This document shows, one piece after another, positions 1 through 64,000 of a DNA stretch of 64,000 nucleotides. The notes beneath the pieces were generated by a model. That model was not told the DNA's origin and did not search any database. It saw nothing but the letters and a program-made list of their open reading frames with translations. The DNA lies in the NCBI RefSeq assembly GCF_003918875.1, contig NW_025767657.1, forward strand, positions 1,488,001-1,552,000. The letters are read 5' to 3'. The position numbers and the translations under genes are program-made. Within the stretch, counting starts at the first letter, position 1, and each line of letters starts with the position of its first letter. This DNA comes from Haliotis rubra (taxonomy: Eukaryota).

Positions 1-239
1 TCGCACATGTTGAATTCCTTAGACACGTCATCAGGTTGATTTTAGTGAGTGTGTCCATATGCAGGATTATCACTTAAATCATGCTGAGGGAAATGAAACT
101 ATAATGAATATAATGAAACAAGAACAACAGTAAATGAAACTCATTACTGTGATGGAAATAATTTTCCATTAGAGACCTGGAAGTATTTACCAAAAAGTAT
201 ATACTGTTTCTGTAAAGTTATAAACACCAAGCAGAAAAA

Positions 240-480
240 CTAGTGAAAGGGGTGGTATTTCCTAATGAGATCTGTCATGAGGGAAAACATGCACTCATTC
301 TTGTTGTTCCAACGGAACATAAGTTCATCAAGATGCGCACCAAGCTGCCCTTTGGATACACCATGCATGGATTTAAACTTTGATTTGGCGTTACCCCAAA
401 ACCCTTCAATGGTATTGGTGTGAGCCCCAGTATGAGGATCTACATAATTGTTTTTGTGGCAAACTTTTGTGGAATAAATT
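240..480 (-). mobile_element. Merlin/IS1595 (ISXO2-like) transposase C-terminal fragment
   Basis: Translation VCHKNNYVDPHTGAHTNTIEGFWGNAKSKFKSMHGV...LGAHLDELMFR matches the VNH..FVDP.TG.HTNTIE..W...K...YLDEF.WR motif of ISXO2/Merlin transposases; the N-terminal DD part is absent. Confidence 0.8.
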
Positions 481-859
481 CCTGAAGATAAGATGGAACT
501 GACCAACCAGTAAAGTCTCCCAACAAAGGTAAGACCATCAAGTCTGCTGATCACCAGAATGTCAAATCCATTATGTCTAATTACTGCAAACTTGTATCTG
601 TTATAACGGCTTCCAAACATTTCATCAACTTTTCCAGGAAGGAAATGAAAAGTGAACTTGTCATATTCCAACTAAGAAATACTTGACCAGTTCTCACACA
701 GGTTTTCAGCAATACTATCTTCTGTGAAACTTCCTATTTGAGTTATATGTGACTGTTTCTTTTTGGACCACCAATGTACAAGCTGAATTACTCTTCCTTC
801 CTTAGCTGGTAGGTCTTTAGACACTGCTTTTAATTCATTCAGGATATGTTTGAAAAACA

Positions 860-1366
860 TTATCCTTGACACACACAGAAGCAGGCACCTAAGTCATCAT
901 AGTTCTCATGGAATCCAGAGACATATTTTGCAAGCAAGGATCTGACTGTAAGTTCAATGCATGACCTGGGTGGGTATCTAAATGTCTGATGTATAAAAAA
1001 ATTCAAGTTCAGACTATTCATGTAAAAGACAGCATTCAAAACATTTCTTCTGTATCTTTTCCCATTGATGGTTCGTTTCTGTCTCTGTGTATATTTAAAA
1101 TAGCACAGCACATCAACTGAATGTTCTGGGAAAAGTGGTCTGAAACCTGTGTCATAAAATCTGTAATTTGCTTCACCCTCTTGATAATCTTCAATGTAAT
1201 CACTTTTTTCTTGAGATGGCAGTCCACAAATTTTGCAAAATCTTTCTTTTTGACACACAATGGGATAACTTCGTTTGAGCCAAAATCCTTTAGGACACTG
1301 TAATAAACGTTTTTCACAATATTTCGTCACGCAACACGGAATTCGTCCATTTCCCATTATTTTCAT
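860..1366 (-). CDS. Hypothetical Cys-rich ORF (~168 aa), probably of mobile-element or viral origin
   Basis: Open frame with ATG at 1366; its TAA overlaps the next ATG (TAATG at 862-858); no recognisable domain. Confidence 0.25.
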   Translation of the reverse strand: MKIMGNGRIPCCVTKYCEKRLLQCPKGFWLKRSYPIVCQKERFCKICGLPSQEKSDYIEDYQEGEANYRFYDTGFRPLFPEHSVDVLCYFKYTQRQKRTINGKRYRRNVLNAVFYMNSLNLNFFIHQTFRYPPRSCIELTVRSLLAKYVSGFHENYDDLGACFCVCQG

Positions 1367-1879
1367 CTTCAAAACGAGTGATAACTTCGTAGTAAAAATC
1401 TACGGGAACAGTAGTATGCAAATTAGGCTTACCTTTGACCTGACCCACGAAGGTCGATTATTTGAGCCAATAGAACGTCGCCTGGCTCACAGCTTCTCCA
1501 ATGACACGACGGGGGCTTGTCTTATTAATAGTCATGAGGTCCGAATCTGACAAGTTTCGCGGGGTTTCAACCCTGACTTTTGATTGTGTTTTCATCTTAA
1601 AACATTTCCATCAGTCGTTTATTTCAAGAAATACACAACGTTTTGAATTTATATTCTTAGCAATACCTGATTATACTTGTTTAATAATACATAGCTGCTT
1701 TATTTTCGAATGTGGGCCCACTTCCTTGTATCGGAAAACAAACTTAGAGTTACTTCCCTTTACGTTGCCTCCATCCACCGATAATAATGATTGGTGAGGC
1801 CATGGCAAGACATTGACGTTAGAATTGGCAAGTTAGCGGACGATGATGCGTGCTGTATGTGAAGTATCGTTTTTCAGGC

Positions 1880-4600
1880 TGGAACAACTCCCTCTGTCGG
1901 TTCATAATCGGAAGCATGTGATGTGCAGAGTTCGTTGATGTACCGAGTTGCTGTATTTGTCCTTTTACCATTCATCAGCAAGGAAGCGAAGAAACGAGGT
2001 CTTCAATGAGGGTGATCTTACTGCCTGACTGAAATCTTTCGGTCTTGTCCAAAAAGGGCCAGATATGGTTGTGTTGAATTCACATTTCCCACGAAGACTT
2101 CTCTCACTATCCTTGATAGATTGATATTTGTACGTATCACACACACAGTCCACACGTTTGCCCATCTGACATAGTCTCCCAAGAATAGTGAATGCAACAT
2201 CTCCATATGTGGATGGCAAATGTGTTCGTGACTGTATGAAATGCATACCATCAAGGACACATGCATCGGGAGTGACTGTTTCCAGACTGTGGTCAATCTT
2301 TTTTCATGACAGGACACATGGTCCCTAGTATGGTGATCTACCTTCTGTTGTTGGCGATCTATAGCCTGTTTTTATATTGTATTGTCCCTACAGTTCTATT
2401 TGTTTTAAACTTTCCACGCTAGTTTTAATTCTAATAGTGATATTCTAGTTGTTTTACTGTCCTTCGTCGACAGGTTTTTATATTATACATATATTCCCCT
2501 TCAATATCAAATATGTTCTCGTCACGATTTGGCTGAAATATTGCCGATGTGACGTTAAATAATAACTCACTCACTCACTCATGACAGGACAAGAGTTTTG
2601 ATTTGTCAGTTTTGTTCAGGGAACCATCAATGTGTCCTTGGCAGAGAGGCACGGGGGTGAGTGGATATTTCAGTACTTCCTCAAGATCTAATCTTTGATT
2701 TATAGGCACCAAAACACCCATCTTTGAACTGCTCATAACATTCCTGTCTCCCTGACAGAGATTATGTCATAGGTTACGTCTTCAGGAACAAGATTACCTG
2801 AACTGATGCAAAACAGTTGTGATTTGTCACAGTTGTCCCCAAATGGATTGAAACTATTTTCAATGGCCTGTTCAAGCTTTGCAACATCCTCCTGATCCTC
2901 ATGTTCGCACTGATCGTGTCACCATCCAACGACTAAGAGCAGATATAGAGCGGGCGAATGCTCCTATTCCTGTCTTACGAGAGGCAGCATCAACATTAAT
3001 TGTTTGTTCAAGTGCCATATCAACTGGAAACGGATTGGGTAGATATCTTGATTGCAAGTCCTCCTTTCTCGAGCATTTGTCTTCCCCCGGGATGTGTAAT
3101 GTCAGTGTTCCCCAGTTTCAGGTAGTACAGAGTCATCCAGCGTGACTAGTTTGGACTATTCATTGCAAAGAAGATTGGACACATCTGCACAAAGAGATCC
3201 AGATCACATGTTCTGTATGCGCCGCTGAATATGAGATAGAGATTGATCAGATCAATATAAATCATCCAAAATTGTCAAGTTGCCATGTTGAGCATTTCTT
3301 GTGTCACTTGAATATGCTGCATATGCCTGTGTGATTCTCTGGAGATCCTTATTCTCAAATGCACAGATTCTGGTGTTGGGTTTCCTCCAAGTTCCCATAT
3401 GCGATTTTTCAACTCATCAGTGATGTATTCAGGGTATTTGTCACAGAAGGATCTGAAGTGTATTTTCCAGAAGGCAAGTGACAGTATCAGATGAATCATT
3501 TTGCACCTATTGTAATGTTTGCCTGAAAGGAACCCATTCAGTGAACCACCAGCAAGTATACCAGTTTCAGCCAAGAGATATGGCCCGCCTGAGGCGTCGA
3601 GGAGGTATCCTAGACATGCAAAGTAGGCTAGGCTTATGTGGAAGCTACCAAAGCATATGAAGAGGTGGTCATAGACAAGAGCTTCCTGTGCTTTTCTGAG
3701 CCAGTTTCGCAACAGCAAGGTCATAGGTTACCAGGCTGACTTCTTCACCGCATTCCCTTGCTACATCTTGGGACACTTTATGGTTTTGGCGACAACATTC
3801 AGTTGTGTAGGTGGTTGTGTCAAGAGTTTTCATGTAACCTAACAAGGCTGCAGTTACTCTGCCATTCCAACCAATCCAAGGTGGTGTTTGTTGATTCCAA
3901 GAAAAACCCATCATCCATAACAAGTCCACCTGTAGGTATTTTGCATAGTTATCTGGCACCACATCCTCTGCTACTTGTTATTCAAAAGTCTGTATTTTAG
4001 GCTTCGTCCTGTAAGGTGTAATGTCATACTTCCTACCTTGAAATGATCTCTTTCCTTTGCCTGGTTTTAGGGAACCGTTTGGTTCGGAAGCTTCAGATCC
4101 AGTGGGCATAAATGGAATATCTTGGTAACATATACCAAATGTGTCATGTAAAGTTCCAGCTCCTGATAGGGTTTCAGTATTCTCATCATAATTGTCCCAG
4201 GCTGTTCCAGTATGTAGACCACATTGTTTCAGAAGATCGTCTGGAACAGAGGAGTCAGACCGTTGAATTGTCTTTGCCAGTCGTCTGTTGTAAATTTTCT
4301 ATAGCAAGTCGTATGATAACCATGTGTGAATCATCGATGGCATCAAATTTCGCAAGTATGTACACACTTATTTACTTTGACGAAGAGTTTTTTTCAAGTC
4401 TGTTTTTGGCAACTCCCTGTATAGTCTGCCAGGTTTCACTGTCAAAATGTATCACAGGCTGCTGGAAGTCTGTGTACACATGTAGAATGCATCTCATGGT
4501 GAGATTACTTATTGCTGAATATTCCATTGATGTAAGAATGCAGCACCTTAAACAGAAAAAGGGTTTATGATTACGAGTTTCATACAACAGAAGATAATCA
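1880..4600 (-). mobile_element. Degraded Academ (AcademX-like) DNA transposon transposase pseudogene
   Basis: Frameshifted fragments in the expected order: AWDNYDENTETLSGAGTLHDTFGICYQ (~4200-4130), VTYDLAVAKLA, FGSFH...GFLSGKHYNR, PVDMALEQTIN (~3030), then XPG/PIN-like RVDCVCDTY..SIKDSER...FLRFLADEW; family assignment is from motif recognition. Confidence 0.65.
2317..2579 (+). mobile_element. 5'-truncated 3' end of I/Nimb-type LINE (family L), inserted in the Academ relic
   Basis: Begins CATGGTCCCTAG, ends GCTGAAATATTGCCGATGTGACGTTAAA..(CACT)n; 12-bp TSD CATGACAGGACA at 2305-2316 and 2580-2591. Confidence 0.85.
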
Positions 4601-5399
4601 TGGATTAACTAATCATAGTTTAATTAATGATTAAATGGTTATTAAGGTTTGAAATAACCGGATCCAGATTATTAATTTTATGACAGATTTACATGACATT
4701 TACAAACCTTATGTGTTCCTCATGTCGTGCATCCCTTCGGCTATACAGAGCCAACTGCAATACATCCATATTATTTTGAGGTCATTATCATTCACTGGAT
4801 CTGTGGTAAAAAAGCATAATTCATTTATGCAAAGAATTTGCCACCAACTTGAAAGCATAAGACCAAAATTAAAAACCAAAACATTTGACCAGCAGACGCA
4901 TATAGAAAATACAGAAATAGAATTACTCGTTAGGAAAATAGTATCTGATAAAGTTTGGCAAGGTCAGGGTTTGATTCAGTAGCATATCCGTTCATTTACT
5001 TTTTTTGACCTGTCATTTATACATTATTTCACTCCAGAACATTTAGTTATGTAAAAAGAAAAGTAATACTTACATAATAACCACAGAAACATCGAATAAA
5101 AAGCTTCAAAATCATTGCACAACAACAGCCTGTGACATGTTTCCATAGTAAAAATTTCCGCCAATACAATATGTACCAGACAACTATTTATAGGTATTTC
5201 AGTTATTTTATGACCAGCAGGTGTTGAACCTAAACTAACTAAACGATTTCTTCAAGGAAACAAATGTTAAAATCTTTTGTTTACTGGAAAGAAAAAACAA
5301 CAAATGTTTACATCCCTTAACTGGAACATGTGATCCAACATTATGGGTTATCTTATCCATTGTGTACTTTGCAGGCTTCAGTTGTTAACGCGTTCATCT

Positions 5400-5523
5400 A
5401 AGCCCTTGTGCTGTTATTGTGTCTGGCTTCCAGCCCTTGTGCTGTTATTGTTTCTGGCTTCCAGCCCTTGTGTTGTTATTGTGTCTGGCTTCCAGCCCTT
5501 GTGTTGTTATTGTGTCTGACTTC
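5400..5523. repeat. 31-bp minisatellite, ~4 copies
   Basis: Unit AGCCCTTGTG(C/T)TGTTATTGTGTCTGGCTTCC repeated in tandem. Confidence 0.9.
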
Positions 5524-5713
5524 CTAATCCCCATTGCACTGTACAAACATTTGCTCTAACTTGTATATATATGCTCCTTCATCCTTATGCTGTTCATCAC
5601 TTGCTTGATAACGTGATCACTTGGGCGAGCGGACGTATTCACATTAGCTCTCGTCTTCACCTAAGTTATAACTTCATCTGAACTCTTTTAAATCCATTTA
5701 AGACGAGAAGCGG

Positions 5714-6860
5714 ATGTACACGACCCCGTGTCTTAAACCATGCCAAGATATCGCCCAAGCAAGAAGAAAAAGTCCAAAATCTTCATCCACATCGTCCGAC
5801 TTGGATAGCTCGGCTCTCTTGTCAACAACAAACATGGAGTCGTCCACCCCACCCCAAAAGTCTGCAGACACGGGCAGTGTGATAAGAGCATCACTGGACA
5901 ATGTAAGGTCTGTTTCTTCTACCCCACCCGCTCAAAATCATAACGCTATTTCCTCCGCGGCACCACAAAACATTGTGCAACAAAATGTGACCGCCATGCC
6001 AACGCAAGCCGCCCTACACCCGCATGTGGCGAGCGGAGGCTACCTAACGGTGGGCTTCATGCAGTCGCCGTCGCTTACACCGCAGGTCCCCTCTCCAAAT
6101 GATGTTATACTTGAAAAACTAGCAAATATTGAAAATAATATGTCGCGACTCAATATTATTGAAAACGATATCCATGGTATCAAGACAAATGTTGCAAGAC
6201 TTGAACTTAAAGTCCATGCTCTAGACGAGTTGCAGAACGATGTAAGGGGTTTAGAAGATAGCACCAAGTACATAAGCGATACATTCGACGAATGGAGGGT
6301 TGACATTGAACATGTGAAGAGCGACATTGCTGTGTTAAATGAAAAGACAGGTGCATTAGATGATCTCAAATTACAAAATTTCAGACTGAAAGAATCTCTG
6401 ATCGATCAACGATGCAGATCGATGCGCGATAACTTGATCTTTACCAATATCGAGGAAAGTTCATCCACGGTACGAGGTCAGAATGACCAACACTTTGAGA
6501 TCGAGGACACCGAAAAAGTTCTGACAGACTTTATTGAAAAGCAATTGAAATTTGTCAGTGAGAACTTACAGTTCAAGCGAGTCCACATGATTGGTCAGAG
6601 ACGTGCTCCCCGGTACACAGGTGAAAAAAATAAACCTCGACCGATTATTGCCAAATTCCTCGTTACAAAAGAGAGAGACGCCATCAAGCGATGCCGTAAA
6701 ATGCTAGCTGGTAAACCCTATGGGATAGTAGAACAGTTTCCCGCGGAAGTATCTGAATACAGAAGAAATGTCCTTATGCCCCCAATGAAAGTCGCATGAG
6801 CTGAGAAAAAGGGAGCGCAACTCGTTGTAGATGAGCTCTATGTCGAAAATCGCCTCCAGT
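5714..6860 (+). mobile_element. LINE ORF1 (coiled-coil plus L1-type RRM/CTD, Transposase_22-like) with a premature stop
   Basis: Heptad coiled coil followed by RSMRDNLIFTNIEE, FKRVHMIG, KPRPIIAKF and GIVEQFP; after the stop at 6797-6799 the frame continues LVVDELYVEN, the typical C-terminal motif. Confidence 0.75.
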
Positions 6861-6902
6861 CTGTGCCTGGGGAGCAGGGATGCTGAAACTTATTCTTACA
6901 AC

Positions 6903-7968
6903 ATGGCTTTACCTGCGCACTCTGGTTCGTCGAAAACTAACAAACGCCAACATGTGGATTCTCTTTCCTCTGATGAAGATATCTCATCACAAGTTCCAAC
7001 TTCTTGGCCAAGATTCATAGTTATTTCATCTGCTGAAGGCAATCCCCTAAAACTGAATCCCTTTGCAGTATCTAAGGGAATCCAAAGTTTCTGCGGGGAA
7101 GTGAAAAACGTCACCCATCTTGTCAATCCTGGTAGAATGTGATCGGAGAATGTGATTGGTAGAATGTGATTGTCCACTTAATTCTTGCAAAGGCATTGTG
7201 AGAGATCGTGCTCGCTGTTTGTCAGACATGACAGAGGAGGACATAGCAGCTGAACTGACATCTCAAGGTGTAACCGCTGTAAAGCGCTTTACCAGAAAAA
7301 CAGTTAGCTGGAAATATTGTGAACACTCACACTGATCTTTTCACCATTTCCTCATCAAAAGTTCCCACATCAATAAAAGCTGGTTACTTTAACATCGGAG
7401 TGGAGGTCTATGTCCCGAATCCGCTCCGATGTTACAAGTGTCAACGATTTGGCCATGGAACCAAATTTTGCAATGGTATGACAAGATGCTTCCGTTGCAG
7501 TAGAACTCATGAGGATTCTGAATGCACGGATGAGATTAAATGTGCCAACTGTGATGGTCAGCACTTGTCTTCGTCCAAAACCTGTCCAGTATTTGAGCGC
7601 GAAACGAAAATATTAAAGCTTAAATGTACCAACAACATCTCTTATACTGAAGCAAAAAAGTTACTTTCAGCTCAGTCTCCTCCTTCCACCAGAACTTATT
7701 CCGCTGCCGTGTCTTCCGCTCCACAAATCTATATGATCAGTTTCCGAAGCCATGTGTTATCATGGGTAACTTCAACGGACACAATCCGCTTTGGGGAAAT
7801 GTCGAAACTAACAATAAAGGTAAAATCATTGAGGACTTGATTTCCGATAATGATTTATGTATTTTCAATGGTGATTCAGCCACTTATCTCCATCCAGCTA
7901 CGGGAACGTATTCTTCCCTGGATCTGTCTCTCGCCGACTCCATCTTGTATAATGAAGCTGGGGAGTAA
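6903..7968 (+). mobile_element. I/Nimb-clade LINE relic: gag-like ORF1 with three zinc knuckles plus an AP-endonuclease fragment
   Basis: VYVPNPLRCYKCQRFGH...CFRC..H...CANCDGQH....CP; then MGNFNGHNPLWG...KGKIIED...TYLHPATGTYSSLDLSLA; frameshifts and an internal deletion. Confidence 0.85.
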
Positions 7969-7971
7969 GCT

Positions 7972-8928
7972 TTGACAGCAACTCGGTACATCAAGGAAGT
8001 CTCTGCACGTCACATGTTTCCGATTATTGACCGACAGAGGGAGTTATATGCGGTGGTATGTAAATAATCAAATCTGGACCAGACGATCCAGTGATCAACA
8101 GCATGAGAATCGATCTACGCTATTGGGTAACATACTAGTATTTACGTCAAACAAACATGACTGAAAATGCACAAATCTTCACAGATTGATCAACGTTTTG
8201 TACATGATTTAACAAGATGGCTTGTACAGTACACACCCTCACTAACCCAATGACGCCTCGCTAGTTTCCTTTTTCAGCATCGACTTGGACTCGACAAAAA
8301 AATATCCCTACTGGAGAGTATTAAAACACGTCTTCATGGCGCAAGGTTGGTTCGTTGGATGGTTGTTTAAAATCCTACTCAGCAATATTTCCGCTATCCG
8401 GCGGCGGTCCGCAAACAACCGAGTCTGAACAAGGCAATCCAGTGACAGAGGGAGTTGTTCCAGCATGACAACGCTACTTCACATACAGCAGGCGTCACTG
8501 TCAGCTTACTTGCCAATTCTGACGTCAATGTCTTACCATGGCCTCACCGATCACCAGATCTGAACCCAATAAAACACCCATGGGATGAACTCCATCGAGG
8601 TGTACGTCAACGTCAAAACACGCCGGAGACACAACTTGCCATCACATTGCAGGATGAGTGGGGAAGAATTCGCAAGAGTGACTTCTTCGACTTATCCGGT
8701 CTCTGCCGAGACGCCGCCGTGCAGTAATTGCTGCCAGTGGTGGTCATACAGAGTACTTTGACGCCATCTTGTGGACTCAAATAAACAGAAACACAACAAG
8801 AAAGGCTGCTATTGTGTTGGCATACTTTTTGTCTATAGGCGTGTGAATTTTCACCTTTTTACATGAAATAATTTAACAATAACACAAATAATAGTTCTGA
8901 AAATTCGTTTCTTTCTTTGAAGAGTGTA
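7972..8928 (+). mobile_element. Tc1/mariner 3' half relic with right TIR, interrupted by an insertion at 8046-8443
   Basis: FQHDNA..H and WPHRSPDLNPIKHPWDEL; ends CGTTTCTTTCTTTGAAGAGTG-TA like the element at 34794; 13-bp duplication GACAGAGGGAGTT at 8033-8045 and 8444-8456. Confidence 0.8.
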
Positions 8929-9377
8929 CTAGCGTTACCCAGCACTCAGTACGAGGAGCGTGCTCTTCACGAGTGGCGATATGGCACAAAATACTTCCGA
9001 TGTAACTCATTGTTAGAGTGAGTTGGGTTTTACGCCGCTTTTAGCTGTATTCCAGCAATATCAGAAAGGGGCACACCAGAAATGGGCTTCTCATTGTTAG
9101 AAATGAATATGTAATGAGACAGTAAATCACATCCTGCATCCATAGTGCTATAAAGTATTTGTGACCATAATTTACAATTATAGTCACAAGACAAGGTATA
9201 CAAATATGAAATGAGCATTCCAAATTTTTCCTCAGGCACTTCTGCTCTGATGTTGTGACTTAAAGGCCATTCATACAAAAATAATGTTTTGAACATATCA
9301 ATATATTGTTATAGCAAGTACACTATTGTAATCACAAATGAAACTCAAACGGGTGGGTCAGTTGGACAGACGGTGGA

Positions 9378-9391
9378 GTCACTATGGAAAC
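9378..9391 (+). promoter_or_regulatory. Putative RFX X-box upstream of receptor copy A
   Basis: GTCACTATGGAAAC fits GTHNYYATRRNAAC 14/14; lies ~320 bp upstream of ATG 9713 in a block conserved among paralogs. Confidence 0.5.
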
Positions 9392-9712
9392 TAAAAGTTC
9401 CATGTGTACTGTCTACTCCCCGAAGATGGAAATTCAAGAAAAATCAATAGACATTAAGCATTCAACAAACACATGCATCAACTAATTGTCATTGTAAACA
9501 GCTACGCTGCACTTAAAGTTGTTTTCATACACAAAGCAAATAGGCAAACGATTCACCAAATCCGAGCATTTTTACCAAACATGGCATCAAGTTATATAGA
9601 CTTATATCACATACGTATATCACATGGTCATTGTTAGACAACAGTAGCGCGGTGGTGAAACGTTTTCTTCATTTTATGTTTACTGACAGTTCGCTTTGAA
9701 AAACAAAGAACA

Positions 9713-10873
9713 ATGTGCACCATATTTCTCAATATCTTCGTCCTGCTATATCCCGTTGGCGTGTTATGTGGGACAGAGTTGTCACCTCTGTACAAGTTAC
9801 ACAAAACAGTCCGAGAAGGCTATGATCCACACATTCGACCTATCAAAGATCCGAGAATGACCACCAATGTGACGGCGGACTTTGTGTTGTTTTCTGTAGA
9901 GGAGGTAAATGAAGCCAGTGAAACATTCACCTCGTTTGGGAAATTTAACATCACGTGGTACGATGAATGGCTCGTGTGGAACATTTCAAATCATGCCAAC
10001 ATTCGGAAAATTTACATGGATCTGCACAATATTTGGACGCCAGATCTGACGGTGTCAAACACCGTTGAGAATTACCGCATAATGTCAGATACAAAAGGAC
10101 TCGTGTCCGTGACTAACACAGGATTCATCACTTGGCAGCGGACGATGAGACAGACTACAAAATGCTCCATGGACATGAGCAAGTTTCCCATAGACAAACA
10201 GACATGTTCCCTTCGCCTCGATCAGTGGGTATCTGATAAGAATGAAATGATTTTACAAGGCGGATCAGTGAGGTCGAACTACAAATCGTTTCAAATTCAA
10301 GGAGAATGGATGGAAATTGAAAAGAGTATTGAAACAAAAACTATTTACCCGGGGGATATTACACGGAATGTGATTTTATTTACGTTTACCTTCCAGCGGA
10401 AGCCACTACACGTTGTGATCACCAGTGTCCTGCCTGTGTTCCTGCTGTCGGTTCTCAATCTTGGTGTGTTCCTTCTTCCTCCTGAATCGGGGGAGAAGAT
10501 CTCACTGTGTATCTCCGTATTCTTGTCCTACGCCCTCATCCTGACAGATATCAACGAAGATCTACCCCAATCACTTGCCTCCCTTGCTGTCTTCAGAGTG
10601 TATCTTCTCACAATGTTGTTGGTGAAGGTCATTACTATTTGGGCTACCATCATGGTCTTGAAAAGGTATCACACGGAGATTGGAGTCCTGCAACTGTCGT
10701 CTGCTTCATCCCAAGAAGGTGGTGAAGGCAAGAGTTCAGTGCTCGGTGAAAGTAAAGAACGATGTTACAAAAGGAAGTTGTCAGCAGATGCTCTGAATAG
10801 AGTTTGTTTTGCTGTCATCAGCTTGATAATGATCGTCACAACATCAATTTGTGTAGCGGTTTCACTGTTTTGA
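9713..10873 (+). CDS. Cys-loop ligand-gated ion channel, atypical nAChR-like subunit, copy A (386 aa, uninterrupted CDS)
   Basis: Signal peptide, YDPHIRP, WTPD, Cys loop CSMDMSKFPIDKQTC, M1, PPESGEKISL-M2, M3, short M3-M4 loop, M4; no vicinal Cys in loop C. Confidence 0.95.
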   Translation: MCTIFLNIFVLLYPVGVLCGTELSPLYKLHKTVREGYDPHIRPIKDPRMTTNVTADFVLFSVEEVNEASETFTSFGKFNITWYDEWLVWNISNHANIRKIYMDLHNIWTPDLTVSNTVENYRIMSDTKGLVSVTNTGFITWQRTMRQTTKCSMDMSKFPIDKQTCSLRLDQWVSDKNEMILQGGSVRSNYKSFQIQGEWMEIEKSIETKTIYPGDITRNVILFTFTFQRKPLHVVITSVLPVFLLSVLNLGVFLLPPESGEKISLCISVFLSYALILTDINEDLPQSLASLAVFRVYLLTMLLVKVITIWATIMVLKRYHTEIGVLQLSSASSQEGGEGKSSVLGESKERCYKRKLSADALNRVCFAVISLIMIVTTSICVAVSLF

Positions 10874-11405
10874 TATTTCACATGTGCATTGTGATATGCT
10901 GGCATTGTTTACATCACTCTACTGTTACACCAAGGACGGTGTCGGAACAGACACCAGGAATGGCATTCAGACATTTTACACCAGAATGTTGGAAACCCTT
11001 GTTTCCGAGTGGAGGCTTTAATTATTGAGTCCTCATACTTGCACAGAGCCATCTTAAGTAAAGGTACCTCAAACTTGAATCTAGCCATTTTTAAGTAAAT
11101 ATGTATCTCATGATATGGAGAGACGCCTACTGTATTAAAAATGTATATCAGTATTATTCGAAATAGATAGTGTTTAAATCATACCCCCGAGAGGGTATGT
11201 AAGTCCATGTCTCTCAAGGTAAGTTCGTATCTTAAGTATATTTGTTCTTTTAGGTGATGACTATCGCTTATCCTTATCGCTTATCACAAAGGAGATCTCT
11301 AAATGAGCAAGCATGACTCAGTTATCCACTGTAATGCATTAGAATTGCAGAGGACCTTTATAGATACAGGAATCTTCAAATGTCAGCATTATATCCCAAA
11401 AGGTA

Positions 11406-11630
11406 ACCGCCTCCATGGTGTAGTGGTTAGGGCGTCATACCAAAAGACGTTAAGATATGGTACTTGTTCGTCCCTGCCTGGCACTCGGCATTAATGGGAT
11501 ACAACAAGGACTGGTCAGCTCGGTGTCAGAATAATGTGTCTGAGGGGGGTATTCATGTTTAACTGTGGCACGGTATCTCAGCACGTCGTCATATGAGCGA
11601 AATATTCTTAAGTGCGACGTTAAATCCCAT
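11406..11630 (+). mobile_element. tRNA-derived SINE with V-domain-like body (internally deleted)
   Basis: A-box-like TGGTGTAGTGG; TCATACCAAAAGACGTTAAGATATGGTAC...CCCTGCCTGGCACTCGGCATTAA resembles the V-SINE domain; tail GAAATATTCTTAAGTGCGACGTTAAA. Confidence 0.6.
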
Positions 11631-12194
11631 TTCACATCTATCAAGTCTGTCTTCCACATGCACGAGGCTGTTGTATTTGGGCGTTTGAATCACACATGGT
11701 GCTTGTGTGTTTCAATACCCCTGTTTTTCGCTGTTTTTGACAATGTTTCACTTCACTCAAACTCAACGAATATTGAATCCGTTGCCTCAATGCATGTTTT
11801 TTAAGGTGTCGTTTAATTTTAGGGTGTTCCCATACTTTTTCTTTGTAGTCTAATTAGGTGAAATGCTGCGTTTTCAGAAGAGTTAAATTGTCCTATTTTC
11901 GACCATGCCGAAATAAACCAATGACAGTGATTTAGATTTCCTAAAGCAGGGTTGAAATATAACTCTGCTTTGAGACAAAGATAAACCATTTAAAGTCACC
12001 ATTTTTCAACCGTTAAACAAGAAACAACTGTTGTAAAGTGTCTAAAATTGTAAAAGAATCATTCCTGTGATATCAGTCTCTTAACACATTTTCTGCTGAT
12101 TTGCATTAGTAAAAACAAGTAAAACGTGTCTTTGATATTCGACAACATCATGTAGGGGAACCAATGAACCTTACACATGGCATCCATGTCATGT

Positions 12195-12300
12195 ACACGA
12201 CTTATTCAGCGCTACCGAGAGACTGGGGTCACCGTAGACAGACCAAGAAGTGGACATCCACGCATCACAACGCCAGCTGAAGATAGGTACCTCCGTCATT
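12195..12300 (+). mobile_element. Tc1/mariner transposase N-terminal fragment
   Basis: Translates RLIQRYRETGVTVDRPRSGHPRITTPAEDRYLRH, homologous to DRPRSGRPRITTPAQDR in the element at 35 kb. Confidence 0.75.
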
Positions 12301-12876
12301 AAGGAAGGAGGGTAACGTTTCTTTTGGCGTTTAGTGTATATTAAATTATGTTTCAACCAACTATGTACTACCACTCACTGGAACATATTCAGCCATATAT
12401 CTGGCACTCACTTATGTATAATGAATGGTCCATGATGACCAATGAGAGTGATCACACTCCCAACCATTCTCAAAACAGTCAATGACCCAACTTTATCAAC
12501 AAGGAATTTGATCTAGGTTCGTCAGGTCCTATTCAGTCGTTTTCGTATATATTTGGTGACATTGCTGAAAAAACAATTCCACGGCCCTCTACAACTCCAA
12601 ATAACCATGGCTTGATAATAAATGCTATTACGCCCGAGAGTGGCGAAAGAAAGGCGACAAGTATTTACGCCCACATCCTACAGTCGATAAACCAGTTACA
12701 GTTAAAATGTCAAGTGCCAAGCGTAGACGCACATTTTGCCGATAAGCGTCAGTCTTTGAGAAACTATGTTTCAAAACCAATTCTCCTACACAAATGTCAA
12801 AGCTGTGGAATATGATAAAAAAAAGATAACAGACAATAGTTCAAAGTGATTTTCATAGGGTAAGTCAACTTCAGTG

Positions 12877-13303
12877 TAACCCATGGAGTCTGTTGCTGGA
12901 GTGGTGCACTCCCTGACTTTATGTACCTATGTTTTCACACTTTGAAATTAGTAAATCTTGTTGCTGATGTATACTTAGATGGAACATGCCTGTAACCCGT
13001 TGAGTCTGTTGCTTGAGTGGTTCACTCCCTGACTTTATGTACCTATGTTTCCACATTTCGAAATTGGTAAATCTCTGTTGTTGATGTATAACTAGCTTGT
13101 GCATGCCTGTAACCCATGAAGTTTGTTGCTGGAGTCGTGCACTCCCTGACTTTGTATACTAGTAACTATATTTTCTTACTTTGAAAATGTGTAGTTCTTT
13201 GTTGCCAAAATGTAACCAGCCCTAACATGGAGTTGTGTACTCCCTGTCTTTGTGTACCTATCTGAAATGAATAAAAATATTAAACAAACAAACAAACAAA
13301 AAA
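12877..13303 (+). mobile_element. LINE 3' UTR remnant with ~113-117-bp tandem repeats and an (AAAC)n tail
   Basis: About three copies of GTAACCCATGGAGTCTGTTGCTGGAGTGGTGCACTCCCTGACTTTATGTACC..., then AATAAA and (AAAC)n. Confidence 0.6.
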
Positions 13304-13592
13304 CCTTCAGTGTAGGGAAGATCAGCTATCAAAGTAGAAGCCAGGGTGTATTAATGATTGGCTGGTTATTAAATGGGTGTCCTACTTTTTAACCCTTTGT
13401 TTTCACATATGCATAGTTTCACTTGCAGAACACTCTGCACTTGGAGACAGACACTGGATCATAAATTGAAGGAGTTAGTAACTATTATTATGTTCTTTTT
13501 ATGCCGTTCTGATGTATAAATCAATTCATGTAAATATGTCTATGTCAGATTAAAACATGTCACATATGCTTCATACACATACATACATATAT

Positions 13593-13852
13593 CATGGTTC
13601 CTAGTATGGTGATCTACCTTCAGTTGTTGGTGATCTATAGCCCGTTTTTATATTGTATTGTCTTCGTATATGAAAATACTTTTACATTTTCATGCTAGTT
13701 TTAGACTCTATCTGTTATACTCTAGTTAATTTACAGTCCTTCGATGACTGATTATTTAGCAACTTTAATTTATTGTTTATGTAAAACATTTCTCGTCACT
13801 ATATGGCTGAAATATTGCCGAGGTGACGTTAAATTCTGGCTCACTCACTCAA
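13593..13852 (+). mobile_element. Family L (I/Nimb LINE 3' end) copy
   Basis: Same CATGGTTCCTAG start and (CACT)n tail as the 2317 copy; CACATACATA-type TSD. Confidence 0.8.
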
Positions 13853-15818
13853 TCACATACATATATATGTATGTTTTTTGTTGATCCATTAGTATTTTAC
13901 ATTGTTTATTAATGAATTGATATTAGTTTAGATGTAATGTTTACATGTGTAGCATGGAAAAGTATTCATGGTATGTTTTATATTATGAACAGGTTGATAC
14001 ATTATCATCCACAACATGATTTACAGGGTACATATATTTACATATATTTATATATTATAGATAGATGGAGGCATACATTCTCTATGTCATACATACATTA
14101 TTCCGATTAACTGGATATAATGTCATGCTTAGTATGCCATATTTGTGTTGCATGTGTAACTGCAACAATTAAGATGAAATGTCTTATATAAACTAACAAT
14201 ACCTGTATTGAGTTGAGTTGGGCTTTACGTCACATCGGCATTATTCCAGCCATATAGTGACGATAACAAATCTGCATTAATGAACATTGTGAGTACAGTG
14301 TCAAAATGAGTTTTATTTCAAAAACATATATTCATTACATTGTCATTTAAAAACAGAAAAAGTCATAGCACTAAATTTAAAAGCAGGCAATGTTGTAATG
14401 TGATTTGTTGTCAAATTATGTGACTGTATTCTTATGATCCTCATTGTCACAGGGTGTCAGTTTGTCACGAGTTTGTCACGGGTTTGTCACCAGTTTCTAT
14501 CAGCATAATAAACAGACCTGACACCTAAGCCAGAGTCATCGTTATTAGTACAGAAGCACACGTTGATGGCTGTTACATCTATTCCAATAATGTCAGAGGT
14601 GTTGCAGTACATATTGTGATATATTGACTGGAAGGTTTCTGCCCAAGTAAGAAAATATTATTTACATCATAAATTCATAACAGCTCTCTGTGTGTGACAT
14701 CATCTTCTCAGTTGTTACACCATGCTTTCAGGCTCTCCGTCCCCACTGTCTATGGCTGTATGCCAGTGGTTTACAGATATTTATTTGAAATATTACAACA
14801 AAGTTTTGCGAACATAATGTTAAAGGTAATAATATAACATGATTTTCATGGTCAGTGTTGTTTGCTTCAACAGAATGCACTTCATGAATGTAGTATGTAA
14901 TTATTGTTACTGTATGTCAGTGATTCATTCAGATTCAACTCCAACATGAACATGTGCTAACATGAACTATTGCAAAAATAAAAACGGGATTTAGGTGAAC
15001 TACTTGAGCTTAAATCTCAGGCGACCTCATGTGAACTAAGATCTTTCACTAGTATGCCATTATGCAGCCCTACAAATTTATAGACCTCCACATAATGGGA
15101 ATTCTAGCACGACATTGTGTAATACTCGATTCTGATTGGCTGAGAGCTCATCAAAACCGTACTTAAATGGCAGTTTAAGACCGCTAATTAAAGTGACCGA
15201 TTCACCGCGTATGAATACAATGAACTAGTTGACCCTATTGTTTGTATACAAACATGTCAGACATCGGCAATTTCTATCTCGGCAGCATCTTCGGTGTTTT
15301 TGAAGTAAAAAGCGAATGGTTTGAAGAGGAATTTCTTTACCCTAATCCCAGTGAAGAAACTACGAAGCTGGAAAATCCGTCAGCAGCGCAAAAGCGGCAG
15401 TATATTCAAACCGGGTCCAGATCAAGCGGGCATACACACGTCACCCCACACCATAGGCGCCCGACTCTGATATATTTATAAGTATGACCTCTATATACAA
15501 AATACTAGTATAAGAAAGGTGTGTCAGTAAATCGAAACAAAATGGCGGCCCGGCTCGGCTCGGTTTCGGTCTGACAAACGCTTCCATCGCTTTGACCGTT
15601 GAATAAACTGCACAATTTATGCTCAGTTGACCTCTGTAAAGTACCTTGCGTATCACTAACCTGGTGATTTTATTCTCATTTAAAGCTTTCAATAATTTTG
15701 CCGTCCAATCTCGCACGAAGTCAGGACATATGCCCGGAAGTAAACAAATCTCAGGCTACAGACCCGCACCGAATCTCTGATTGGATAGCGTCTTCTATTA
15801 TTCCCACCTCTTCCAAAC

Positions 15819-16374
15819 CATTCTCTTCCCACAGAGGTTACTCCTGTCATATCTTCCTACGTAACCTCTGTTCTAATACGGCCCTTTCATGGTGTGAGCC
15901 TTCAAGACTCGTGATAGCGGCAATCAGATTTAGTTGTGCAATCAGCGACGTTGTTTCCAAAGTGATCATTCGCAAGGCCTCGGTAATTTCCGTATACTTC
16001 GAGAAAACTAAACCTCTTCCCCAGCGCGATGCGCAAACGTTTCTTCTAGACAGAACTCAGTCACGTTATGGCGGATCAGTGGCGTCTCCATCGCCCTCGT
16101 TGACAACGGACAAGCTAGCCATTAAACGTCTTGTGTGTAACATCAACACAAGTCCCCGGCAGATGGGGGATATTTGTGGCCTCACATTTGCTTGTGTTGG
16201 TCAAGTCGAATCTAAGTCGATGTAACACGTGTTCTGATTGGATAGAAAGAAGGCAGATAATTCGTGTTGCGATCTTTTGCCGCTAGGGGATTTTATGAGA
16301 ACCGGGAAATATGGCCGTATTAGAACAGAGGTTCGTAGGAAGATATGACAAGTAACCTCTGTGGGAAGAGAATG
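15819..16374. mobile_element. MITE with ~65-bp TIRs (9-bp TSD, Mutator-like), copy 1
   Basis: TIR CATTCTCTTCCCACAGAGGTTAC...CCTCTGTTCTAATACGGCC; degenerate TSD CTTCCAAAC/CTTCCCATC; inverted second copy at 47222. Confidence 0.85.
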
Positions 16375-17032
16375 CTTCCCATCGTGCAACTATATTATCT
16401 AATCAGAGACTCGCTCTACTATTCAGTGCGGGTCTGTAGCACTAACGCGTTCGGTTTATGAATTACATTTAGCGGTCTTAAATCAACGATAAAGGACCGC
16501 AAAATTGAAAACAGAGTAGCTTTATCTTCTAATTGTTAAATGGTCACTCAGAGCCAGGGGTTCTACTGACAAGTCCAAATATTCGTCTGGCGAGATACTG
16601 TACCGGTACATACCGGTAATATTGCACAGCCCTATTATTACATATATTTGATATATGTCCAAACCGTTGTACAATGTTTATTTCAACAATGCAAAATATT
16701 CAGGTGTATGTTTTTTCTTTCCGTCAAATATAATCATTTGTGGTTGACACTGATTATTCTATTTTAAAAAACTTCTAAGTAGATTCCTAACTTAACATTT
16801 TTTTAATCCTAAACGAGATATACTATTAGTCAATATGCATACTTGTTGTATACCACCAGCTATAAAATAGTACAGCTCTTCATGCCTGTTTTGTCCACCA
16901 GTTATAAAGTGGTACAGCTGCCACGTGTTATATCAATGCAAAAGAATGCTCTTGTATGACTAATATGTAGTGGGTTAGCTATTCGTAAAAGTGTTCCTTT
17001 GTCAGAGCAAAGACCCAGGTTTGATTAACCAC

Positions 17033-17583
17033 ATGGTGTTCCTGGATGTGATCGCTATAATATGATAATGGTGTTCCTGGATGTGATCGCTATAATATGA
17101 TGATGGTGTTCCTGGATGTGATCGCTATAATATGATAATGGCGTTCTGGATGTGATCGCTATAATATGATAATGGTGTTCCTGGATGTGATCGCTATAAT
17201 ATGATAATGGCGTTCTGGATGTGATCGCTATAATATGATAATGGTGTTCCTGGATGTGATCGCTATAATATGATAATGGTGTTCCTGGATGTGATCGCTA
17301 TAATATGATAATGGTGTTCCTGGATGTGATCGCTATAATATGATAATGGCGTTCCTGGATGTGATCGCTATAATATGATAATGGTGTTCCTGGATGTGAT
17401 CACTATAATATGATAATGGTGTTCCTGGGTGTGATCGCTATAATATGATAATGGTGTTCCTGTATGTGATCGCTATAATACGATAATGGTGTTCCTGGGT
17501 GTGATCGCTATAATATGATAATGGTGTTCCTGGATCTGATCGCTATAATACGATAATGGTGTTCCTGGATCTGATCGCTATAA
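17033..17583. repeat. 35-bp minisatellite, ~16 copies
   Basis: Unit TGGTGTTCCTGGATGTGATCGCTATAATATGATAA. Confidence 0.95.
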
Positions 17584-17830
17584 ATGCTGATACCACGTTA
17601 ATCGCATTCCTGTATGTGATATTGTGATTATCGCTATCATAGAAAGAAGCATGAAAATATTTATGTGTTTTTCTGAACAGAACATCGTCAGATTTGATCA
17701 CAATTCAGTTTATCGTTCAAAGAATTCACGCAAGGTTGTCTGGAATAACTCCTGTCTGTGCTCTTTTGGCTGAATGTTCCAACATTCCCATGTTCCTCTG
17801 GTATCGACACAATTCACTTAAATACCTTCT

Positions 17831-18072
17831 GACCCGTGAAGATCAGGGATAGAATCTATCTTCAGTAGCCTATGCTTGTCGTAAGAGGCGACAAACGGGA
17901 TTGGGTGGTCAGGCTCGCTGACTTGGTTGACACATGTCATCGTATCCCAATTGCGTAGATCGATGCTCATGATGTTGATCACTGTATTGTCTGGTCCAGA
18001 CTCGATTAATTACAGACCGCCGCCATATAGCTGGAATACTGCTGAGTGAAGCGTTAAAAAAAACAACCAACG
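17831..18072 (+). mobile_element. Short non-tRNA retroposon (family S), full length
   Basis: Starts GACCCGTGAAGATC, contains GCTTGTCGTAAGAGGCGAC, ends with the GCTGGAATA..GCTGAG..GCGTTAAA tail. Confidence 0.85.
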
Positions 18073-18613
18073 AACCATCTTTGGATTCTGACATCAGTCG
18101 AAAAACATTCATTCATGATTACTAACATGAAAAACAACTGGTAAGCCACTTCTGTTGCTCGCTTTGATGTTAGAGGTCATGTTGAGTATTGTTGAGCGCC
18201 TCATATTCTTTGGTTACTGTATACACAAGCAGTATTGTCAAAACAAACACTGAGAATGCGATTTATTCATTTCAGGGAACATGTAAAAAAAAATGTTGTG
18301 ATTTTCAGGGATTTTGTTAAATCCCTAAGAAGTCCAACGATTTTGTGAAACCACCGAGTGAATCACGAATTTTATAAAATCCCTGAAATTTTCAGTGATT
18401 TTACAAAATCACTGATTTGAAATATTCACTGTAACATATACACCTGTCGACTTACCAGTCTACTACTTGTTCGATAACATTAGAATGATTACCAATACAT
18501 GGTTCTGATAGTGTTTATATATACAATGTATTTGTAATGAGTATGGAAAAGAGTTTTGTCACGTCTATCTTCCTGTCTTGATGTTATGATACGTTAGCCC
18601 TTATTCAAGGATC

Positions 18614-18869
18614 GTCCCTAGTTTGGTGATCTACCTTTTGGTGTTGGCGATCTATAGCTTGTTTTTATATTGTATTGTGCAAATAGTGCTATCAGTTTTA
18701 ACTCTCCATACTAGTTTTAGTTGTAATTGTGATATTCTAGTTGTTTTACTGTCCTTCGTCAACAGTTTTTTTATTATATACATATATTTCATTTCAATAT
18801 CAAATGTTCTCGTCACAATATGGCTGAAATATTGCCGATGTGACGTTAAATATTAACTCACTCACTCAC
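18614..18869 (+). mobile_element. Family L copy, inserted after the B/C duplication
   Basis: TSD TATTCAAGGATC at 18602-18613 and 18870-18881; empty site in the paralogous unit at 24186-24197. Confidence 0.9.
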
Positions 18870-18957
18870 TATTCAAGGATCAAACAAATTGTGACAGAGT
18901 TTACAAATTGCAAGGTGTCTACAAGTAATGTCATGTCACATGTGTTCGAGCGGACTA

Positions 18958-19115
18958 GGGGCGGTGGGGTAGCCTAGTGGTTAAAGCGTTCGCTTGCAGC
19001 GCCGAAGACCCGGGTTCGATTCCCCACATGGGTACAATGTGTACATGCCTGGTGTCTCCCGTCGTGATATTCCTGGAATATTGCTAAAACCGGCGTAAAA
19101 CTCAACTCAACTCAC
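18958..19115 (+). mobile_element. tRNA(Asp)-like SINE (family T)
   Basis: A box TAGCCTAGTGG, B box GGTTCGATTCCC, tail GGAATATTGCTAAA..GGCGTAAAA(CTCA)n; TSD TCGAGCGGA; same insertion at 24288. Confidence 0.9.
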
Positions 19116-19913
19116 TCGAGCGGAGGAGATCTGTGTTGTATAAAGAATTGTTTAGTCCTCACATATGGCCATATACGTAAAATAATTATCACACATGTTC
19201 ATAGATCAGAAAGCCTTATGTAATACCCTCAGCATGCATTGACTGAAATAAGTCCAACTATATCGCCATGTTAGATATACTTGATTTGATACTCTTCTAT
19301 AATTAAGAACTGTCTGGTTCATATGCCAAATACATGAAGCAAGTTTCAGTGTTATTCGCACATCAGTACTGACTGCGCCACAATCCACATTGAACTAAAA
19401 AGTTTTCAAAAGGCGAGATAGAACAGAGGCACTTTATTCACCACTGGATATTTCACATAAGGTTTTTGTGTACAAAAGCTGAATCCCAGATTTCAGGATA
19501 TGACCTAAGATAATAATATTACTCTATACAGGTATGGATATATTTACAGAGATATTCAATTGTCTAAAAGATGACAAAAACGGTTCCTGGAAACCTCGAA
19601 TATCATACTTGTCAATACATGTCACTGGAACCATTTATAATGATATAATTCCATGGCAAATTATGCCGTTCCTTCGGTTCCAAAAGGCCTCTATTATTCT
19701 TTTCCAGTTGAGAAGTTTTCCACAGGTCGTCAGAGATGTCGTTTAAAATTAAGAGTACATTTAATCACTGAAACTGAATTTGTTTCACTTTTATGAGTTT
19801 CGAAACACATGCAATTTGACATGAAATAAACTCAAATGCCCGAATAGAAGTTTCCATGACATTTACCAATTCCCTTTCATTTATGCAATGATGCATAAAG
19901 TGTAATCAAATTA

Positions 19914-21068
19914 TTAAAACGGTAAGACAGCTAAACACATTGAGGTTGTAGTGATCATTATTAAGCTGATGACGGCAAAACAAACTCTATTCAGAGCATC
20001 TGCTGACCATTTCCTTTTGTACCATCTTCCATTACGCTCGTCAAGCATTAAACTGTTGAGGTCTCGTCCTTCCTGGCATGAAGCACCTTTACTGTGACGA
20101 GTGCCAATCTCGGTGTGATACCTTTTCAAGATGGCGACGGTGGCCCAAATAGTGATGACCTTGACCAACAACATTGTGAGGAGATAGACTTTGAAGATAC
20201 CAAGGGAATCGGGTGTGTGTGGAAGGTCCTCATTGATATCTGTCAGGATGAGGGCATAGGACAGGAACACGGAGATGCACAGTGAGATCTTCTCCCCTGA
20301 TTCAGGGGGAAGAAGAAACACGCCAAGATTGAGAACCGACAGCAGGAAGACAGGCAGGGCGCTGGTGATCAGAAAGTGTAGGGGCCTCCGCTGGAAGCTA
20401 AACTTAAAAGAAATTTCGTTCTGAGACAAAGTTTCTCCATAGGTATAAGTCTTTGTTTTTATGCTTTTTTCAATTTCTTTCCATTCTCCGTGACTTTGAA
20501 ACGGATTGTAGTTTGACATCACTGAACCACCTTGTAAAAATACTTCATTGTTGCTGGATATCCATTGAATAAGCCGCACGTCACATGTCTGCGAATCCAT
20601 GGGAAACTTGCTCATGTCCATGGAACATTTTGTAATCTGTCTCATTGTCCGGTACCACGTTACGAAGCCCGTGTTCCTGACAGACACGATTCCTGTCGTG
20701 TCTGACAGTAAGTGGTAGTCCTCAACGCTATTTAACACAACAAGATCTGGCGTCCAAACATGGTGTAGAGGAAGTTTAATTTCCTGAATTCCGTCATGAT
20801 CAGAGGTATTCCACACGAGCCATTCATCATACCATGTGATGTTGAACGTCCCAAAAGAGATAAAATTTTCACTAGCTTCATTGAGGTCCTCTACAGAGAA
20901 CATTGAAAAGTCTACCGTCACGTTTGTAGCTACTCTTGAGTTTTTGATAGGTCGAATGTGTGGCTTGTAGCCTTCAATGACTGTTTCATGTAAATTGTAC
21001 AAAGGGGACACCTTATGTCCAAATATCATGCCAAAGGGATAGAGCAGGACGAAGAGATTCAGAAACAT
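19914..21068 (-). CDS. Cys-loop nAChR-like subunit, copy B (384 aa, uninterrupted CDS)
   Basis: Same architecture as copy A; Cys loop CSMDMSKFPMDSQTC; PPESGEKISL. Confidence 0.95.
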   Translation of the reverse strand: MFLNLFVLLYPFGMIFGHKVSPLYNLHETVIEGYKPHIRPIKNSRVATNVTVDFSMFSVEDLNEASENFISFGTFNITWYDEWLVWNTSDHDGIQEIKLPLHHVWTPDLVVLNSVEDYHLLSDTTGIVSVRNTGFVTWYRTMRQITKCSMDMSKFPMDSQTCDVRLIQWISSNNEVFLQGGSVMSNYNPFQSHGEWKEIEKSIKTKTYTYGETLSQNEISFKFSFQRRPLHFLITSALPVFLLSVLNLGVFLLPPESGEKISLCISVFLSYALILTDINEDLPHTPDSLGIFKVYLLTMLLVKVITIWATVAILKRYHTEIGTRHSKGASCQEGRDLNSLMLDERNGRWYKRKWSADALNRVCFAVISLIMITTTSMCLAVLPF

Positions 21069-22069
21069 GCTGGATACAGCTTACTTAGTGTTAGTTTGAT
21101 GTAATTCGCTGGATTATTAATGTAGTTTTTTCTGTGCAGTTGGTACATCCAGTGACAATAACGTCTCACCTTCAGTCTGTTGTCTCGTGCTGAAGATACA
21201 CACTGTTGGATGGATTTACTTAATTTCTCTGGAAAGTTACACAGGAAGGATAAAACATTTGATCCGTTTGAACAATCACAAAAAAACTTGGAGAGATCCC
21301 TTCCCTGAAAAATGTTTGAACTTCACTGACGGAGACCAGGTGATAGTGAAACAGTGAATACCTATGATGGTTAATAAACCAATATCCGTGTAGCTGTTTA
21401 CAGTGCTGAGTAGTCCATTACCCCGCCAAAAGGAATGTTTGATGAACACTAATGGACTATTGATTTTGTCACCACTGTTAGACATTAACCATAGAAACAT
21501 TAGCTTCATTCGACTATGCATGATTGCGCCATCCATTCGTGAATGTAGACATTTTCCAATCTGACGCGCCAGTGACTAAATTCAAGTCATATGCCATTCC
21601 CTATATTTCTTTGTACCATACGTTCCCGGGTTGTTTGTTTTCCAAGGAGAACAGATAAATCATCTGTTGCCTTGGCATGATCATTACAATCAGGAGTATA
21701 TGACGGACCACAAGGGGTGCAGGAAATACCCCTTTACGCAAGCACATATTGTCAACAGCATTTGACGGTAATGTATAAACAGTTGTGAAATCGACTGAAC
21801 TTGAAGTAGAGATATTCGTGACTTTGTAATGGATTTTGTCATTTTCATTATGGTTATAAAATGTTTGTGTGCTGTCTTTCATATGATGTCTCTAAAACCT
21901 TATGTTTGGTTAACAAGACATATTTATGTTCACAAATGTGTCCCGGTTCTTATTGTAGTTTGTGCATGGCATGCTATATACCTGCAACCAGACATATATC
22001 ACAGGTGACTTCTCACTTGTTGACATTAGCAACCTTCGTCAACAATTCAAATATGGACCTAGATATCGT

Positions 22070-23450
22070 GAACAGCATCCTACCAATTGTGTTTAGAACT
22101 TTAAAATCATTGTGAATGCTGTTTTCATTGGAAGTATGCACAAACTGAAAAAGAGGAATCATTGGAAGAAACCCATTCTGTCCCAGCCAACTGGCAAAGT
22201 AAGTCTGGCTGACGTGCATGAAAGGTTTGTAGTTATTCCCACTGACAAGGCCTCAAATAACATAACCATTATATGTAAACACCATTACATAAATTGTTTG
22301 ATCAAAGAACTTGGTACAAGTGATATATACGTCAAATATTGCCACATGTAAGGACAGTGTGTTAACTTGAGGAAGAAATCGTCCGACACCATTCAACAGT
22401 GCTATCAACGTTTGGCTTGACTCTAAAACCTTACGGCATGTCCATTCCTCTTTTGTACTTGATTTCCAAAACTACTTACAAATCCGCACAAAGAAAGATA
22501 TATTGCTGGTTCCAGCAAATGTACCACCAAATCTCTGTCTCAATCACTAATACCATCAAGGAAGAACCTTCCCAATATTCACAGAAAGTATTTGAGACAA
22601 GCAGAATTAATACCATGTGGATTTTCAAAGAACTTGCTTGCATTTTTACAATCTCAGAAACGGAGCCAGTTCCATTCTGTCAAAACATTTGATTTTTCAA
22701 CATTGTAAACCACTATCCCACATGAGAAAGGTAATGAAAAACTTAATTCCTTGATCCATGGAGCGTTTAGAAACAAACGTGGCAAACAAAGATATACTTA
22801 CATATCCATCTTCAGAAGTTCAGGACATTTGTCAAAAATGAAAGCAAATCTCATTTGGAGTTTACTGAGAAACCAATATGCAAAATGCTGGAATTTCTCA
22901 TTGATCTGGGGTAAAACATTTGGCCAAGAAGTAGGCATCCCCTGGACACCAATTGTGCTTCCCTCCTTGTGGATGTGTTTTTTATGCATATGAATCAGAA
23001 TTTCTGCTTAGGTTGGCAAAATCAAAACAAGGTAATTTGGCCAAGAAGTTTAACTTAAGCCTCCAGTACATCGACGATCTAATATCGTTCAATAACCATC
23101 AAATAGCTACATTGTAATTGTCTCCCTAAGATTTACCCACCTGAACTTGAAATTAAGGAGCCACTTGAGACTGCCTCAACTGTTTCATATTTAGATCTAT
23201 GGATATAGATTTAGAATGACAAAAAAACTCTCCACGAGACTGAATGACAAAAGGGATAATTTCAACTTTCCAACAGTCAGCTTCCCTTTCATGTCGAGCA
23301 ATATTCCAACAGCTTCAGCCTTTGGTGTTTACATTGCACAACTTTTAAGATACAATCGAGCGAGCTCTTTTTATCAGGATTTCACTCTTGCTCAGAAGTT
23401 GTTTGATCAAGGTTACAACATCCAAGGTAAAACCACCTTCCTGGGGATCA
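22070..23450 (+). mobile_element. Penelope-like element reverse transcriptase pseudogene (Naiad/Chlamys-type motifs)
   Basis: Frameshifted FVVIPTDKASNNITIICK, TFDFSTL*TTIPH, GIP..TNCA, YIDDL, YLDL, DKRDNFNF....FPFMSSNIP...FGVYIAQLLRY. Confidence 0.8.
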
Positions 23451-23717
23451 AGGGGACTTCTGATTGCTACATGACTCCCAGGAGGATTTGCGGCATCACT
23501 TTTGCCACCAGTGGCTGTATCCAAAGCCAACTAATATTAAAAACGTATCTGTAATCGTGTAATTAAAGTACAAGCTGATGTTCCATGCTTCAGTTAGGTT
23601 GGACTCACGTGCCCCCAACAGGGGGACAATAATACACTAACATCATGAGTGGCACCTCCATCATTTCTCTGGCATTGAAAATGTACATAATACCGTGACA
23701 AAAACATTTTTTGGATT

Positions 23718-23935
23718 CTGTTAGAATTAATCCTCAGCAACCCGTGCTTGTCGTAAGAGGCGACTTACCGGATCGGGTGGTCGGGTGACTTGATTGACAC
23801 ATGTCATCGTATCCCAATTGCGAAGATAAATGCTCATGATGTTGATCACTGGTTTGTCTGGCCAAGACATTTACAGATCACCGCCATATAGCTGGAATAC
23901 TGCTGGGTGAGGCGTTAAAAAACAACCAACCAACC
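23718..23935 (+). mobile_element. Family S copy (paralogous to 17831 through segmental duplication)
   Basis: Same body and the same downstream flank (AACCATCT...ACATCAG) as the 17831 copy. Confidence 0.8.
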
Positions 23936-24287
23936 ATCTTCGGAGGTCTTACATCAGGCGGACAACATAAATTCATGATTAATAACATGAAAAGCACACT
24001 TGGCAAAACATCATCATATTATATACACTTGTTAACTTAACCCTCTACTACTCTTTTGGATAACATTAGTATGGTTACCAAAACATGGTTCTGATAGTGT
24101 ATATATACAATGTATTTGTAATGAGTATGGAAAATATTTTTGTCACGTCTGTCTTCCTGTCTTGATGTCATGAGACATGAGCCCTTATTCAAGGATCAAA
24201 CAAATTGTGACCGAGTTTACAAACTGCAAGGAGTCTACTAGTTACTTATTGCCAAATATTGATATGCCACATGTGTTTGAGCGGACT

Positions 24288-24462
24288 AAGGGCGGTGGTG
24301 TAGCCTAGTGGTTAAAGCATTAGCTCGCCACGCCGAAGACCCGGGCTTGATTCCCCAAATGGTACAATGTGTACATTTCTGGTGTCCCCCGTCGTGATAT
24401 TCCTAGAATATTGCTAAAACCAGCATAAAACTCAACTCAACTGAACTCACTCACTCACTTAC
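24288..24462 (+). mobile_element. Family T tRNA-SINE (paralogous to 18958)
   Basis: Same insertion site GAGCGGACT; A/B boxes and tail. Confidence 0.85.
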
Positions 24463-24888
24463 TCGAGCGGACTAGGTATGTGTTGTATGGAGGATTGTCT
24501 CATCCTCAAATGTGGCCTAAAATACTTATCAGTGTTCATAAGTCAGTAAGCCTCATGCAATGCCCTCAGCATGTATTGACTGAAATGAGTGCACCTATTA
24601 AAGATTCGTAGATATGGCCATGTTAGATATACTTGATAAGACACTTTTCTGTGTACCGTGTGGTTCTCATGTAATGTCAAATACATGAAGCAAGTTTCAA
24701 TGTTGTTCGTACATCAGTACCTGACTCTTCAGCACAATCCACATTAAACTGAAATGCTTTTTTAAAAGGGGAGATGGATGGTGGCACTTTATTCACCATT
24801 GGATATTTCACATAAGGTTGCCGTGTACAAATGTACAAATAGCTGAATCCAGATTTCAGGACATGACTTGCTGTAATAAAGATTACAA

Positions 24889-25394
24889 AAACTAGAAAGT
24901 GTTTTTACTCGTAAAAACAGATGTCTTCCACCTTCCCCCAGTTCAACGTTGAGACCTAAAACAATTCATATGATTCCTTCAACTTCAAAATCTCTAAGTA
25001 TGAAAATACATATTATGCATATCATGTTATTATGTTTGTAAAGTCTTCATTTGATATTTTCATATTCAATTGAACTTAATTGCTTATCAACAAATCAACA
25101 ACTCCACAGTTGTGAGAAGATGGGTAAAGTGGTTTTAGAGTTATGCTCAGGACACAAACCCTACCCTTCAAAAAGACCAAGTCCAATTCTTGCCATGAAA
25201 ACAGAAAAAAATATAATTGAAAAATAAATACTCAAACCCCAAAAAGGCACATCTACATGATATGGAGAGGCAGTATACCGAAGATTGTTCAAGTGGTTTT
25301 AGAGTTATGTTCTAGAAACAATGGGAGCGCTGAGACCAATGCTGACGGAAACTATACCAAAAACAATATGTCCCCCTTCAGGGGGAGACATAAT
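24889..25394 (+). mobile_element. Helentron/HINE-like non-autonomous element
   Basis: Begins AACTAG, ends with subterminal hairpin ATGTCCCCC-TTC-AGGGGGAGACAT-AAT; internal repeat GTGGTTTTAGAGTTATG twice; absent from the paralogous B unit. Confidence 0.55.
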
Positions 25395-25783
25395 GATTCC
25401 TGGAAACCTCAAAAATCATACTTGTCAATACACGATCACTGGAAAAATTCATAATTATTTCTAAAAAAATTCCATGGCAAAAGATGCCAGTACTTCGGGT
25501 CCAAAAGGCATTAATTATTCTTTTTCCTTTCACAAATACATGTATTATTTTAGGGACTTTCCACTGTTCAGAGATGGGGTTTGGGAAACTGAAAGACCAT
25601 TTACTCACTGAAGCTGAATTTGTTGCATTATTATGAGTTTCCAAACACTTGACATGAAAAAGTACTCAAATGCTCGAATAGCATTTTCCTTGACATTTAC
25701 TAACTCCTAAATTCCCTTTCATTTATGCAACAAATATCAAAAAGCAATATATATATCATGATGCATGAAGTAGCATCGAATGA

Positions 25784-26923
25784 TTAAAGCAGTAAGACAG
25801 CTAAACAAATTAACGTTGTGGCAGTCATTATCAAGGTGATGACAGCAAAACAAACTCTATTCAGAGCATCTGCTGACAGCTTCCTTTTGTACCATCTTTC
25901 ATTACGCTCGTCAAGCATTAAACTGTTCACTTCACGCCCTTGCTTATTCTGACGAATGCCAGTCTCGGTGTGATACCTTTTCAAGATGGCGACGGTGGCC
26001 CAAATAGTGATGACCTTGACCAACAACATTGTGAGGAGATAGACTTTAAAGATACCAAGGGAGTCGGGTGAATGGGGTAAATCTTCGTTGATATCTGTCA
26101 GGATGACGACATAGGACAAGAAGACAGAGATGCTCAATGATATCTTCTCCCCTGATTCAGGAGGAAGGAGAAACACACCAAGATTGAGAACCGACAGCAG
26201 GAAGACAGGTAGGACGCTGGTGATCACAAAGCGGAGAGGATTCCGCTGGTAGGTATATGTGAACGAAATTTCGTTCTGAGACAAAGTTTCCCCGAAGGTA
26301 AAAGTTTTTGTTTTTAGACATTTTTCAGTTTCTTTCCATTCTCCGTGACTTTGAAACGAATTGTAGATTGACATCACTGACCCACCTTGTAAAAATACTT
26401 CATTGTTGCTGGACATCCATTGAATAAGCCGCACGTCACATGTCTGCGAATCGATGGGAAACTTGCTCATGTCCATGGAACATTTTGTAATCTGTCTCAT
26501 TGTCCGGTACCATGTTACGAAGCCCGTGTTCCTGACAGACACGATTCCTTTCGCGTCTGACAGTAACTGGTAGTTATCAACGCTATTTGACACAACCAGA
26601 TCTGGAGTCCAAACATGTTGTAGAGGAAGTTTAATTTCCTGAATTCCGTCATGATCAGAGGTATTCCACACGAGCCATTCATCATACCACGTGATGTTGA
26701 AAGTCCCAAAAGAGATTAAAGTTTCACTAGCTTCATTGAGGTCTTCTACGGAGAACATTGAAAAGTCTACCGTCACGTTTGTAGTTACTCTTGAGTTTTT
26801 GATAGGTCGAATGTGTGGCTTGTAGCCTTCAGTGACTGTTTCATGTAACTTGTACAAAGGGGACACCTTATGTCCAAATATCATGCCAAGGGGATATAGC
26901 AGGACAAAGAGATTCAGAAACAT
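25784..26923 (-). CDS. Cys-loop nAChR-like subunit, copy C (379 aa), recent tandem duplicate of B
   Basis: Near-identical to B with a short deletion in the M3-M4 loop; Cys loop CSMDMSKFPIDSQTC. Confidence 0.95.
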   Translation of the reverse strand: MFLNLFVLLYPLGMIFGHKVSPLYKLHETVTEGYKPHIRPIKNSRVTTNVTVDFSMFSVEDLNEASETLISFGTFNITWYDEWLVWNTSDHDGIQEIKLPLQHVWTPDLVVSNSVDNYQLLSDAKGIVSVRNTGFVTWYRTMRQITKCSMDMSKFPIDSQTCDVRLIQWMSSNNEVFLQGGSVMSIYNSFQSHGEWKETEKCLKTKTFTFGETLSQNEISFTYTYQRNPLRFVITSVLPVFLLSVLNLGVFLLPPESGEKISLSISVFLSYVVILTDINEDLPHSPDSLGIFKVYLLTMLLVKVITIWATVAILKRYHTETGIRQNKQGREVNSLMLDERNERWYKRKLSADALNRVCFAVITLIMTATTLICLAVLLL

Positions 26924-28060
26924 GCTGGATACAGCTTCCTAAGAGTTAGTTTAATGTATTAATTCACTGGAGTATCATTAAAGCTTTTTCTGTGCAGTTG
27001 GTACATCCAGTGAAAATAACGTCTCACCTTCAGGCTGTTGCCTCCTGCTGAAGAGACACTGTTGGGTGGATTTACTTAATTTCTTTGGATATGCGCCGTC
27101 CTTTCCTCACGGCGACTATAAGTCAAGATGTTCGCTTGCTTGCTTTAAAACTGGAAGGATAAAACAGTTGATCAGTGCTTTGAGCAAAAGGAGTCGAGAC
27201 AACCCGTCCCTGAAAAAGCTTAAACTACTTTGGTGGAATAATGTGTTGCAGACCTGGTAATGGTAAAACAATGAAAACCTATCGTGAGAACGTAACCAAT
27301 ATCCGTGTAGGTATTTTCAGTGGGAAGTATACGATTACCCTGCCAAAGGGAATGTTTGATGAACACTATTAGACTATTGATTATTTTACCATTGTTTAAC
27401 ATAAAACATAGAACCATTAGCTTCCTTTTAAGTGCTCTACAACTGGTCAGAAAAACGCCAACCTTTTCGCAAAAGGCTAGTGTCATCAGCACTTGAGAGT
27501 AAGTTACACACAGTCGCTCAATCGACTGAACTTTTAGCACAGATTGTTGTGACTATGAAAAGGATTTTGTCTTCTTTATTATGGTGATTATAAATATACT
27601 TTTTGTGCCTTTTTTCATAGGATGCCTTATGTTTGGTTAACTATCGGAAAATCATATTGATGAACGCACATTCCATTTAACCGTTACATCATAGGGATAT
27701 TGGTGTTCAGAACACAGTCCAGGTTCTGGTTGTATTTTGTGCATGACATGTGGTAGTAACCAACTGTAAATGGGTCCAAACACCTGTCGCTGTTGAATAG
27801 TTATTACCCTGTGAGTTTTCCCGATTGGACGATATACGCTTAGGTGCTGACTAGTTGTAAATTTTGGTCAATACCTGAACTAATTACCGAAACTGACTTT
27901 GGTAAATAGTTATGAGATCAGTTCTGCCGCGATTCCAAAAGGTGTCGCATACATCTTTACATACATAATCTCGACATCATACCTCATTCTCGACATCATA
28001 AACATGTATGGACCGTCAAAAAAGCAGTTCAATATTATGAGACGAGAAACGAACCTACTG

Positions 28061-28418
28061 TATCGCATCACACTTGTGGCCACGCCCCCTCACAGCATGG
28101 GCTGGCTAAGGGAAGTAACTCTGTCAATACTAGATACTGTCCGGTATCGCACCACGAATGTCCCAATGGGGGCCACGACCCCTCACAGCATGGGCTGGCT
28201 AAAGGAAGTAACTCTGTCAATACTAGATACTGTCCGGTATCGCACCACACTTGTCCCAATGGGGGCCACGCCCCCTCACAGCATGGGCTGGCTAAGGGAA
28301 GTAACTCTGTCAATACTAGATACTGTCCGGTATCGCACCACACGTGTCCCAATGGGGGCCACGACCCCTCACAGCATGGGCTGGCTAAGGGAAGTAACTC
28401 TGTCAATACTAGATACTG
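28061..28418. repeat. 93-bp tandem repeat, ~3.7 copies
   Basis: CACG(C/A)CCCCTCACAGC recurs at 28081, 28174, 28267 and 28360. Confidence 0.95.
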
Positions 28419-30013
28419 CTAAATAATTAAGCTATTAAAACAACTAGTTACAATACTTTTTAAGAACTGAAGCTTGGGTTTATTTAGGTGAACTTACAAA
28501 AGAACTATCAAAACATTCTTTTTGACAGATTTTAGTTTACTACACACTCATTTCCAAAGACGTGTTTGAAAATGAAAAATCTGATGTTTACACCTGACAC
28601 CGTTCATAATGATAAATAAAAGCATGAGACGCTAAATAACACCTTGACGTTTCATTGGTCTTTTATGAGGGAGTCTACATACATCAAATATCACGGAAAC
28701 TGCAGGCAGGGAAACAAACAAGGACCTGCTTTGTCGGCCTGTGGAAGATTTGTGCATTGATTGGTTTATGAAATATCATTTTATCATATATTGAATGCCA
28801 AGTGATTGTAAATAGTCGACTCTGGACCAGACCTGAGTCCCCTGATTAATATCGTGAGCATCGACATACACAATTGGGATTCATGGACATTCATCAAGAC
28901 TTCGTTAAGCAAACATGAGTTGTTGAAGACCAATTTAAAACCCGGATCTTCAGAGATCCGATGCCCCCATCGATGTAAGTTTGGTACGATATCGACTTTA
29001 TCCTGATATTTGTTTTATGTTTATCAGTATCCCCTATGCGTTTACTGATGAAGAGTCGGACTCGCCACTGTCGGCGCAGATATTTGGCATGGGTGATAGG
29101 ATTGCGTCCTCCCAGATGAGTAAGGACTTGGTCATCAAGGTCACTGGAAGCAAAAGTATTGTAAGTCCACACAGTCTCTAGTATGGGGGCAAACGTCCGT
29201 TGTTTCCGATCGCTTTCCAGATTTTATCTCTTATCGTTAGTTCTTAGCGTATGATTTTCCTTAAGCTAGTTTTAAGAAATATGTGAGTTTACTGTCCTTC
29301 ATTGACGGGGTTTTATAATTTATATGTTTTTTATCATGAATTTGGAAACTGTTTTAGACACGTAATGGCTGAAATACTGTCGATGTGACTAAAAATTTAT
29401 TATCACTCACGCACTCCATGAAAGGTTCTGCACTTTCTTTACTGTTTAATCTATATTATCCCTGTGCAGACATGTTCAAGACATCCAAACGAATAAGATC
29501 TTTACTTCAATAATTAAAGATACATACGCACCAGTTTCAAATGATTAAGGCTTTCGCTCATTTCAACAAATGTGAGCCAAACATAATGCACGAGATTTGT
29601 AAACAGTGCAAACGTATCAGAATGAACATAGTGTGCATGGATTATAAGACTAAACAAGCTACACAAATTGTCAATGTTAGAATCAATTGTCAGGTTGATG
29701 GCTGAAAACCAAACTCCATTCAGAGCCTCTGCTGTACGTTCATCATCAAGCATTGAATTGCCGCCATCAAGGCGTTCTTGGGAAGGAACAGACGACAGTT
29801 GTTGGGAGGGCATCTGAGTGTGATATCTTTTCAAGATGGCGACGGTGGCCAAAGCAGTAATCACCTTTACCAACAACATTGTGAGGAGATAGACTCTGAA
29901 GATGACAAGGCAGTCGAATGAATGGGGTGGACCTTCAGTAATATCTGTCAGGATGAGGGCATGGGACAAGAACACAGGAATACACCGTGAGATCTTACGC
30001 CCAGATTGAGGCT

Positions 30014-30168
30014 GACTGAGTTTGGCTTTACGCCGCTTTGAGCAATATTCCAGCAACATCACGGCGGGGGACACCAGAAATGGGCTTCACACGTTGTACC
30101 CATGTGGGGATTGGAACCCGGGTCTTTGGCGTGACGAGCCAACGCTTTAAGCACTAGACTAGGACTAC
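30014..30168 (-). mobile_element. Family T tRNA-SINE inserted in pseudogene D
   Basis: Reverse complement of the family T head, B box and tail. Confidence 0.85.
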
Positions 30169-30403
30169 TACTGATTGACAGCAGAGAGACAGGCAGGATG
30201 TTGGTAATGACATAGTTTAAGGGATTCCGCTGGAATGTAAATGTAAACAAAATTTCGTTCTAAGACAAAGTTTCCCCGTAGAAAGGTCAAGCATGTCCTG
30301 CTGTAGACAGGCAGGATGCTGGTAATGACATAGTTTAAGGGATTCCGCTGGAATGTAAATATAAACAAAATTTCGTTCTGAGACAAAGTTTCCCCGTAGA
30401 AAG

Positions 30404-31114
30404 GTCAAGCATGTCCTGCTTGACTGTATAGATTTTTCCATCACAAGGGATAAATATTTCAATGTCAAAACAGTGAAGGGTCTTTTTTATAGTGTTAATT
30501 ATCATTAATTTTTTTAATTTTAAAAAGAAATAGAATTACTTGATAAATTTTAATTGATGTGTTTTGTATATACACATATGTACATATATATTTTATTGTA
30601 GGTAGTTTGAATTAGCAACTTAGATTGTTAGTGTCTGTACCCTCACAGGGGGTTGAAATATTGTAAAATTATTGTCCTCCTGTGGGGGTACGGACGTCCC
30701 AAAACATTCAAGGTAAATTTCTACTAGATTTTTTAAAGCAGTATGTTTGTAATTTTGAATTATGGCTAGATTTGACTACAATCGCCAGTGGCTGAAGGGA
30801 TGGTGTAAATCCAGTTAGGGTCAATGCGGGTAGGAAAGGCACTGTAAGTCCCCATGGTCCCTAGTATGGTGATCAACCTTCAGTTCTTGGCGATCTATAG
30901 CCCATTTTTACATTGTATTGTCCAGAAATAATTTTCTACTTTTAAAGATATATGTTAACTGGTTTTAACTCAATCTGTGATAATCTAGTGGTTTTACTGT
31001 CCTTCGTTGACAGGGTTTTATATATTTTAGGTATGCATTATGAATTTAGAACTAGTTTTAGTCACGACCTGGCTGAAATATTGCCGATGTGACTTTAAAT
31101 CTCACACTCACTCA
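30404..31114 (+). mobile_element. I/Nimb LINE 3' end (ORF2 C-terminus plus 3' UTR), longest family L copy
   Basis: VKHVLLDCIDFSITRDKYFNVKTVKGLF (C-terminal zinc-knuckle region of I-clade ORF2), then the family L UTR and (CACT)n tail. Confidence 0.8.
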
Positions 31115-31329
31115 CCCCACCCCCCAACCCACGTAGATATGTGTTCTTGTTCTGATACTCTTTTCAATTTCCCTCAATTCTCTTCGTCTTTTAAAGAAAT
31201 TATCGTCTGATATCACTGATCCACCTTGTAAAAACACATCATTGTTACCAGATATCCATTGAACAATGCGCAGTCTACACGTCTGTGTGTCTAGGGGAAA
31301 CTTGCTTATGTCCATGGAGCATTGCTTAT

Positions 31330-31679
31330 GTACATTTTCCTACAATCGCCAGCGGCTGAAGGGTTGGTGTAAATCCAGCTAGGGTCCATGCAGGTAGCAA
31401 AAGTAATGTAAGTCCCCATGGTTCCTAGTATGGTGATCTACCTTCAGTTGTTGGCGATCTATAGCCCGTATTTTATATTGTATTGTCTTCTTTGATTGGA
31501 ATATTTTAGCTTTGCTCGCTAGTTTTATATTTATATCTGTGATTCTCTAGTCTTTTTACTGTCCATCGTCGACAGGTTTTAATCTTCAAAATGTTTCCAC
31601 TTTTTATTGTATGGATTGTTTTCGTCACGATATGGCTGAGATATTGCCGATGTGACGTTAAATAGTAACTCACTCACTA
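31330..31679 (+). mobile_element. Family L copy in pseudogene D
   Basis: CCTACAATCGCCAGCGGCTGAAGG...GACGTTAAA..CACTCACT. Confidence 0.85.
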
Positions 31680-32360
31680 CATCTTCTGTACAGATCAAGG
31701 TCGTCGTACATATCTAAATGGTTTGACCTTTCTCTAAATATACGGTTTCCAAACATGGTGTAGTGGCATGTAACTTCTCTGAATGTTGGCATGATCTGAA
31801 TGGTTCAACGGAGCCATTCATGTGATGTTGAAAGTCCCAAACGTGGTTGAAGTTTCACTGGCTTAATTAATCTCCTCCACAGAAAACAACATAAAGTCCA
31901 CCGTCACATTTGTGGCCATTTTCGGAGTTTTGATTGGTCGAATGTATGGATCGTAGCCTTCTCTGACTCTTTTGTGTAACTTGTAGAGAGGTGAAATCTC
32001 AGCCCCATAAAACACGCCAAGGGGATATAGCAGAACGAAAATATTCAGAAGCATACCAGGGAATGCAAACGGTGTGCATTCTGTATCTGTCTAATGAAGC
32101 AAATGTCTCACCCCCTCGCTGCTGTTGTCTGTCTCGCAGTGAACTGGTAATATAATATAATATCTATATCGTTATGCCTTATTCGGTAAATATACTGATT
32201 TACTTAATGGTTTGAATATATGCTTTGTGCATGAAAACAAAATTCAAATTCAGTTAGCTATTTACAATGACTGATGCATGTGTTTGTTAAATACTTAACG
32301 TCTATTGATTTTTCTTCGATTTCCATGTCCAGGGAGTAGACATTACACATTGAACTATTA

Positions 32361-32374
32361 GGTTCCATAGTGAC
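32361..32374 (-). promoter_or_regulatory. Decayed X-box upstream of pseudogene D
   Basis: GTCACTATGGAACC, one mismatch to the copy A/E motif, at the homologous position. Confidence 0.4.
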
Positions 32375-32839
32375 TGGATTGTCTATCTGACTGGGCCATC
32401 CGTTTGAGTATCGTTTGTGAATGTAATAGTGTGCTCCATATCAGAATATAAGGATATGTTCGAAAAATGACTTTTTGTGGGTGTGTTTGTAAAGTGGCCA
32501 CATCAGGGCAGTTGTCAGTTGAGTACCTGCGGAGATGTACGTTCCAAATGCCTATAAAAGCTCTTCGTTTCATCAATAATGTCATCGTCATCAATCAGAA
32601 ACATCTCCATTTGGCCTTTCGATATGAATCAGTACTTTTCTTACAAAATGTATATTTTCAAGACTACAAATGATACCCATCTATTTTCAAAGTTCAATCC
32701 ACCTCGATCTGGACTCTTTTGGGCCATAAAACATTGCAAATGTTACTCTTTAACTAAACATTAATATTTACAAATCCAAACTCCGATGCATTGAAACACA
32801 CACACACACCCCACCCCCACCCCACCCACCCCCACCCCC

Positions 32840-34468
32840 AAATAAAAATAAAAATCGAGAAAACGGCCACCGCGCTGGAGAGAACGGCCTCCGAACCAAC
32901 AAGAGAAAACGGCCTCTGTGCCCAGAGAAAAGGCCAACATAGTTGCATCAAAGGAGATTATATGATTATATATATCCATATTAATAGAGATTTACTTCAT
33001 TGCGGATAAGCTTATAAAAATTTATTGATTGGGTTTTTTTACTCTCAATATGCATAACGGTTTAACCTTTGAAGATTAATTGGTTGTTTTGATTGTTACG
33101 ATCAACAAACCAATTTGATTGATTGTAGATTTTACAGGTAAGATTAGTTGATGATAGAGAAAAAAGATAATAACGTAGTGTTTATATTGACGAGCGGATT
33201 AGTAGTACTAATTCCAACCTTTGTCCTTGTAGTTCTGCCATGGTCCTCTAGTATGTTGATCTACCTTCGGTTGTTGGCAGTCTATAGCCAGTTTTATATT
33301 GTATTGTCACCTATAGTTTAAATGTTTTAAATTTAATCTATAGTTTTAAATTTATATCGGCTATAAACAAGTTGTTTTACTTTCCATCGGTGACAGGTGT
33401 TTTTAATTTACCTTTAATTATCATGAAATTATAACTTGTTTTTGGCCACGATATGGCTGAAATATTGCCGGTGTGACTTAAAATTCAGGTGAAGATATCC
33501 AATCACCCCGCTACTCCCTGTGTACTGACTGACATGAAAGTGAGAAAACAGGTTAATAAAAGAATTAATAGATCATCTTATCGTACCATTCACTGCCAAC
33601 CACTGAGTAATGATAGCATCTTCTCATGTTTATTCAATAATTAATTGTTGACGGGTGAAGGCGCAAGCCCGAAATAATCCTTTCCGGTCTGCTGCCGCTA
33701 TTATTAAGGAGGTGATGACAGACACGCCTGACCCTGATCAGCCAACCCGCCCCCATTTATGTCACTTTCAGGAAGAATTGAAATACTGTTATTCGATAGA
33801 TAGAGTTCTTATTTATTCTAGGTATCTCTTTAGTAAACGTATCACCATTTTTTATTATCAAAAACAAGAAACTATTCAAAAACATAGTATTATAATATAT
33901 TTTGCATTGTTCAGAGAGTGAGTGAGTGAGTGAGTTTAGTTTTACGCCGCACTCAGCAATATTCCAGCTATGTGGCGGCGGTCTGTAAATAATCGAGTCT
34001 GGACCAGACAATCCAGTGATCAACAGCATGAGCATCGATCAATTGGGAACCGATGACATGTGTCAACCAAGTCAGCGAGCCTGACAACCCAATCCCGTTA
34101 TTCGCCTTTTACGACAAGCATGGACGCCTTTTATGACAAGAATGGGTTGCTGAAGACCTATTCTACCCCGGATCTTCACGGGTCTGTTCAGAGAGAAACA
34201 AATGAAGAGTTGTAAATAAATAATGCATTAATACTTAAATAGATTTACAACCTCAAACTTGGCCATGACTATGTTATCATCGATGTTGCCTCCTCAATAT
34301 GATATTGATTTAGAGATGAATAAAAGTAAAACAAAATACATGAGTTTTTTTTGTTCTACATAATGACGGTTTTCTCTAGGCCCAGAGGCCGTTTTCTCCA
34401 GCAGCGTTGGCCGTTTTCTCGAATTTTGTTTTGGCCGTTTTCGCTTGGGTCCGTTTTCACTATAACCC
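32840..34468. mobile_element. Degraded MULE-like element with inverted subterminal repeats
   Basis: Left GAGAAAACGGCC arrays are inverted relative to right GGCCGTTTTCTC arrays; short internal fragment VKAQARNNPFRSAAAII; hosts family L and family S insertions. Confidence 0.55.
33919..34184 (-). mobile_element. Family S copy, full length
   Basis: 11-bp TSD TGTTCAGAGAG at 33908-33918 and 34185-34195; 5' end GACCCGTGAAGATCC. Confidence 0.92.
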
Positions 34469-34793
34469 GTTGCGCTGGGAACGAGCTCCTGATATTCCAG
34501 CCTGGTTGGTCAAGTGAAGGTATAATTTGATGTTGTGAAGGTACACGATTTCATTTGGTATCAAGGGTTGTTTTTCAAATGGTAAAACCTTGGTGCATGT
34601 TGGGACAGTACTGCCTGGTTTTCACATTAAAGGTAGTAAGTTGTTGTTATTTATATGTTAATGTTTTGGTGCCGTGGAGTTAGCCTATTGATAAAATCGT
34701 TCCCTTGGTACTTCCCAGTACCGAGTATAAGTGACAAACTATGTACTCAAAACTTAGTACGGAAACGTTTACTCCACCATGTTATTTCATATA

Positions 34794-36094
34794 CACTCTC
34801 TCAAAAAAAGAAACGCAACCCCTATCTAAATATCTGACATCATTTCTAGAATAAAGATGGTGAATGTAAATTAGAATTTTCTTCAAAATACTGTTAATAC
34901 GTTCCCATCTGATCAGTATAAGCTCCCAAACGGAACCATTTTCACACATGATGACCTTTGTATCCGTGTTATTTGAGAAAGTGCGAAATTGTCATGTACA
35001 AAATGCTAAAAGCCTGTTGCCCGTGCAAATCGTTGAAAACACAGTTCATGTAGAGGGTTTTAAAAGCACGCAAATCGTACAGCAAATCGAAATATTGCCA
35101 TTGGTCGCATTGAGGCCGTGGAAAGCTTTGGAACAGTTGCCCGTCATCTAAACGTACACAAAACAACAATCTCACGACTTTGGAATCGTTACACACAGTT
35201 CCATGCAATTGAAGATCGTCCCAGGAGCGGTAGACCTAGGATCACCACACCGGCTCAGGATCGCTTTATTCGACTCAGCCACCTACGTAATCGGCATGCC
35301 ACACCCACCATCACTGCAACACAGGTGCCAGGTTTGAGGAGAGTATCGGCCCAAACCATCAGGAACCGTTTACATGAGGCAAATTTACGTGCAAGAAGAC
35401 CAGTTGTTGGGCCCGTCTTGAAACGCCAACATCGACGCCAACGTCTCAGGTGGTGTACTAACGTAAGGAGATGGACCCTAAGAAACTGGAGAAGAGTCTG
35501 GTTTAGTGACGAGTCTCGTTTTCTTCTTCAACGACGTGACGGTAGACAACGTGTCTATAGACGAGCAAATGAACGTTTTGCACCGAACTGCGTTCGACAG
35601 GTCGACAGATTTGGAGGAGGAAGCATCATGGTATGGGGAGCCATGTCTTACAACCAACGGTCAAACTTGGTCATCATTCGTGGCAATTTGACGGCACAAC
35701 GGTACATTGATGACGTCTTACAGCCACATCTTCTGCCGATAATCGACCAACAGAGGGAGTTGTTTCAACATGACAATGCCCGCCCTCATACAGCTCGTGC
35801 AACAGTGGCATTCCTACAGAATTCCGCCGTCTCATTCGTTCTGTTCCGAGGAGGTGCACTGCTGTGATTAGAGCTCGTGGCTCTACAACGAGATACTGAA
35901 GACAACGCCCCCTAGCGTAAATTGAGAGTTCGATACTGACCTGCATTAACTGTTACCTTATACCGTGCTGACCTAAGGTTCACCATGTCAAATTTCATGG
36001 CATTATCTTTAAAAATACAAATGTAATAACCAGTTAAAATTGATATAAACATTACCAAAAAAAACAGGGGTTGCGTTTCTTTTTTGAGAGAGTG
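34794..36094 (+). mobile_element. Tc1/mariner element with both TIRs and an internally deleted transposase (ORF 35118-35867)
   Basis: ~30-bp TIR CACTCTCTCAAAAAAAGAAACGCAACCCCT flanked by TA on both sides; HTH, GRPR, WFSDESRF, FQHDNARPH; the SPDLNPIE segment is deleted. Confidence 0.95.
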
Positions 36095-36096
36095 TA

Positions 36097-39000
36097 TTAA
36101 GTTTGTCTTAGAAATATGACTGGGACTGCCAAGTCTACATATCCTCTTATAAACCCCCTCACTAGGCCTGCTCTTCTAAAATATACCTCACTAAGCTTGA
36201 TCTTCTTCTAAAGGCCACCTCATCAAGCCTGATCTTCTTCTAAAAGCCACATCAAGTCTGATCTTCTTCCAAGAGCCACCTCGTCCAGCCTGATCTTCTT
36301 CTAAAAGATTCTTCATCAAGCCTGATCTTCTTCTAAAAGCCGCCTCATCAAGCCTGATCGTCTTCTAAAAGCCACCTCATTAAGCTTAATCTTCTAAAAG
36401 ACGCCTCGTTAAGCCTGATCTTCTTCTAAAAGACTCTTCATCAAGCTTGATCTTCTAAAAGGCCACCTCTTCAAGTCTGATCTAAAAGCCATCTTCTTCT
36501 AAAAGAAGATAATTAAGCTTGATCTTCTTAAAGGCCGCCTCGTCAAGCCTGATCTTCTGAAAGCCACCTCATTAAGCCTTATCTTTTTCTAAAAGACACC
36601 TCATCAAGTCTGATCTTCTTCTAAAAGCCACTTCATCAAGCTTGATCTTCTTCTAAAAGCCACCTCATCAAGTCTGATCTAAAACCCACCTCATCAGGCC
36701 TGACCTAAAAGCCACCTCATCAAGCCTGATCTAAAACCCACCTCATCAAGCTTGACCTTCTTCTAAAAGCCATCTAATCAAGCCTGATCTTCTTCTTAAA
36801 GCCATCTCATCGAGCCTGATCTTCTTCTAAAAGCCACCTCATGATGCCTGATCTTTTTAAAGCCACCTCATCAAGCCTAATCTTCTTCTAAAATCCACAT
36901 CATCAAGCCTGATCTAAAAGCCACCGAATCAAGCCTGATCGTCTTATAAAGCCGCCTCATCAAGCCTGATATTCTTCTAAATGTCACCTCATAAACCTGA
37001 TCTTCTTCTAAAAGCCACTTCATTAGGCTTGACCTTCTTCTAAAAGCCGCCTCGTTAAGCCCGATCTTCGTCTTAAGCTGCTTCATTAAGCATGATCTTC
37101 TTCTAAAAGCCACCTCATTAAGCTTGATCTTCTTCTAAAAGCCACCTCATCAACTCTGATCTAAAAGCCACCTCATCAGGCCTGATCTAAAGGCCACCTC
37201 ATGAAGTCTGATCTAAAAGCCACCTCATCAGGCCTGATCTAAAAGCCACCTCATCAGACCTGATCTAAAAGCAACTTCATTAAGCTTGATCTATTAAGTT
37301 TGTCTTAGAAAGACATGACTGGGACTACCAAGTCTACATGTCCTCTTATAAACCCCCTTCCCAGGCCTCATCTTCTAAAATATACCTCATTAAGCTCGAT
37401 CTTCTCCTAAGAGCCACCTCATCAAGCCTGATCTTCTTCTAAAAGATTCCTCATCAAGCCTCATCTTCTTCTAAAAGCCACCTCATTAAGCTTGATCTTC
37501 TAAAAGCCGCCTCGTTAAGCCCGATCGTCTTCTTAAAACCACCTCATCAAGCCTGATCGTCTTGTAAAAGCCACCTCATTAAGCTTGATCTTCTAAAAGC
37601 CGCCTCGCTAAGCTTGATCTTCTAAAACCCGCCTCGTTAAGCCTGATAATTTTCTTAAAGCCACCTCATTAAGCCTGATTTTCTCCTTAAAGACACTTCA
37701 TCAAGCCTGATCTTCTCCTAAAAGCCATTCCATTAAGCTTGATCTTCTTCTAAAGCCACCTCATCAAGTCTGATCTAAAAGCCATCTCATCAAGCCTGAT
37801 TTTCTTCTAAAAGACACCTCATCAAGCCTGATCTTCTTCTTAAAGCTACCTCATCAAGTCTGATCTAAAACCCACCTCATCAGGCCTGATCTAAAAGCCA
37901 CCTCATCAAGCCTGATCTAAAACCCACCTCATCAAGCTTGACCTTCTTCTAAAAGCCATCTCGTCAAGCCTGATCTTCTGAAAGCCACCTCATTAAGCCT
38001 TATCTTTTTCTAAAAGACACCTCATCAAGTCTGATCTTCTTCTAAAAGCCACTTCATCAAGCTTGATCTTCTTCTAAAAGCCACCTCATCAAGTCTGATC
38101 TAAAACCCACCTCATCAGGCCTGACCTAAAAGCCACCTCATCAAGCCTGATCTAAAACCCACCCATCAAGCTTGACCTTCTTCTAAAAGCCATCTAATCA
38201 AGCCTGATCTTCTTCTTAAAGCCACCTCATCGAGCCTGATCTTCTTCTAAAAGCCATCTCATGACGCCTGATCTTTTTAAAGCCACCTCATCAAGCCTAA
38301 TCTTCTTCTAAAATCCACATCATCAAGCCTGATCTAAAAGCCACCGAATCAAGCCTGATCGTCTTATAAAGCCGCCTCATCAAGCCTGATATTCTTCTAA
38401 ATGTCACCTCATAAACCTGATCTTCTTCTAAAAGCCACTTCATTAGGCTTGACCTTCTTCTAAAAGCCGCCTCGTTAAGCCCGATCTTCGTCTTAAGCTG
38501 CTTCATTAAGCATGATCTTCTTCTAAAAGCCACCTCATTAAGCTTGATCTTCTTCTAAAAGCCACCTCATCAACTCTGATGTAAAAGCCACCTCATCAGG
38601 CCTGATCTAAAGGCCACCTCATGAAGTCTGATCTAAAAGCCACCTCATCAGGCCTGATCTAAAAGCCACCTCATCAGACCTGATCTAAAAGCAACTTCAT
38701 TAAGCTTGATCTATAAAGTTTGTCTTAGAAAGACATGACTGGGACTACCAAGTCTACATGTCCTCTTATAAACCCCCTCCCCAGACCTCATCTTCTAAAA
38801 TATACCTCATTAAGCTCGATCTTCTCCTAAAACCCACCTCATCAAGCCTGGTCTTCTTTTAAAAGCCACATCATTAGGCTTGATCTTCTTCTAAAAGCCG
38901 CCTCGTTAAGCCCAGCTTCATCTAAAGCTGCTTCATTAAGCATCTTCTTCTAAAAGCCACCTCATTAAGCTTGATCTTCTTCTAAAAGCCACCTCATCAA

Positions 39001-40690
39001 CTCTGATCTAAAAGCCACCTCATCAGGCCTGATCTAAAGGCCACCTCATGAAGTCTGATCTAAAAGCCACCTCATCAGGCCTGATCTAAAAGCCACCTCA
39101 TCAGACCTGATCTAAAAGCAACTTCATTAAGCTTGATCTATTAAGTTTGTCTTAGAAAGACATGACTGGGACTACCAAGTCTACATGTCCTCTTATAAAC
39201 CCCTTCCCAGGCCTCATCTTCTAAAATATACCTCATTAAGCTCGATCTTCTCCTAAGAGCCACCTCATCAAGTCTGATCTTCTTCTAAAAGATTCCTCAT
39301 CAAGCCTCATCTTCTTCTAAAAGCCACCTCATTAAGCTTGATCTTCTTCTTAAAGCCGCCTCGTTAAGCCCGATCTTCTTCTTAAAACCACCTCGCCTCA
39401 TCAAGCCTGATCGTCTTCTAAAAGCCACCTCATTAAGCTTGATCTTCTAAAAGCCGCCTCGCTAAGCTTGATCTTCTAAAACCCGCCTTGTTAAGCCTGA
39501 TCATTTTCTTAAAGCCACCTCATTAAGCCTGATCTTCTTCTTAAAGACACTTCATCAGGCCTAATCTTCTCCTAAAAGCCATTTCATTAAGCTTGATCTT
39601 CTTCTAAAGCCACCTCATCAAGTCTGATCTAAAAGCCATCTCATCAAGCCTGATCTTCTTCTAAAAGACACCTCATCAAGCCTGATCTTCTCTTCTTTAA
39701 GCTACCTCATCAAGCCTAATTTCCTTCTAAAAGCCACCTCATCAACCCTGATCTAAAAGCCATCTCATTCAGCTTGATCTAAAAGCCGCCTCGTTAAGCC
39801 TGATCTTCTTCTTACAGCCATCTCATCAAGCTTGATTTTCTTTTAAAGCTGCGCCATTAAGCGAGATTTCTTCTAAAAGCCACCTCATTGAGCACGATCT
39901 TCTTCTGCAGCTTTTTCATTAAGCATGATCTTCTTCTAAAGCCACATCATCAGGCCTGATCTAAAAGCCACCTCATCAGGCCTTCTTCTAAAAGCCACCT
40001 CTTCAGGCCTGATATAAAAGCCACTTCATCAAGCTTGATCTTCTTCTAAAAGCCACCTCATCAGGCCTGGTCTTCTTCTAAATGCCACCTCATCAAGCCT
40101 GATCTTAAAGCCACCTCATCAAGCCTGATCTAATTGCCTCCTCATCAAGCTTGATCTTCTTCTAAAAGTCACCTCATCAAGCCTGATCTAAAAGCTACCT
40201 CATCAAGCCTAGTCTTCTTCTAAAAGCCATTTTATCAAGTCTGATCTTCTAAAAGCCACATCATCAAGCCTTATCTTGTTCTAAAAGCCACTCTATCACG
40301 CCTGATCTAAAAGCCACCTCACCGAGTCGAGATCTTCTTCTAAAAGCGACCTCATCGAATCTGATCAAAAAGCCACCTCATCAAGCTTGATCTTCTTCTA
40401 AAGCCACTTCATCAAGCCCGATATAAAAGCCACTTCATCAAGCCTGATATAAAAGCCACCTATCAAGTCTGATCTTCTTCTAAAAGCCACCTCATCAGGC
40501 CTGAACTTCTAAACGTCACTTCATCACGCCTGATCTTCTAAAAGCCACTTCATCAAGCCTGATCTTCTAAAAGCCAGCTAATCATGTCTGATCCAAAACC
40601 CACCTCATTAAGTCTGATATTCTTCTAAAAGCCACTTCACCAAGCCTGATCTTCTTCTAAACGCCACCTCACCAAGTCTGATCTTTTTCA
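36097..40690. repeat. Satellite array of ~27-33-bp monomers with higher-order repeats
   Basis: Monomer AAGCCTGATC(TTC)0-2TAAAAGCCACCTCATC; ~1420-bp duplication (identical translated ORFs at 36877 and 38297); non-monomer linker at 36095, 37292, 38712 and 39139. Confidence 0.95.
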
Positions 40691-42041
40691 AGACACTTGC
40701 GCGGTTTGGGGCTGTGTGCTCCAACATTCCCTTGTTCCTCTATAAGTTCATTCACTCGCTGCCTCCTGCCCTGGGGGGCTGTTCCTGCAACAGTACTACT
40801 GTTACTTTACCCTCGTAAAACTTCACTCGGAAAATCTAAACAAAATGATGATAGTTTGTTAAGTAACTTTTATATTTTGGAGACAAACGGTATGCAACAG
40901 AGTTGGTCTGATGTTTTCATTACATTCTGCATTGAAATGAATGTTTCATCGTGAACCGATCTGGTGTTAGATTGTGATTCATCGGTATCATTTTGAATCC
41001 TCCTGTTTCAAGCCAGACGTGATCGTCTGATACCTTTCCCACAATCTAATGATTATGCTATGTCTGACGCTAAACCAACGTCCGACTTCATATTTTCTCA
41101 GATAAGCTTCATTTAAACCTATGGCCCTACCCGCTACATCAGTTGAGAGATAGCATCTACAAGGCATTTTGCATCTCTGAAGACCATACAGTACTCAAAA
41201 GAAACAGTTAACAACTCGTGTTTATGCACCTCAACACGTCATATTCTGGAAAATGGTCTTCAAGGTAACGAACTAGAATTGCTGGCCTGTCCAAATAGAT
41301 TTCAAATATAATGTGAAGGTAGTCTCCAAGACGGGACATCATTTGTGGGATGACAACGATTGTGACCATCAGCTACCCAAAACGTTACAAATTGCTTCAG
41401 CGACAGGCGTACGTGAATGAAGTCATCTTTGCTTGGCTTTGTCTTGGCAATGATTCACAAAGAAGACTACACATGTGTTGTACATACGGATGTGACCAAT
41501 GTAGTGATACAACACCTGAAACAGTTCAGCAATACATGTTGGAATGTCCTCATAAGTGCGGTGGTGGGGCAGGTTTTTATTCCTGCAATAATACATGCCC
41601 AAATCATGTGTGGTTGAATCCAAAGTTCAAACCTACATACAGCATTTTTTGTCTAACAATTGAAATGGATAAATCAGATTGGTTATTATCTGGCATTGAA
41701 GTTTTTAATGTATAACAGTACATTTGTGATTGATAATATGAATTGTACGGTTCACAAAGCATAATCTGTTACATACACTCGTTGACGTAACAACCCTCTA
41801 CTACCATTTCAGATAAAATTTAAATCGTTAATAATATCAACACATGTTTCGTATATACTTTGACATGCACAATGGAGATTCATTATTATAATGGGGTGGG
41901 GTTTATCACATCTAATTAAATCTATCTTCATGTCTTGAAGTACATGAGAAAGTATTCATCGTGGCAAGTGCTCAAACACATTGCGACTGGTGTGAATTTA
42001 CAAAATCCATACGTTCACTAAAAATGAGTCTACCTGGTAGT

Positions 42042-42420
42042 GGGCGTGGTGGGCGAGCTGGCTAAGGCGCCAGGCTAGTAATCCAGCGAGTTTGAGGTGC
42101 CGGGATAGAGCCCACCTGTGACAGGGTGTGAAAAACCTTGGAGTCAACTTTGTGTGCAGACTCTTTCAGTGTTGTCACAACAATCCGTTGGTATATGACA
42201 AGATGGTGGCCACATGAATACGTGCAAACACCTAGTTTGCAACCTAGTTGCAGCAACGTGCAGTAAACTTGGACAAAGCTGTGAATGGGTACCTCGTAAG
42301 GATGGGAAAGCCACATTAACTCGGTGCGCTTGAGACTGACATCCTATGATCGAGGGAAAAACAGCCTAGCTGGAACTCGGCGCTATATAAATAAATTATA
42401 ATAAAATAATAATAATAAAT
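42042..42420 (+). mobile_element. tRNA-derived SINE with L2-type tail
   Basis: A/B-box-like head; GAGTCAACTTTGTGTGCAGACTCT and GCTGTGAATGGGTACC central motifs; ends GCGCTATATAAAT(AAT)n. Confidence 0.7.
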
Positions 42421-42482
42421 CACTATTATTTACATTTATCACATCAAACATTGTCATGTCAGATTTGCTCCAGCAGGACAGA

Positions 42483-43643
42483 TCAAAACAGTAAGAGAGC
42501 TAAACAAACTGCTGTTGTGGCAATCATTATCAAGCTGATGGCTGGAAAACATACTCTGTTCAGAGCATCTGCTGACATCTTCCTTTCATGATACTTTCCT
42601 TTACAATCATCAAGCACTGAATTTCCACCATCAAGTCCTTCCTGGGATGAAGCAGACGACAGCTGATGAGCGCTCATCTCAGCGTGATACCTTTTCAAGA
42701 TGGCGACGGTGGCCAAAACAGTAATCACTTTGACCAACAGCATCGTGAGAAGATAGACTTTGAAGGTAACAAGTGAGTCGAATGAATGGGGTAGATCTTC
42801 GTTGATATCTGTCAGGATGACGGCATAAGACAAGAACACTGAGATACATAGCGAGATCTTCTCCCCTGATTCAGGAGGAAGAAGAAACACGCCCAGATTG
42901 AGAACCGACAGCAGAAAGACAGGCAGGACACTTGTGATCACAAAGTGCAGGGGCTTCCGTTGGAAGGTAAATGTAAACGAAATTACGTTCCATGTTGTTT
43001 CCCCGAGGAAAAGAGTTTTTGTTTTGGTACCCGTTTCCCTTTCTATCCATTCCCCTCGACTTTGAAATGAAGTGTAGTCTGACATCACTGACATCACTGA
43101 CCCACCTTGCACAAACACATTATTACTATTGGATGTCCACTGAGAAATACGCAGGCTACACGTCTGTTTGTCTATGGGAAACCTGCTCATGTCCATGGAG
43201 CATTTAGTGATCTGTCTTATCGTCCGGTACCAGGTGACAAATCCTGTGTTCGAGACAGACACGAGTCCTTCTGTATCTGACAAAAAGCGAAAGTCCTCAA
43301 CGGCATTTGCCACAACCAGATCTGGCTTCCACACTTGATGTAGTGGCAAGTACATTTTCTGAATGTTGGCATGATCTGAAATGTTCCAAACGAACCACTC
43401 GTCGTACCACGTGATGTTGAAAGTCCCAAACGAGGTTAAAGTTTCACTGGCCTCATTTACCTCCTCCACAGAAAACAACGTAAAATCCACCGTCACATTT
43501 GTAGCCAGTCTGGGGTTTTTGATAGGTCGAATGTGTGGATTGTAGCCTTTGGTGACTGTTTCATGTAACTTGTACAGAGGCGAAAAGTCAGTTCCGCATG
43601 CCATGGACAGGGCATGTAGCAGAACGAACACATTCAGAAACAT
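42483..43643 (-). CDS. Cys-loop nAChR-like subunit, copy E (386 aa from the MFLNVF start)
   Basis: Start aligned with the paralog signal peptides; Cys loop CSMDMSRFPIDKQTC; PPESGEKISL; four TM segments. Confidence 0.92.
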   Translation of the reverse strand: MFLNVFVLLHALSMACGTDFSPLYKLHETVTKGYNPHIRPIKNPRLATNVTVDFTLFSVEEVNEASETLTSFGTFNITWYDEWFVWNISDHANIQKMYLPLHQVWKPDLVVANAVEDFRFLSDTEGLVSVSNTGFVTWYRTIRQITKCSMDMSRFPIDKQTCSLRISQWTSNSNNVFVQGGSVMSVMSDYTSFQSRGEWIERETGTKTKTLFLGETTWNVISFTFTFQRKPLHFVITSVLPVFLLSVLNLGVFLLPPESGEKISLCISVFLSYAVILTDINEDLPHSFDSLVTFKVYLLTMLLVKVITVLATVAILKRYHAEMSAHQLSSASSQEGLDGGNSVLDDCKGKYHERKMSADALNRVCFPAISLIMIATTAVCLALLLF

Positions 43644-44151
43644 GGTGGTGAGGCTTCCTCTGTATTGGATGGTAAACTGGCAATGTGAAGTTAGTATGCT
43701 TCCAAAACACAAACGTCTCGCCTCCTTGCGGTTGATGTCTGTCTCTCTATGAACTGGTACAATGTCATTTATACAGGATTTTTCATTTGGTTTATCTGTT
43801 ATGGTTTGCTGAATCGTTTGAGTCTCTGTTTTCTGCTCGTTGCTATCGTTACATTGTTGGGGATTGACGTTTTTCCACATTATCACTGATAGCGCAAAAT
43901 ACTCATTTTCTGGATGATGTGTCACTAGAAGCCGAAAAGGTTTGCTTTGTACTTGGAATCTCAGAGAAAGAATGCGTGGTGTTATAACCATTACGGAATG
44001 AATGGTAAAACATTTCATGTGCATGTCGAAACAATGGATATTCCAACCTGAAAACAAGTCAATCGTGACAGCTATTTGAGTGAAGAGAAATATGTGTTTG
44101 TTCAATACTTAACATTTATTGATTTGTCAGATATTACACGTCGAACCATTA

Positions 44152-44165
44152 GTTTCCATAGTGAC
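44152..44165 (-). promoter_or_regulatory. Putative RFX X-box upstream of receptor copy E
   Basis: GTCACTATGGAAAC, identical to the copy A motif, within the homologous upstream block. Confidence 0.5.
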
Positions 44166-46398
44166 CACCTGTGAGGTAATCACATTAGTGGTTGCAGTAA
44201 TGTACTCATATACGTTCATTGAGTCAAACCATCTGAAATAGAAACGGTTATAATGGGGGGAGTGGCACATGCACGTTCTCGTATGTACAGTGCATGGTGC
44301 ATTAACATAGCCACATTGTGTCGAGGCTGGACATTCTCAGTTGACATTAGTATTGTCATGGCGTCTAGCTCAGGAAGGCCATCGTCCAAATGTTTCTTAA
44401 GACCAAAACCTATGTGGCCAAGCCATGTGAGACTTAGTAATTGTAATTATTTATATGACTCTAATGTGTATACTTAATCCTTATCACTACCGCACTATCT
44501 ATACTGTCACCAGTCCGGTATTCCGACTGCCTGTGTAGGGAGGACCGTGAGTAGTATAATGCCGCTCGTAGGAAACGCCCTGGGGTTGAGCAGGTACTCT
44601 GCTTACCTCATTCATGTATACTTGTTTATCATGTACTGTATAGTTAACTAAAGACGTTTGAACTCAACCTATACCCTCGTCTTCGTCAACGTATTGTTTG
44701 TCTTAATTCTGACGTAGTTTCCCTGTTGAGCATATGTACGCGTTGATAGTATACAGAATTTGTAGATTTTGGGACAGTATACTTAAATTATATATTGGTT
44801 CCTTAGATCTTCATAATGGGGACAGATGAGAAGAACATTCTATTCATTTTCAATATTATTACATTCACACATTCTGCAGAATTGGTTGGTAGATATTACA
44901 CGTCGAACAATGTTCAAAGACTATTCATTTATAAACGTTCATTGAGTCAAAATATAAGGACAAGAGCTGTCAGTGCAGGAAGAAATGTAGGTTAGAAATA
45001 TTGGCGTCAGTTTACATTTGCATATAAATGGTCTTTGTGGACATAACTGAAATTACTTAATGCCACTACTGATGCTAGAACATATCTACTTTCACATTAA
45101 CCATGCGTTTTTATTGCAACAAAATCCACAAACAGCAATAATGAATGGTAATTGCTTTTTGCTATGTGCTTAAGTTCAACCTTGATGACAGGGCTATCAG
45201 TATCGCAAATCAATGGTAGATGGTTGCGATACTGATAGCGTAGTATAGCAGTGTAACGAATAATACTGAGCTTAAGTTTACTTAGACGGACAACGCAGTA
45301 GCCCCATACAAGTACATGGGGTGTCATTCTTGATTTTTACTGTTTTCAAGAAGGTCGATAAATCACTGTAGACCATTAATTATGACAATCATCTTGCATC
45401 ACAATGTTTTTAGTGTTTGTTTCCAGACGTTTTTTGTTTGTTGGTTGCTTTGTTTGAAAATGAAAATCGTACACATGCCATTTTCACATCAAACACCAAT
45501 CATCTTTCAAGAGCAATTACTGTACAAACAACTATGGTCATAAGGAAGTGCAAGTGGTGATGCACTTTCAAAATATTCATTATTATCACATCAACATTGA
45601 TTGACTCCCGATATATCTCCCATTTTTTTTCAATCGTAAATCAAAAATGAAGTTCCTCTACTTTTAAAGAGTATAATATGTATTTCTGAAGAGAGCACAT
45701 TTGGCTCTGTAAACGTCTCCTTTGGTATTGCCTATATGTTTCTTATTATAGTGTTCGTAAATCCACGTTCTTGTTTAACACAGGGGTTGAGTATTTTCTG
45801 TGCTCAAGTTGTCCAACTACTGAGGGCTGATCCTTAGCGATAAACTCTGGACGGTTCTCCGAGAATCGTGTCAGGAGCGATTCGAAATGCAGCACACCAT
45901 TGCCAAGAATTTGTAAACTGTGAGGGTCTGGTAGCTGACTGAAGTAACATGATGTTCAGACAAATAGGGAGAGATCGAAATGAGGCCCGTGATAATCCAT
46001 GGGAACACTTCTGGGTGAGTGAGAATTCTGTCGGAATGGCCCTTGTTCTTTGGGTAAGGCAATCTACTAAGATGCTGATCTTCTCCGGTAAGTGACAAGG
46101 TTCTACTCTGCAACTGATCGAGTCCGTCAATCTGAACAAAAGCGTAACCACGTTCTGTTAATATTTTTTCCTTCCTCCCTCTGGATGTAACCTATAACGA
46201 TGGTCTCGTCAGTCACTAACAGTACTCTGTGTCCCGAATGCTGTGGTATTTTTATGGCATATCTCCTGTTCCTAACTAACTTGTCATGGTCCTCATCAAT
46301 GGTAGGAGCTACGATAATTCGTGCCTCATGGGTGTCGAGGACCTGCTTGTTAGTGAGCAGGAACAGCAGTCTATCGTCCTTAGCTTTAAAGATATTGT

Positions 46399-46627
46399 GA
46401 CCCGTGAAGGTCCGGCTTGGAATATTGATCTTCAGTAACCCATGCTTGTCGTAAGAGGCGACTAACGGGATCGGGTGGTCAGGCTCACTGACTTTGTTGA
46501 CAAGTCATCGTATCCCAATTGCGTAGATCGATGCTCATGCTGTTGATCACAGGATTGTCTGGTCCAGACTCGATTATTTACAGACCACCGCCATATAGCT
46601 GGAATATTGCTGACCTCACTCACTCAC
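46399..46627 (+). mobile_element. Family S copy, full length
   Basis: TSD TTAAAGA(T/C)ATTG at 46386-46397 and 46628-46639; starts GACCCGTGAAGG. Confidence 0.9.
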
Positions 46628-47221
46628 TTAAAGACATTGCAGTTGCTGCAGAACCTGAAAGAGTATGACAAAAACGCTTTCCGAGTGCACAGTCAACAGT
46701 GGGGACAAAGGCAGAAGGCTCACAGGGATCCTTAAGGAGGAAACTAGACATAGCACGACTCTTTCAAAGATCTCTACTTATGAACTTAATACATTTATCC
46801 AAAGGTAAAGTATCTGTTCCTGCATTAGGTGATGCAGTGTCCTCATAAGGACAGTGAGACTACTGAGTGTCAGCCATGTGAGGTGAGCCTGTAAGCTTGA
46901 TCTGTGCGGCCCACCTACAAGATCACAGGGACCTATTCAAGTGAGTACGATATTCGAGCAATATCTCTTGCTCGACGAGAGCTCTGCATGGAAAAGTCTG
47001 CATCATCCTCTTTCTGATGGCGAGAGCTGTACGAAGCGTAACATCTCTCACGTTGTCAAGACAGAAACCTGTGGGAAAATCCTCACTGCCCTTGCAATTA
47101 GTAACGTGGATCTCGTGCTCTAAGAAGCACAGCATGAAGTTGTGGGAGACTGTTCTTTGAAAAAGTGAGATATCCCTTCAGTGAACAGTTGTTGGTGAAA
47201 AATGTTACTCAATGACACTGA

Positions 47222-47766
47222 CATTCTCTTCCCACAAAGGTTACTTGTCATACCTTCCTACGAACCTCTGTTCTAATACGGCCATATTTCCCGGTTCTCG
47301 TAAAATCCCCTATCGGCAAAAAATCGCAACACGAATTATCTCCCTTCTTTCTATCCAATCAGAACACGTTTTACATCGACTTAGATCCAACTTGACTAAT
47401 GCAAGCAAATATGGGGCCACAAATATCCCTCCTCTGCCAGGGACTTGTGTTGATGTGACACATAAGACATTTAATGGCTAGCTTGTCCGTTGTTAACGAG
47501 AGGCGGTGGTGACGCCATTGATCCACCATTACATGACTGAGTTCTGTCTAGAAGAAATGAGCATCGCGGAGGGGAAGAGGTTCTAGTTTTCCCAAAGCAT
47601 ACGGAAATTACCGAGGCCTTGCGAATGATCACTTTGGAAACAACTTCGCTGATTGCACAACTAAATCTGATTGCAACCAATCACGAATCCTGAACATTCG
47701 CACCATGAAAGGGCCGTATTAGAACAGAGGTTCGTAGGAACAAGTAACCTCTGTGGGAAGAGAATG
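47222..47766. mobile_element. MITE copy 2 (inverted relative to 15819)
   Basis: Perfect 9-bp TSD TGACACTGA at 47213-47221 and 47767-47775; same TIRs. Confidence 0.9.
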
Positions 47767-49217
47767 TGACACTGATTGCTGATAGCGCATATTTCGAATA
47801 AATTGGAAAGAACTGCGGATTTTGAAGGGAACAGGTGGAATCAGGGTCGATAAACAGCCTGCTCTTCAGCAACTCTGATCGGGTGATCCCTTGGCTGTGC
47901 ATCCAGGTGGTTACCCACTTAACACAACACACCTTCCTTTTCAATCCCCTTGGGAGGGAATGAACTAGGGGAAAATGCTTCATGTTCTCGGCCTGCTTCA
48001 TCTGATGGGAAGCAGCAAGAGATTGCTAACCAGAGCACTATCATTTCCGACCAACACCCCATCCTTGGACGATTTCTTGGGAGTGAAGATTCCTTACAGA
48101 TCTTATTCCAAGCAGAAAATATTTATTCGAAGTCAATATGGAAACATAAGTAACACCACTCAGGTATGGAATTCAAGGTACAACATTTCTACACTTGTAA
48201 AAGACAGTTGAGGATGCAGCTGTACCCGCAAGTGGCAGCCATCAACGACTCACGCAAAGTCAATTCTTCACCTGTGGTTGAGGACACATGGTACACTTCA
48301 AAATTAAGGACTGCATCGGACTTATTGTTTGTCACTGATGCTACAAACTTGGAAATTCCCAGCACACTTCCACAAAACCTTTTGAAAGCTTTCCGAGTCT
48401 TTGAAGGTTGTAACGTTTAGGCATGAGCCATTCAGCGTTCTTTTATATCTCCTTTGGGAAATAGAAGAGACAAAACCCTTTCCACATTCATAAGAAATCT
48501 CTGACACAATCATTGTCACTGCCAATCTTTTTACATAGACAAAGGTGAAACAGACAAGGCAGTGTCACTGATCTCCCGTGTTTTCAGTTCTGGGTTACAA
48601 ATCTGTGAAAAGGATCTGGCCATTTGACCTCTTTATTGAACGAGGAGGGAAGGACAGTTGTGTGGATGCCTCTTTCTTGCCTCAAGAGTCTTACTCCCAT
48701 ATTACATATTTTGTTAGTTAACTTCAGGTGCTGCTTTCATTTTTGACAAATTGTCCTGAGTCTGTAAACACATCCTCAGATATTTGACCTCTTCGGGCAC
48801 CCCATTATATCTAAACTCAAACAAACAGTTCCTGGAATGTCCCACAATGCTATCTTAGCACTATACTTGCCACACTTGTGATATATAGAACGGAACTATT
48901 GTTTCAAGTGAATGCATTGATCCTAATACCACCCTAAACAGTATTCCAGGTGGAAGAAGACTTTAGCTGCAAGTGATCCAGTAAAAACAATTTCCACAGT
49001 TCATGATGACAAACCAAGGCTCAAGGCAGCATTTTTCTAATCAAAGACCAGCAAATCCTGGCACTGCTAAGGGCCTCAACTCTGCAAGCATGACTGAAGA
49101 GACAGACCTCCCAGTCACATTATGGTGAGTATCCACATGAAATGATCATTAAATAACAGTAAGCTATCTTGCATCTAAGGAAAAGACAACATACTCCAAA
49201 CTTTTGTTTGTCTTCAA

Positions 49218-49223
49218 TTTATT
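49218..49223 (-). terminator. Candidate distal poly(A) signal of MED13 (would imply a ~4-kb 3' UTR)
   Basis: AATAAA on the minus strand followed by a GT-rich tract; the sequence between here and the stop codon is mostly TE-poor. Confidence 0.35.
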
Positions 49224-52200
49224 TTCATGAGCTAGTATTTGTACGATATGTACTAGCTACGAAAAATAAGTTATGATCAAATTTTATTTTAAATACATAC
49301 AATCTGAGAAAAGTTGTGAAAACTGACATGATAGAGATGTACATCACAGCTTGTCATAGTGGGCTACTATTTACACGACAACTGTGAACAGTCACATCCA
49401 GCCAAAAGTAGAAAATCTCGTTCTGGAGGACATAAACAATGGAGGAATCTCTGCTGGAGCTATAATACTGGTGCTAGATGAAATAACTAGCACTTCTTCA
49501 AGTAATGTACATCACTCACCCCCTCCCCATACACCTTATAACAAACAGTACTGACACACGATATGTACATCCAGCATAGTGAAACAGGTGCCACATGTAC
49601 ATCATTAGCCATAGGGGAATAATATTGAGCATCCTATTACCCTCCGAGTAGTTAAATAACATAACAGTTGTCCGTCAACTCAGCAGAGATTTTCAACCAT
49701 AAACTTAACAATGTGAACTGGGGTTATGTTGATGTAGTTTGATTTTACATCTTTAATTGCAAATAACAAAAATATTTACAGAAATCAGATCAGTTTGTGC
49801 TGGTCATCTCTTCTTTGGCTGCAGCTGCAGCTTCAGAGGGTAACAATGATCCATGAACAATGTACACTATGACACACAAATGACATGTGGAATCCTTCAG
49901 TGTTGTCAATACAAGACCATATCATACTTAAATACACCCATATGCAAACAAGTCATTGCACATTTCAGTCATTACTATGGACTGTAACATAAGAATGCTG
50001 ACCCTTACATAATTACCCTTCCAATGAAACCGACATTGATGGACAGCGCTGTCTACTGGAATAAGGATGACAACTCAGGTAATGCTCCAGTGTTTAATGT
50101 TCTAGCATCTACAGTAAACGAAGCAACCTTAAAAAATTGTCTGGTTCGCATGTGCGATGAGGTATACATAATTCTCACCAATTTGTCACTTATTACATCT
50201 TTATAACATACTGTTCATCTGTTAACTATTCTTTACTTATATTATTAAGTATCAATATTAGAAAAATATGTGCAAGGGAAATTTGTCAGTTTTAAAAGTT
50301 GCTCAAGCAAGACCAATTTTATCTATTTTATGGATTTTTGTCATCAGAAAACCTAAAGGCTGTTTGGAATTTAGATTTTTTAATATCACCAGTCAAAGTA
50401 ATATTCCTCTGAAATACTAAAAGTATTTTACTTTTGGCAATTTATGAAGTGTATATGGAGCAAAAACAATCTAAAAATAATTTTTGCCAATAAGAATATA
50501 AGTTTATTTTTTGAGCGGGGAAAATTATTATTATTACTTTTTTCTTATTCTTGAAAAAAATATGACCAGCAGGTCCATAAAACAAGAAATAAAATTGGTC
50601 TGGCCTTAATGATACTGTTATTGGTGTTCAAGAACTGAAATTGGAAAACGTGGGAGTAGCCTTCAACGCAAATGTGAAATTAAAGAGGCTGGGGTCAGAA
50701 TTACCATTTTTTGGTTTTTAGCTGAAACAAAATGCTTCAGAGGGGTGTTTGATGACACAGGTCCTGGAAACCAGGAATATGTCTACACCTTAGTTGGACT
50801 AGTTTACTTTTGATAATACTTCAACATAACTGCACACAGAAAGGAAGTGAAGTCTCTCAAAACTTCATGCTGTTCTTATCTCTCTTTTGGCATGCATTTT
50901 TATTTAGAGTGAGTGAGTTAAGATTTAACGTCACATCGGCAATACCTCAGCCATATCGTGACGAAATTTTTACTTAGAAATAACATGGGTCGGTTGTCAA
51001 TACAAAAAAGCAGGGCTGCCAACAGATACAAGGAATAAGTATTGACCACAAAACATATCAAAGATTTACTCTATAAAGATTTGCTAGTCATTTACCATAT
51101 TTACAGAATGTAGAAGAGATGCTGGTATCACTTGCTTTAAGTGAAGGAAAGGTTATTAAGTGAAAGAATTCTCATCACATTAAAAGGAAACCACTTTCCA
51201 TTTTCAAATGATAAACAAAATTAAGAATTCATACTATTTCAAACCATTTTGGTTAAAATAAATTGCTGCGATTTTTTATTGCTTGAGTTTTGTATACAAG
51301 TCAGGTTTCAGAAAGACTTACTTTGTCTATGGTACCATGAAATAAACTCTCAAACTGATTGAATTATTTGGCAAATACCATTAGGTACTGTTAAGATACT
51401 AAAGCGTTCATTTCATACTTCATTCTCCCGCAAAAACTAACCCCTTAACTTGAGGACATGGACACTATAGTTTCAGTGATTAAATGTTTTGTCTCTGAAT
51501 GAGGTATACTCAAAACGTCGCTGAACATGTACTGAAGAAAACTACAATCAGATTCAATCCATAGTGAAGACTTGGTTTGTTTCATCTCATAAAACATCTT
51601 CAAAACGACTCTTAAGTACTCCTATAATTTAAAATATATTCACTATGGTTTATTTTCAAAAATAATTTGGGGATGGTTCAGAGGTCAACCAAATATCAAA
51701 ACTTTAGCATTATATACTCAACAATAAAAGTGAAGGACCACCCCAATTTCCATATTAAAGTATTCAGTAGTTCATAGTATGATCCATTTAGTACTTAAAT
51801 ATTGAATATTGGGTGGTCCTTAACTTTTTTTGGTTGAGTATAGATAATTTGCAAGCCTGTGATGCACAATCAAAACATTCACTTTGTTTATGCAAACAAC
51901 TTGCACTGAAATTAGGTCTGTGGTCATCAGACTCTCACAGTACAAGCTGTTCGGCACTGTTAAACCAACAGCCCTCAACACACAACAGGCAACATTTTCA
52001 GTCAATAAATGCCATGTGTTACATGAAGTATTAAATGTGCATATTCAAACTCTGTTGTAAAAGTCCTCTAAAATTTGTTTCATGCGATGAATTTCAAAAA
52101 GTATGCATGCAAAAATATTTCAGAATGCTTTTATATTTTACATTTTTAAGAAACGTCTCTAAAACGATTTATTACTTGCTTCAAAAGCGAAGACAGGACC

Positions 52201-53211
52201 TGCCTTTTATAAGCAGAATTGAACAGGATTTCCTGAATCCTGTCATAATATGTGGTTTTGATAAACGTTGTTGGTTATCACATTACTGGAACATTTTCAA
52301 TATTCCATGGGTTTGTATATTTTGATTTAAACAATCACAGGTATTGACAATCAATTGCTTTATTTGTTCAAAATATCATTCCAGATAGCTAACACCATAT
52401 TTATAGAAATAATGGCCACAAAGTAACCCATCTGTTCATAAAATACTCAACCTAAACCATTCACTAACATGTACATACATTTATGTATAGATATCGACGA
52501 ATGAGAAGATATTGAGAACTGTATTCTAGCAGGACATAGTGAACATTTGAAATAACCTGTTCATGTTTCATAGCGTATGTCATAAGTTCACAAACTTACT
52601 CTTTTCCATATGTCTGTAAGTAGGTCATCAAAATATATTTATGAAGATAGTGGGAATGAAGTGTATCTATAAAAATAAGAAACCGGGCTTGTAATATTCA
52701 CGAGTGTATTCTTCCAGTCTTTCACAGTCCATCAATGACCTTCAGTATCACAATTCAGGAATCACATTTCTGTCAGAGCACGTCCAGGTAAAGCTCCATC
52801 TTTCAGCCCCACACAGTAAGCTGAGATTGTCTTGACTGACCTTGACCTCATGACCTTGACCAATCCAGGTCGTGCCTGCCACTGGTCATAGCACTGCCCT
52901 CAAAATTCAGGAATATCCACACTGGTTCACAATAGCTGCCTCTCAGAGATAGATTTCCGTTGCTGCCATTAATTGCGGCCATTTTAGTCACATGGGAGGT
53001 ATCGTAAGTATTGGGATAACCTTTTGGGGTATTTTGGCAAAATATTCAAATATACAGACAACCAAAAACACCTTTTTTGCTAGATCTGACACGAGAATTT
53101 CCATTAAAGGAGCATCACAGCAACTCACAGCTTGATAAGGGGAAATATGGACATGACGGTCCCCTCAATTCTGGCAAGACTTTTCAGGATGCCATTTTGA
53201 CTTGGCAGTGG

Positions 53212-53344
53212 TCACACAAAGGCATTGAGGGCATGATACATCTGCATTAACACGACTAGATGAATGGGCAGACACGAGCGGCGATCATTGGTGGCTGGGT
53301 CGTACGTCAACCAGGACAGGGCGTTGTAGTGTTCCAGCACAAAC
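53212..53344 (-). CDS. MED13: MED13 last coding exon
   Basis: [44 protein letters not shown]; AG acceptor at 53346-53345. Confidence 0.95.
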
Positions 53345-53763
53345 CTGTAACAGACACACAGTGCAGCATGAGTACATTTGGAGGAATGAGTGAGTTTATT
53401 TTTACGCCACTTTTAGCAATATTGTGGCGGGGGAACACCAGAAATGGGCTTCACACATTGTACCCATGTCGGAAATCGAACACGGGCCTTCAGCATGACG
53501 AGCGAACAAGTTAACCCCACCACCCTACACTTGAGGTGAATATCCCTGACAAAATTGGTTCAATGATTGCACATAGATAATTGCAGAAAAATCGCACATT
53601 AACCTTTCCAAATTAATCAATACTCTATTTTCAGGTTTCTCTCATTTTGCACTCCAATGATGCCCTACTATTTAAGTGTTCCTAATAAAAAAAACGATTT
53701 TACAATAAAACAAAATTTGTAACAATAAAACAAAATCTATATTGTATGGCCAATATTCTCTGA

Positions 53764-53930
53764 GTGAGTGAGTGAGTTTGGTTTTACGCCGCTTTTAGCA
53801 ATATTCCAGCAACATCACGGCGGGGGACACCAGAAATGGGCTTCACACAATGTACCCATGTGGGGATTCGAACCCGGGTCTTCGGCGTGACGAGCCAACG
53901 CTTTAACCACTAGGCTACCCCACCGCCCCT
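53764..53930 (-). mobile_element. Family T tRNA-SINE, well-preserved copy in a MED13 intron (other copies ~53390, ~54960, ~55690, ~60890)
   Basis: 12-bp TSD AATATTCTCTGA at 53752-53763 and 53931-53942; intact A/B boxes; GTC anticodon-like region. Confidence 0.92.
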
Positions 53931-54197
53931 AATATTCTCTGAAGCAAGCAGGAAACATTTCACATTCTCACACATCTGTCCTACCCTGAAATTACACAGC
54001 TCATATAATCATCACTGAGAAAGTGTTTTAAACGTGAACTGAGAGAGCATTTACCACACCTGCCCTAAGTGTGGAAGTCTGTTGAGTCTAATAATATCAG
54101 TTACTTTGTGAGTGCGACCTTTCTGTACAGATTACTGTTCTGTTGTACTGTCTGACAACAGTAGGACTCACTAAAAACACTGCAAAATGCCAAGTTG

Positions 54198-54682
54198 TGA
54201 GTGAGTGAGTTAGTTACGATTTTATGTCACCTCGGCAGTATTTCAGCCATATCGTCACTGAAACAAGTTATACATTCATAATACATAACATTTAATTATA
54301 AAAACATGTCAACGGCGGACAGCAAAAACAACTAAATTATCACATGTAAAACAAGTATATAAATCTAAAACTTTTAACTATTGAAGACAATACAATATAA
54401 ACACAGACTCTATATCGCCAACAACTGAATGTAGATCACCATACTAAGCACCATGGGGACTTACAGTACTTTTGCTTCCTGTATGGACCCTAGCTGGTTT
54501 TAAAACATCACTTCAGCCGTTGGCAATTGTGCTATTTATATATTTACAATACATATTGATCAAAACTTTTCAAACAATTCAATTTCCTTTAAGAAAACAA
54601 TTACTAAATGATAATTGACCTGGTTAAAAAGATCCTTCAGTGTTTTACACTGTAATATTGATCCCTTGTGATAGAAAAGACT
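54198..54682 (-). mobile_element. Family L (I/Nimb LINE 3' end) copy in a MED13 intron
   Basis: Reverse complement of the family L UTR including the ORF2-end segment ATCACAAGGGAT...ACTGAAGG. Confidence 0.8.
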
Positions 54683-54699
54683 GTGGTGGTTGTACAAAC

Positions 54700-54806
54700 C
54701 TTAGCACATCACATGTGAGGTGGGAGTCAAGGGCATGAGAGTTGCGATCCTGAGGGTGAGGCATGAAGTCATCTTGTTTGGAGGATGAATTGATGTGTAG
54801 AGCGGC
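54700..54806 (-). CDS. MED13: MED13 exon
   Basis: AALHINSSSKQDD...SHALDSHLTCDVLR; AG/GT boundaries, phase 0 to 2. Confidence 0.92.
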
Positions 54807-55480
54807 CTAAGGACAAACACAAGCAGGTGCCATTGAATTTCCATACAACACAAAGCACCCTTAATGAGTTAATGAGTTTGAAACCAGTTGTAATACTCCA
54901 GCTATATCAAGCAACTTGTCAATAATCAAGTCTGGACTGGGCTAATTCAAGACTGTAAGAGTGGGTGAGTGAGTTGGGTTTTACGCCACTTTTTAGCAAT
55001 ATTCCAGCAATATCATGGTGGGGGACACCAGAAATGGGCTTCACACTCATGTGGGGAATTGAACCCGGGTCTTCAGTGTGACGAGCGACCGCATTAACCA
55101 CAAGACTACCCCACCGCCCCTGGCGGTGAATGGGTACCCGGTAGGTGGCAATTGTAATGTGAAAGCAAACCTTTCAGTTAATTTGGGATGAATATCCCCA
55201 TGGCACAGAGAATGCAACTGGTATGCACACTGATCTGCAGACTTGTGCACGCACTTCTACATGATGAGGATTCTTTCTTATTAATCACCCATCATCATCA
55301 TCACACCATTATCATCATCATCACACCATTATCATCATCATCACCAACACAATCATTATCATCCAATACATTTGACTACTAACACTGAGCACTAAACAGA
55401 TACAAAGCAAATGTAAACATATTTATTTTTGTGTAGTTTCCCCAAACTTTGGAACTGAGAAGTCTGTGTTTGAATCTCAC

Positions 55481-55648
55481 CTTGAAGACTGTTGGGGAGA
55501 CATATTCATTTTCTGGAGATGCAGACCAAAACCACTTGGGCAGAGGTCCTGCCCCTGCCGTGGACAACATGTAGCCCATGGCCAGGGGCTGCTGGAGCAG
55601 ATTGGGGGGTTCGTCCTGAATATCGATATTGGAGGTACCACTGTTTAG
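55481..55648 (-). CDS. MED13: MED13 exon
   Basis: [29 protein letters not shown]...PTVFK; AG/GT, phase 0-0. Confidence 0.95.
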
Positions 55649-56152
55649 CTGTAAACACAAAGCAAGCAAATAAAGAACTGCCTTCACTAGTGAGTATAGT
55701 TTTACGTCTCTTTTAGCAATATTCAGCAACATCACAGCGGAGGACATCACGGGCTGAGGACACCAGAAATGGGATTCACACATTGTGGATGTTCATGTGC
55801 TAGGGAATCGAACCCATGCTGCAGTTTCATGAATACAACAGCATGGATGAGCTTTAACCACTCCAGCAATATCATGGCAAGGACACCAGAAATGCTTCAC
55901 ACATTGTACCCCAAACATTAATATGTATAATATAATATAATGTAATATAATTAAAAATAAATACTACGAGCCTGCAGTCATAGCAACTTTAAATAAGATC
56001 ATTAAAAAAAACCTGACCCAATCTGCTTTCTCGTTTGGCACAATTGGCTATCCAAAGGACAGAAATAATCTTTCCTATCCACATATGGTATCATTTTGTG
56101 TCTAAGCATAACCATAAAATATGCATTTAACACAAAACAATCACTTCTAGAA

Positions 56153-58331
56153 TAGGGGTGAAACGGTATACCACGGTATTAGTAGATACTTCTGTATTTT
56201 GCCTTCGGTTCGGTATACCGTAATGCAATCCAAAACTTCAGGGTTTTTTCGGTTTTCGTACCGGCATTTTATTAATCATTTTAAACCTTTTCTAAAATGT
56301 CTAGAAATCGAATCATTTGGTCAAAATCTATGCATTTCTTTGCTTGACGGCCGCTATTTTCCTGGAAGTAAGTTCGAGATTGCCTCAAGTCTTCTACTTA
56401 CAAAGTCAGCAAGACAGCAAAATTCAGATACCAAATCAATAGCTGTGTTCTGTTTCTTTTCAGTTGGTTCAAATCAGAAGAACAGCAAAACATCGTAATA
56501 ACTTATTGAAGTCAACTTTATCATAAATACACACCATAAGCCAAGTACTTACGATGTTTGCTGTGATGCAAAACACCGCATTATAGTGTGGGTAAACACT
56601 GCCATCCGAAAATGTATGATGTCAGAAAAGTCATAATAAAACGATCTACCCCGATTTTTCATTTTATTTGATTAAATTTAATCCCATTTTCATTTATTAA
56701 AACTGTTTACAGTAACATTGGAGAAAACGTGTGTGAAATGACATCACCTCATTTTATACGCGTACCACTTCTGCTTACCTTGTTCATAAGGGTCCGCTTT
56801 TCAGCCTACCGCGTTAGCACCAATTTCACATTATTCTCAGCAATCACAAACAGATTACCGCCTCATCATCCATGGACCCCAAGACCCGCGTTATTGACTC
56901 ATTGAAGTCATATTTCACAATGAATTGCCAATATTGTGTTTTTACAATCAAAGAGACAGGTACCGCGGGAAGTCAACAGTGACTTGTCAAACTGTCTCAT
57001 ACGTAAAATGTATCCAGCCACGTAACCCAAAGTGCTGAACCTATGTTAATTATTATGCTAAATAGGTTCTAAGAAAACATCCATTATATTAGCAATATAT
57101 AATATCCCTGCTGCGTAGATAGATAATCCTTTGATGTTATATTTTCAGGTCATTTTTTTACTGAATCACCAGTAGATTGGAGCAAAACATGAGTACACAG
57201 CTGATTGATATTTCCAGCTTAGTTAAATAGCAGGTAGCATAACAGGAAGGACAACTGAATTATCGCGCTCAGTGATTTTTAATTTGATTGCAGGTTTCCT
57301 ATACACATATTTATTTTCATTTACAAAATGTGTTTTTTTCACCTCAGACAATACGATATAGTTTTGACTGGGCACAATACACGAAATATGTCCATGGAAA
57401 ATAATTTTTACTTGGCCTTTATTCCGGGTTATGGTTATGTATTATGCGGGTGTCTCATAGCTCGGGGGATCAGCCATGAACCTCAAGACGGGTGTTATGG
57501 CGAGGGATAACTGCAATTATGGGTATGGATCTGGTGGCTTTCCCATCACAGTTCTTATGCCTTATGTCTGTTTGTTGTTGCTACCATCTCATTGCAAGCT
57601 ATATCAGAGCAATGAACATCTAACGACCGATAAAAAGAGAAAGCAGCTTTAAAAAATACATTTCTGAGTGAACTTTAAAAGATATTTTGAATGAATCTGA
57701 AAACTGACAAAACAAAATTCTGGAATGTGCCAAGATTGTGTAGCAGTACTTTCCAAGGAGTGTGGAAACTTGAAAGTCTCGAAATGTTTAACCGACTGAT
57801 ATGAGAGATAGGCAACGATTTAATTCAAGGACAATCATCTGTCACACAGACTGTAACTGTCTTATGACTACTGTGTTGAGTTAATTTGTTTAATTTATTT
57901 ATCCGTGATATGTCATCAACAGAGTCACATTCGACAAGATCTGATTTTTAGTGTTTTTTAAGCATGAACATTTTCTGGGACGTGGTGATTTCACTGCAGT
58001 AAATGCTGATGTGATTTTAGTGACTTTTAATCATACTTGGCTACTTGCTATTTTGCCACACAGCTGTGAGCTCCAAGGTTCCAGTGATATTTTAATTCTT
58101 CTCTCTTGTCATGAAATGACAGTTTCGTTTATTCAAAATAACAAAGATTATGATTATTTGTTATTATGATTATTTGTTTCCCATGTTATTAAACAATGTA
58201 AGGTTTGCCTCTAGTTGTCAATTTTCTGAATTGTGATAATGTCTCATATACCGAACCGAAACAGACCGAAGCGAAAGCCTTGTATCACAATACCTACCGT
58301 ACCGTCATAAGAGCATACCGTTTCACCCCTA
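56153..58331. mobile_element. Non-autonomous hAT element in a MED13 intron
   Basis: 17-bp TIR TAGGGGTGAAACGGTAT / ATACCGTTTCACCCCTA; perfect 8-bp TSD TTCTAGAA. Confidence 0.92.
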
Positions 58332-58574
58332 TTCTAGAAATGAAAGTTTGTAAATGTTTTGGTAAGGTTTGGGGTTAGGGTTAGGGTAAGGGTTAGGGTG
58401 ACGTGACACTAAACAATATGGCTGGTATGTATCCGGTATTCTGTAGGTGTACCTAAGTGATAATCATGTAGTTATTTATTGGGACCCACATTGCCCAGGA
58501 ATCCCAAACAGCAATCTATCACAATTGAACAGTCCATCTCACATTTTTATAATTAGGTAATTACCACAATCTGT

Positions 58575-58804
58575 TGGTGGGTCTGTTGTTTAGCTCCACA
58601 CTCAGCAATATTCCAGCTATCTGTCTGTAAATAATCTTGACAAGACAATCCATTGATCAACAGCATGAGCATCAATCTATGCCATTGGGATACGATGACA
58701 TGTGTCAACCAAGTCAGCGAGCCTGACCACCTGATCCCTTTAGTTGCCTCTTATGACAAGCATGGGTTACTGAAGATAAATTCTAACCAGGATCTTCACA
58801 GGTT
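58575..58804 (-). mobile_element. Family S copy, full length
   Basis: TSD CCACA(A/G)TCTGT at 58564-58574 and 58805-58815. Confidence 0.88.
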
Positions 58805-58853
58805 CCACAGTCTGTACAAGAAGTGTTGACAACACAGATGACTATCAACTTAC

Positions 58854-59057
58854 AGCATTTTGTCCGTTAGAGCGCTGATCTGGTAGCCTGCCCTTGTCAC
58901 CTGGTGGAGGAGAACCATTAGGGGAGGTAACTCCTGGGTCTGGCCCGAACAGCTCGTTGAAGTTGAAATCGTTGTCCATAGTGCCAAATTCATCATAGGA
59001 CATGATTTCATCCAGCTCTAAGTGACTAGGTTCAATGGGCATCGCAGCACTGTTTAC
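58854..59057 (-). CDS. MED13: MED13 exon
   Basis: VNSAAMPIEP...SPNGSP...GQNA; AG/GT, phase 0-0; acidic low-complexity linker. Confidence 0.85.
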
Positions 59058-60172
59058 CTGTCAAGAAATCAGAACGGGTCTACAAAACCATAACAGACCA
59101 CATCCTAAAAATCATATGCATACTTAGTCTGTCCCATTAGGTTTCAGTCAGATGTAAATTTGTTATTTGAATCGTCAGAAAATCAGCACACCTCATGAAA
59201 ACTTCAAGGTGAGCTGGCGTAATGTTGCTTTGAGCGTTATTTCATTCACAACACTATGACGACAGCCCAAAGGCTTCATGTAGACCCACAAGCTCATATG
59301 TTAAACCCAGGGATCCTACCAAGGGAAAGTCTGGATCAAAAACCCTTCTGCATCTTCTCATAACTCAGAATGCAACTCTACAGAGGATGTAAGACTAAGA
59401 TATTTCATGCACCTATGACCAGGGATGTGAATGAAGTTTTGAGAAAAACTCAGAAAACTAGACGGGGGTTTAGCATCTGTTGGATTTAGACGATTCACAA
59501 AAATGACCCTTGGCCTTGTGAAATTCCTGGAATTCCAGCGGACCCAAGGAAAATTCTCATCGCTGTATGACGAATGGCCCTCTTCCGGCCGAATATTATT
59601 TCAAGAGAACCCCATAGAGTAAAGTCCCCTGGAGCGTTCTCTAAGAATATCCTATGCACAACTTGTGATTGAAATGAGTTCAGCAAACATCGACAACACT
59701 TCGTGCAACAGTTTTCGATGTACGTACGGAGCAATTGTTTACATTCCATATATGACAAGTGATCTCTGTTTCGAAGCTGTTCACCTTGAAGTTTCAATTA
59801 TTGATTTCAGGCAAGTTGTAAGGGATAATAAGTCTTTTACTGGATCAACAGGTAACTATAGTGAGTGCATATGCCCCAATACCTATAAAATAGGTCAAAA
59901 TATTGTCGAAAATGTGTGACATTGTGCCTTTAAGAAATAGCACTGCAACTTACAGGAATTGAAACAAAAACATGTAACAACATGGGACAAGTTATATTTC
60001 AGTTTAATGACATGTGGTTTCTTTATTTGTGCTTGTAAATTATAATTCAGTGCAAATGACCAATCTTTCTCTTGTACATTTGTGATAGGACACAGCAATA
60101 GAAAAAATTCATAATGGTACAGCACTGTTTTATAGAATTCTGTAAGCGGAACATCCTGACATGTTGACTGAC

Positions 60173-60438
60173 CTGTGCTGTAGCCGAGGTAGGAAAGACG
60201 AGGATGTGGGATGTCGAAGCATCCCGGGGGGTCTGGAGGGGGCAGTTGCTGCTGGGCTTCTCCTCCATCTTGAGGGCGTCGGCCATCACCTGGAAGCTGG
60301 GTTGCGCCTCCAAGGACACCAGACATGCACTGAGGATACTGGGGTTTTCACTGGACAGGTAGGAACACTGGTTGCAGACATCTCGCATGTGCTTGCTCAC
60401 GTACGCAAGGTTCTTCTTGCTGATGATACCAGCCCAGC
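60173..60438 (-). CDS. MED13: MED13 exon
   Basis: WAGIISKKNL...PSILSACLVSLEAQPSFQVMAD...TPRDASTSHILVFPTSA. Confidence 0.95.
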
Positions 60439-60696
60439 CTGCAAAAGGAATAAAAAGATCTCATAAGAACATGATGATCATCAGACACTGAATTGTCCAC
60501 TTTGGTAAGTCCAAGACTGCCAGTAAAAAGAAACCACAAATAACAGAAACTACTCACTTTGAACTACATCCAACGACAACAAGAAAATTTGACTTTCATT
60601 GACCTGATGCATCCAGATATATTGCTACTTTCCACCATCTTGGAATTATATGCTAGAAGAGTTACTTCCCTTAGACCTGAAAGTTGAAGTCCGTAC

Positions 60697-60839
60697 CTTT
60701 AAGTTCTCCATGACCAAGACGGCCAAACCTGCCTATCACAAGCCTGGCAGGTAGCGTTGTCATGGAAACAATGCCAAGAATGTAGTCAAATAACTTCTGC
60801 AAGCCAACTTTCCGAGCTGATGCCTTTTTCCTCCGGCTC
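60697..60839 (-). CDS. MED13: MED13 exon
   Basis: [15 protein letters not shown]...[16 protein letters not shown]. Confidence 0.95.
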
Positions 60840-61133
60840 CTGAAAGATCCATTTGCAAATAGTTATAAAGAAATCACACAACATTGAGTGAGTTTAGTTT
60901 TACACCGCTTTTAGCAATATTCCATGAATATCACGGCTTGGGACACCAGACATGGGCTTCACACATTGTACCAATGTTGAGAATAGAACCCGGGTCTTCA
61001 GCAAGATGTGCAAACACTTTAACCACTTGGCTACCACAACAGAGTATAATCTACATGAATTAGAGAATAGTTGGTAATCGAACCAAGAATCTCCACAAGT
61101 CACTTAAAAAAAAGATCTGGGACATGTTCCTAC

Positions 61134-61357
61134 CTGTTTGGTATTTCAATATTAATGACACAGGTCTCCATGAGTTCTCCCCTCTCGTCTGTACAAGCGG
61201 CCAGCAGCCAGCGCTGGTCTTCCGACAGACAGTAGGCACAGAACAACACGTTGGACTTCTCCGTCTTCTCCCCACAACACTCCGCCAGTTGGCTCTGCTT
61301 GTCCCGCACTGGCGCCAGCACAAACGGGGGACTGTAAAGGCGTGTGACACAATTTTC
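61134..61357 (-). CDS. MED13: MED13 exon
   Basis: [10 protein letters not shown]...[40 protein letters not shown]. Confidence 0.95.
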
Positions 61358-62136
61358 CTGTGGGAGAGAAGAGATTTGATAATACAATATAAACATAGAA
61401 TAGAACCTTAAACATGCTCTCAAGTACCAGTACACTTGATTTAATATCAGTAAATTTCAAAACTGTCCTAAAGCAGTTTGCTATTTTAGCCACTGGTTCT
61501 GGAACCAAAGCCTTCTAAAATTCTGTATGGCTAAGTAAGATCAGCTAAAAACAACAACAAAAATCACACAAATATCTTTTTTAAATTATCCTGAAAACAA
61601 CTTTTGGGAACCTACAGTTTTCTAATTTGGTGATTCTAATCTAAGCTTTATTATCAAATGCTGCTTTCAGCGATTTTCCATCAATAATGTTGCAGCCTAT
61701 GAAGAATGCCAGGATTACTGTGAAGAACAATCCATCCCAGTACATGTAACATCGTACAGGTAAGTACTTTGAGGCTTGTTAAACGCCGTACTCTGTAATA
61801 CTCCAGCTATACAACGATGGTCAGGCCCTGGTTTCACAAAGCTAACTTAGCACTATGACCGTCTTAAGTACATATTAAACTATAGGAGTTACAACAGCTG
61901 TAACATACCAATCACTTTGTGAAATGGGGCCCAGGATCAGACAATACAGTGATACGATGACAAGTGTCAGTCATGTCAGCGAGTCTGACCACCCAATCAA
62001 GTTAATTGCCTTTTATGACAAGCATGGGATGCAGAAGACAAATTCTAATCTGGACCTTCACAGGTTACATCAAAGGAACAGCAGCTTTGCAATATTCAAG
62101 GTATATGTCCTGCAGACCTGCGTCAGGTAAACTGAC

Positions 62137-62316
62137 CTCCTTTTTGAGGAACTGTTCTGCAGCTGCTGCAGGTCCAAAGCCTGTGAGAGGTCGACCCATG
62201 ATATTGTGTGTCAGGTTCCATCTGCAGTTTGTGAACACTGAGAAGGCCACGGACTTGAGGGCCTGAAACTGGGTGTTGCTTTCTTTGTAACCAAGGATAG
62301 TCTTCAGAGGCACAAC
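62137..62316 (-). CDS. MED13: MED13 exon
   Basis: VVPLKTIL...LKSVAFSVFTNCR...LTGFGPAA; AG/GT, phase 0-0. Confidence 0.93.
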
Positions 62317-62905
62317 CTGAAAACACGGAATTCATACAACTATCATATTGGCAATACAGCATGGAGACACATACATGGCATTCAGCACAGGAGGCACAAA
62401 ACTGTCTTTAGCTATTCTGTTCTCAAAGATTAACAAGACACAGAAGGCAAACACTACGAGGGTGTGAGTGAGTTTAGTTTTACGCCACACTCAACAATAT
62501 TCAAGCTATATGGCAGTGCTCTGTAAATAATCGAGTCTGGACCAGACAATTAGTGATCAACATCATGAACATCGATCTACGCAATTGCAAACACTACAAA
62601 GGTGATGACTAAAGAAAAGAATTCATTTCTGGGTAGTCAATGCTTTGCAAAATTAGTCTTGATTCTGAAAGCAATATAGACCTGAGGCGGTTTGGTGAAA
62701 CTCATAAGATCTTCGAAGGTTTAGCCAGGACAAGGATCATAATCAGAGTAAATTAGAGACTCAAACACAGGGTCACCAGATCCAGTCATGATAAAGGGAT
62801 GAAACTCCGTTTTGCAAACCACAAGACAAACGTTAATGTGACTCAAAATCTTCATATCTCTGATGGGATATATGCATTCACAAGTCCACATGGCAGCCAC
62901 CTTAC

Positions 62906-63132
62906 CTGTAAGCACATGTTGTTCTGAAGGTTCTCTGGGAGAGACTGGACCATCTGGTGATAGCAGCGAAGCAGCCCCACCATAGCCAGGCGACTGTCAT
63001 CATCCCACGCGTTGCCGTATGTGAATGGGTCAATGAGATAAACCACTACAGCCGGACAATGGTTGTTGTCGTCAGTGTCCAGGTCATGTTGACCTCCGTC
63101 CTTCTGGGAACTTCCTTCACTAAACCCACTCT
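62906..63132 (-). CDS. MED13: MED13 exon
   Basis: PAVVVYLIDPFTY...GLLRCYHQMVQSLPENLQNNMCLQ; phase 1 to 0. Confidence 0.93.
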
Positions 63133-63231
63133 CTGGAAAAAACAATACTGACTGTTATTCACAATCTTCAAAATGAAGACCTAATTTCAGTCATCTTATC
63201 AGTCTTACAATTAAAAAATGTTGCTTACAAA

Positions 63232-63488
63232 CAGTGTGCAAAATAGTCACTGCCCCGCTAGCCCATGACTGGTAAAAATCCAGTCGGGCCAGTAAATGTC
63301 CAATCACTGGCCCGACTGGGTAAAGAATTTTCATGGGGTCATTTTGTAAATATATCACTCTCTCAGACTTCCTAAGTTATAATGCACCTTTAAATCATGC
63401 AAGATTATGAATTATTTCGTGGGCTAGTAACTCCCAGGCATAGCTTGCCCGACTGGCTAGAAAAATTTAGAAACTATATCACACACTG
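63232..63488. mobile_element. Small hAT-like MITE
   Basis: Imperfect TIR CAGTGTGCAAAATAGT / ACTATATCACACACTG; partial 8-bp TSD; internal CCCGACTGG repeats. Confidence 0.55.
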
Positions 63489-63615
63489 CAAACAAAGGCT
63501 TGACTTCCTAATCTACTGAAATTAAACTTAACAAAGGAAAGTTGTTTTAAAAGCAACTAAATCAGCAGTGACTGTTGTATGATGTAGTCCAACTGCTGCT
63601 GTATCTAGAACCCAC

Positions 63616-63835
63616 CTTTGTTATCTTCCTGGCCTGGGGTGATCCCTGTAGAGTTCTGACTGTCCCGGTGTAGGTGGCTTAGCAGGCTCTGGAGCCTTGA
63701 AGGGAGTTTTGTGGGATGAACTAGATGGCGTGTCAAACAAGGACTTGTCCAGGCTCTGTCTTGCCAGGAACGGACCCAGTCGATGACGACACACCTGTGC
63801 ATATAGCTTCAACTTGGCAGCCAGTGAGGATTCCC
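63616..63835 (-). CDS. MED13: MED13 exon (contains an apparent 1-nt frameshift); gene continues beyond the window
   Basis: KLKLYAQVCRHRLGPFL; acceptor CTGCAG, donor AAAG|GTGGG; 220 nt between phase-1 junctions. Confidence 0.85.
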
Positions 63836-64000
63836 CTGCAGGATGACGAAGTAACACATGTCAATACAGATGCAGAAATGTCAACCCAAACTTCGGAAAT
63901 CAGGATTTCTCTTTTTGTTTCTGTTTTCGTTAAACACCACACTTGACATTATTCAAGCATTGAACAAAGGCTTGTAAATACTCGAGTCAGGGCAAGACCA

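What the first reader, a model, noticed from the sequence alone, without database searches (positions are those of the whole stretch)
9378..44165. RFX X-box conserved upstream of receptor paralogs, degraded in the pseudogene
Seen: the upstream blocks of A (~9320-9560), D (~32200-32435) and E (~44090-44165) are homologous. GTCACTATGGAAAC is identical in intact A (9378) and E (44152), has one mismatch in pseudogene D (32361), and the homologous position is eroded in B and C. Known: GTHNYYATRRNAAC is the RFX/DAF-19 X-box that marks ciliated sensory-neuron genes. Inference: A and E are driven in ciliated sensory cells, which independently supports a chemosensory role; B and C may have shifted expression.
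Basis: partly seen in the sequence, partly recalled or inferred. Interest (0 to 1): 0.75.

Follow-up and report, generated by a model that had tools for sequence, protein, structure and literature searches.

The report
Candidate RFX site upstream abalone channels
A 14-base sequence that fits the binding site of the cilia-gene regulator RFX is conserved upstream of some abalone nicotinic-receptor-like channel genes. It is one of several conserved pieces of a shared promoter, it does not track whether the gene is intact, and nothing yet shows where these genes are expressed.

Summary
GTCACTATGGAAAC is exact at 9378 (+) and 44152 (-), has one mismatch at 32361 (-), and is eroded at the same place upstream of B and C.

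The window is Haliotis rubra. The "receptors" are Cys-loop ligand-gated channels (nAChR-like), each with a single coding exon.

The 14-mer is the 5' part of a shared upstream block of about 200 bp, found only upstream of this gene family in the ~250 kb examined, in H. rubra and H. cracherodii.
- **For a real site:** between deep paralogs the flanks are about 50% identical, yet the 14-mer is 14/14. One H. cracherodii copy changed it to GTTACCATGGAAAC, a stronger X-box. It scores within the range of validated C. elegans X-boxes.
neighbouring islands such as AAATCAATAG are conserved as well or better. Four intact genes (B, C, G, Hcra_4) have lost the site. Broken genes (H, Hcra_3) keep perfect copies. 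The one mismatch in D is no more than neutral drift predicts.

No RNA data exist for this locus, so expression in ciliated sensory cells is untested.

Verdict: a plausible ancestral RFX site that some paralogs have lost; a new candidate instance of a known motif; moderate interest. An earlier scan note on other DNA of this genome (s1-333111) flagged a similar Cys-loop receptor cluster.

The parts
9378..9391 (+). X-box-type 14-mer GTCACTATGGAAAC upstream of paralog A
   Evidence: Exact match. PWM score 16.0 bits.
9325..9532 (+). Conserved upstream block of A. In order: X-box, TAAT/GTTC/TGTA island, AAATCAATAG, ACAAACA, GTAAACA
   Evidence: nhmmer E=2e-47; alignments; motif coordinates.
9713..10873 (+). 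Paralog A: intact Cys-loop channel, 386 aa, single coding exon
   Evidence: ORF; Pfam LBD plus TM; nAChR alpha is the best PDB match.
44152..44165 (-). X-box-type 14-mer upstream of paralog E
   Evidence: Exact match. PWM score 16.0 bits.
44038..44229 (-). Conserved upstream block of E
   Evidence: nhmmer E=4.5e-33.
43839..43852 (-). Second, weak X-box-like site GTAACGATAGCAAC, about 200 nt before the ATG of E. Also present in G, and as GTAACAATAGCAAC in H
   Evidence: One mismatch to the consensus; 11.9 bits.
42483..43643 (-). Paralog E: intact Cys-loop channel, 386 aa. The NCBI model P0002 starts at the same ATG
32361..32374 (-). X-box-like site GTCACTATGGAACC upstream of the broken paralog D
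   Evidence: One mismatch; 10.3 bits.
32220..32425 (-). Conserved upstream block of D
   Evidence: nhmmer E=7.5e-49; 80% identical to the A block.
29691..32054 (-). Paralog D: a pseudogene in four pieces, interrupted by SINE-like insertions
   Evidence: tblastn pieces; repeat families D16 and D18.
21357..21550 (-). Conserved upstream block of B. The X-box position (about 21503-21516) is eroded
   Evidence: nhmmer E=8e-36; alignment; best PWM score in the block is 5.8 bits, at another position.
19914..21068 (-). Paralog B: intact, 384 aa
27276..27491 (-). Conserved upstream block of C. The X-box position (about 27420-27436) is eroded, with an insertion in the spacer
   Evidence: nhmmer E=2.6e-36; alignment.
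25784..26923 (-). Paralog C: intact, 379 aa

Best explanation
The 14-mer is the most upstream element of a compact promoter module of about 200 bp. This module has travelled with a Haliotis clade of nAChR-derived Cys-loop channel genes through their tandem duplications.

**Shown**
- The module predates the split between H. rubra and H. cracherodii.
- In several lineages (A, E and its near-copies, Hcra_1, Hcra_3) the 14-mer has been held fixed, or changed only in ways an X-box allows, while surrounding bases diverged to about 50% identity.
- In other lineages (B, C, G, Hcra_4) it decayed at the neutral rate while the other islands of the module stayed.

**Inferred**
- The element is an X-box bound by an RFX dimer. 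It would add expression in RFX-positive cells, most likely ciliated sensory cells, to whatever the other conserved elements specify. Those elements are a TAAT-containing island, AAATCAATAG, and two forkhead-type RYAAAYA words.
- Paralogs that lost the X-box have diverged in regulation.
- Loss or retention of the site is independent of whether the coding sequence is intact.
For: - **Motif presence.** Exact motif at 9378 and 44152, one mismatch at 32361.
- **Block distribution.** The block occurs only upstream of family members: 15 full copies and one partial copy in about 218 kb searched from two species.
- **Conserved island.** The motif is 14/14 identical between A-E, A-Hcra_3 and E-Hcra_3, where flank identity is 46-53% (binomial P<0.001 each).
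- **X-box-shaped change.** Hcra_1 reads GTTACCATGGAAAC. Both of its changes raise the X-box score (19.5 and 20.7 bits on the two strands). Only 6 of 819 possible double changes do as well.
- **Score in the real range.** 16.0 bits is the 23rd percentile of sites drawn from the matrix of 30 validated DAF-19 sites. Sites of at least 16 bits outside the blocks number 5 in 218 kb.
- **Tolerated variants.** F and Hcra_2 begin with AT, as do 5 of the 30 validated sites.
- **Sister subfamily.** A similar site, GTCACCATAGTAAC, lies at -568 in H. rubra and -602 in H. asinina upstream of a subfamily only 37-39% identical in protein. It differs by one base from the validated xbx-7 site.
- **Literature.** Conservation of sequence and position between species is the criterion that predicted dRFX targets in Drosophila. 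RFX and FoxJ1 are expressed in cilia-bearing sensory cells of a mollusc.
Against: - **No expression or binding data.** No RNA run holds the locus.
- **Not the best-conserved element.** The AAATCAATAG island, and the window shifted 3' onto GGAAAC plus TAATGGTTC, score higher. Among intact genes the motif ranks only in the top 26% of windows.
- **Wrong conservation profile.** Across all 13 copies, per-position conservation does not follow X-box information content (rho=-0.05). The degenerate position 11 is invariant, while the normally invariant A13 is the most variable bar one.
- **Frequent loss.** 4 of 7 fully intact genes lack the site.
- **Distance.** 335-522 nt before the ATG is further than most validated C. 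elegans sites, which lie at -60 to -285. The transcription start site is unknown.
- **Target class.** In C. elegans, X-boxes mark mainly core cilium genes, not cell-subtype genes such as receptors.
- **Sister-subfamily site could be chance.** P is about 0.14. It is absent from 10 other genes of that subfamily, and the block HMM finds no homology there.
- **Predictive value.** A single X-box match is not predictive on its own.
Confidence: 0.45

Rival explanations
1. The conserved 14-mer is functional but is read by other factors. One example is a GGAA-core factor acting with a homeodomain protein on the adjoining TAAT island. The fit to the RFX consensus would then be a coincidence, found by comparing a conserved island with a memorised list of motifs.
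For: - The invariant core across all copies is GGAA, and conservation runs on 3' into TAATGGTTC rather than stopping at the X-box edge.
- Per-position conservation does not track X-box information content.
- B and C keep GGAAGC or TGAAGC together with the downstream islands.
- The 5' half, GTCACT, is the weaker half-site.
Against: - The full 14 bases, including the 5' half, are identical across paralogs whose flanks are about 50% identical.
- Both changes in Hcra_1 move towards the palindromic X-box optimum.
- Matches of at least 16 bits are rare, at about 1e-5 per position.
Confidence: 0.3
2. It is a real RFX site, but it does not report ciliated sensory neurons. RFX would drive or repress these genes in motile-ciliated epithelia, in the germ line or in non-ciliated neurons, so the site says nothing about chemosensation.
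For: - RFX factors have non-ciliary and non-sensory targets, for example in mouse spermiogenesis, in immunity and in 5-HT regulation (titles listed).
- Expanded molluscan nAChR genes are reported to be expressed in early development and in immune and stress responses.
- X-boxes are uncommon on cell-subtype-specific genes in C. elegans.
Against: - In invertebrates the best-documented RFX targets are genes of ciliated sensory neurons.
- Cephalopod nAChR-derived chemotactile receptors set a precedent for a sensory role of such channels.
Confidence: 0.15
3. The identity is by descent alone. The motif is a chance match inside recently duplicated DNA and is under no selection.
For: - A-D and E-F-G-H are recent duplicates with 70-95% flank identity, so their shared motif carries little information.
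- Pseudogenes keep perfect copies.
- The site is absent from many intact genes.
Against: - The motif is 14/14 identical between A, E and H. cracherodii copies although the flanks are only 46-59% identical. Cross-species identity cannot be explained by gene conversion.
- The motif window is in the top 8% of the block for conservation.
Confidence: 0.05
4. The block is transcribed, as a 5' exon or upstream ORF, and is conserved as RNA or as a small peptide rather than as a DNA binding site.
For: - The block of A and D can be read as a 33-37 codon ORF starting at the ATG inside the motif (read directly from the sequence).
- The real transcription start site is unknown.
Against: - In E the frame ends after 10 codons because of a 24-nt deletion. 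Differences between A and D are mostly non-synonymous.
- The ATGGAA/TTCCAT palindrome of A is not kept in E.
- TATA-like and donor-like elements lie downstream of the block.
Confidence: 0.05

Closest known systems
DAF-19/RFX X-box promoters of C. elegans ciliary genes (consensus GTHNYY AT RRNAAC)
   Same: - A 14-bp imperfect palindrome in sense orientation upstream of the ATG.
- It fits the consensus and scores inside the range of 30 validated sites.
- Near-identical validated examples exist: xbx-7 GTCACCATAGGAAC, osm-5 GTTACTATGGCAAC, xbx-6 GTTTCCATGGAAAC.
- A second, weaker site nearby in E, G and H recalls multi-X-box promoters.
   Different: - It lies further from the ATG (335-522 nt against mostly 60-285 nt).
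- The target is a receptor/channel gene family rather than core cilium machinery.
- Neither binding nor dependence on RFX has been shown.
- Half of the paralogs have lost it.
[quoted passage not shown] 2007, PMC2375033)
   Same: - The argument has the same logic: a site conserved in sequence and in distance from the ATG across species, within 1 kb upstream.
- The abalone site fits one of their consensus forms (RYYVYY N1-3 RRHRAC). The Hcra_1 variant fits their restricted form GYTRYY N1-3 RRHRAC.
   Different: - The comparison here is among paralogs and co-orthologs in two or three abalone species, not strict one-to-one orthologs.
- There is no mutant or reporter test.
Intronless, tandemly arrayed nAChR expansions of lophotrochozoans (Jiao et al. 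2019, PMC6896357)
   Same: - Single-coding-exon nAChR-like genes of about 385 aa in tandem and inverted arrays, with pseudogenes among them.
   Different: - That paper does not analyse promoters: a search of its text found 0 uses of 'promoter', 'cilia' and 'Haliotis'.
- The shared promoter block, and the putative short 5'UTR intron, are additions made here.
Cephalopod chemotactile receptors (nAChR-derived contact chemosensors)
   Same: - Intronless nAChR-derived channels in clusters.
- Protein A lacks the vicinal cysteines of loop C, and the residues aligned to alpha Y93 and Y198 are not aromatic (alignment).
   Different: - Placement of these abalone genes in the CR or CR-like clades was not tested.
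- The best solved-structure matches are muscle-type nAChR alpha and 5-HT3A.
- A sensory role in abalone is unproven.

Membership tests
RFX/DAF-19 X-box target promoter | 14-bp imperfect palindrome matching GTHNYY AT RRNAAC | tested here: met
   Exact consensus matches at 9378 and 44152. The consensus wording was checked in a paper.
RFX/DAF-19 X-box target promoter | Score within the range of experimentally validated X-boxes | tested here: met
   16.0 bits, the 23rd percentile of matrix-drawn sites. Hcra_1 scores 19.5/20.7 bits; the subfamily-2 site scores 17.5 bits.
RFX/DAF-19 X-box target promoter | Proximal position upstream of the start of the gene | tested here: inconclusive
   The sites lie at -335 (A), -522 (E) and -320 (D) from the ATG, and at about -510 to -520 in F, H, Hcra_1 and Hcra_3. 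This is within the 1 kb used in Drosophila but beyond most C. elegans sites. The transcription start site is unknown.
RFX/DAF-19 X-box target promoter | Conservation of sequence and position between species beyond that of the flanks | tested here: met
   0-2 mismatches between H. rubra and H. cracherodii copies against 5.7-7.6 expected from the flanks. Other islands of the block are conserved as well or better.
RFX/DAF-19 X-box target promoter | RFX binding, and dependence of expression on RFX or on the site | not testable with these tools
   Needs EMSA, DAP-seq, CUT&RUN or a reporter assay.
RFX/DAF-19 X-box target promoter | Expression in ciliated cells | not testable with these tools
   No RNA run holds the E locus. 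Only DNA contigs could be laid on it.
Cys-loop ligand-gated ion channel (nAChR-like) | Extracellular ligand-binding domain followed by a transmembrane domain | tested here: met
   Pfam PF02931 (E from 1e-34 to 1e-39) and PF02932 in A, B, C and E. The best PDB matches are nAChR alpha and 5-HT3A.
Cys-loop ligand-gated ion channel (nAChR-like) | Alpha-type agonist site (vicinal Cys-Cys in loop C, full aromatic box) | tested here: not met
   In the alignment of A to muscle alpha, the CC pair is absent and the residues at Y93 and Y198 are not aromatic. W149 is kept. Checked only for A and only by pairwise alignment.
Cephalopod chemotactile receptor / CR-like clade | Phylogenetic placement inside the CR or CR-like clade | not tested
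No chemotactile receptor is among the best 60 PDB matches of A.

The most novel reading that the evidence does not exclude
An ancestral promoter combining an RFX site with forkhead-type words targets a gastropod clade of nAChR-derived channels to ciliated chemosensory cells, in parallel with the cephalopod chemotactile receptors. Paralog-by-paralog loss of the X-box (B, C, G, Hcra_4) would then record the family's spread into other cell types. The X-box state would become a sequence-only predictor of which of the many expanded molluscan nAChR-like genes are sensory.
Probability: 0.25. Interest if true: 0.6.

Novelty: new member of a known kind. Interest (0 to 1): 0.4.

Why it matters
Molluscs carry tens to hundreds of intron-poor nAChR-like genes whose functions are mostly unknown. 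Only the cephalopod chemotactile receptors have been tied to sensation.

A conserved RFX site would give a cheap, testable handle on which abalone paralogs act in ciliated sensory cells. It would also offer a worked example of duplicates diverging in regulation through loss of a single promoter element. Abalone chemosensation matters for larval settlement and aquaculture.

As it stands, this is a well-supported phylogenetic footprint with a plausible factor assignment, not a demonstrated regulatory link.

Tried and rejected
- **RNA evidence.** The run search found no RNA holder of window 42300-44500. The three holders behave as genomic DNA. Laying four runs gave only DNA contigs and a repeat hit at 42300-42361. 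The transcription start site, the splicing and the tissue of expression therefore remain unknown.
- **Homology between the two subfamilies' promoters.** The block HMM found nothing in the subfamily-2 loci (best E=2.4). Shared short words such as TGTAAATAG are only suggestive.
- **X-box as a family-wide mark.** Rejected. Ten of the 13 subfamily-2 genes examined have no site scoring 13 bits or more within 1.5 kb upstream.
- **Link between X-box state and coding integrity.** Rejected.
- **Block as a dispersed repeat.** Rejected. Every copy lies upstream of a family member or a remnant of one.
- **Block as a small ORF or hairpin.** Rejected. The frame is broken in E and the palindrome is not kept.
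- **Other near-matches in the window.** The sites at 48132 and 5139, and those at 15953 and 47628, are unrelated. The first two have no flank homology; the last two sit in a repeat pair.
- **Literature.** No paper in the library holds X-box, RFX and mollusc together.
- **Positive control not done.** X-boxes upstream of abalone IFT or BBS genes could not be examined, because no tool-derived query sequence for those genes was available.


Full report
**What is in the window**

The window is Haliotis rubra scaffold QXJH01000092.1. A locus fetched through an annotated protein is 100% identical to window 30669-53643.

The "receptor paralogs" are five copies of a channel gene of about 385 aa with a single coding exon:
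- A, 9713-10873 (+)
- B, 19914-21068 (-)
- C, 25784-26923 (-)
- D, in pieces between 29691 and 32054 (-), interrupted by SINE-like insertions
- E, 42483-43643 (-)

All intact copies carry Pfam Neur_chan_LBD and Neur_chan_memb, and their best solved relatives are nAChR alpha and 5-HT3A subunits. In the alignment of A to muscle alpha, the Cys-loop and W149 are kept. The vicinal cysteines of loop C are absent, and the residues at Y93 and Y198 are not aromatic. The family matches the intronless, tandemly arrayed nAChR expansions described in lophotrochozoans (PMC6896357).

**The observation**

GTCACTATGGAAAC is exact at 9378 (+) and 44152 (-), and has one mismatch at 32361 (-). With up to 2 mismatches there are 7 matches where 0.71 are expected. 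The degenerate consensus has 3 sites against 0.70 expected, but two of those three are paralogous copies, so the excess comes from shared descent.

Each site lies in sense orientation 320-522 nt upstream of its ATG. The wording of the consensus, GTHNYY AT RRNAAC, is as published for DAF-19 targets.

**More copies**

I fetched further family members:
- Two on the same scaffold, 280 kb away: F and G (locus L001).
- A contig with two copies about 95% identical to E: H and H2 (L005).
- Four H. cracherodii copies: Hcra_1 to Hcra_4 (L004, L002).

In the protein tree the eight intact or nearly intact copies (F has a C-terminal frameshift) form one clade. It contains (B,C) and (A,(E,(F,G))), with Hcra_1 and Hcra_4 unresolved. 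A long branch separates it from a second subfamily that is only 37-39% identical.

An HMM of the upstream block finds 15 full copies and one partial copy, all upstream of family members or their remnants, and nothing elsewhere. The block is therefore part of the duplicated gene unit and not a dispersed repeat.

**State of the site in each copy**

Scores use a matrix built from the 30 validated 14-nt C. elegans X-boxes in Table 1 of PMC3245922:

| Copy | Score (bits) | Sequence or note |
|---|---|---|
| A, E, H, H2, Hcra_3 (two tandem blocks) | 16.0 | 23rd percentile of sites drawn from the matrix |
| Hcra_1 | 19.5 / 20.7 | GTTACCATGGAAAC, scored on the two strands |
| Hcra_2 | 13.6 | begins with AT |
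| F | 13.2 | begins with AT |
| D | 10.3 | one mismatch to A and E |
| L004:20435 | 4.9 | 5' half degraded |
| G, B, C, Hcra_4 | about 0 or below | no X-box left at the homologous position |

Five of the 30 validated sites also begin with AT, so F and Hcra_2 remain plausible sites.

**Is it more conserved than its surroundings?**

- **Deep pairs.** The flanking block columns are 46-59% identical, yet the 14-mer shows 0 mismatches (A-E, A-Hcra_3, A-Hcra_3b, E-Hcra_3) or 2 (A-Hcra_1, E-Hcra_1), where 5.7-7.6 are expected (P from <0.001 to 0.009). Identity across species cannot come from gene conversion.
- **Hcra_1.** Its two changes both raise the X-box score and make the site more palindromic. 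Only 6 of 819 possible double changes do as well.
- **Sliding windows.** The motif ranks in the top 8% of 14-column windows across all 13 copies. The AAATCAATAG island, and a window shifted 3' onto GGAAAC plus TAATGGTTC, rank higher. Among intact genes alone the motif is only in the top 26%.
- **Per-position profile.** Conservation over all copies does not follow X-box information content (rho=-0.05). This is partly because copies that lost the site decay at random. A-B shows 6 mismatches against 6.6 expected, and A-Hcra_4 shows 5 against 5.7.

The 14-mer is therefore a genuine footprint in some lineages, one of several in a compact module, and it was fully released from constraint in others.

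**Pseudogene versus intact gene**

D differs from A at 1 of 14 positions where 2.8 are expected from 80% flank identity (P=0.20).
- Broken copies: H and Hcra_3 keep perfect sites, and Hcra_2 keeps a 13.6-bit site.
- Intact copies: B, C, G and Hcra_4 have none.

**The wider family**

In the 37%-identical subfamily, GTCACCATAGTAAC lies at -568 in H. rubra and at -602 in H. asinina upstream of related genes. A tandem H. asinina copy has ATCACCATAGGAAC. These are one base away from the validated xbx-7 and osm-6 sites.

The H. rufescens relative has diverged there (6.4 bits). Ten other genes of that subfamily have nothing comparable, and the block HMM detects no homology. With a background of about one 13-bit site per 28 kb, one such hit among roughly seven gene groups has P of about 0.14. 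This is suggestive only. The X-box is not a family-wide mark.

**Other elements of the module**

Downstream of the motif the block holds, in order:
- A conserved TAATGGTTC/ATGTGTAATGTCT island.
- AAATCAATAG, nearly invariant in all copies.
- ACAAACA and GTAAA[C/T]A, both forkhead-type RYAAAYA words.

RFX acts together with forkhead factors on cilium genes in C. elegans (PMC10393296). RFX and FoxJ1 are co-expressed in cilia-bearing sensory cells of a chiton (PMC5648526). Such short words are common by chance, so I treat this only as a lead.

About 60-120 nt before each ATG, all copies share AG|GTGAGACGTTT (GC in place of GT in E, G and Hcra_4), followed by TACTRAC and then CAG. In A, D, E, F and G a TATA-like word lies just upstream. 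This looks like a core promoter, a very short non-coding exon and a 45-62 nt intron in the 5'UTR. It is unverified.

**Expression**

No RNA run holds the E locus. The holders behave as genomic DNA, and laying them showed DNA contigs only. The step from "X-box" to "ciliated sensory cells" therefore rests on what is known of invertebrate RFX targets. It is weakened by two points: X-boxes mainly mark core cilium genes rather than cell-subtype genes, and a lone match is not predictive.

**Verdict**

It is one of several promoter elements, it has been lost repeatedly in intact paralogs, it is unrelated to pseudogene status, and no expression data are available.

- Probability of a functional RFX site driving expression in ciliated sensory cells (the best explanation, as scored): about 0.45.
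- Probability of an RFX site acting in some other cell type: about 0.15.
- Probability of another factor acting on the same bases: about 0.3.

This is a new candidate instance of a known motif class. I found no paper in the library linking X-box or RFX to molluscan receptor genes.

Noticed in passing
window 60756-60769: The strongest X-box match in the window is GTTGTCATGGAAAC, read on the other strand as GTTTCCATGACAAC (20.9 bits). The reverse-strand reading is identical to the validated C. elegans bbs-9 site. It lies inside a 43-codon minus-strand ORF (60671-60802), within the span where a Med13 gene on the minus strand should run. It is probably a chance match in coding sequence.
   Followed up: partly
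window 9655-9708; 43660-43722; 32102-32113; the same place in all paralogs: All 11 paralogs aligned, in both species, share a donor-like AG|GTGAGACGTTT (GC instead of GT in E, G and Hcra_4), a TACTRAC branch-like word and a CAG, 60-120 nt before the ATG. This suggests a short 5'UTR intron in genes otherwise called intronless. A TATA-like word (E: 43767-43773) lies just upstream in A, D, E, F and G. No RNA is available to confirm any of this.
   Followed up: partly
window 43839-43852 (-); L001:9809; L005:9457: A second, weaker X-box-like site, GTAACGATAGCAAC (11.9 bits, one mismatch to the consensus), lies about 200 nt before the ATG and is conserved in E, G and H. Promoters with several X-boxes are known in C. 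elegans.
   Followed up: partly
L006:16199 and L007:7471; L007:22562: GTCACCATAGTAAC lies at -568 and -602 upstream of related genes of a 37%-identical Cys-loop subfamily in H. rubra and H. asinina. It sits at the 5' edge of the alignable promoter. A tandem H. asinina copy has ATCACCATAGGAAC.
   Followed up: yes
window 29691-32054: Pseudogene D is split by two SINE-like insertions (about 30854-31119 and 31418-31682). Their repeat families also occur at 2318-2579, 13594-13853, 18611-18870 and 33241-33503. D also holds a 116-nt tandem duplication (30187-30420).
   Followed up: no
window 36149-40684: A satellite-like array of about 4.5 kb, built of 26- and 32-nt units with higher-order repeats, lies downstream of E. 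The NCBI model of E (P0002, 410 aa) extends by an intron to about 40669, into this array. That extension looks like an annotation artefact.
   Followed up: no
window 35118-35867: Remnant of a Tc1/mariner-type transposase (HTH_Tnp_Tc3_2 plus DDE_3).
   Followed up: no
window 16972-17634 and 28068-28418: Tandem arrays of 35-nt units and of 93-nt units lie between the paralogs.
   Followed up: no
window 5714-6799: A 361-codon ORF on the plus strand has no Pfam match and no similarity to the channel family.
   Followed up: no
L005 (H. rubra QXJH01001606.1): A separate 143-kb contig carries at least two tandem units about 95% identical to the E gene and its promoter, spaced 11.3 kb apart. The first unit has frameshifts. 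They are either recent duplicates or an uncollapsed haplotype.
   Followed up: partly

What the first reader, a model, noticed from the sequence alone, without database searches (positions are those of the whole stretch)
9713..43643. Tandem cluster of ACh-site-deficient, cation-type Cys-loop channels: candidate chemosensory receptor family
Seen: five paralogs (A on +, B-E on -) with intronless CDSs, intact Cys loop and a very short M3-M4 loop. Loop A lacks the Tyr (WxPDLxVSN/LN/AN); the loop D Trp position is K or T (SFGKFNITW / SFGTFNITW); loop B keeps W but not GSWTY (DQW/IQW/SQW); loop C has no YxCC and is the most variable part (TIYPGDITRN, TYTYGETLSQN, TFTFGETLSQN, TLFLGETTWN), while M1-M2 is almost invariant. 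Known: cephalopod chemotactile receptors are intronless, tandemly arrayed nAChR derivatives that lost the ACh aromatic box, and intronless nAChR expansions are reported in bivalves. Inference: these genes may be an independent or shared mollusc system of channels gated by environmental chemicals.
Basis: partly seen in the sequence, partly recalled or inferred. Interest (0 to 1): 0.85.

Follow-up and report, generated by a model that had tools for sequence, protein, structure and literature searches.

The report
Abalone orphan nicotinic-like channel gene cluster
This stretch of the blacklip abalone genome holds four intact intron-free genes and one dead copy for nicotinic-receptor-like cation channels that have lost the acetylcholine-binding residues, a kind of gene expansion already known in molluscs, and a taste or smell role is still untested.

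Summary
The window is Haliotis rubra contig QXJH01000092.1. The observation mostly holds. Four complete single-exon genes (A, B, C, E; 379-386 aa) encode Cys-loop receptor subunits with an intact Cys loop, a GEK-type cation pore and a roughly 35-residue M3-M4 loop. The loop A Tyr, loop D Trp and loop C Cys-Cys are missing. The fifth copy, D, is a shattered pseudogene, not an intact CDS.

The family (8 members in two abalone species) is a strongly supported Haliotis-only clade. It sits inside a large intronless, tandemly arrayed gastropod/bivalve nAChR-like expansion. In that expansion, loss of the ACh site is the rule: 108 of the 110 nearest relatives lack the loop C Cys-Cys.

Selection is purifying overall (omega about 0.3-0.4). 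It is extreme on M1-M2 (omega 0.04 at normal synonymous divergence) and relaxed on loops A and C and the intracellular loop (about 0.5). No site shows supported positive selection.

I found no specific tie to the cephalopod chemotactile receptors and no RNA evidence. The chemosensory idea is therefore neither supported nor excluded, and it has already been voiced in the literature. The scan found three similar arrays elsewhere in this genome. Verdict: a new member of a known kind, of modest interest.

The parts
9713..10873 (+). Gene A: single-exon nAChR-like Cys-loop subunit, 386 aa. Loop D is K77, loop A S115, loop B W172, and there is no loop C Cys-Cys.
   Evidence: ORF. Pfam LBD 1.8e-37 plus TM region. 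AlphaFold model pLDDT 91.4, pTM 0.82. Best PDB matches are muscle nAChR alpha1 and 5-HT3A. This exact protein is not in the public protein collection, so no protein model with this exact sequence is on record.
19914..21068 (-). Gene B: single-exon paralog, 384 aa, 86% identical to C.
   Evidence: Not in the protein collection.
25784..26923 (-). Gene C: single-exon paralog, 379 aa, with the shortest M3-M4 loop (30 residues).
   Evidence: Not in the protein collection.
29691..32054 (-). Copy D: a degenerate pseudogene. Pieces lie at 32054-31707 (N-terminus, two in-frame stops), 31324-31133 (Cys loop to loop F, other frame), 30440-30303 and 30313-30197 (duplicated loop C/pre-M1), and 30011-29691 (M2 to M4, with E-to-R at -1' and deletions).
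   Evidence: tblastn of A, B, C and E against the window and the ORF list.
42483..43643 (-). Gene E: single-exon paralog, 386 aa. The real start is the ATG at 43643; the longer mechanical ORF to 44105 is not conserved. NCBI annotates it as a 3-exon model (P0002) that replaces M4 with exons at about 41524-41486 and 40782-40672.
17850..21914 (-). Tandem segmental duplication unit holding gene B. It is homologous to 23722-27641, which holds gene C.
   Evidence: blastn gives 72-88% identity through about 0.85 kb upstream and about 2 kb downstream of the CDS. B-C dS is 0.21.
23722..27641 (-). Second copy of the B/C duplication unit, holding gene C.
9378..9474 (+). Conserved non-coding block about 240-335 bp upstream of the gene A ATG (GTCACTATGGAAACTAA ... 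TTAAGCATTCAACAAACACAT). It is shared with D (about 32277-32374) and E (44092-44165), and more weakly with the two out-of-window paralogs. It may be a promoter or 5'-UTR element.
   Evidence: blastn and motif search of 900-bp upstream regions. The function is inferred only.
44092..44165 (-). The same conserved upstream block, about 450-520 bp upstream of the gene E ATG.

Best explanation
This is a Haliotis-specific tandem array of single-exon genes from the nicotinic-receptor branch of the Cys-loop (pentameric ligand-gated channel) superfamily. It holds four intact genes and one pseudogene.

The array is one twig of the large intronless nAChR-like expansion of gastropods and bivalves, which probably began with an old retrogene. 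This twig grew by local DNA duplication, as the B/C segmental duplicate and the shared upstream blocks show, and it loses copies by decay (D in the window, a frameshifted copy 270 kb away).

The proteins keep everything needed to be a gated cation pore:
- signal peptide and Cys loop with FPxD;
- beta1-beta2 Glu, pre-M1 Arg and M2-M3 Pro;
- GEK at the cytoplasmic mouth, 9' Leu, and an acidic outer ring (D17', E20', D21').

They lack the loop A Tyr, the loop D Trp and the loop C Cys-Cys/Tyr that hold acetylcholine. The most likely working mode is therefore that they are subunits of cation channels not opened by acetylcholine at an interface made of these subunits alone. They would be gated by an unknown agonist or serve as non-binding partners.

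Shown: gene structure, family placement, conserved pore and gating residues, the selection pattern. Inferred: channel function, cation selectivity, non-cholinergic gating. Unknown: agonist, tissue, subunit partners.
For: - Identity: the window equals H. rubra QXJH01000092.1 (100% over 22,975 bp).
- Family membership: Pfam LBD plus TM region. PDB sequence matches to nAChR alpha1 at 4e-38. The model aligns to alpha7 with Z 31.5 over 350 residues.
- Clade: eight family members form a 100/100 clade on a long stem, sister to a second Haliotis clade. That sister clade is also single-exon and tandem. The next relative, a Patella gene, is also single-exon.
- Neighbours: other identified neighbours are scallop, clam, oyster, Biomphalaria, Batillaria and Babylonia.
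- Gating and pore residues: invariant or nearly so in 110 relatives (R229 in 110, D161 in 110, P285 in 109, E at -1' in 106, L at 9' in 105).
- Selection: pairwise omega is 0.27-0.43 and M0 omega is 0.41. M1-M2 loop plus M2 has pN 0.023 against pS 0.387 (omega 0.04), so the invariance is selection and not gene conversion. The Cys loop has omega 0.13, loop A 0.55, loop C 0.48 and the intracellular loop 0.50.
- Duplication: the B/C duplication includes flanks.
- Literature: intronless, tandem, lineage-specific nAChR expansions with degraded ACh sites are described for molluscs (PMC6896357; PMC13174522).
Against: - No transcript evidence. No RNA run holds A or E. The one putative RNA run I laid covered only the flanking repeats. 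No short family fragments appear in public assemblies.
- No protein with the exact sequence of A, B or C is in the public protein collection.
- One in five copies in the window, and one of two copies 270 kb away, are broken.
- Overall omega of 0.3-0.4 is high for a synaptic receptor.
- Channel function and ion selectivity are read from sequence only.
- A related lophotrochozoan orphan (Alpo4) has resisted all attempts to gate it (PMC10338036).
Confidence: 0.8

Rival explanations
1. These are environmental chemoreceptors. The channels sit in tentacle, lip, osphradium or larval apical organ. Waterborne or surface-bound chemicals open them at a remodelled orthosteric pocket, in convergence with cephalopod chemotactile receptors.
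For: - The same ingredients as CRs are present: intronless tandem genes, lost ACh box, conserved cation pore.
- The fastest-evolving LBD parts are loops A and C (omega 0.5-0.85 in windows).
- The three highest-ranked sites for beta>alpha include the loop A Tyr and loop C Tyr equivalents, A115 and A212.
- Gene turnover follows a birth-and-death pattern, with no clear one-to-one orthologs between H. rubra and H. cracherodii.
- Published speculation says divergent molluscan nAChR clades may be ionotropic chemosensors (PMC13174522).
Against: - None of these features is specific. They hold for most of the 110 nearest relatives.
- No window reaches omega above 1 and no site exceeds a posterior of 0.32, so relaxed constraint explains the loops equally well.
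- There is no expression evidence.
- There is no special similarity to CRT1 or CRB1.
- Bivalve relatives are expressed mainly in gill, gonad and embryos and respond to stress (PMC6896357).
Confidence: 0.2
2. These are accessory (structural) subunits. They co-assemble with canonical alpha-type abalone nAChR subunits and tune conductance, desensitisation or trafficking without binding agonist, like vertebrate alpha5 or beta3.
For: Both the principal-face residues (loops A and C) and the complementary-face residue (loop D) are lost, while the pore, the Cys loop and the coupling residues are strictly kept. The loop B Trp is retained in all four window genes.
Against: - An accessory role does not obviously need eight or more fast-turning-over paralogs.
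- The very short intracellular loop lacks the long segment that canonical subunits carry.
- No co-expression or assembly data exist.
Confidence: 0.2
3. These are mostly idle duplicates on the way to pseudogenes, with intact reading frames by recency only.
For: - D is dead, the out-of-window copy P0004 has a frameshift before M4, and H. cracherodii has two more wrecks.
- A, B and C are not in the protein collection.
- No RNA was found.
- Intron-poor bivalve nAChRs more often show no or low expression (PMC6896357).
Against: - Paralogs separated by dS 0.5-0.67 still have full frames and omega about 0.3.
- 31 codons of M1-M2 loop plus M2 show pN 0.023 against pS 0.387.
- 81% of those sites have posterior above 0.9 for purifying selection.
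- That pattern cannot arise without selection on the protein.
Confidence: 0.08

Closest known systems
Expanded intronless, tandemly arrayed nAChR-like genes of molluscs and other lophotrochozoans (Jiao et al. 2019, PMC6896357; clades with LBD substitutions in MolluscaGenes 2026, PMC13174522)
   Same: - Single-exon genes in tandem arrays.
- Lineage-specific duplication.
- LBD-NTM architecture.
- Most members lack the alpha-type Cys-Cys and the full ACh site.
- GEK cation motif.
- Pseudogenes are present among the copies.
   Different: This particular clade is seen only in Haliotis (H. rubra, H. cracherodii). It is separated from its nearest relatives (about 39% identity) by a long stem. Three of its four window genes have no matching protein in the public collection. 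Its loop D position carries K, T or G rather than an aromatic residue.
Cephalopod chemotactile receptors (CRT1, PDB 9E6B; squid CRB1, PDB 8EIZ)
   Same: They are nAChR-derived and reported as intronless and tandemly expanded. ACh-binding residues are replaced. They are cation channels of the same fold (Z 22.9-23.3 to the model of A).
   Different: - No evidence of common descent beyond the nAChR family. Identity to CRT1 (24%) and CRB1 (20%) is no higher than to human alpha7 or mouse 5-HT3A (24%).
- CRs are absent from the 60 best sequence matches.
- All identified nearest relatives are gastropod or bivalve.
- CRs have shown ligands, sucker expression and positively selected pocket residues (bioRxiv 10.1101/2025.03.03.641191). 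None of these is shown here.
Alpo4, orphan nAChR-like receptor of the annelid Alvinella pompejana (PDB 8BX5; PMC10338036)
   Same: It is a lophotrochozoan nAChR-like subunit without the loop C Cys-Cys and has no known agonist. Similarity to A is comparable (E 3e-29; Z 25.9 and 23% identity).
   Different: Alpo4 keeps the aromatic cage (F103, W159, Y199, Y205, W65). The abalone genes keep only the loop B Trp.
Non-binding accessory nAChR subunits of vertebrates (alpha5, beta3)
   Same: They are subunits with a conserved pore and an incomplete agonist site.
   Different: The vertebrate genes are intron-rich, single-copy and slowly evolving, with long intracellular loops (general knowledge). These genes are intronless, multi-copy and fast-evolving, with a loop of about 35 residues.

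Membership tests
[quoted passage not shown] | Extracellular LBD plus four-helix TM domain | tested here: met
   Pfam PF02931 (E 1e-34 to 1e-39) and PF02932 in A, B, C and E. The AlphaFold model (pLDDT 91.4) has a beta-sandwich plus four helices. Z 31.5 to alpha7 over 350 residues.
[quoted passage not shown] | Cys loop C-x13-C with FPxD | tested here: met
   CSMDMSKFPIDKQTC in A. C151, C165, P159 and D161 are invariant in the family.
[quoted passage not shown] | Cation-type M2 signature (Glu at -1', no Pro-Ala-Arg), 9' Leu | tested here: met
   PESGEKISLCISVFLSYALILTDINEDLP is invariant or nearly so in all family members. This is sequence-level only; selectivity was not measured.
Acetylcholine-binding alpha-type nAChR subunit | Vicinal Cys-Cys (YxCC) at the tip of loop C | tested here: not met
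   No Cys-Cys in any family member. In the alignment with alpha1 the two Cys fall in a gap.
Acetylcholine-binding alpha-type nAChR subunit | Aromatic box: loop A Tyr, loop B Trp, loop C Tyr x2, loop D Trp | tested here: not met
   - Loop A is S / L / S / A.
- Loop D is K / T / T / T.
- The second loop C Tyr is replaced (R in A).
- Only the loop B Trp is kept, plus a Tyr or Phe at the first loop C position in some copies.
Cephalopod chemotactile receptors (CRs) | Descent from the CR clade (monophyly with cephalopod CRs) | tested here: inconclusive
   No CR sequences could be brought into a tree. Indirect evidence is negative:
- CRT1 24% and CRB1 20% identity against alpha7 24%.
- CRs are not in the best 60 PDB hits.
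- Nearest relatives are Haliotis, Patella and bivalves.
Cephalopod chemotactile receptors (CRs) | Intronless genes in tandem arrays with ACh-binding residues replaced | tested here: met
   These features are shared with most of the molluscan expansion, so they are not diagnostic.
Cephalopod chemotactile receptors (CRs) | Expression in peripheral chemosensory epithelium | not testable with these tools
   No RNA run holding the genes was found. The laid putative RNA run covers only repeats.
Cephalopod chemotactile receptors (CRs) | Gating by poorly soluble environmental molecules, not by ACh | not testable with these tools
   Needs electrophysiology.
Cephalopod chemotactile receptors (CRs) | Diversifying selection on pocket residues | tested here: inconclusive
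   My own grid (FUBAR-like) analysis of 8 sequences gave a maximum posterior for beta>alpha of 0.32, at the loop A Tyr-equivalent. No sliding window exceeded omega 0.85. Power is low.
Molluscan intronless tandem nAChR expansion (Jiao et al. 2019) | Single coding exon | tested here: met
   Complete ORFs run from signal peptide to stop. The sister-clade genes and the Patella relative are also exactly 3 x aa + 3 bp long.
Molluscan intronless tandem nAChR expansion (Jiao et al. 2019) | Tandem, lineage-specific duplication | tested here: met
   - Five copies lie within 34 kb.
- The B/C duplicate includes flanks.
- Within-species clusters (B,C) and (E,F,G) appear in the tree.
- Further copies lie 270 kb away.

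The most novel reading that the evidence does not exclude
Abalone, and perhaps gastropods generally, have independently turned intronless nAChR-derived retrogenes into peripheral ionotropic chemoreceptors. This Haliotis-only clade would detect algal, biofilm or conspecific cues at a remodelled non-aromatic pocket. That would be a convergent parallel to the cephalopod chemotactile receptors.
Probability: 0.15. Interest if true: 0.8.

Novelty: new member of a known kind. Interest (0 to 1): 0.3.

Why it matters
If these channels were shown to be peripheral chemoreceptors, the turning of neurotransmitter receptors into chemosensors would have happened at least twice within molluscs. It would also give a molecular handle on abalone settlement and feeding cues, which matter for aquaculture and conservation.

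As it stands, the practical value is smaller:
- It adds a well-defined, abalone-specific clade to the known molluscan nAChR-like expansion.
- It shows by synonymous versus non-synonymous divergence that the pore and gating parts are under strong selection, so the genes are in use.
- No protein matching A, B or C is in the public collection, and the models for E and for one H. cracherodii copy are wrong.

Tried and rejected
1. Bringing cephalopod CR sequences into a joint tree. The word-indexed protein searches returned only abalone, other gastropod, crinoid and cnidarian hits. The 20 cluster representatives I could label were all gastropod or bivalve, plus one mite. PDB sequences cannot be exported. 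No formal test of monophyly with CRs was possible.
2. Reading the primary CR papers (PMC10228259, PMC7605239, PMC11055638). They are not held. I used a review and two preprints instead.
3. Expression. Two run searches found only DNA holders. Laying X3-X5 showed even coverage of gene and intergenic DNA, so these are genomic runs of a close relative. The putative RNA run X11 covered only high-copy repeats. A search for short protein fragments of the invariant M1-M3 block in public assemblies found one 64%-identical fragment from another genome and nothing else.
4. Positive selection. Region-wise NG86, sliding windows and a home-made grid/empirical-Bayes site analysis gave no window with omega above 1 and no site with posterior above 0.32.
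5. Foldseek against the PDB does not discriminate among nAChR-type chains.
6. Gene conversion as the cause of M1-M2 invariance. Rejected, because synonymous divergence there is normal.
7. The long mechanical ORF of E (540 aa from a TTG at 44105). Rejected as the real start, because all paralogs begin at the conserved MFLN Met.


Full report
**What is there.** The window is 100% identical over 22,975 bp to Haliotis rubra assembly GCA_003918875.1, contig QXJH01000092.1, with record coordinate = window + 1,488,000.

A six-frame ORF scan and a tblastn with the first gene find five copies of one gene family:
- A: 9713-10873 (+), 386 aa.
- B: 19914-21068 (-), 384 aa.
- C: 25784-26923 (-), 379 aa.
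- E: 42483-43643 (-), 386 aa from the conserved Met.
- D: about 29691-32054 (-).

A, B, C and E are uninterrupted from signal peptide to stop. Each matches Pfam Neur_chan_LBD (E 1e-34 to 1e-39) and Neur_chan_memb.

D is not an intact gene. It is split over two frames and has in-frame stops after EEIN and NIT. It lacks residues of about 125-149 and most of M1, carries a duplicated loop C/pre-M1 piece, and has E-to-R at the -1' pore position.

All the motif-level statements are correct.

**Anatomy of the proteins.** The columns were fixed in two ways: by the HMMER alignment to human muscle alpha1, and by canonical alpha-type sequences in a 116-sequence alignment, which carry W / Y / W and YxCC (P0100, P0161).

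| Position | A | B | C | E |
|---|---|---|---|---|
| Loop A Tyr | S | L | S | A |
| Loop D Trp | K | T | T | T |
| Loop B Trp | W | W | W | W |

The loop C Cys-Cys is deleted in all four, and the second loop C Tyr is replaced.

The following are kept:
- the Cys loop (C-x13-C with FPID);
- the beta1-beta2 EEVNE;
- the pre-M1 Arg (R229);
- the M2-M3 Pro (P285);
- an M2 reading PESGEKISLCISVFLSYALILTDINEDLP, that is Glu at -1', Leu at 9', and Asp/Glu/Asp at 17', 20' and 21'.

That is the cation-channel signature (general knowledge of pLGIC selectivity filters; not measured here).

The M3-M4 segment is 35 residues, and 30 in C. AlphaFold2 on a 116-sequence alignment gives a confident model (pLDDT 91.4, pTM 0.82) with only about 13 non-helical residues between M3 and M4. 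Its best structural matches are alpha7, muscle nAChR subunits, alpha4beta2 and 5-HT3A.

**Family and neighbours.** Paralogs are 69-86% identical. Two more copies lie about 270 kb further along the same contig: P0001, which is intact, and P0004, which has a frameshift before M4.

H. cracherodii has at least two intact copies. One is P0003. The other is a full ORF at L006:9578-10741 that is annotated only as a 246-aa fragment, P0006. It also has two wrecks.

An exhaustive HMMER search of 1.84 billion cluster representatives finds the family as one isolated cluster. The next hits score less than half as much and are 37-39% identical abalone proteins.

In ML trees the eight family members form a 100/100 clade on a long stem. 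Their sister is a second Haliotis-only clade, which is also single-exon and tandem on another contig. Next come a single-exon Patella gene and other Haliotis genes. Every further representative I could label was gastropod or bivalve: Pinctada, Saccostrea, Ylistrum, Mercenaria, Solemya, Biomphalaria, Batillaria and Babylonia.

Inside the family there are no clear one-to-one orthologs between the two abalone species. (B,C) and (E,F,G) cluster within H. rubra. This is a birth-and-death pattern.

B and C arose by a tandem DNA duplication that includes about 0.85 kb upstream and about 2 kb downstream. A, D and E share a short conserved upstream block.

**How special is the loss of the ACh site?** It is not special. 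Among the 110 nearest non-family relatives:

| Feature | Count of 110 |
|---|---|
| Loop C Cys-Cys present | 2 |
| Tyr at the loop A position | 11 |
| Trp at loop D | 40 |
| W / Y-or-F / W triad kept | 9 |
| Glu at -1' | 106 |
| Leu at 9' | 105 |
| M3-M4 segment of 60 residues or fewer | 50 |

This is the picture already published. Molluscan nAChR genes are massively expanded, largely intronless and in tandem arrays, and only a minority keep the alpha signature or the full principal site. The authors suggest diverse ligands (PMC6896357).

A 2026 preprint resolves 15 molluscan nAChR clades. These include cephalopod CRs, a 'CR-like' clade that reaches gastropods, and several clades with binding-site substitutions. 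It explicitly raises an ionotropic chemosensory role (PMC13174522). I could not tell which of those clades this family belongs to, because no supplements are held.

**Selection.**
- Pairwise NG86 gives dS of 0.21 (B-C), 0.30 (E-P0001) and 0.44-0.67 for the other pairs, with omega 0.27-0.43. A one-ratio codon model gives omega 0.41.
- By region: M1-M2 loop plus M2 has pN 0.023 against pS 0.387, omega 0.04. The Cys loop has 0.13 and the beta2 strand NITWYDEWLVWN 0.04.
- Loop A has 0.55 (windows up to 0.85), loop C 0.48-0.64, and the intracellular loop 0.5-0.65.
- Because synonymous divergence in M1-M2 is normal, the invariance is purifying selection on the protein, not gene conversion. This is the strongest evidence that the intact copies are in use.
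- A grid-based empirical-Bayes site analysis that I wrote, in the spirit of FUBAR (8 sequences, tree length 2.5 substitutions per codon), puts only 4% of prior mass on beta>alpha, and no site exceeds a posterior of 0.32.
- The top-ranked sites are the loop A Tyr equivalent (A115), A166 and the first loop C Tyr equivalent (A212). That is suggestive, but it is equally what relaxed constraint on a disused ACh site would give.

**Relation to cephalopod chemotactile receptors.** I could not obtain CR sequences for a joint tree. The indirect evidence is negative.
- In an all-against-representatives structural search the model of A aligns to octopus CRT1 (9E6B) with 24% identity and to squid CRB1 (8EIZ) with 20%.
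- That is no closer than human alpha7 (24%), mouse 5-HT3A (24%) or annelid Alpo4 (23%).
- In a sequence search of the PDB the CRs are not among the best 60, which run from 4e-38 to 8e-29.

Together with the gastropod and bivalve neighbourhood of the family, an independent lineage-specific expansion is the better reading. A shared mollusc-wide sensory system gets no support here.

The properties that define CRs functionally could not be tested. These are sucker expression, gating by poorly soluble ligands, and positively selected aromatic pocket residues (bioRxiv 10.1101/2025.03.03.641191; PMC11526382).

**Expression.** No public run on record as RNA holds A or E.
- Runs X3-X5 cover gene E and its intergenic flanks alike, so they are genomic DNA of a close relative with about 1-2% differences.
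- The small putative RNA run X11 covers only two high-copy repeats beside the gene.
- No short fragments of the family-specific M1-M3 block occur in public assemblies.
- No protein with the exact sequence of A, B or C is in the protein collection.
- E is annotated with a three-exon model that swaps M4 for sequence next to a minisatellite.

**Verdict.** The object is a real, selected, abalone-specific branch of a known kind of gene expansion. The chemosensory interpretation remains an untested hypothesis that these data neither favour nor exclude, and it is not new.

The scan has already flagged three similar arrays elsewhere in this genome. Two of them were followed up, with the same conclusion.

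Noticed in passing
window 36172-40689: A 4.5-kb minisatellite array with a 32-bp unit (TCTTCTAAAAGCCACCTCATCAAGCCTGATCT) and higher-order periods of 58, 93 and 427 bp. GC skew is strong, about -0.43. The last exon of the NCBI model for gene E (40782-40672) abuts it.
   Followed up: partly
window 9713-10873, 19914-21068, 25784-26923; L006:9578-10741: No protein matching the three intact receptor genes is in the public protein collection. Gene E is modelled with a spurious or alternative 3' end that removes M4. An intact H. cracherodii copy is annotated as a 246-aa fragment. Single-exon members of this family seem to be systematically under-called.
   Followed up: partly
window 35118-35867 (+): A Tc1/mariner-type transposase remnant (HTH_Tnp_Tc3_2 and DDE_3 hits) lies between pseudogene D and the minisatellite.
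   Followed up: partly
window 5714-6799 (+): A 361-aa ORF with a Ser/Pro-rich N-terminus, a coiled-coil middle and a C-terminal part has no Pfam hit. From memory it resembles a LINE ORF1-type protein. This was not tested.
   Followed up: no
window 41926-42438 and 45175-45687 (also 40900-41070, 44491-44661): Very high-copy short repeats flank gene E. Summed contig depth is 1e5 or more in genomic runs of a related abalone. They are the only parts of the stretch present in a small putative RNA run, which suggests SINE-like elements.
   Followed up: partly
window about 43079: Gene E carries a 9-bp tandem duplication (GGSVMSVMS against GGSVMS in the paralogs). One contig from the related abalone sample lacks these 9 bp, so the insertion is polymorphic or species-specific.
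   Followed up: no
window 240-671 (-): An ORF fragment has an ISXO2-like DDE transposase domain (E 7e-07). It is probably a eukaryotic transposon remnant.
   Followed up: no
window above 53212 (-): The annotated neighbour on the high-coordinate side is a Mediator subunit 13 gene (2042-aa product), whose exons run into the window. It may serve as a synteny anchor.
   Followed up: no
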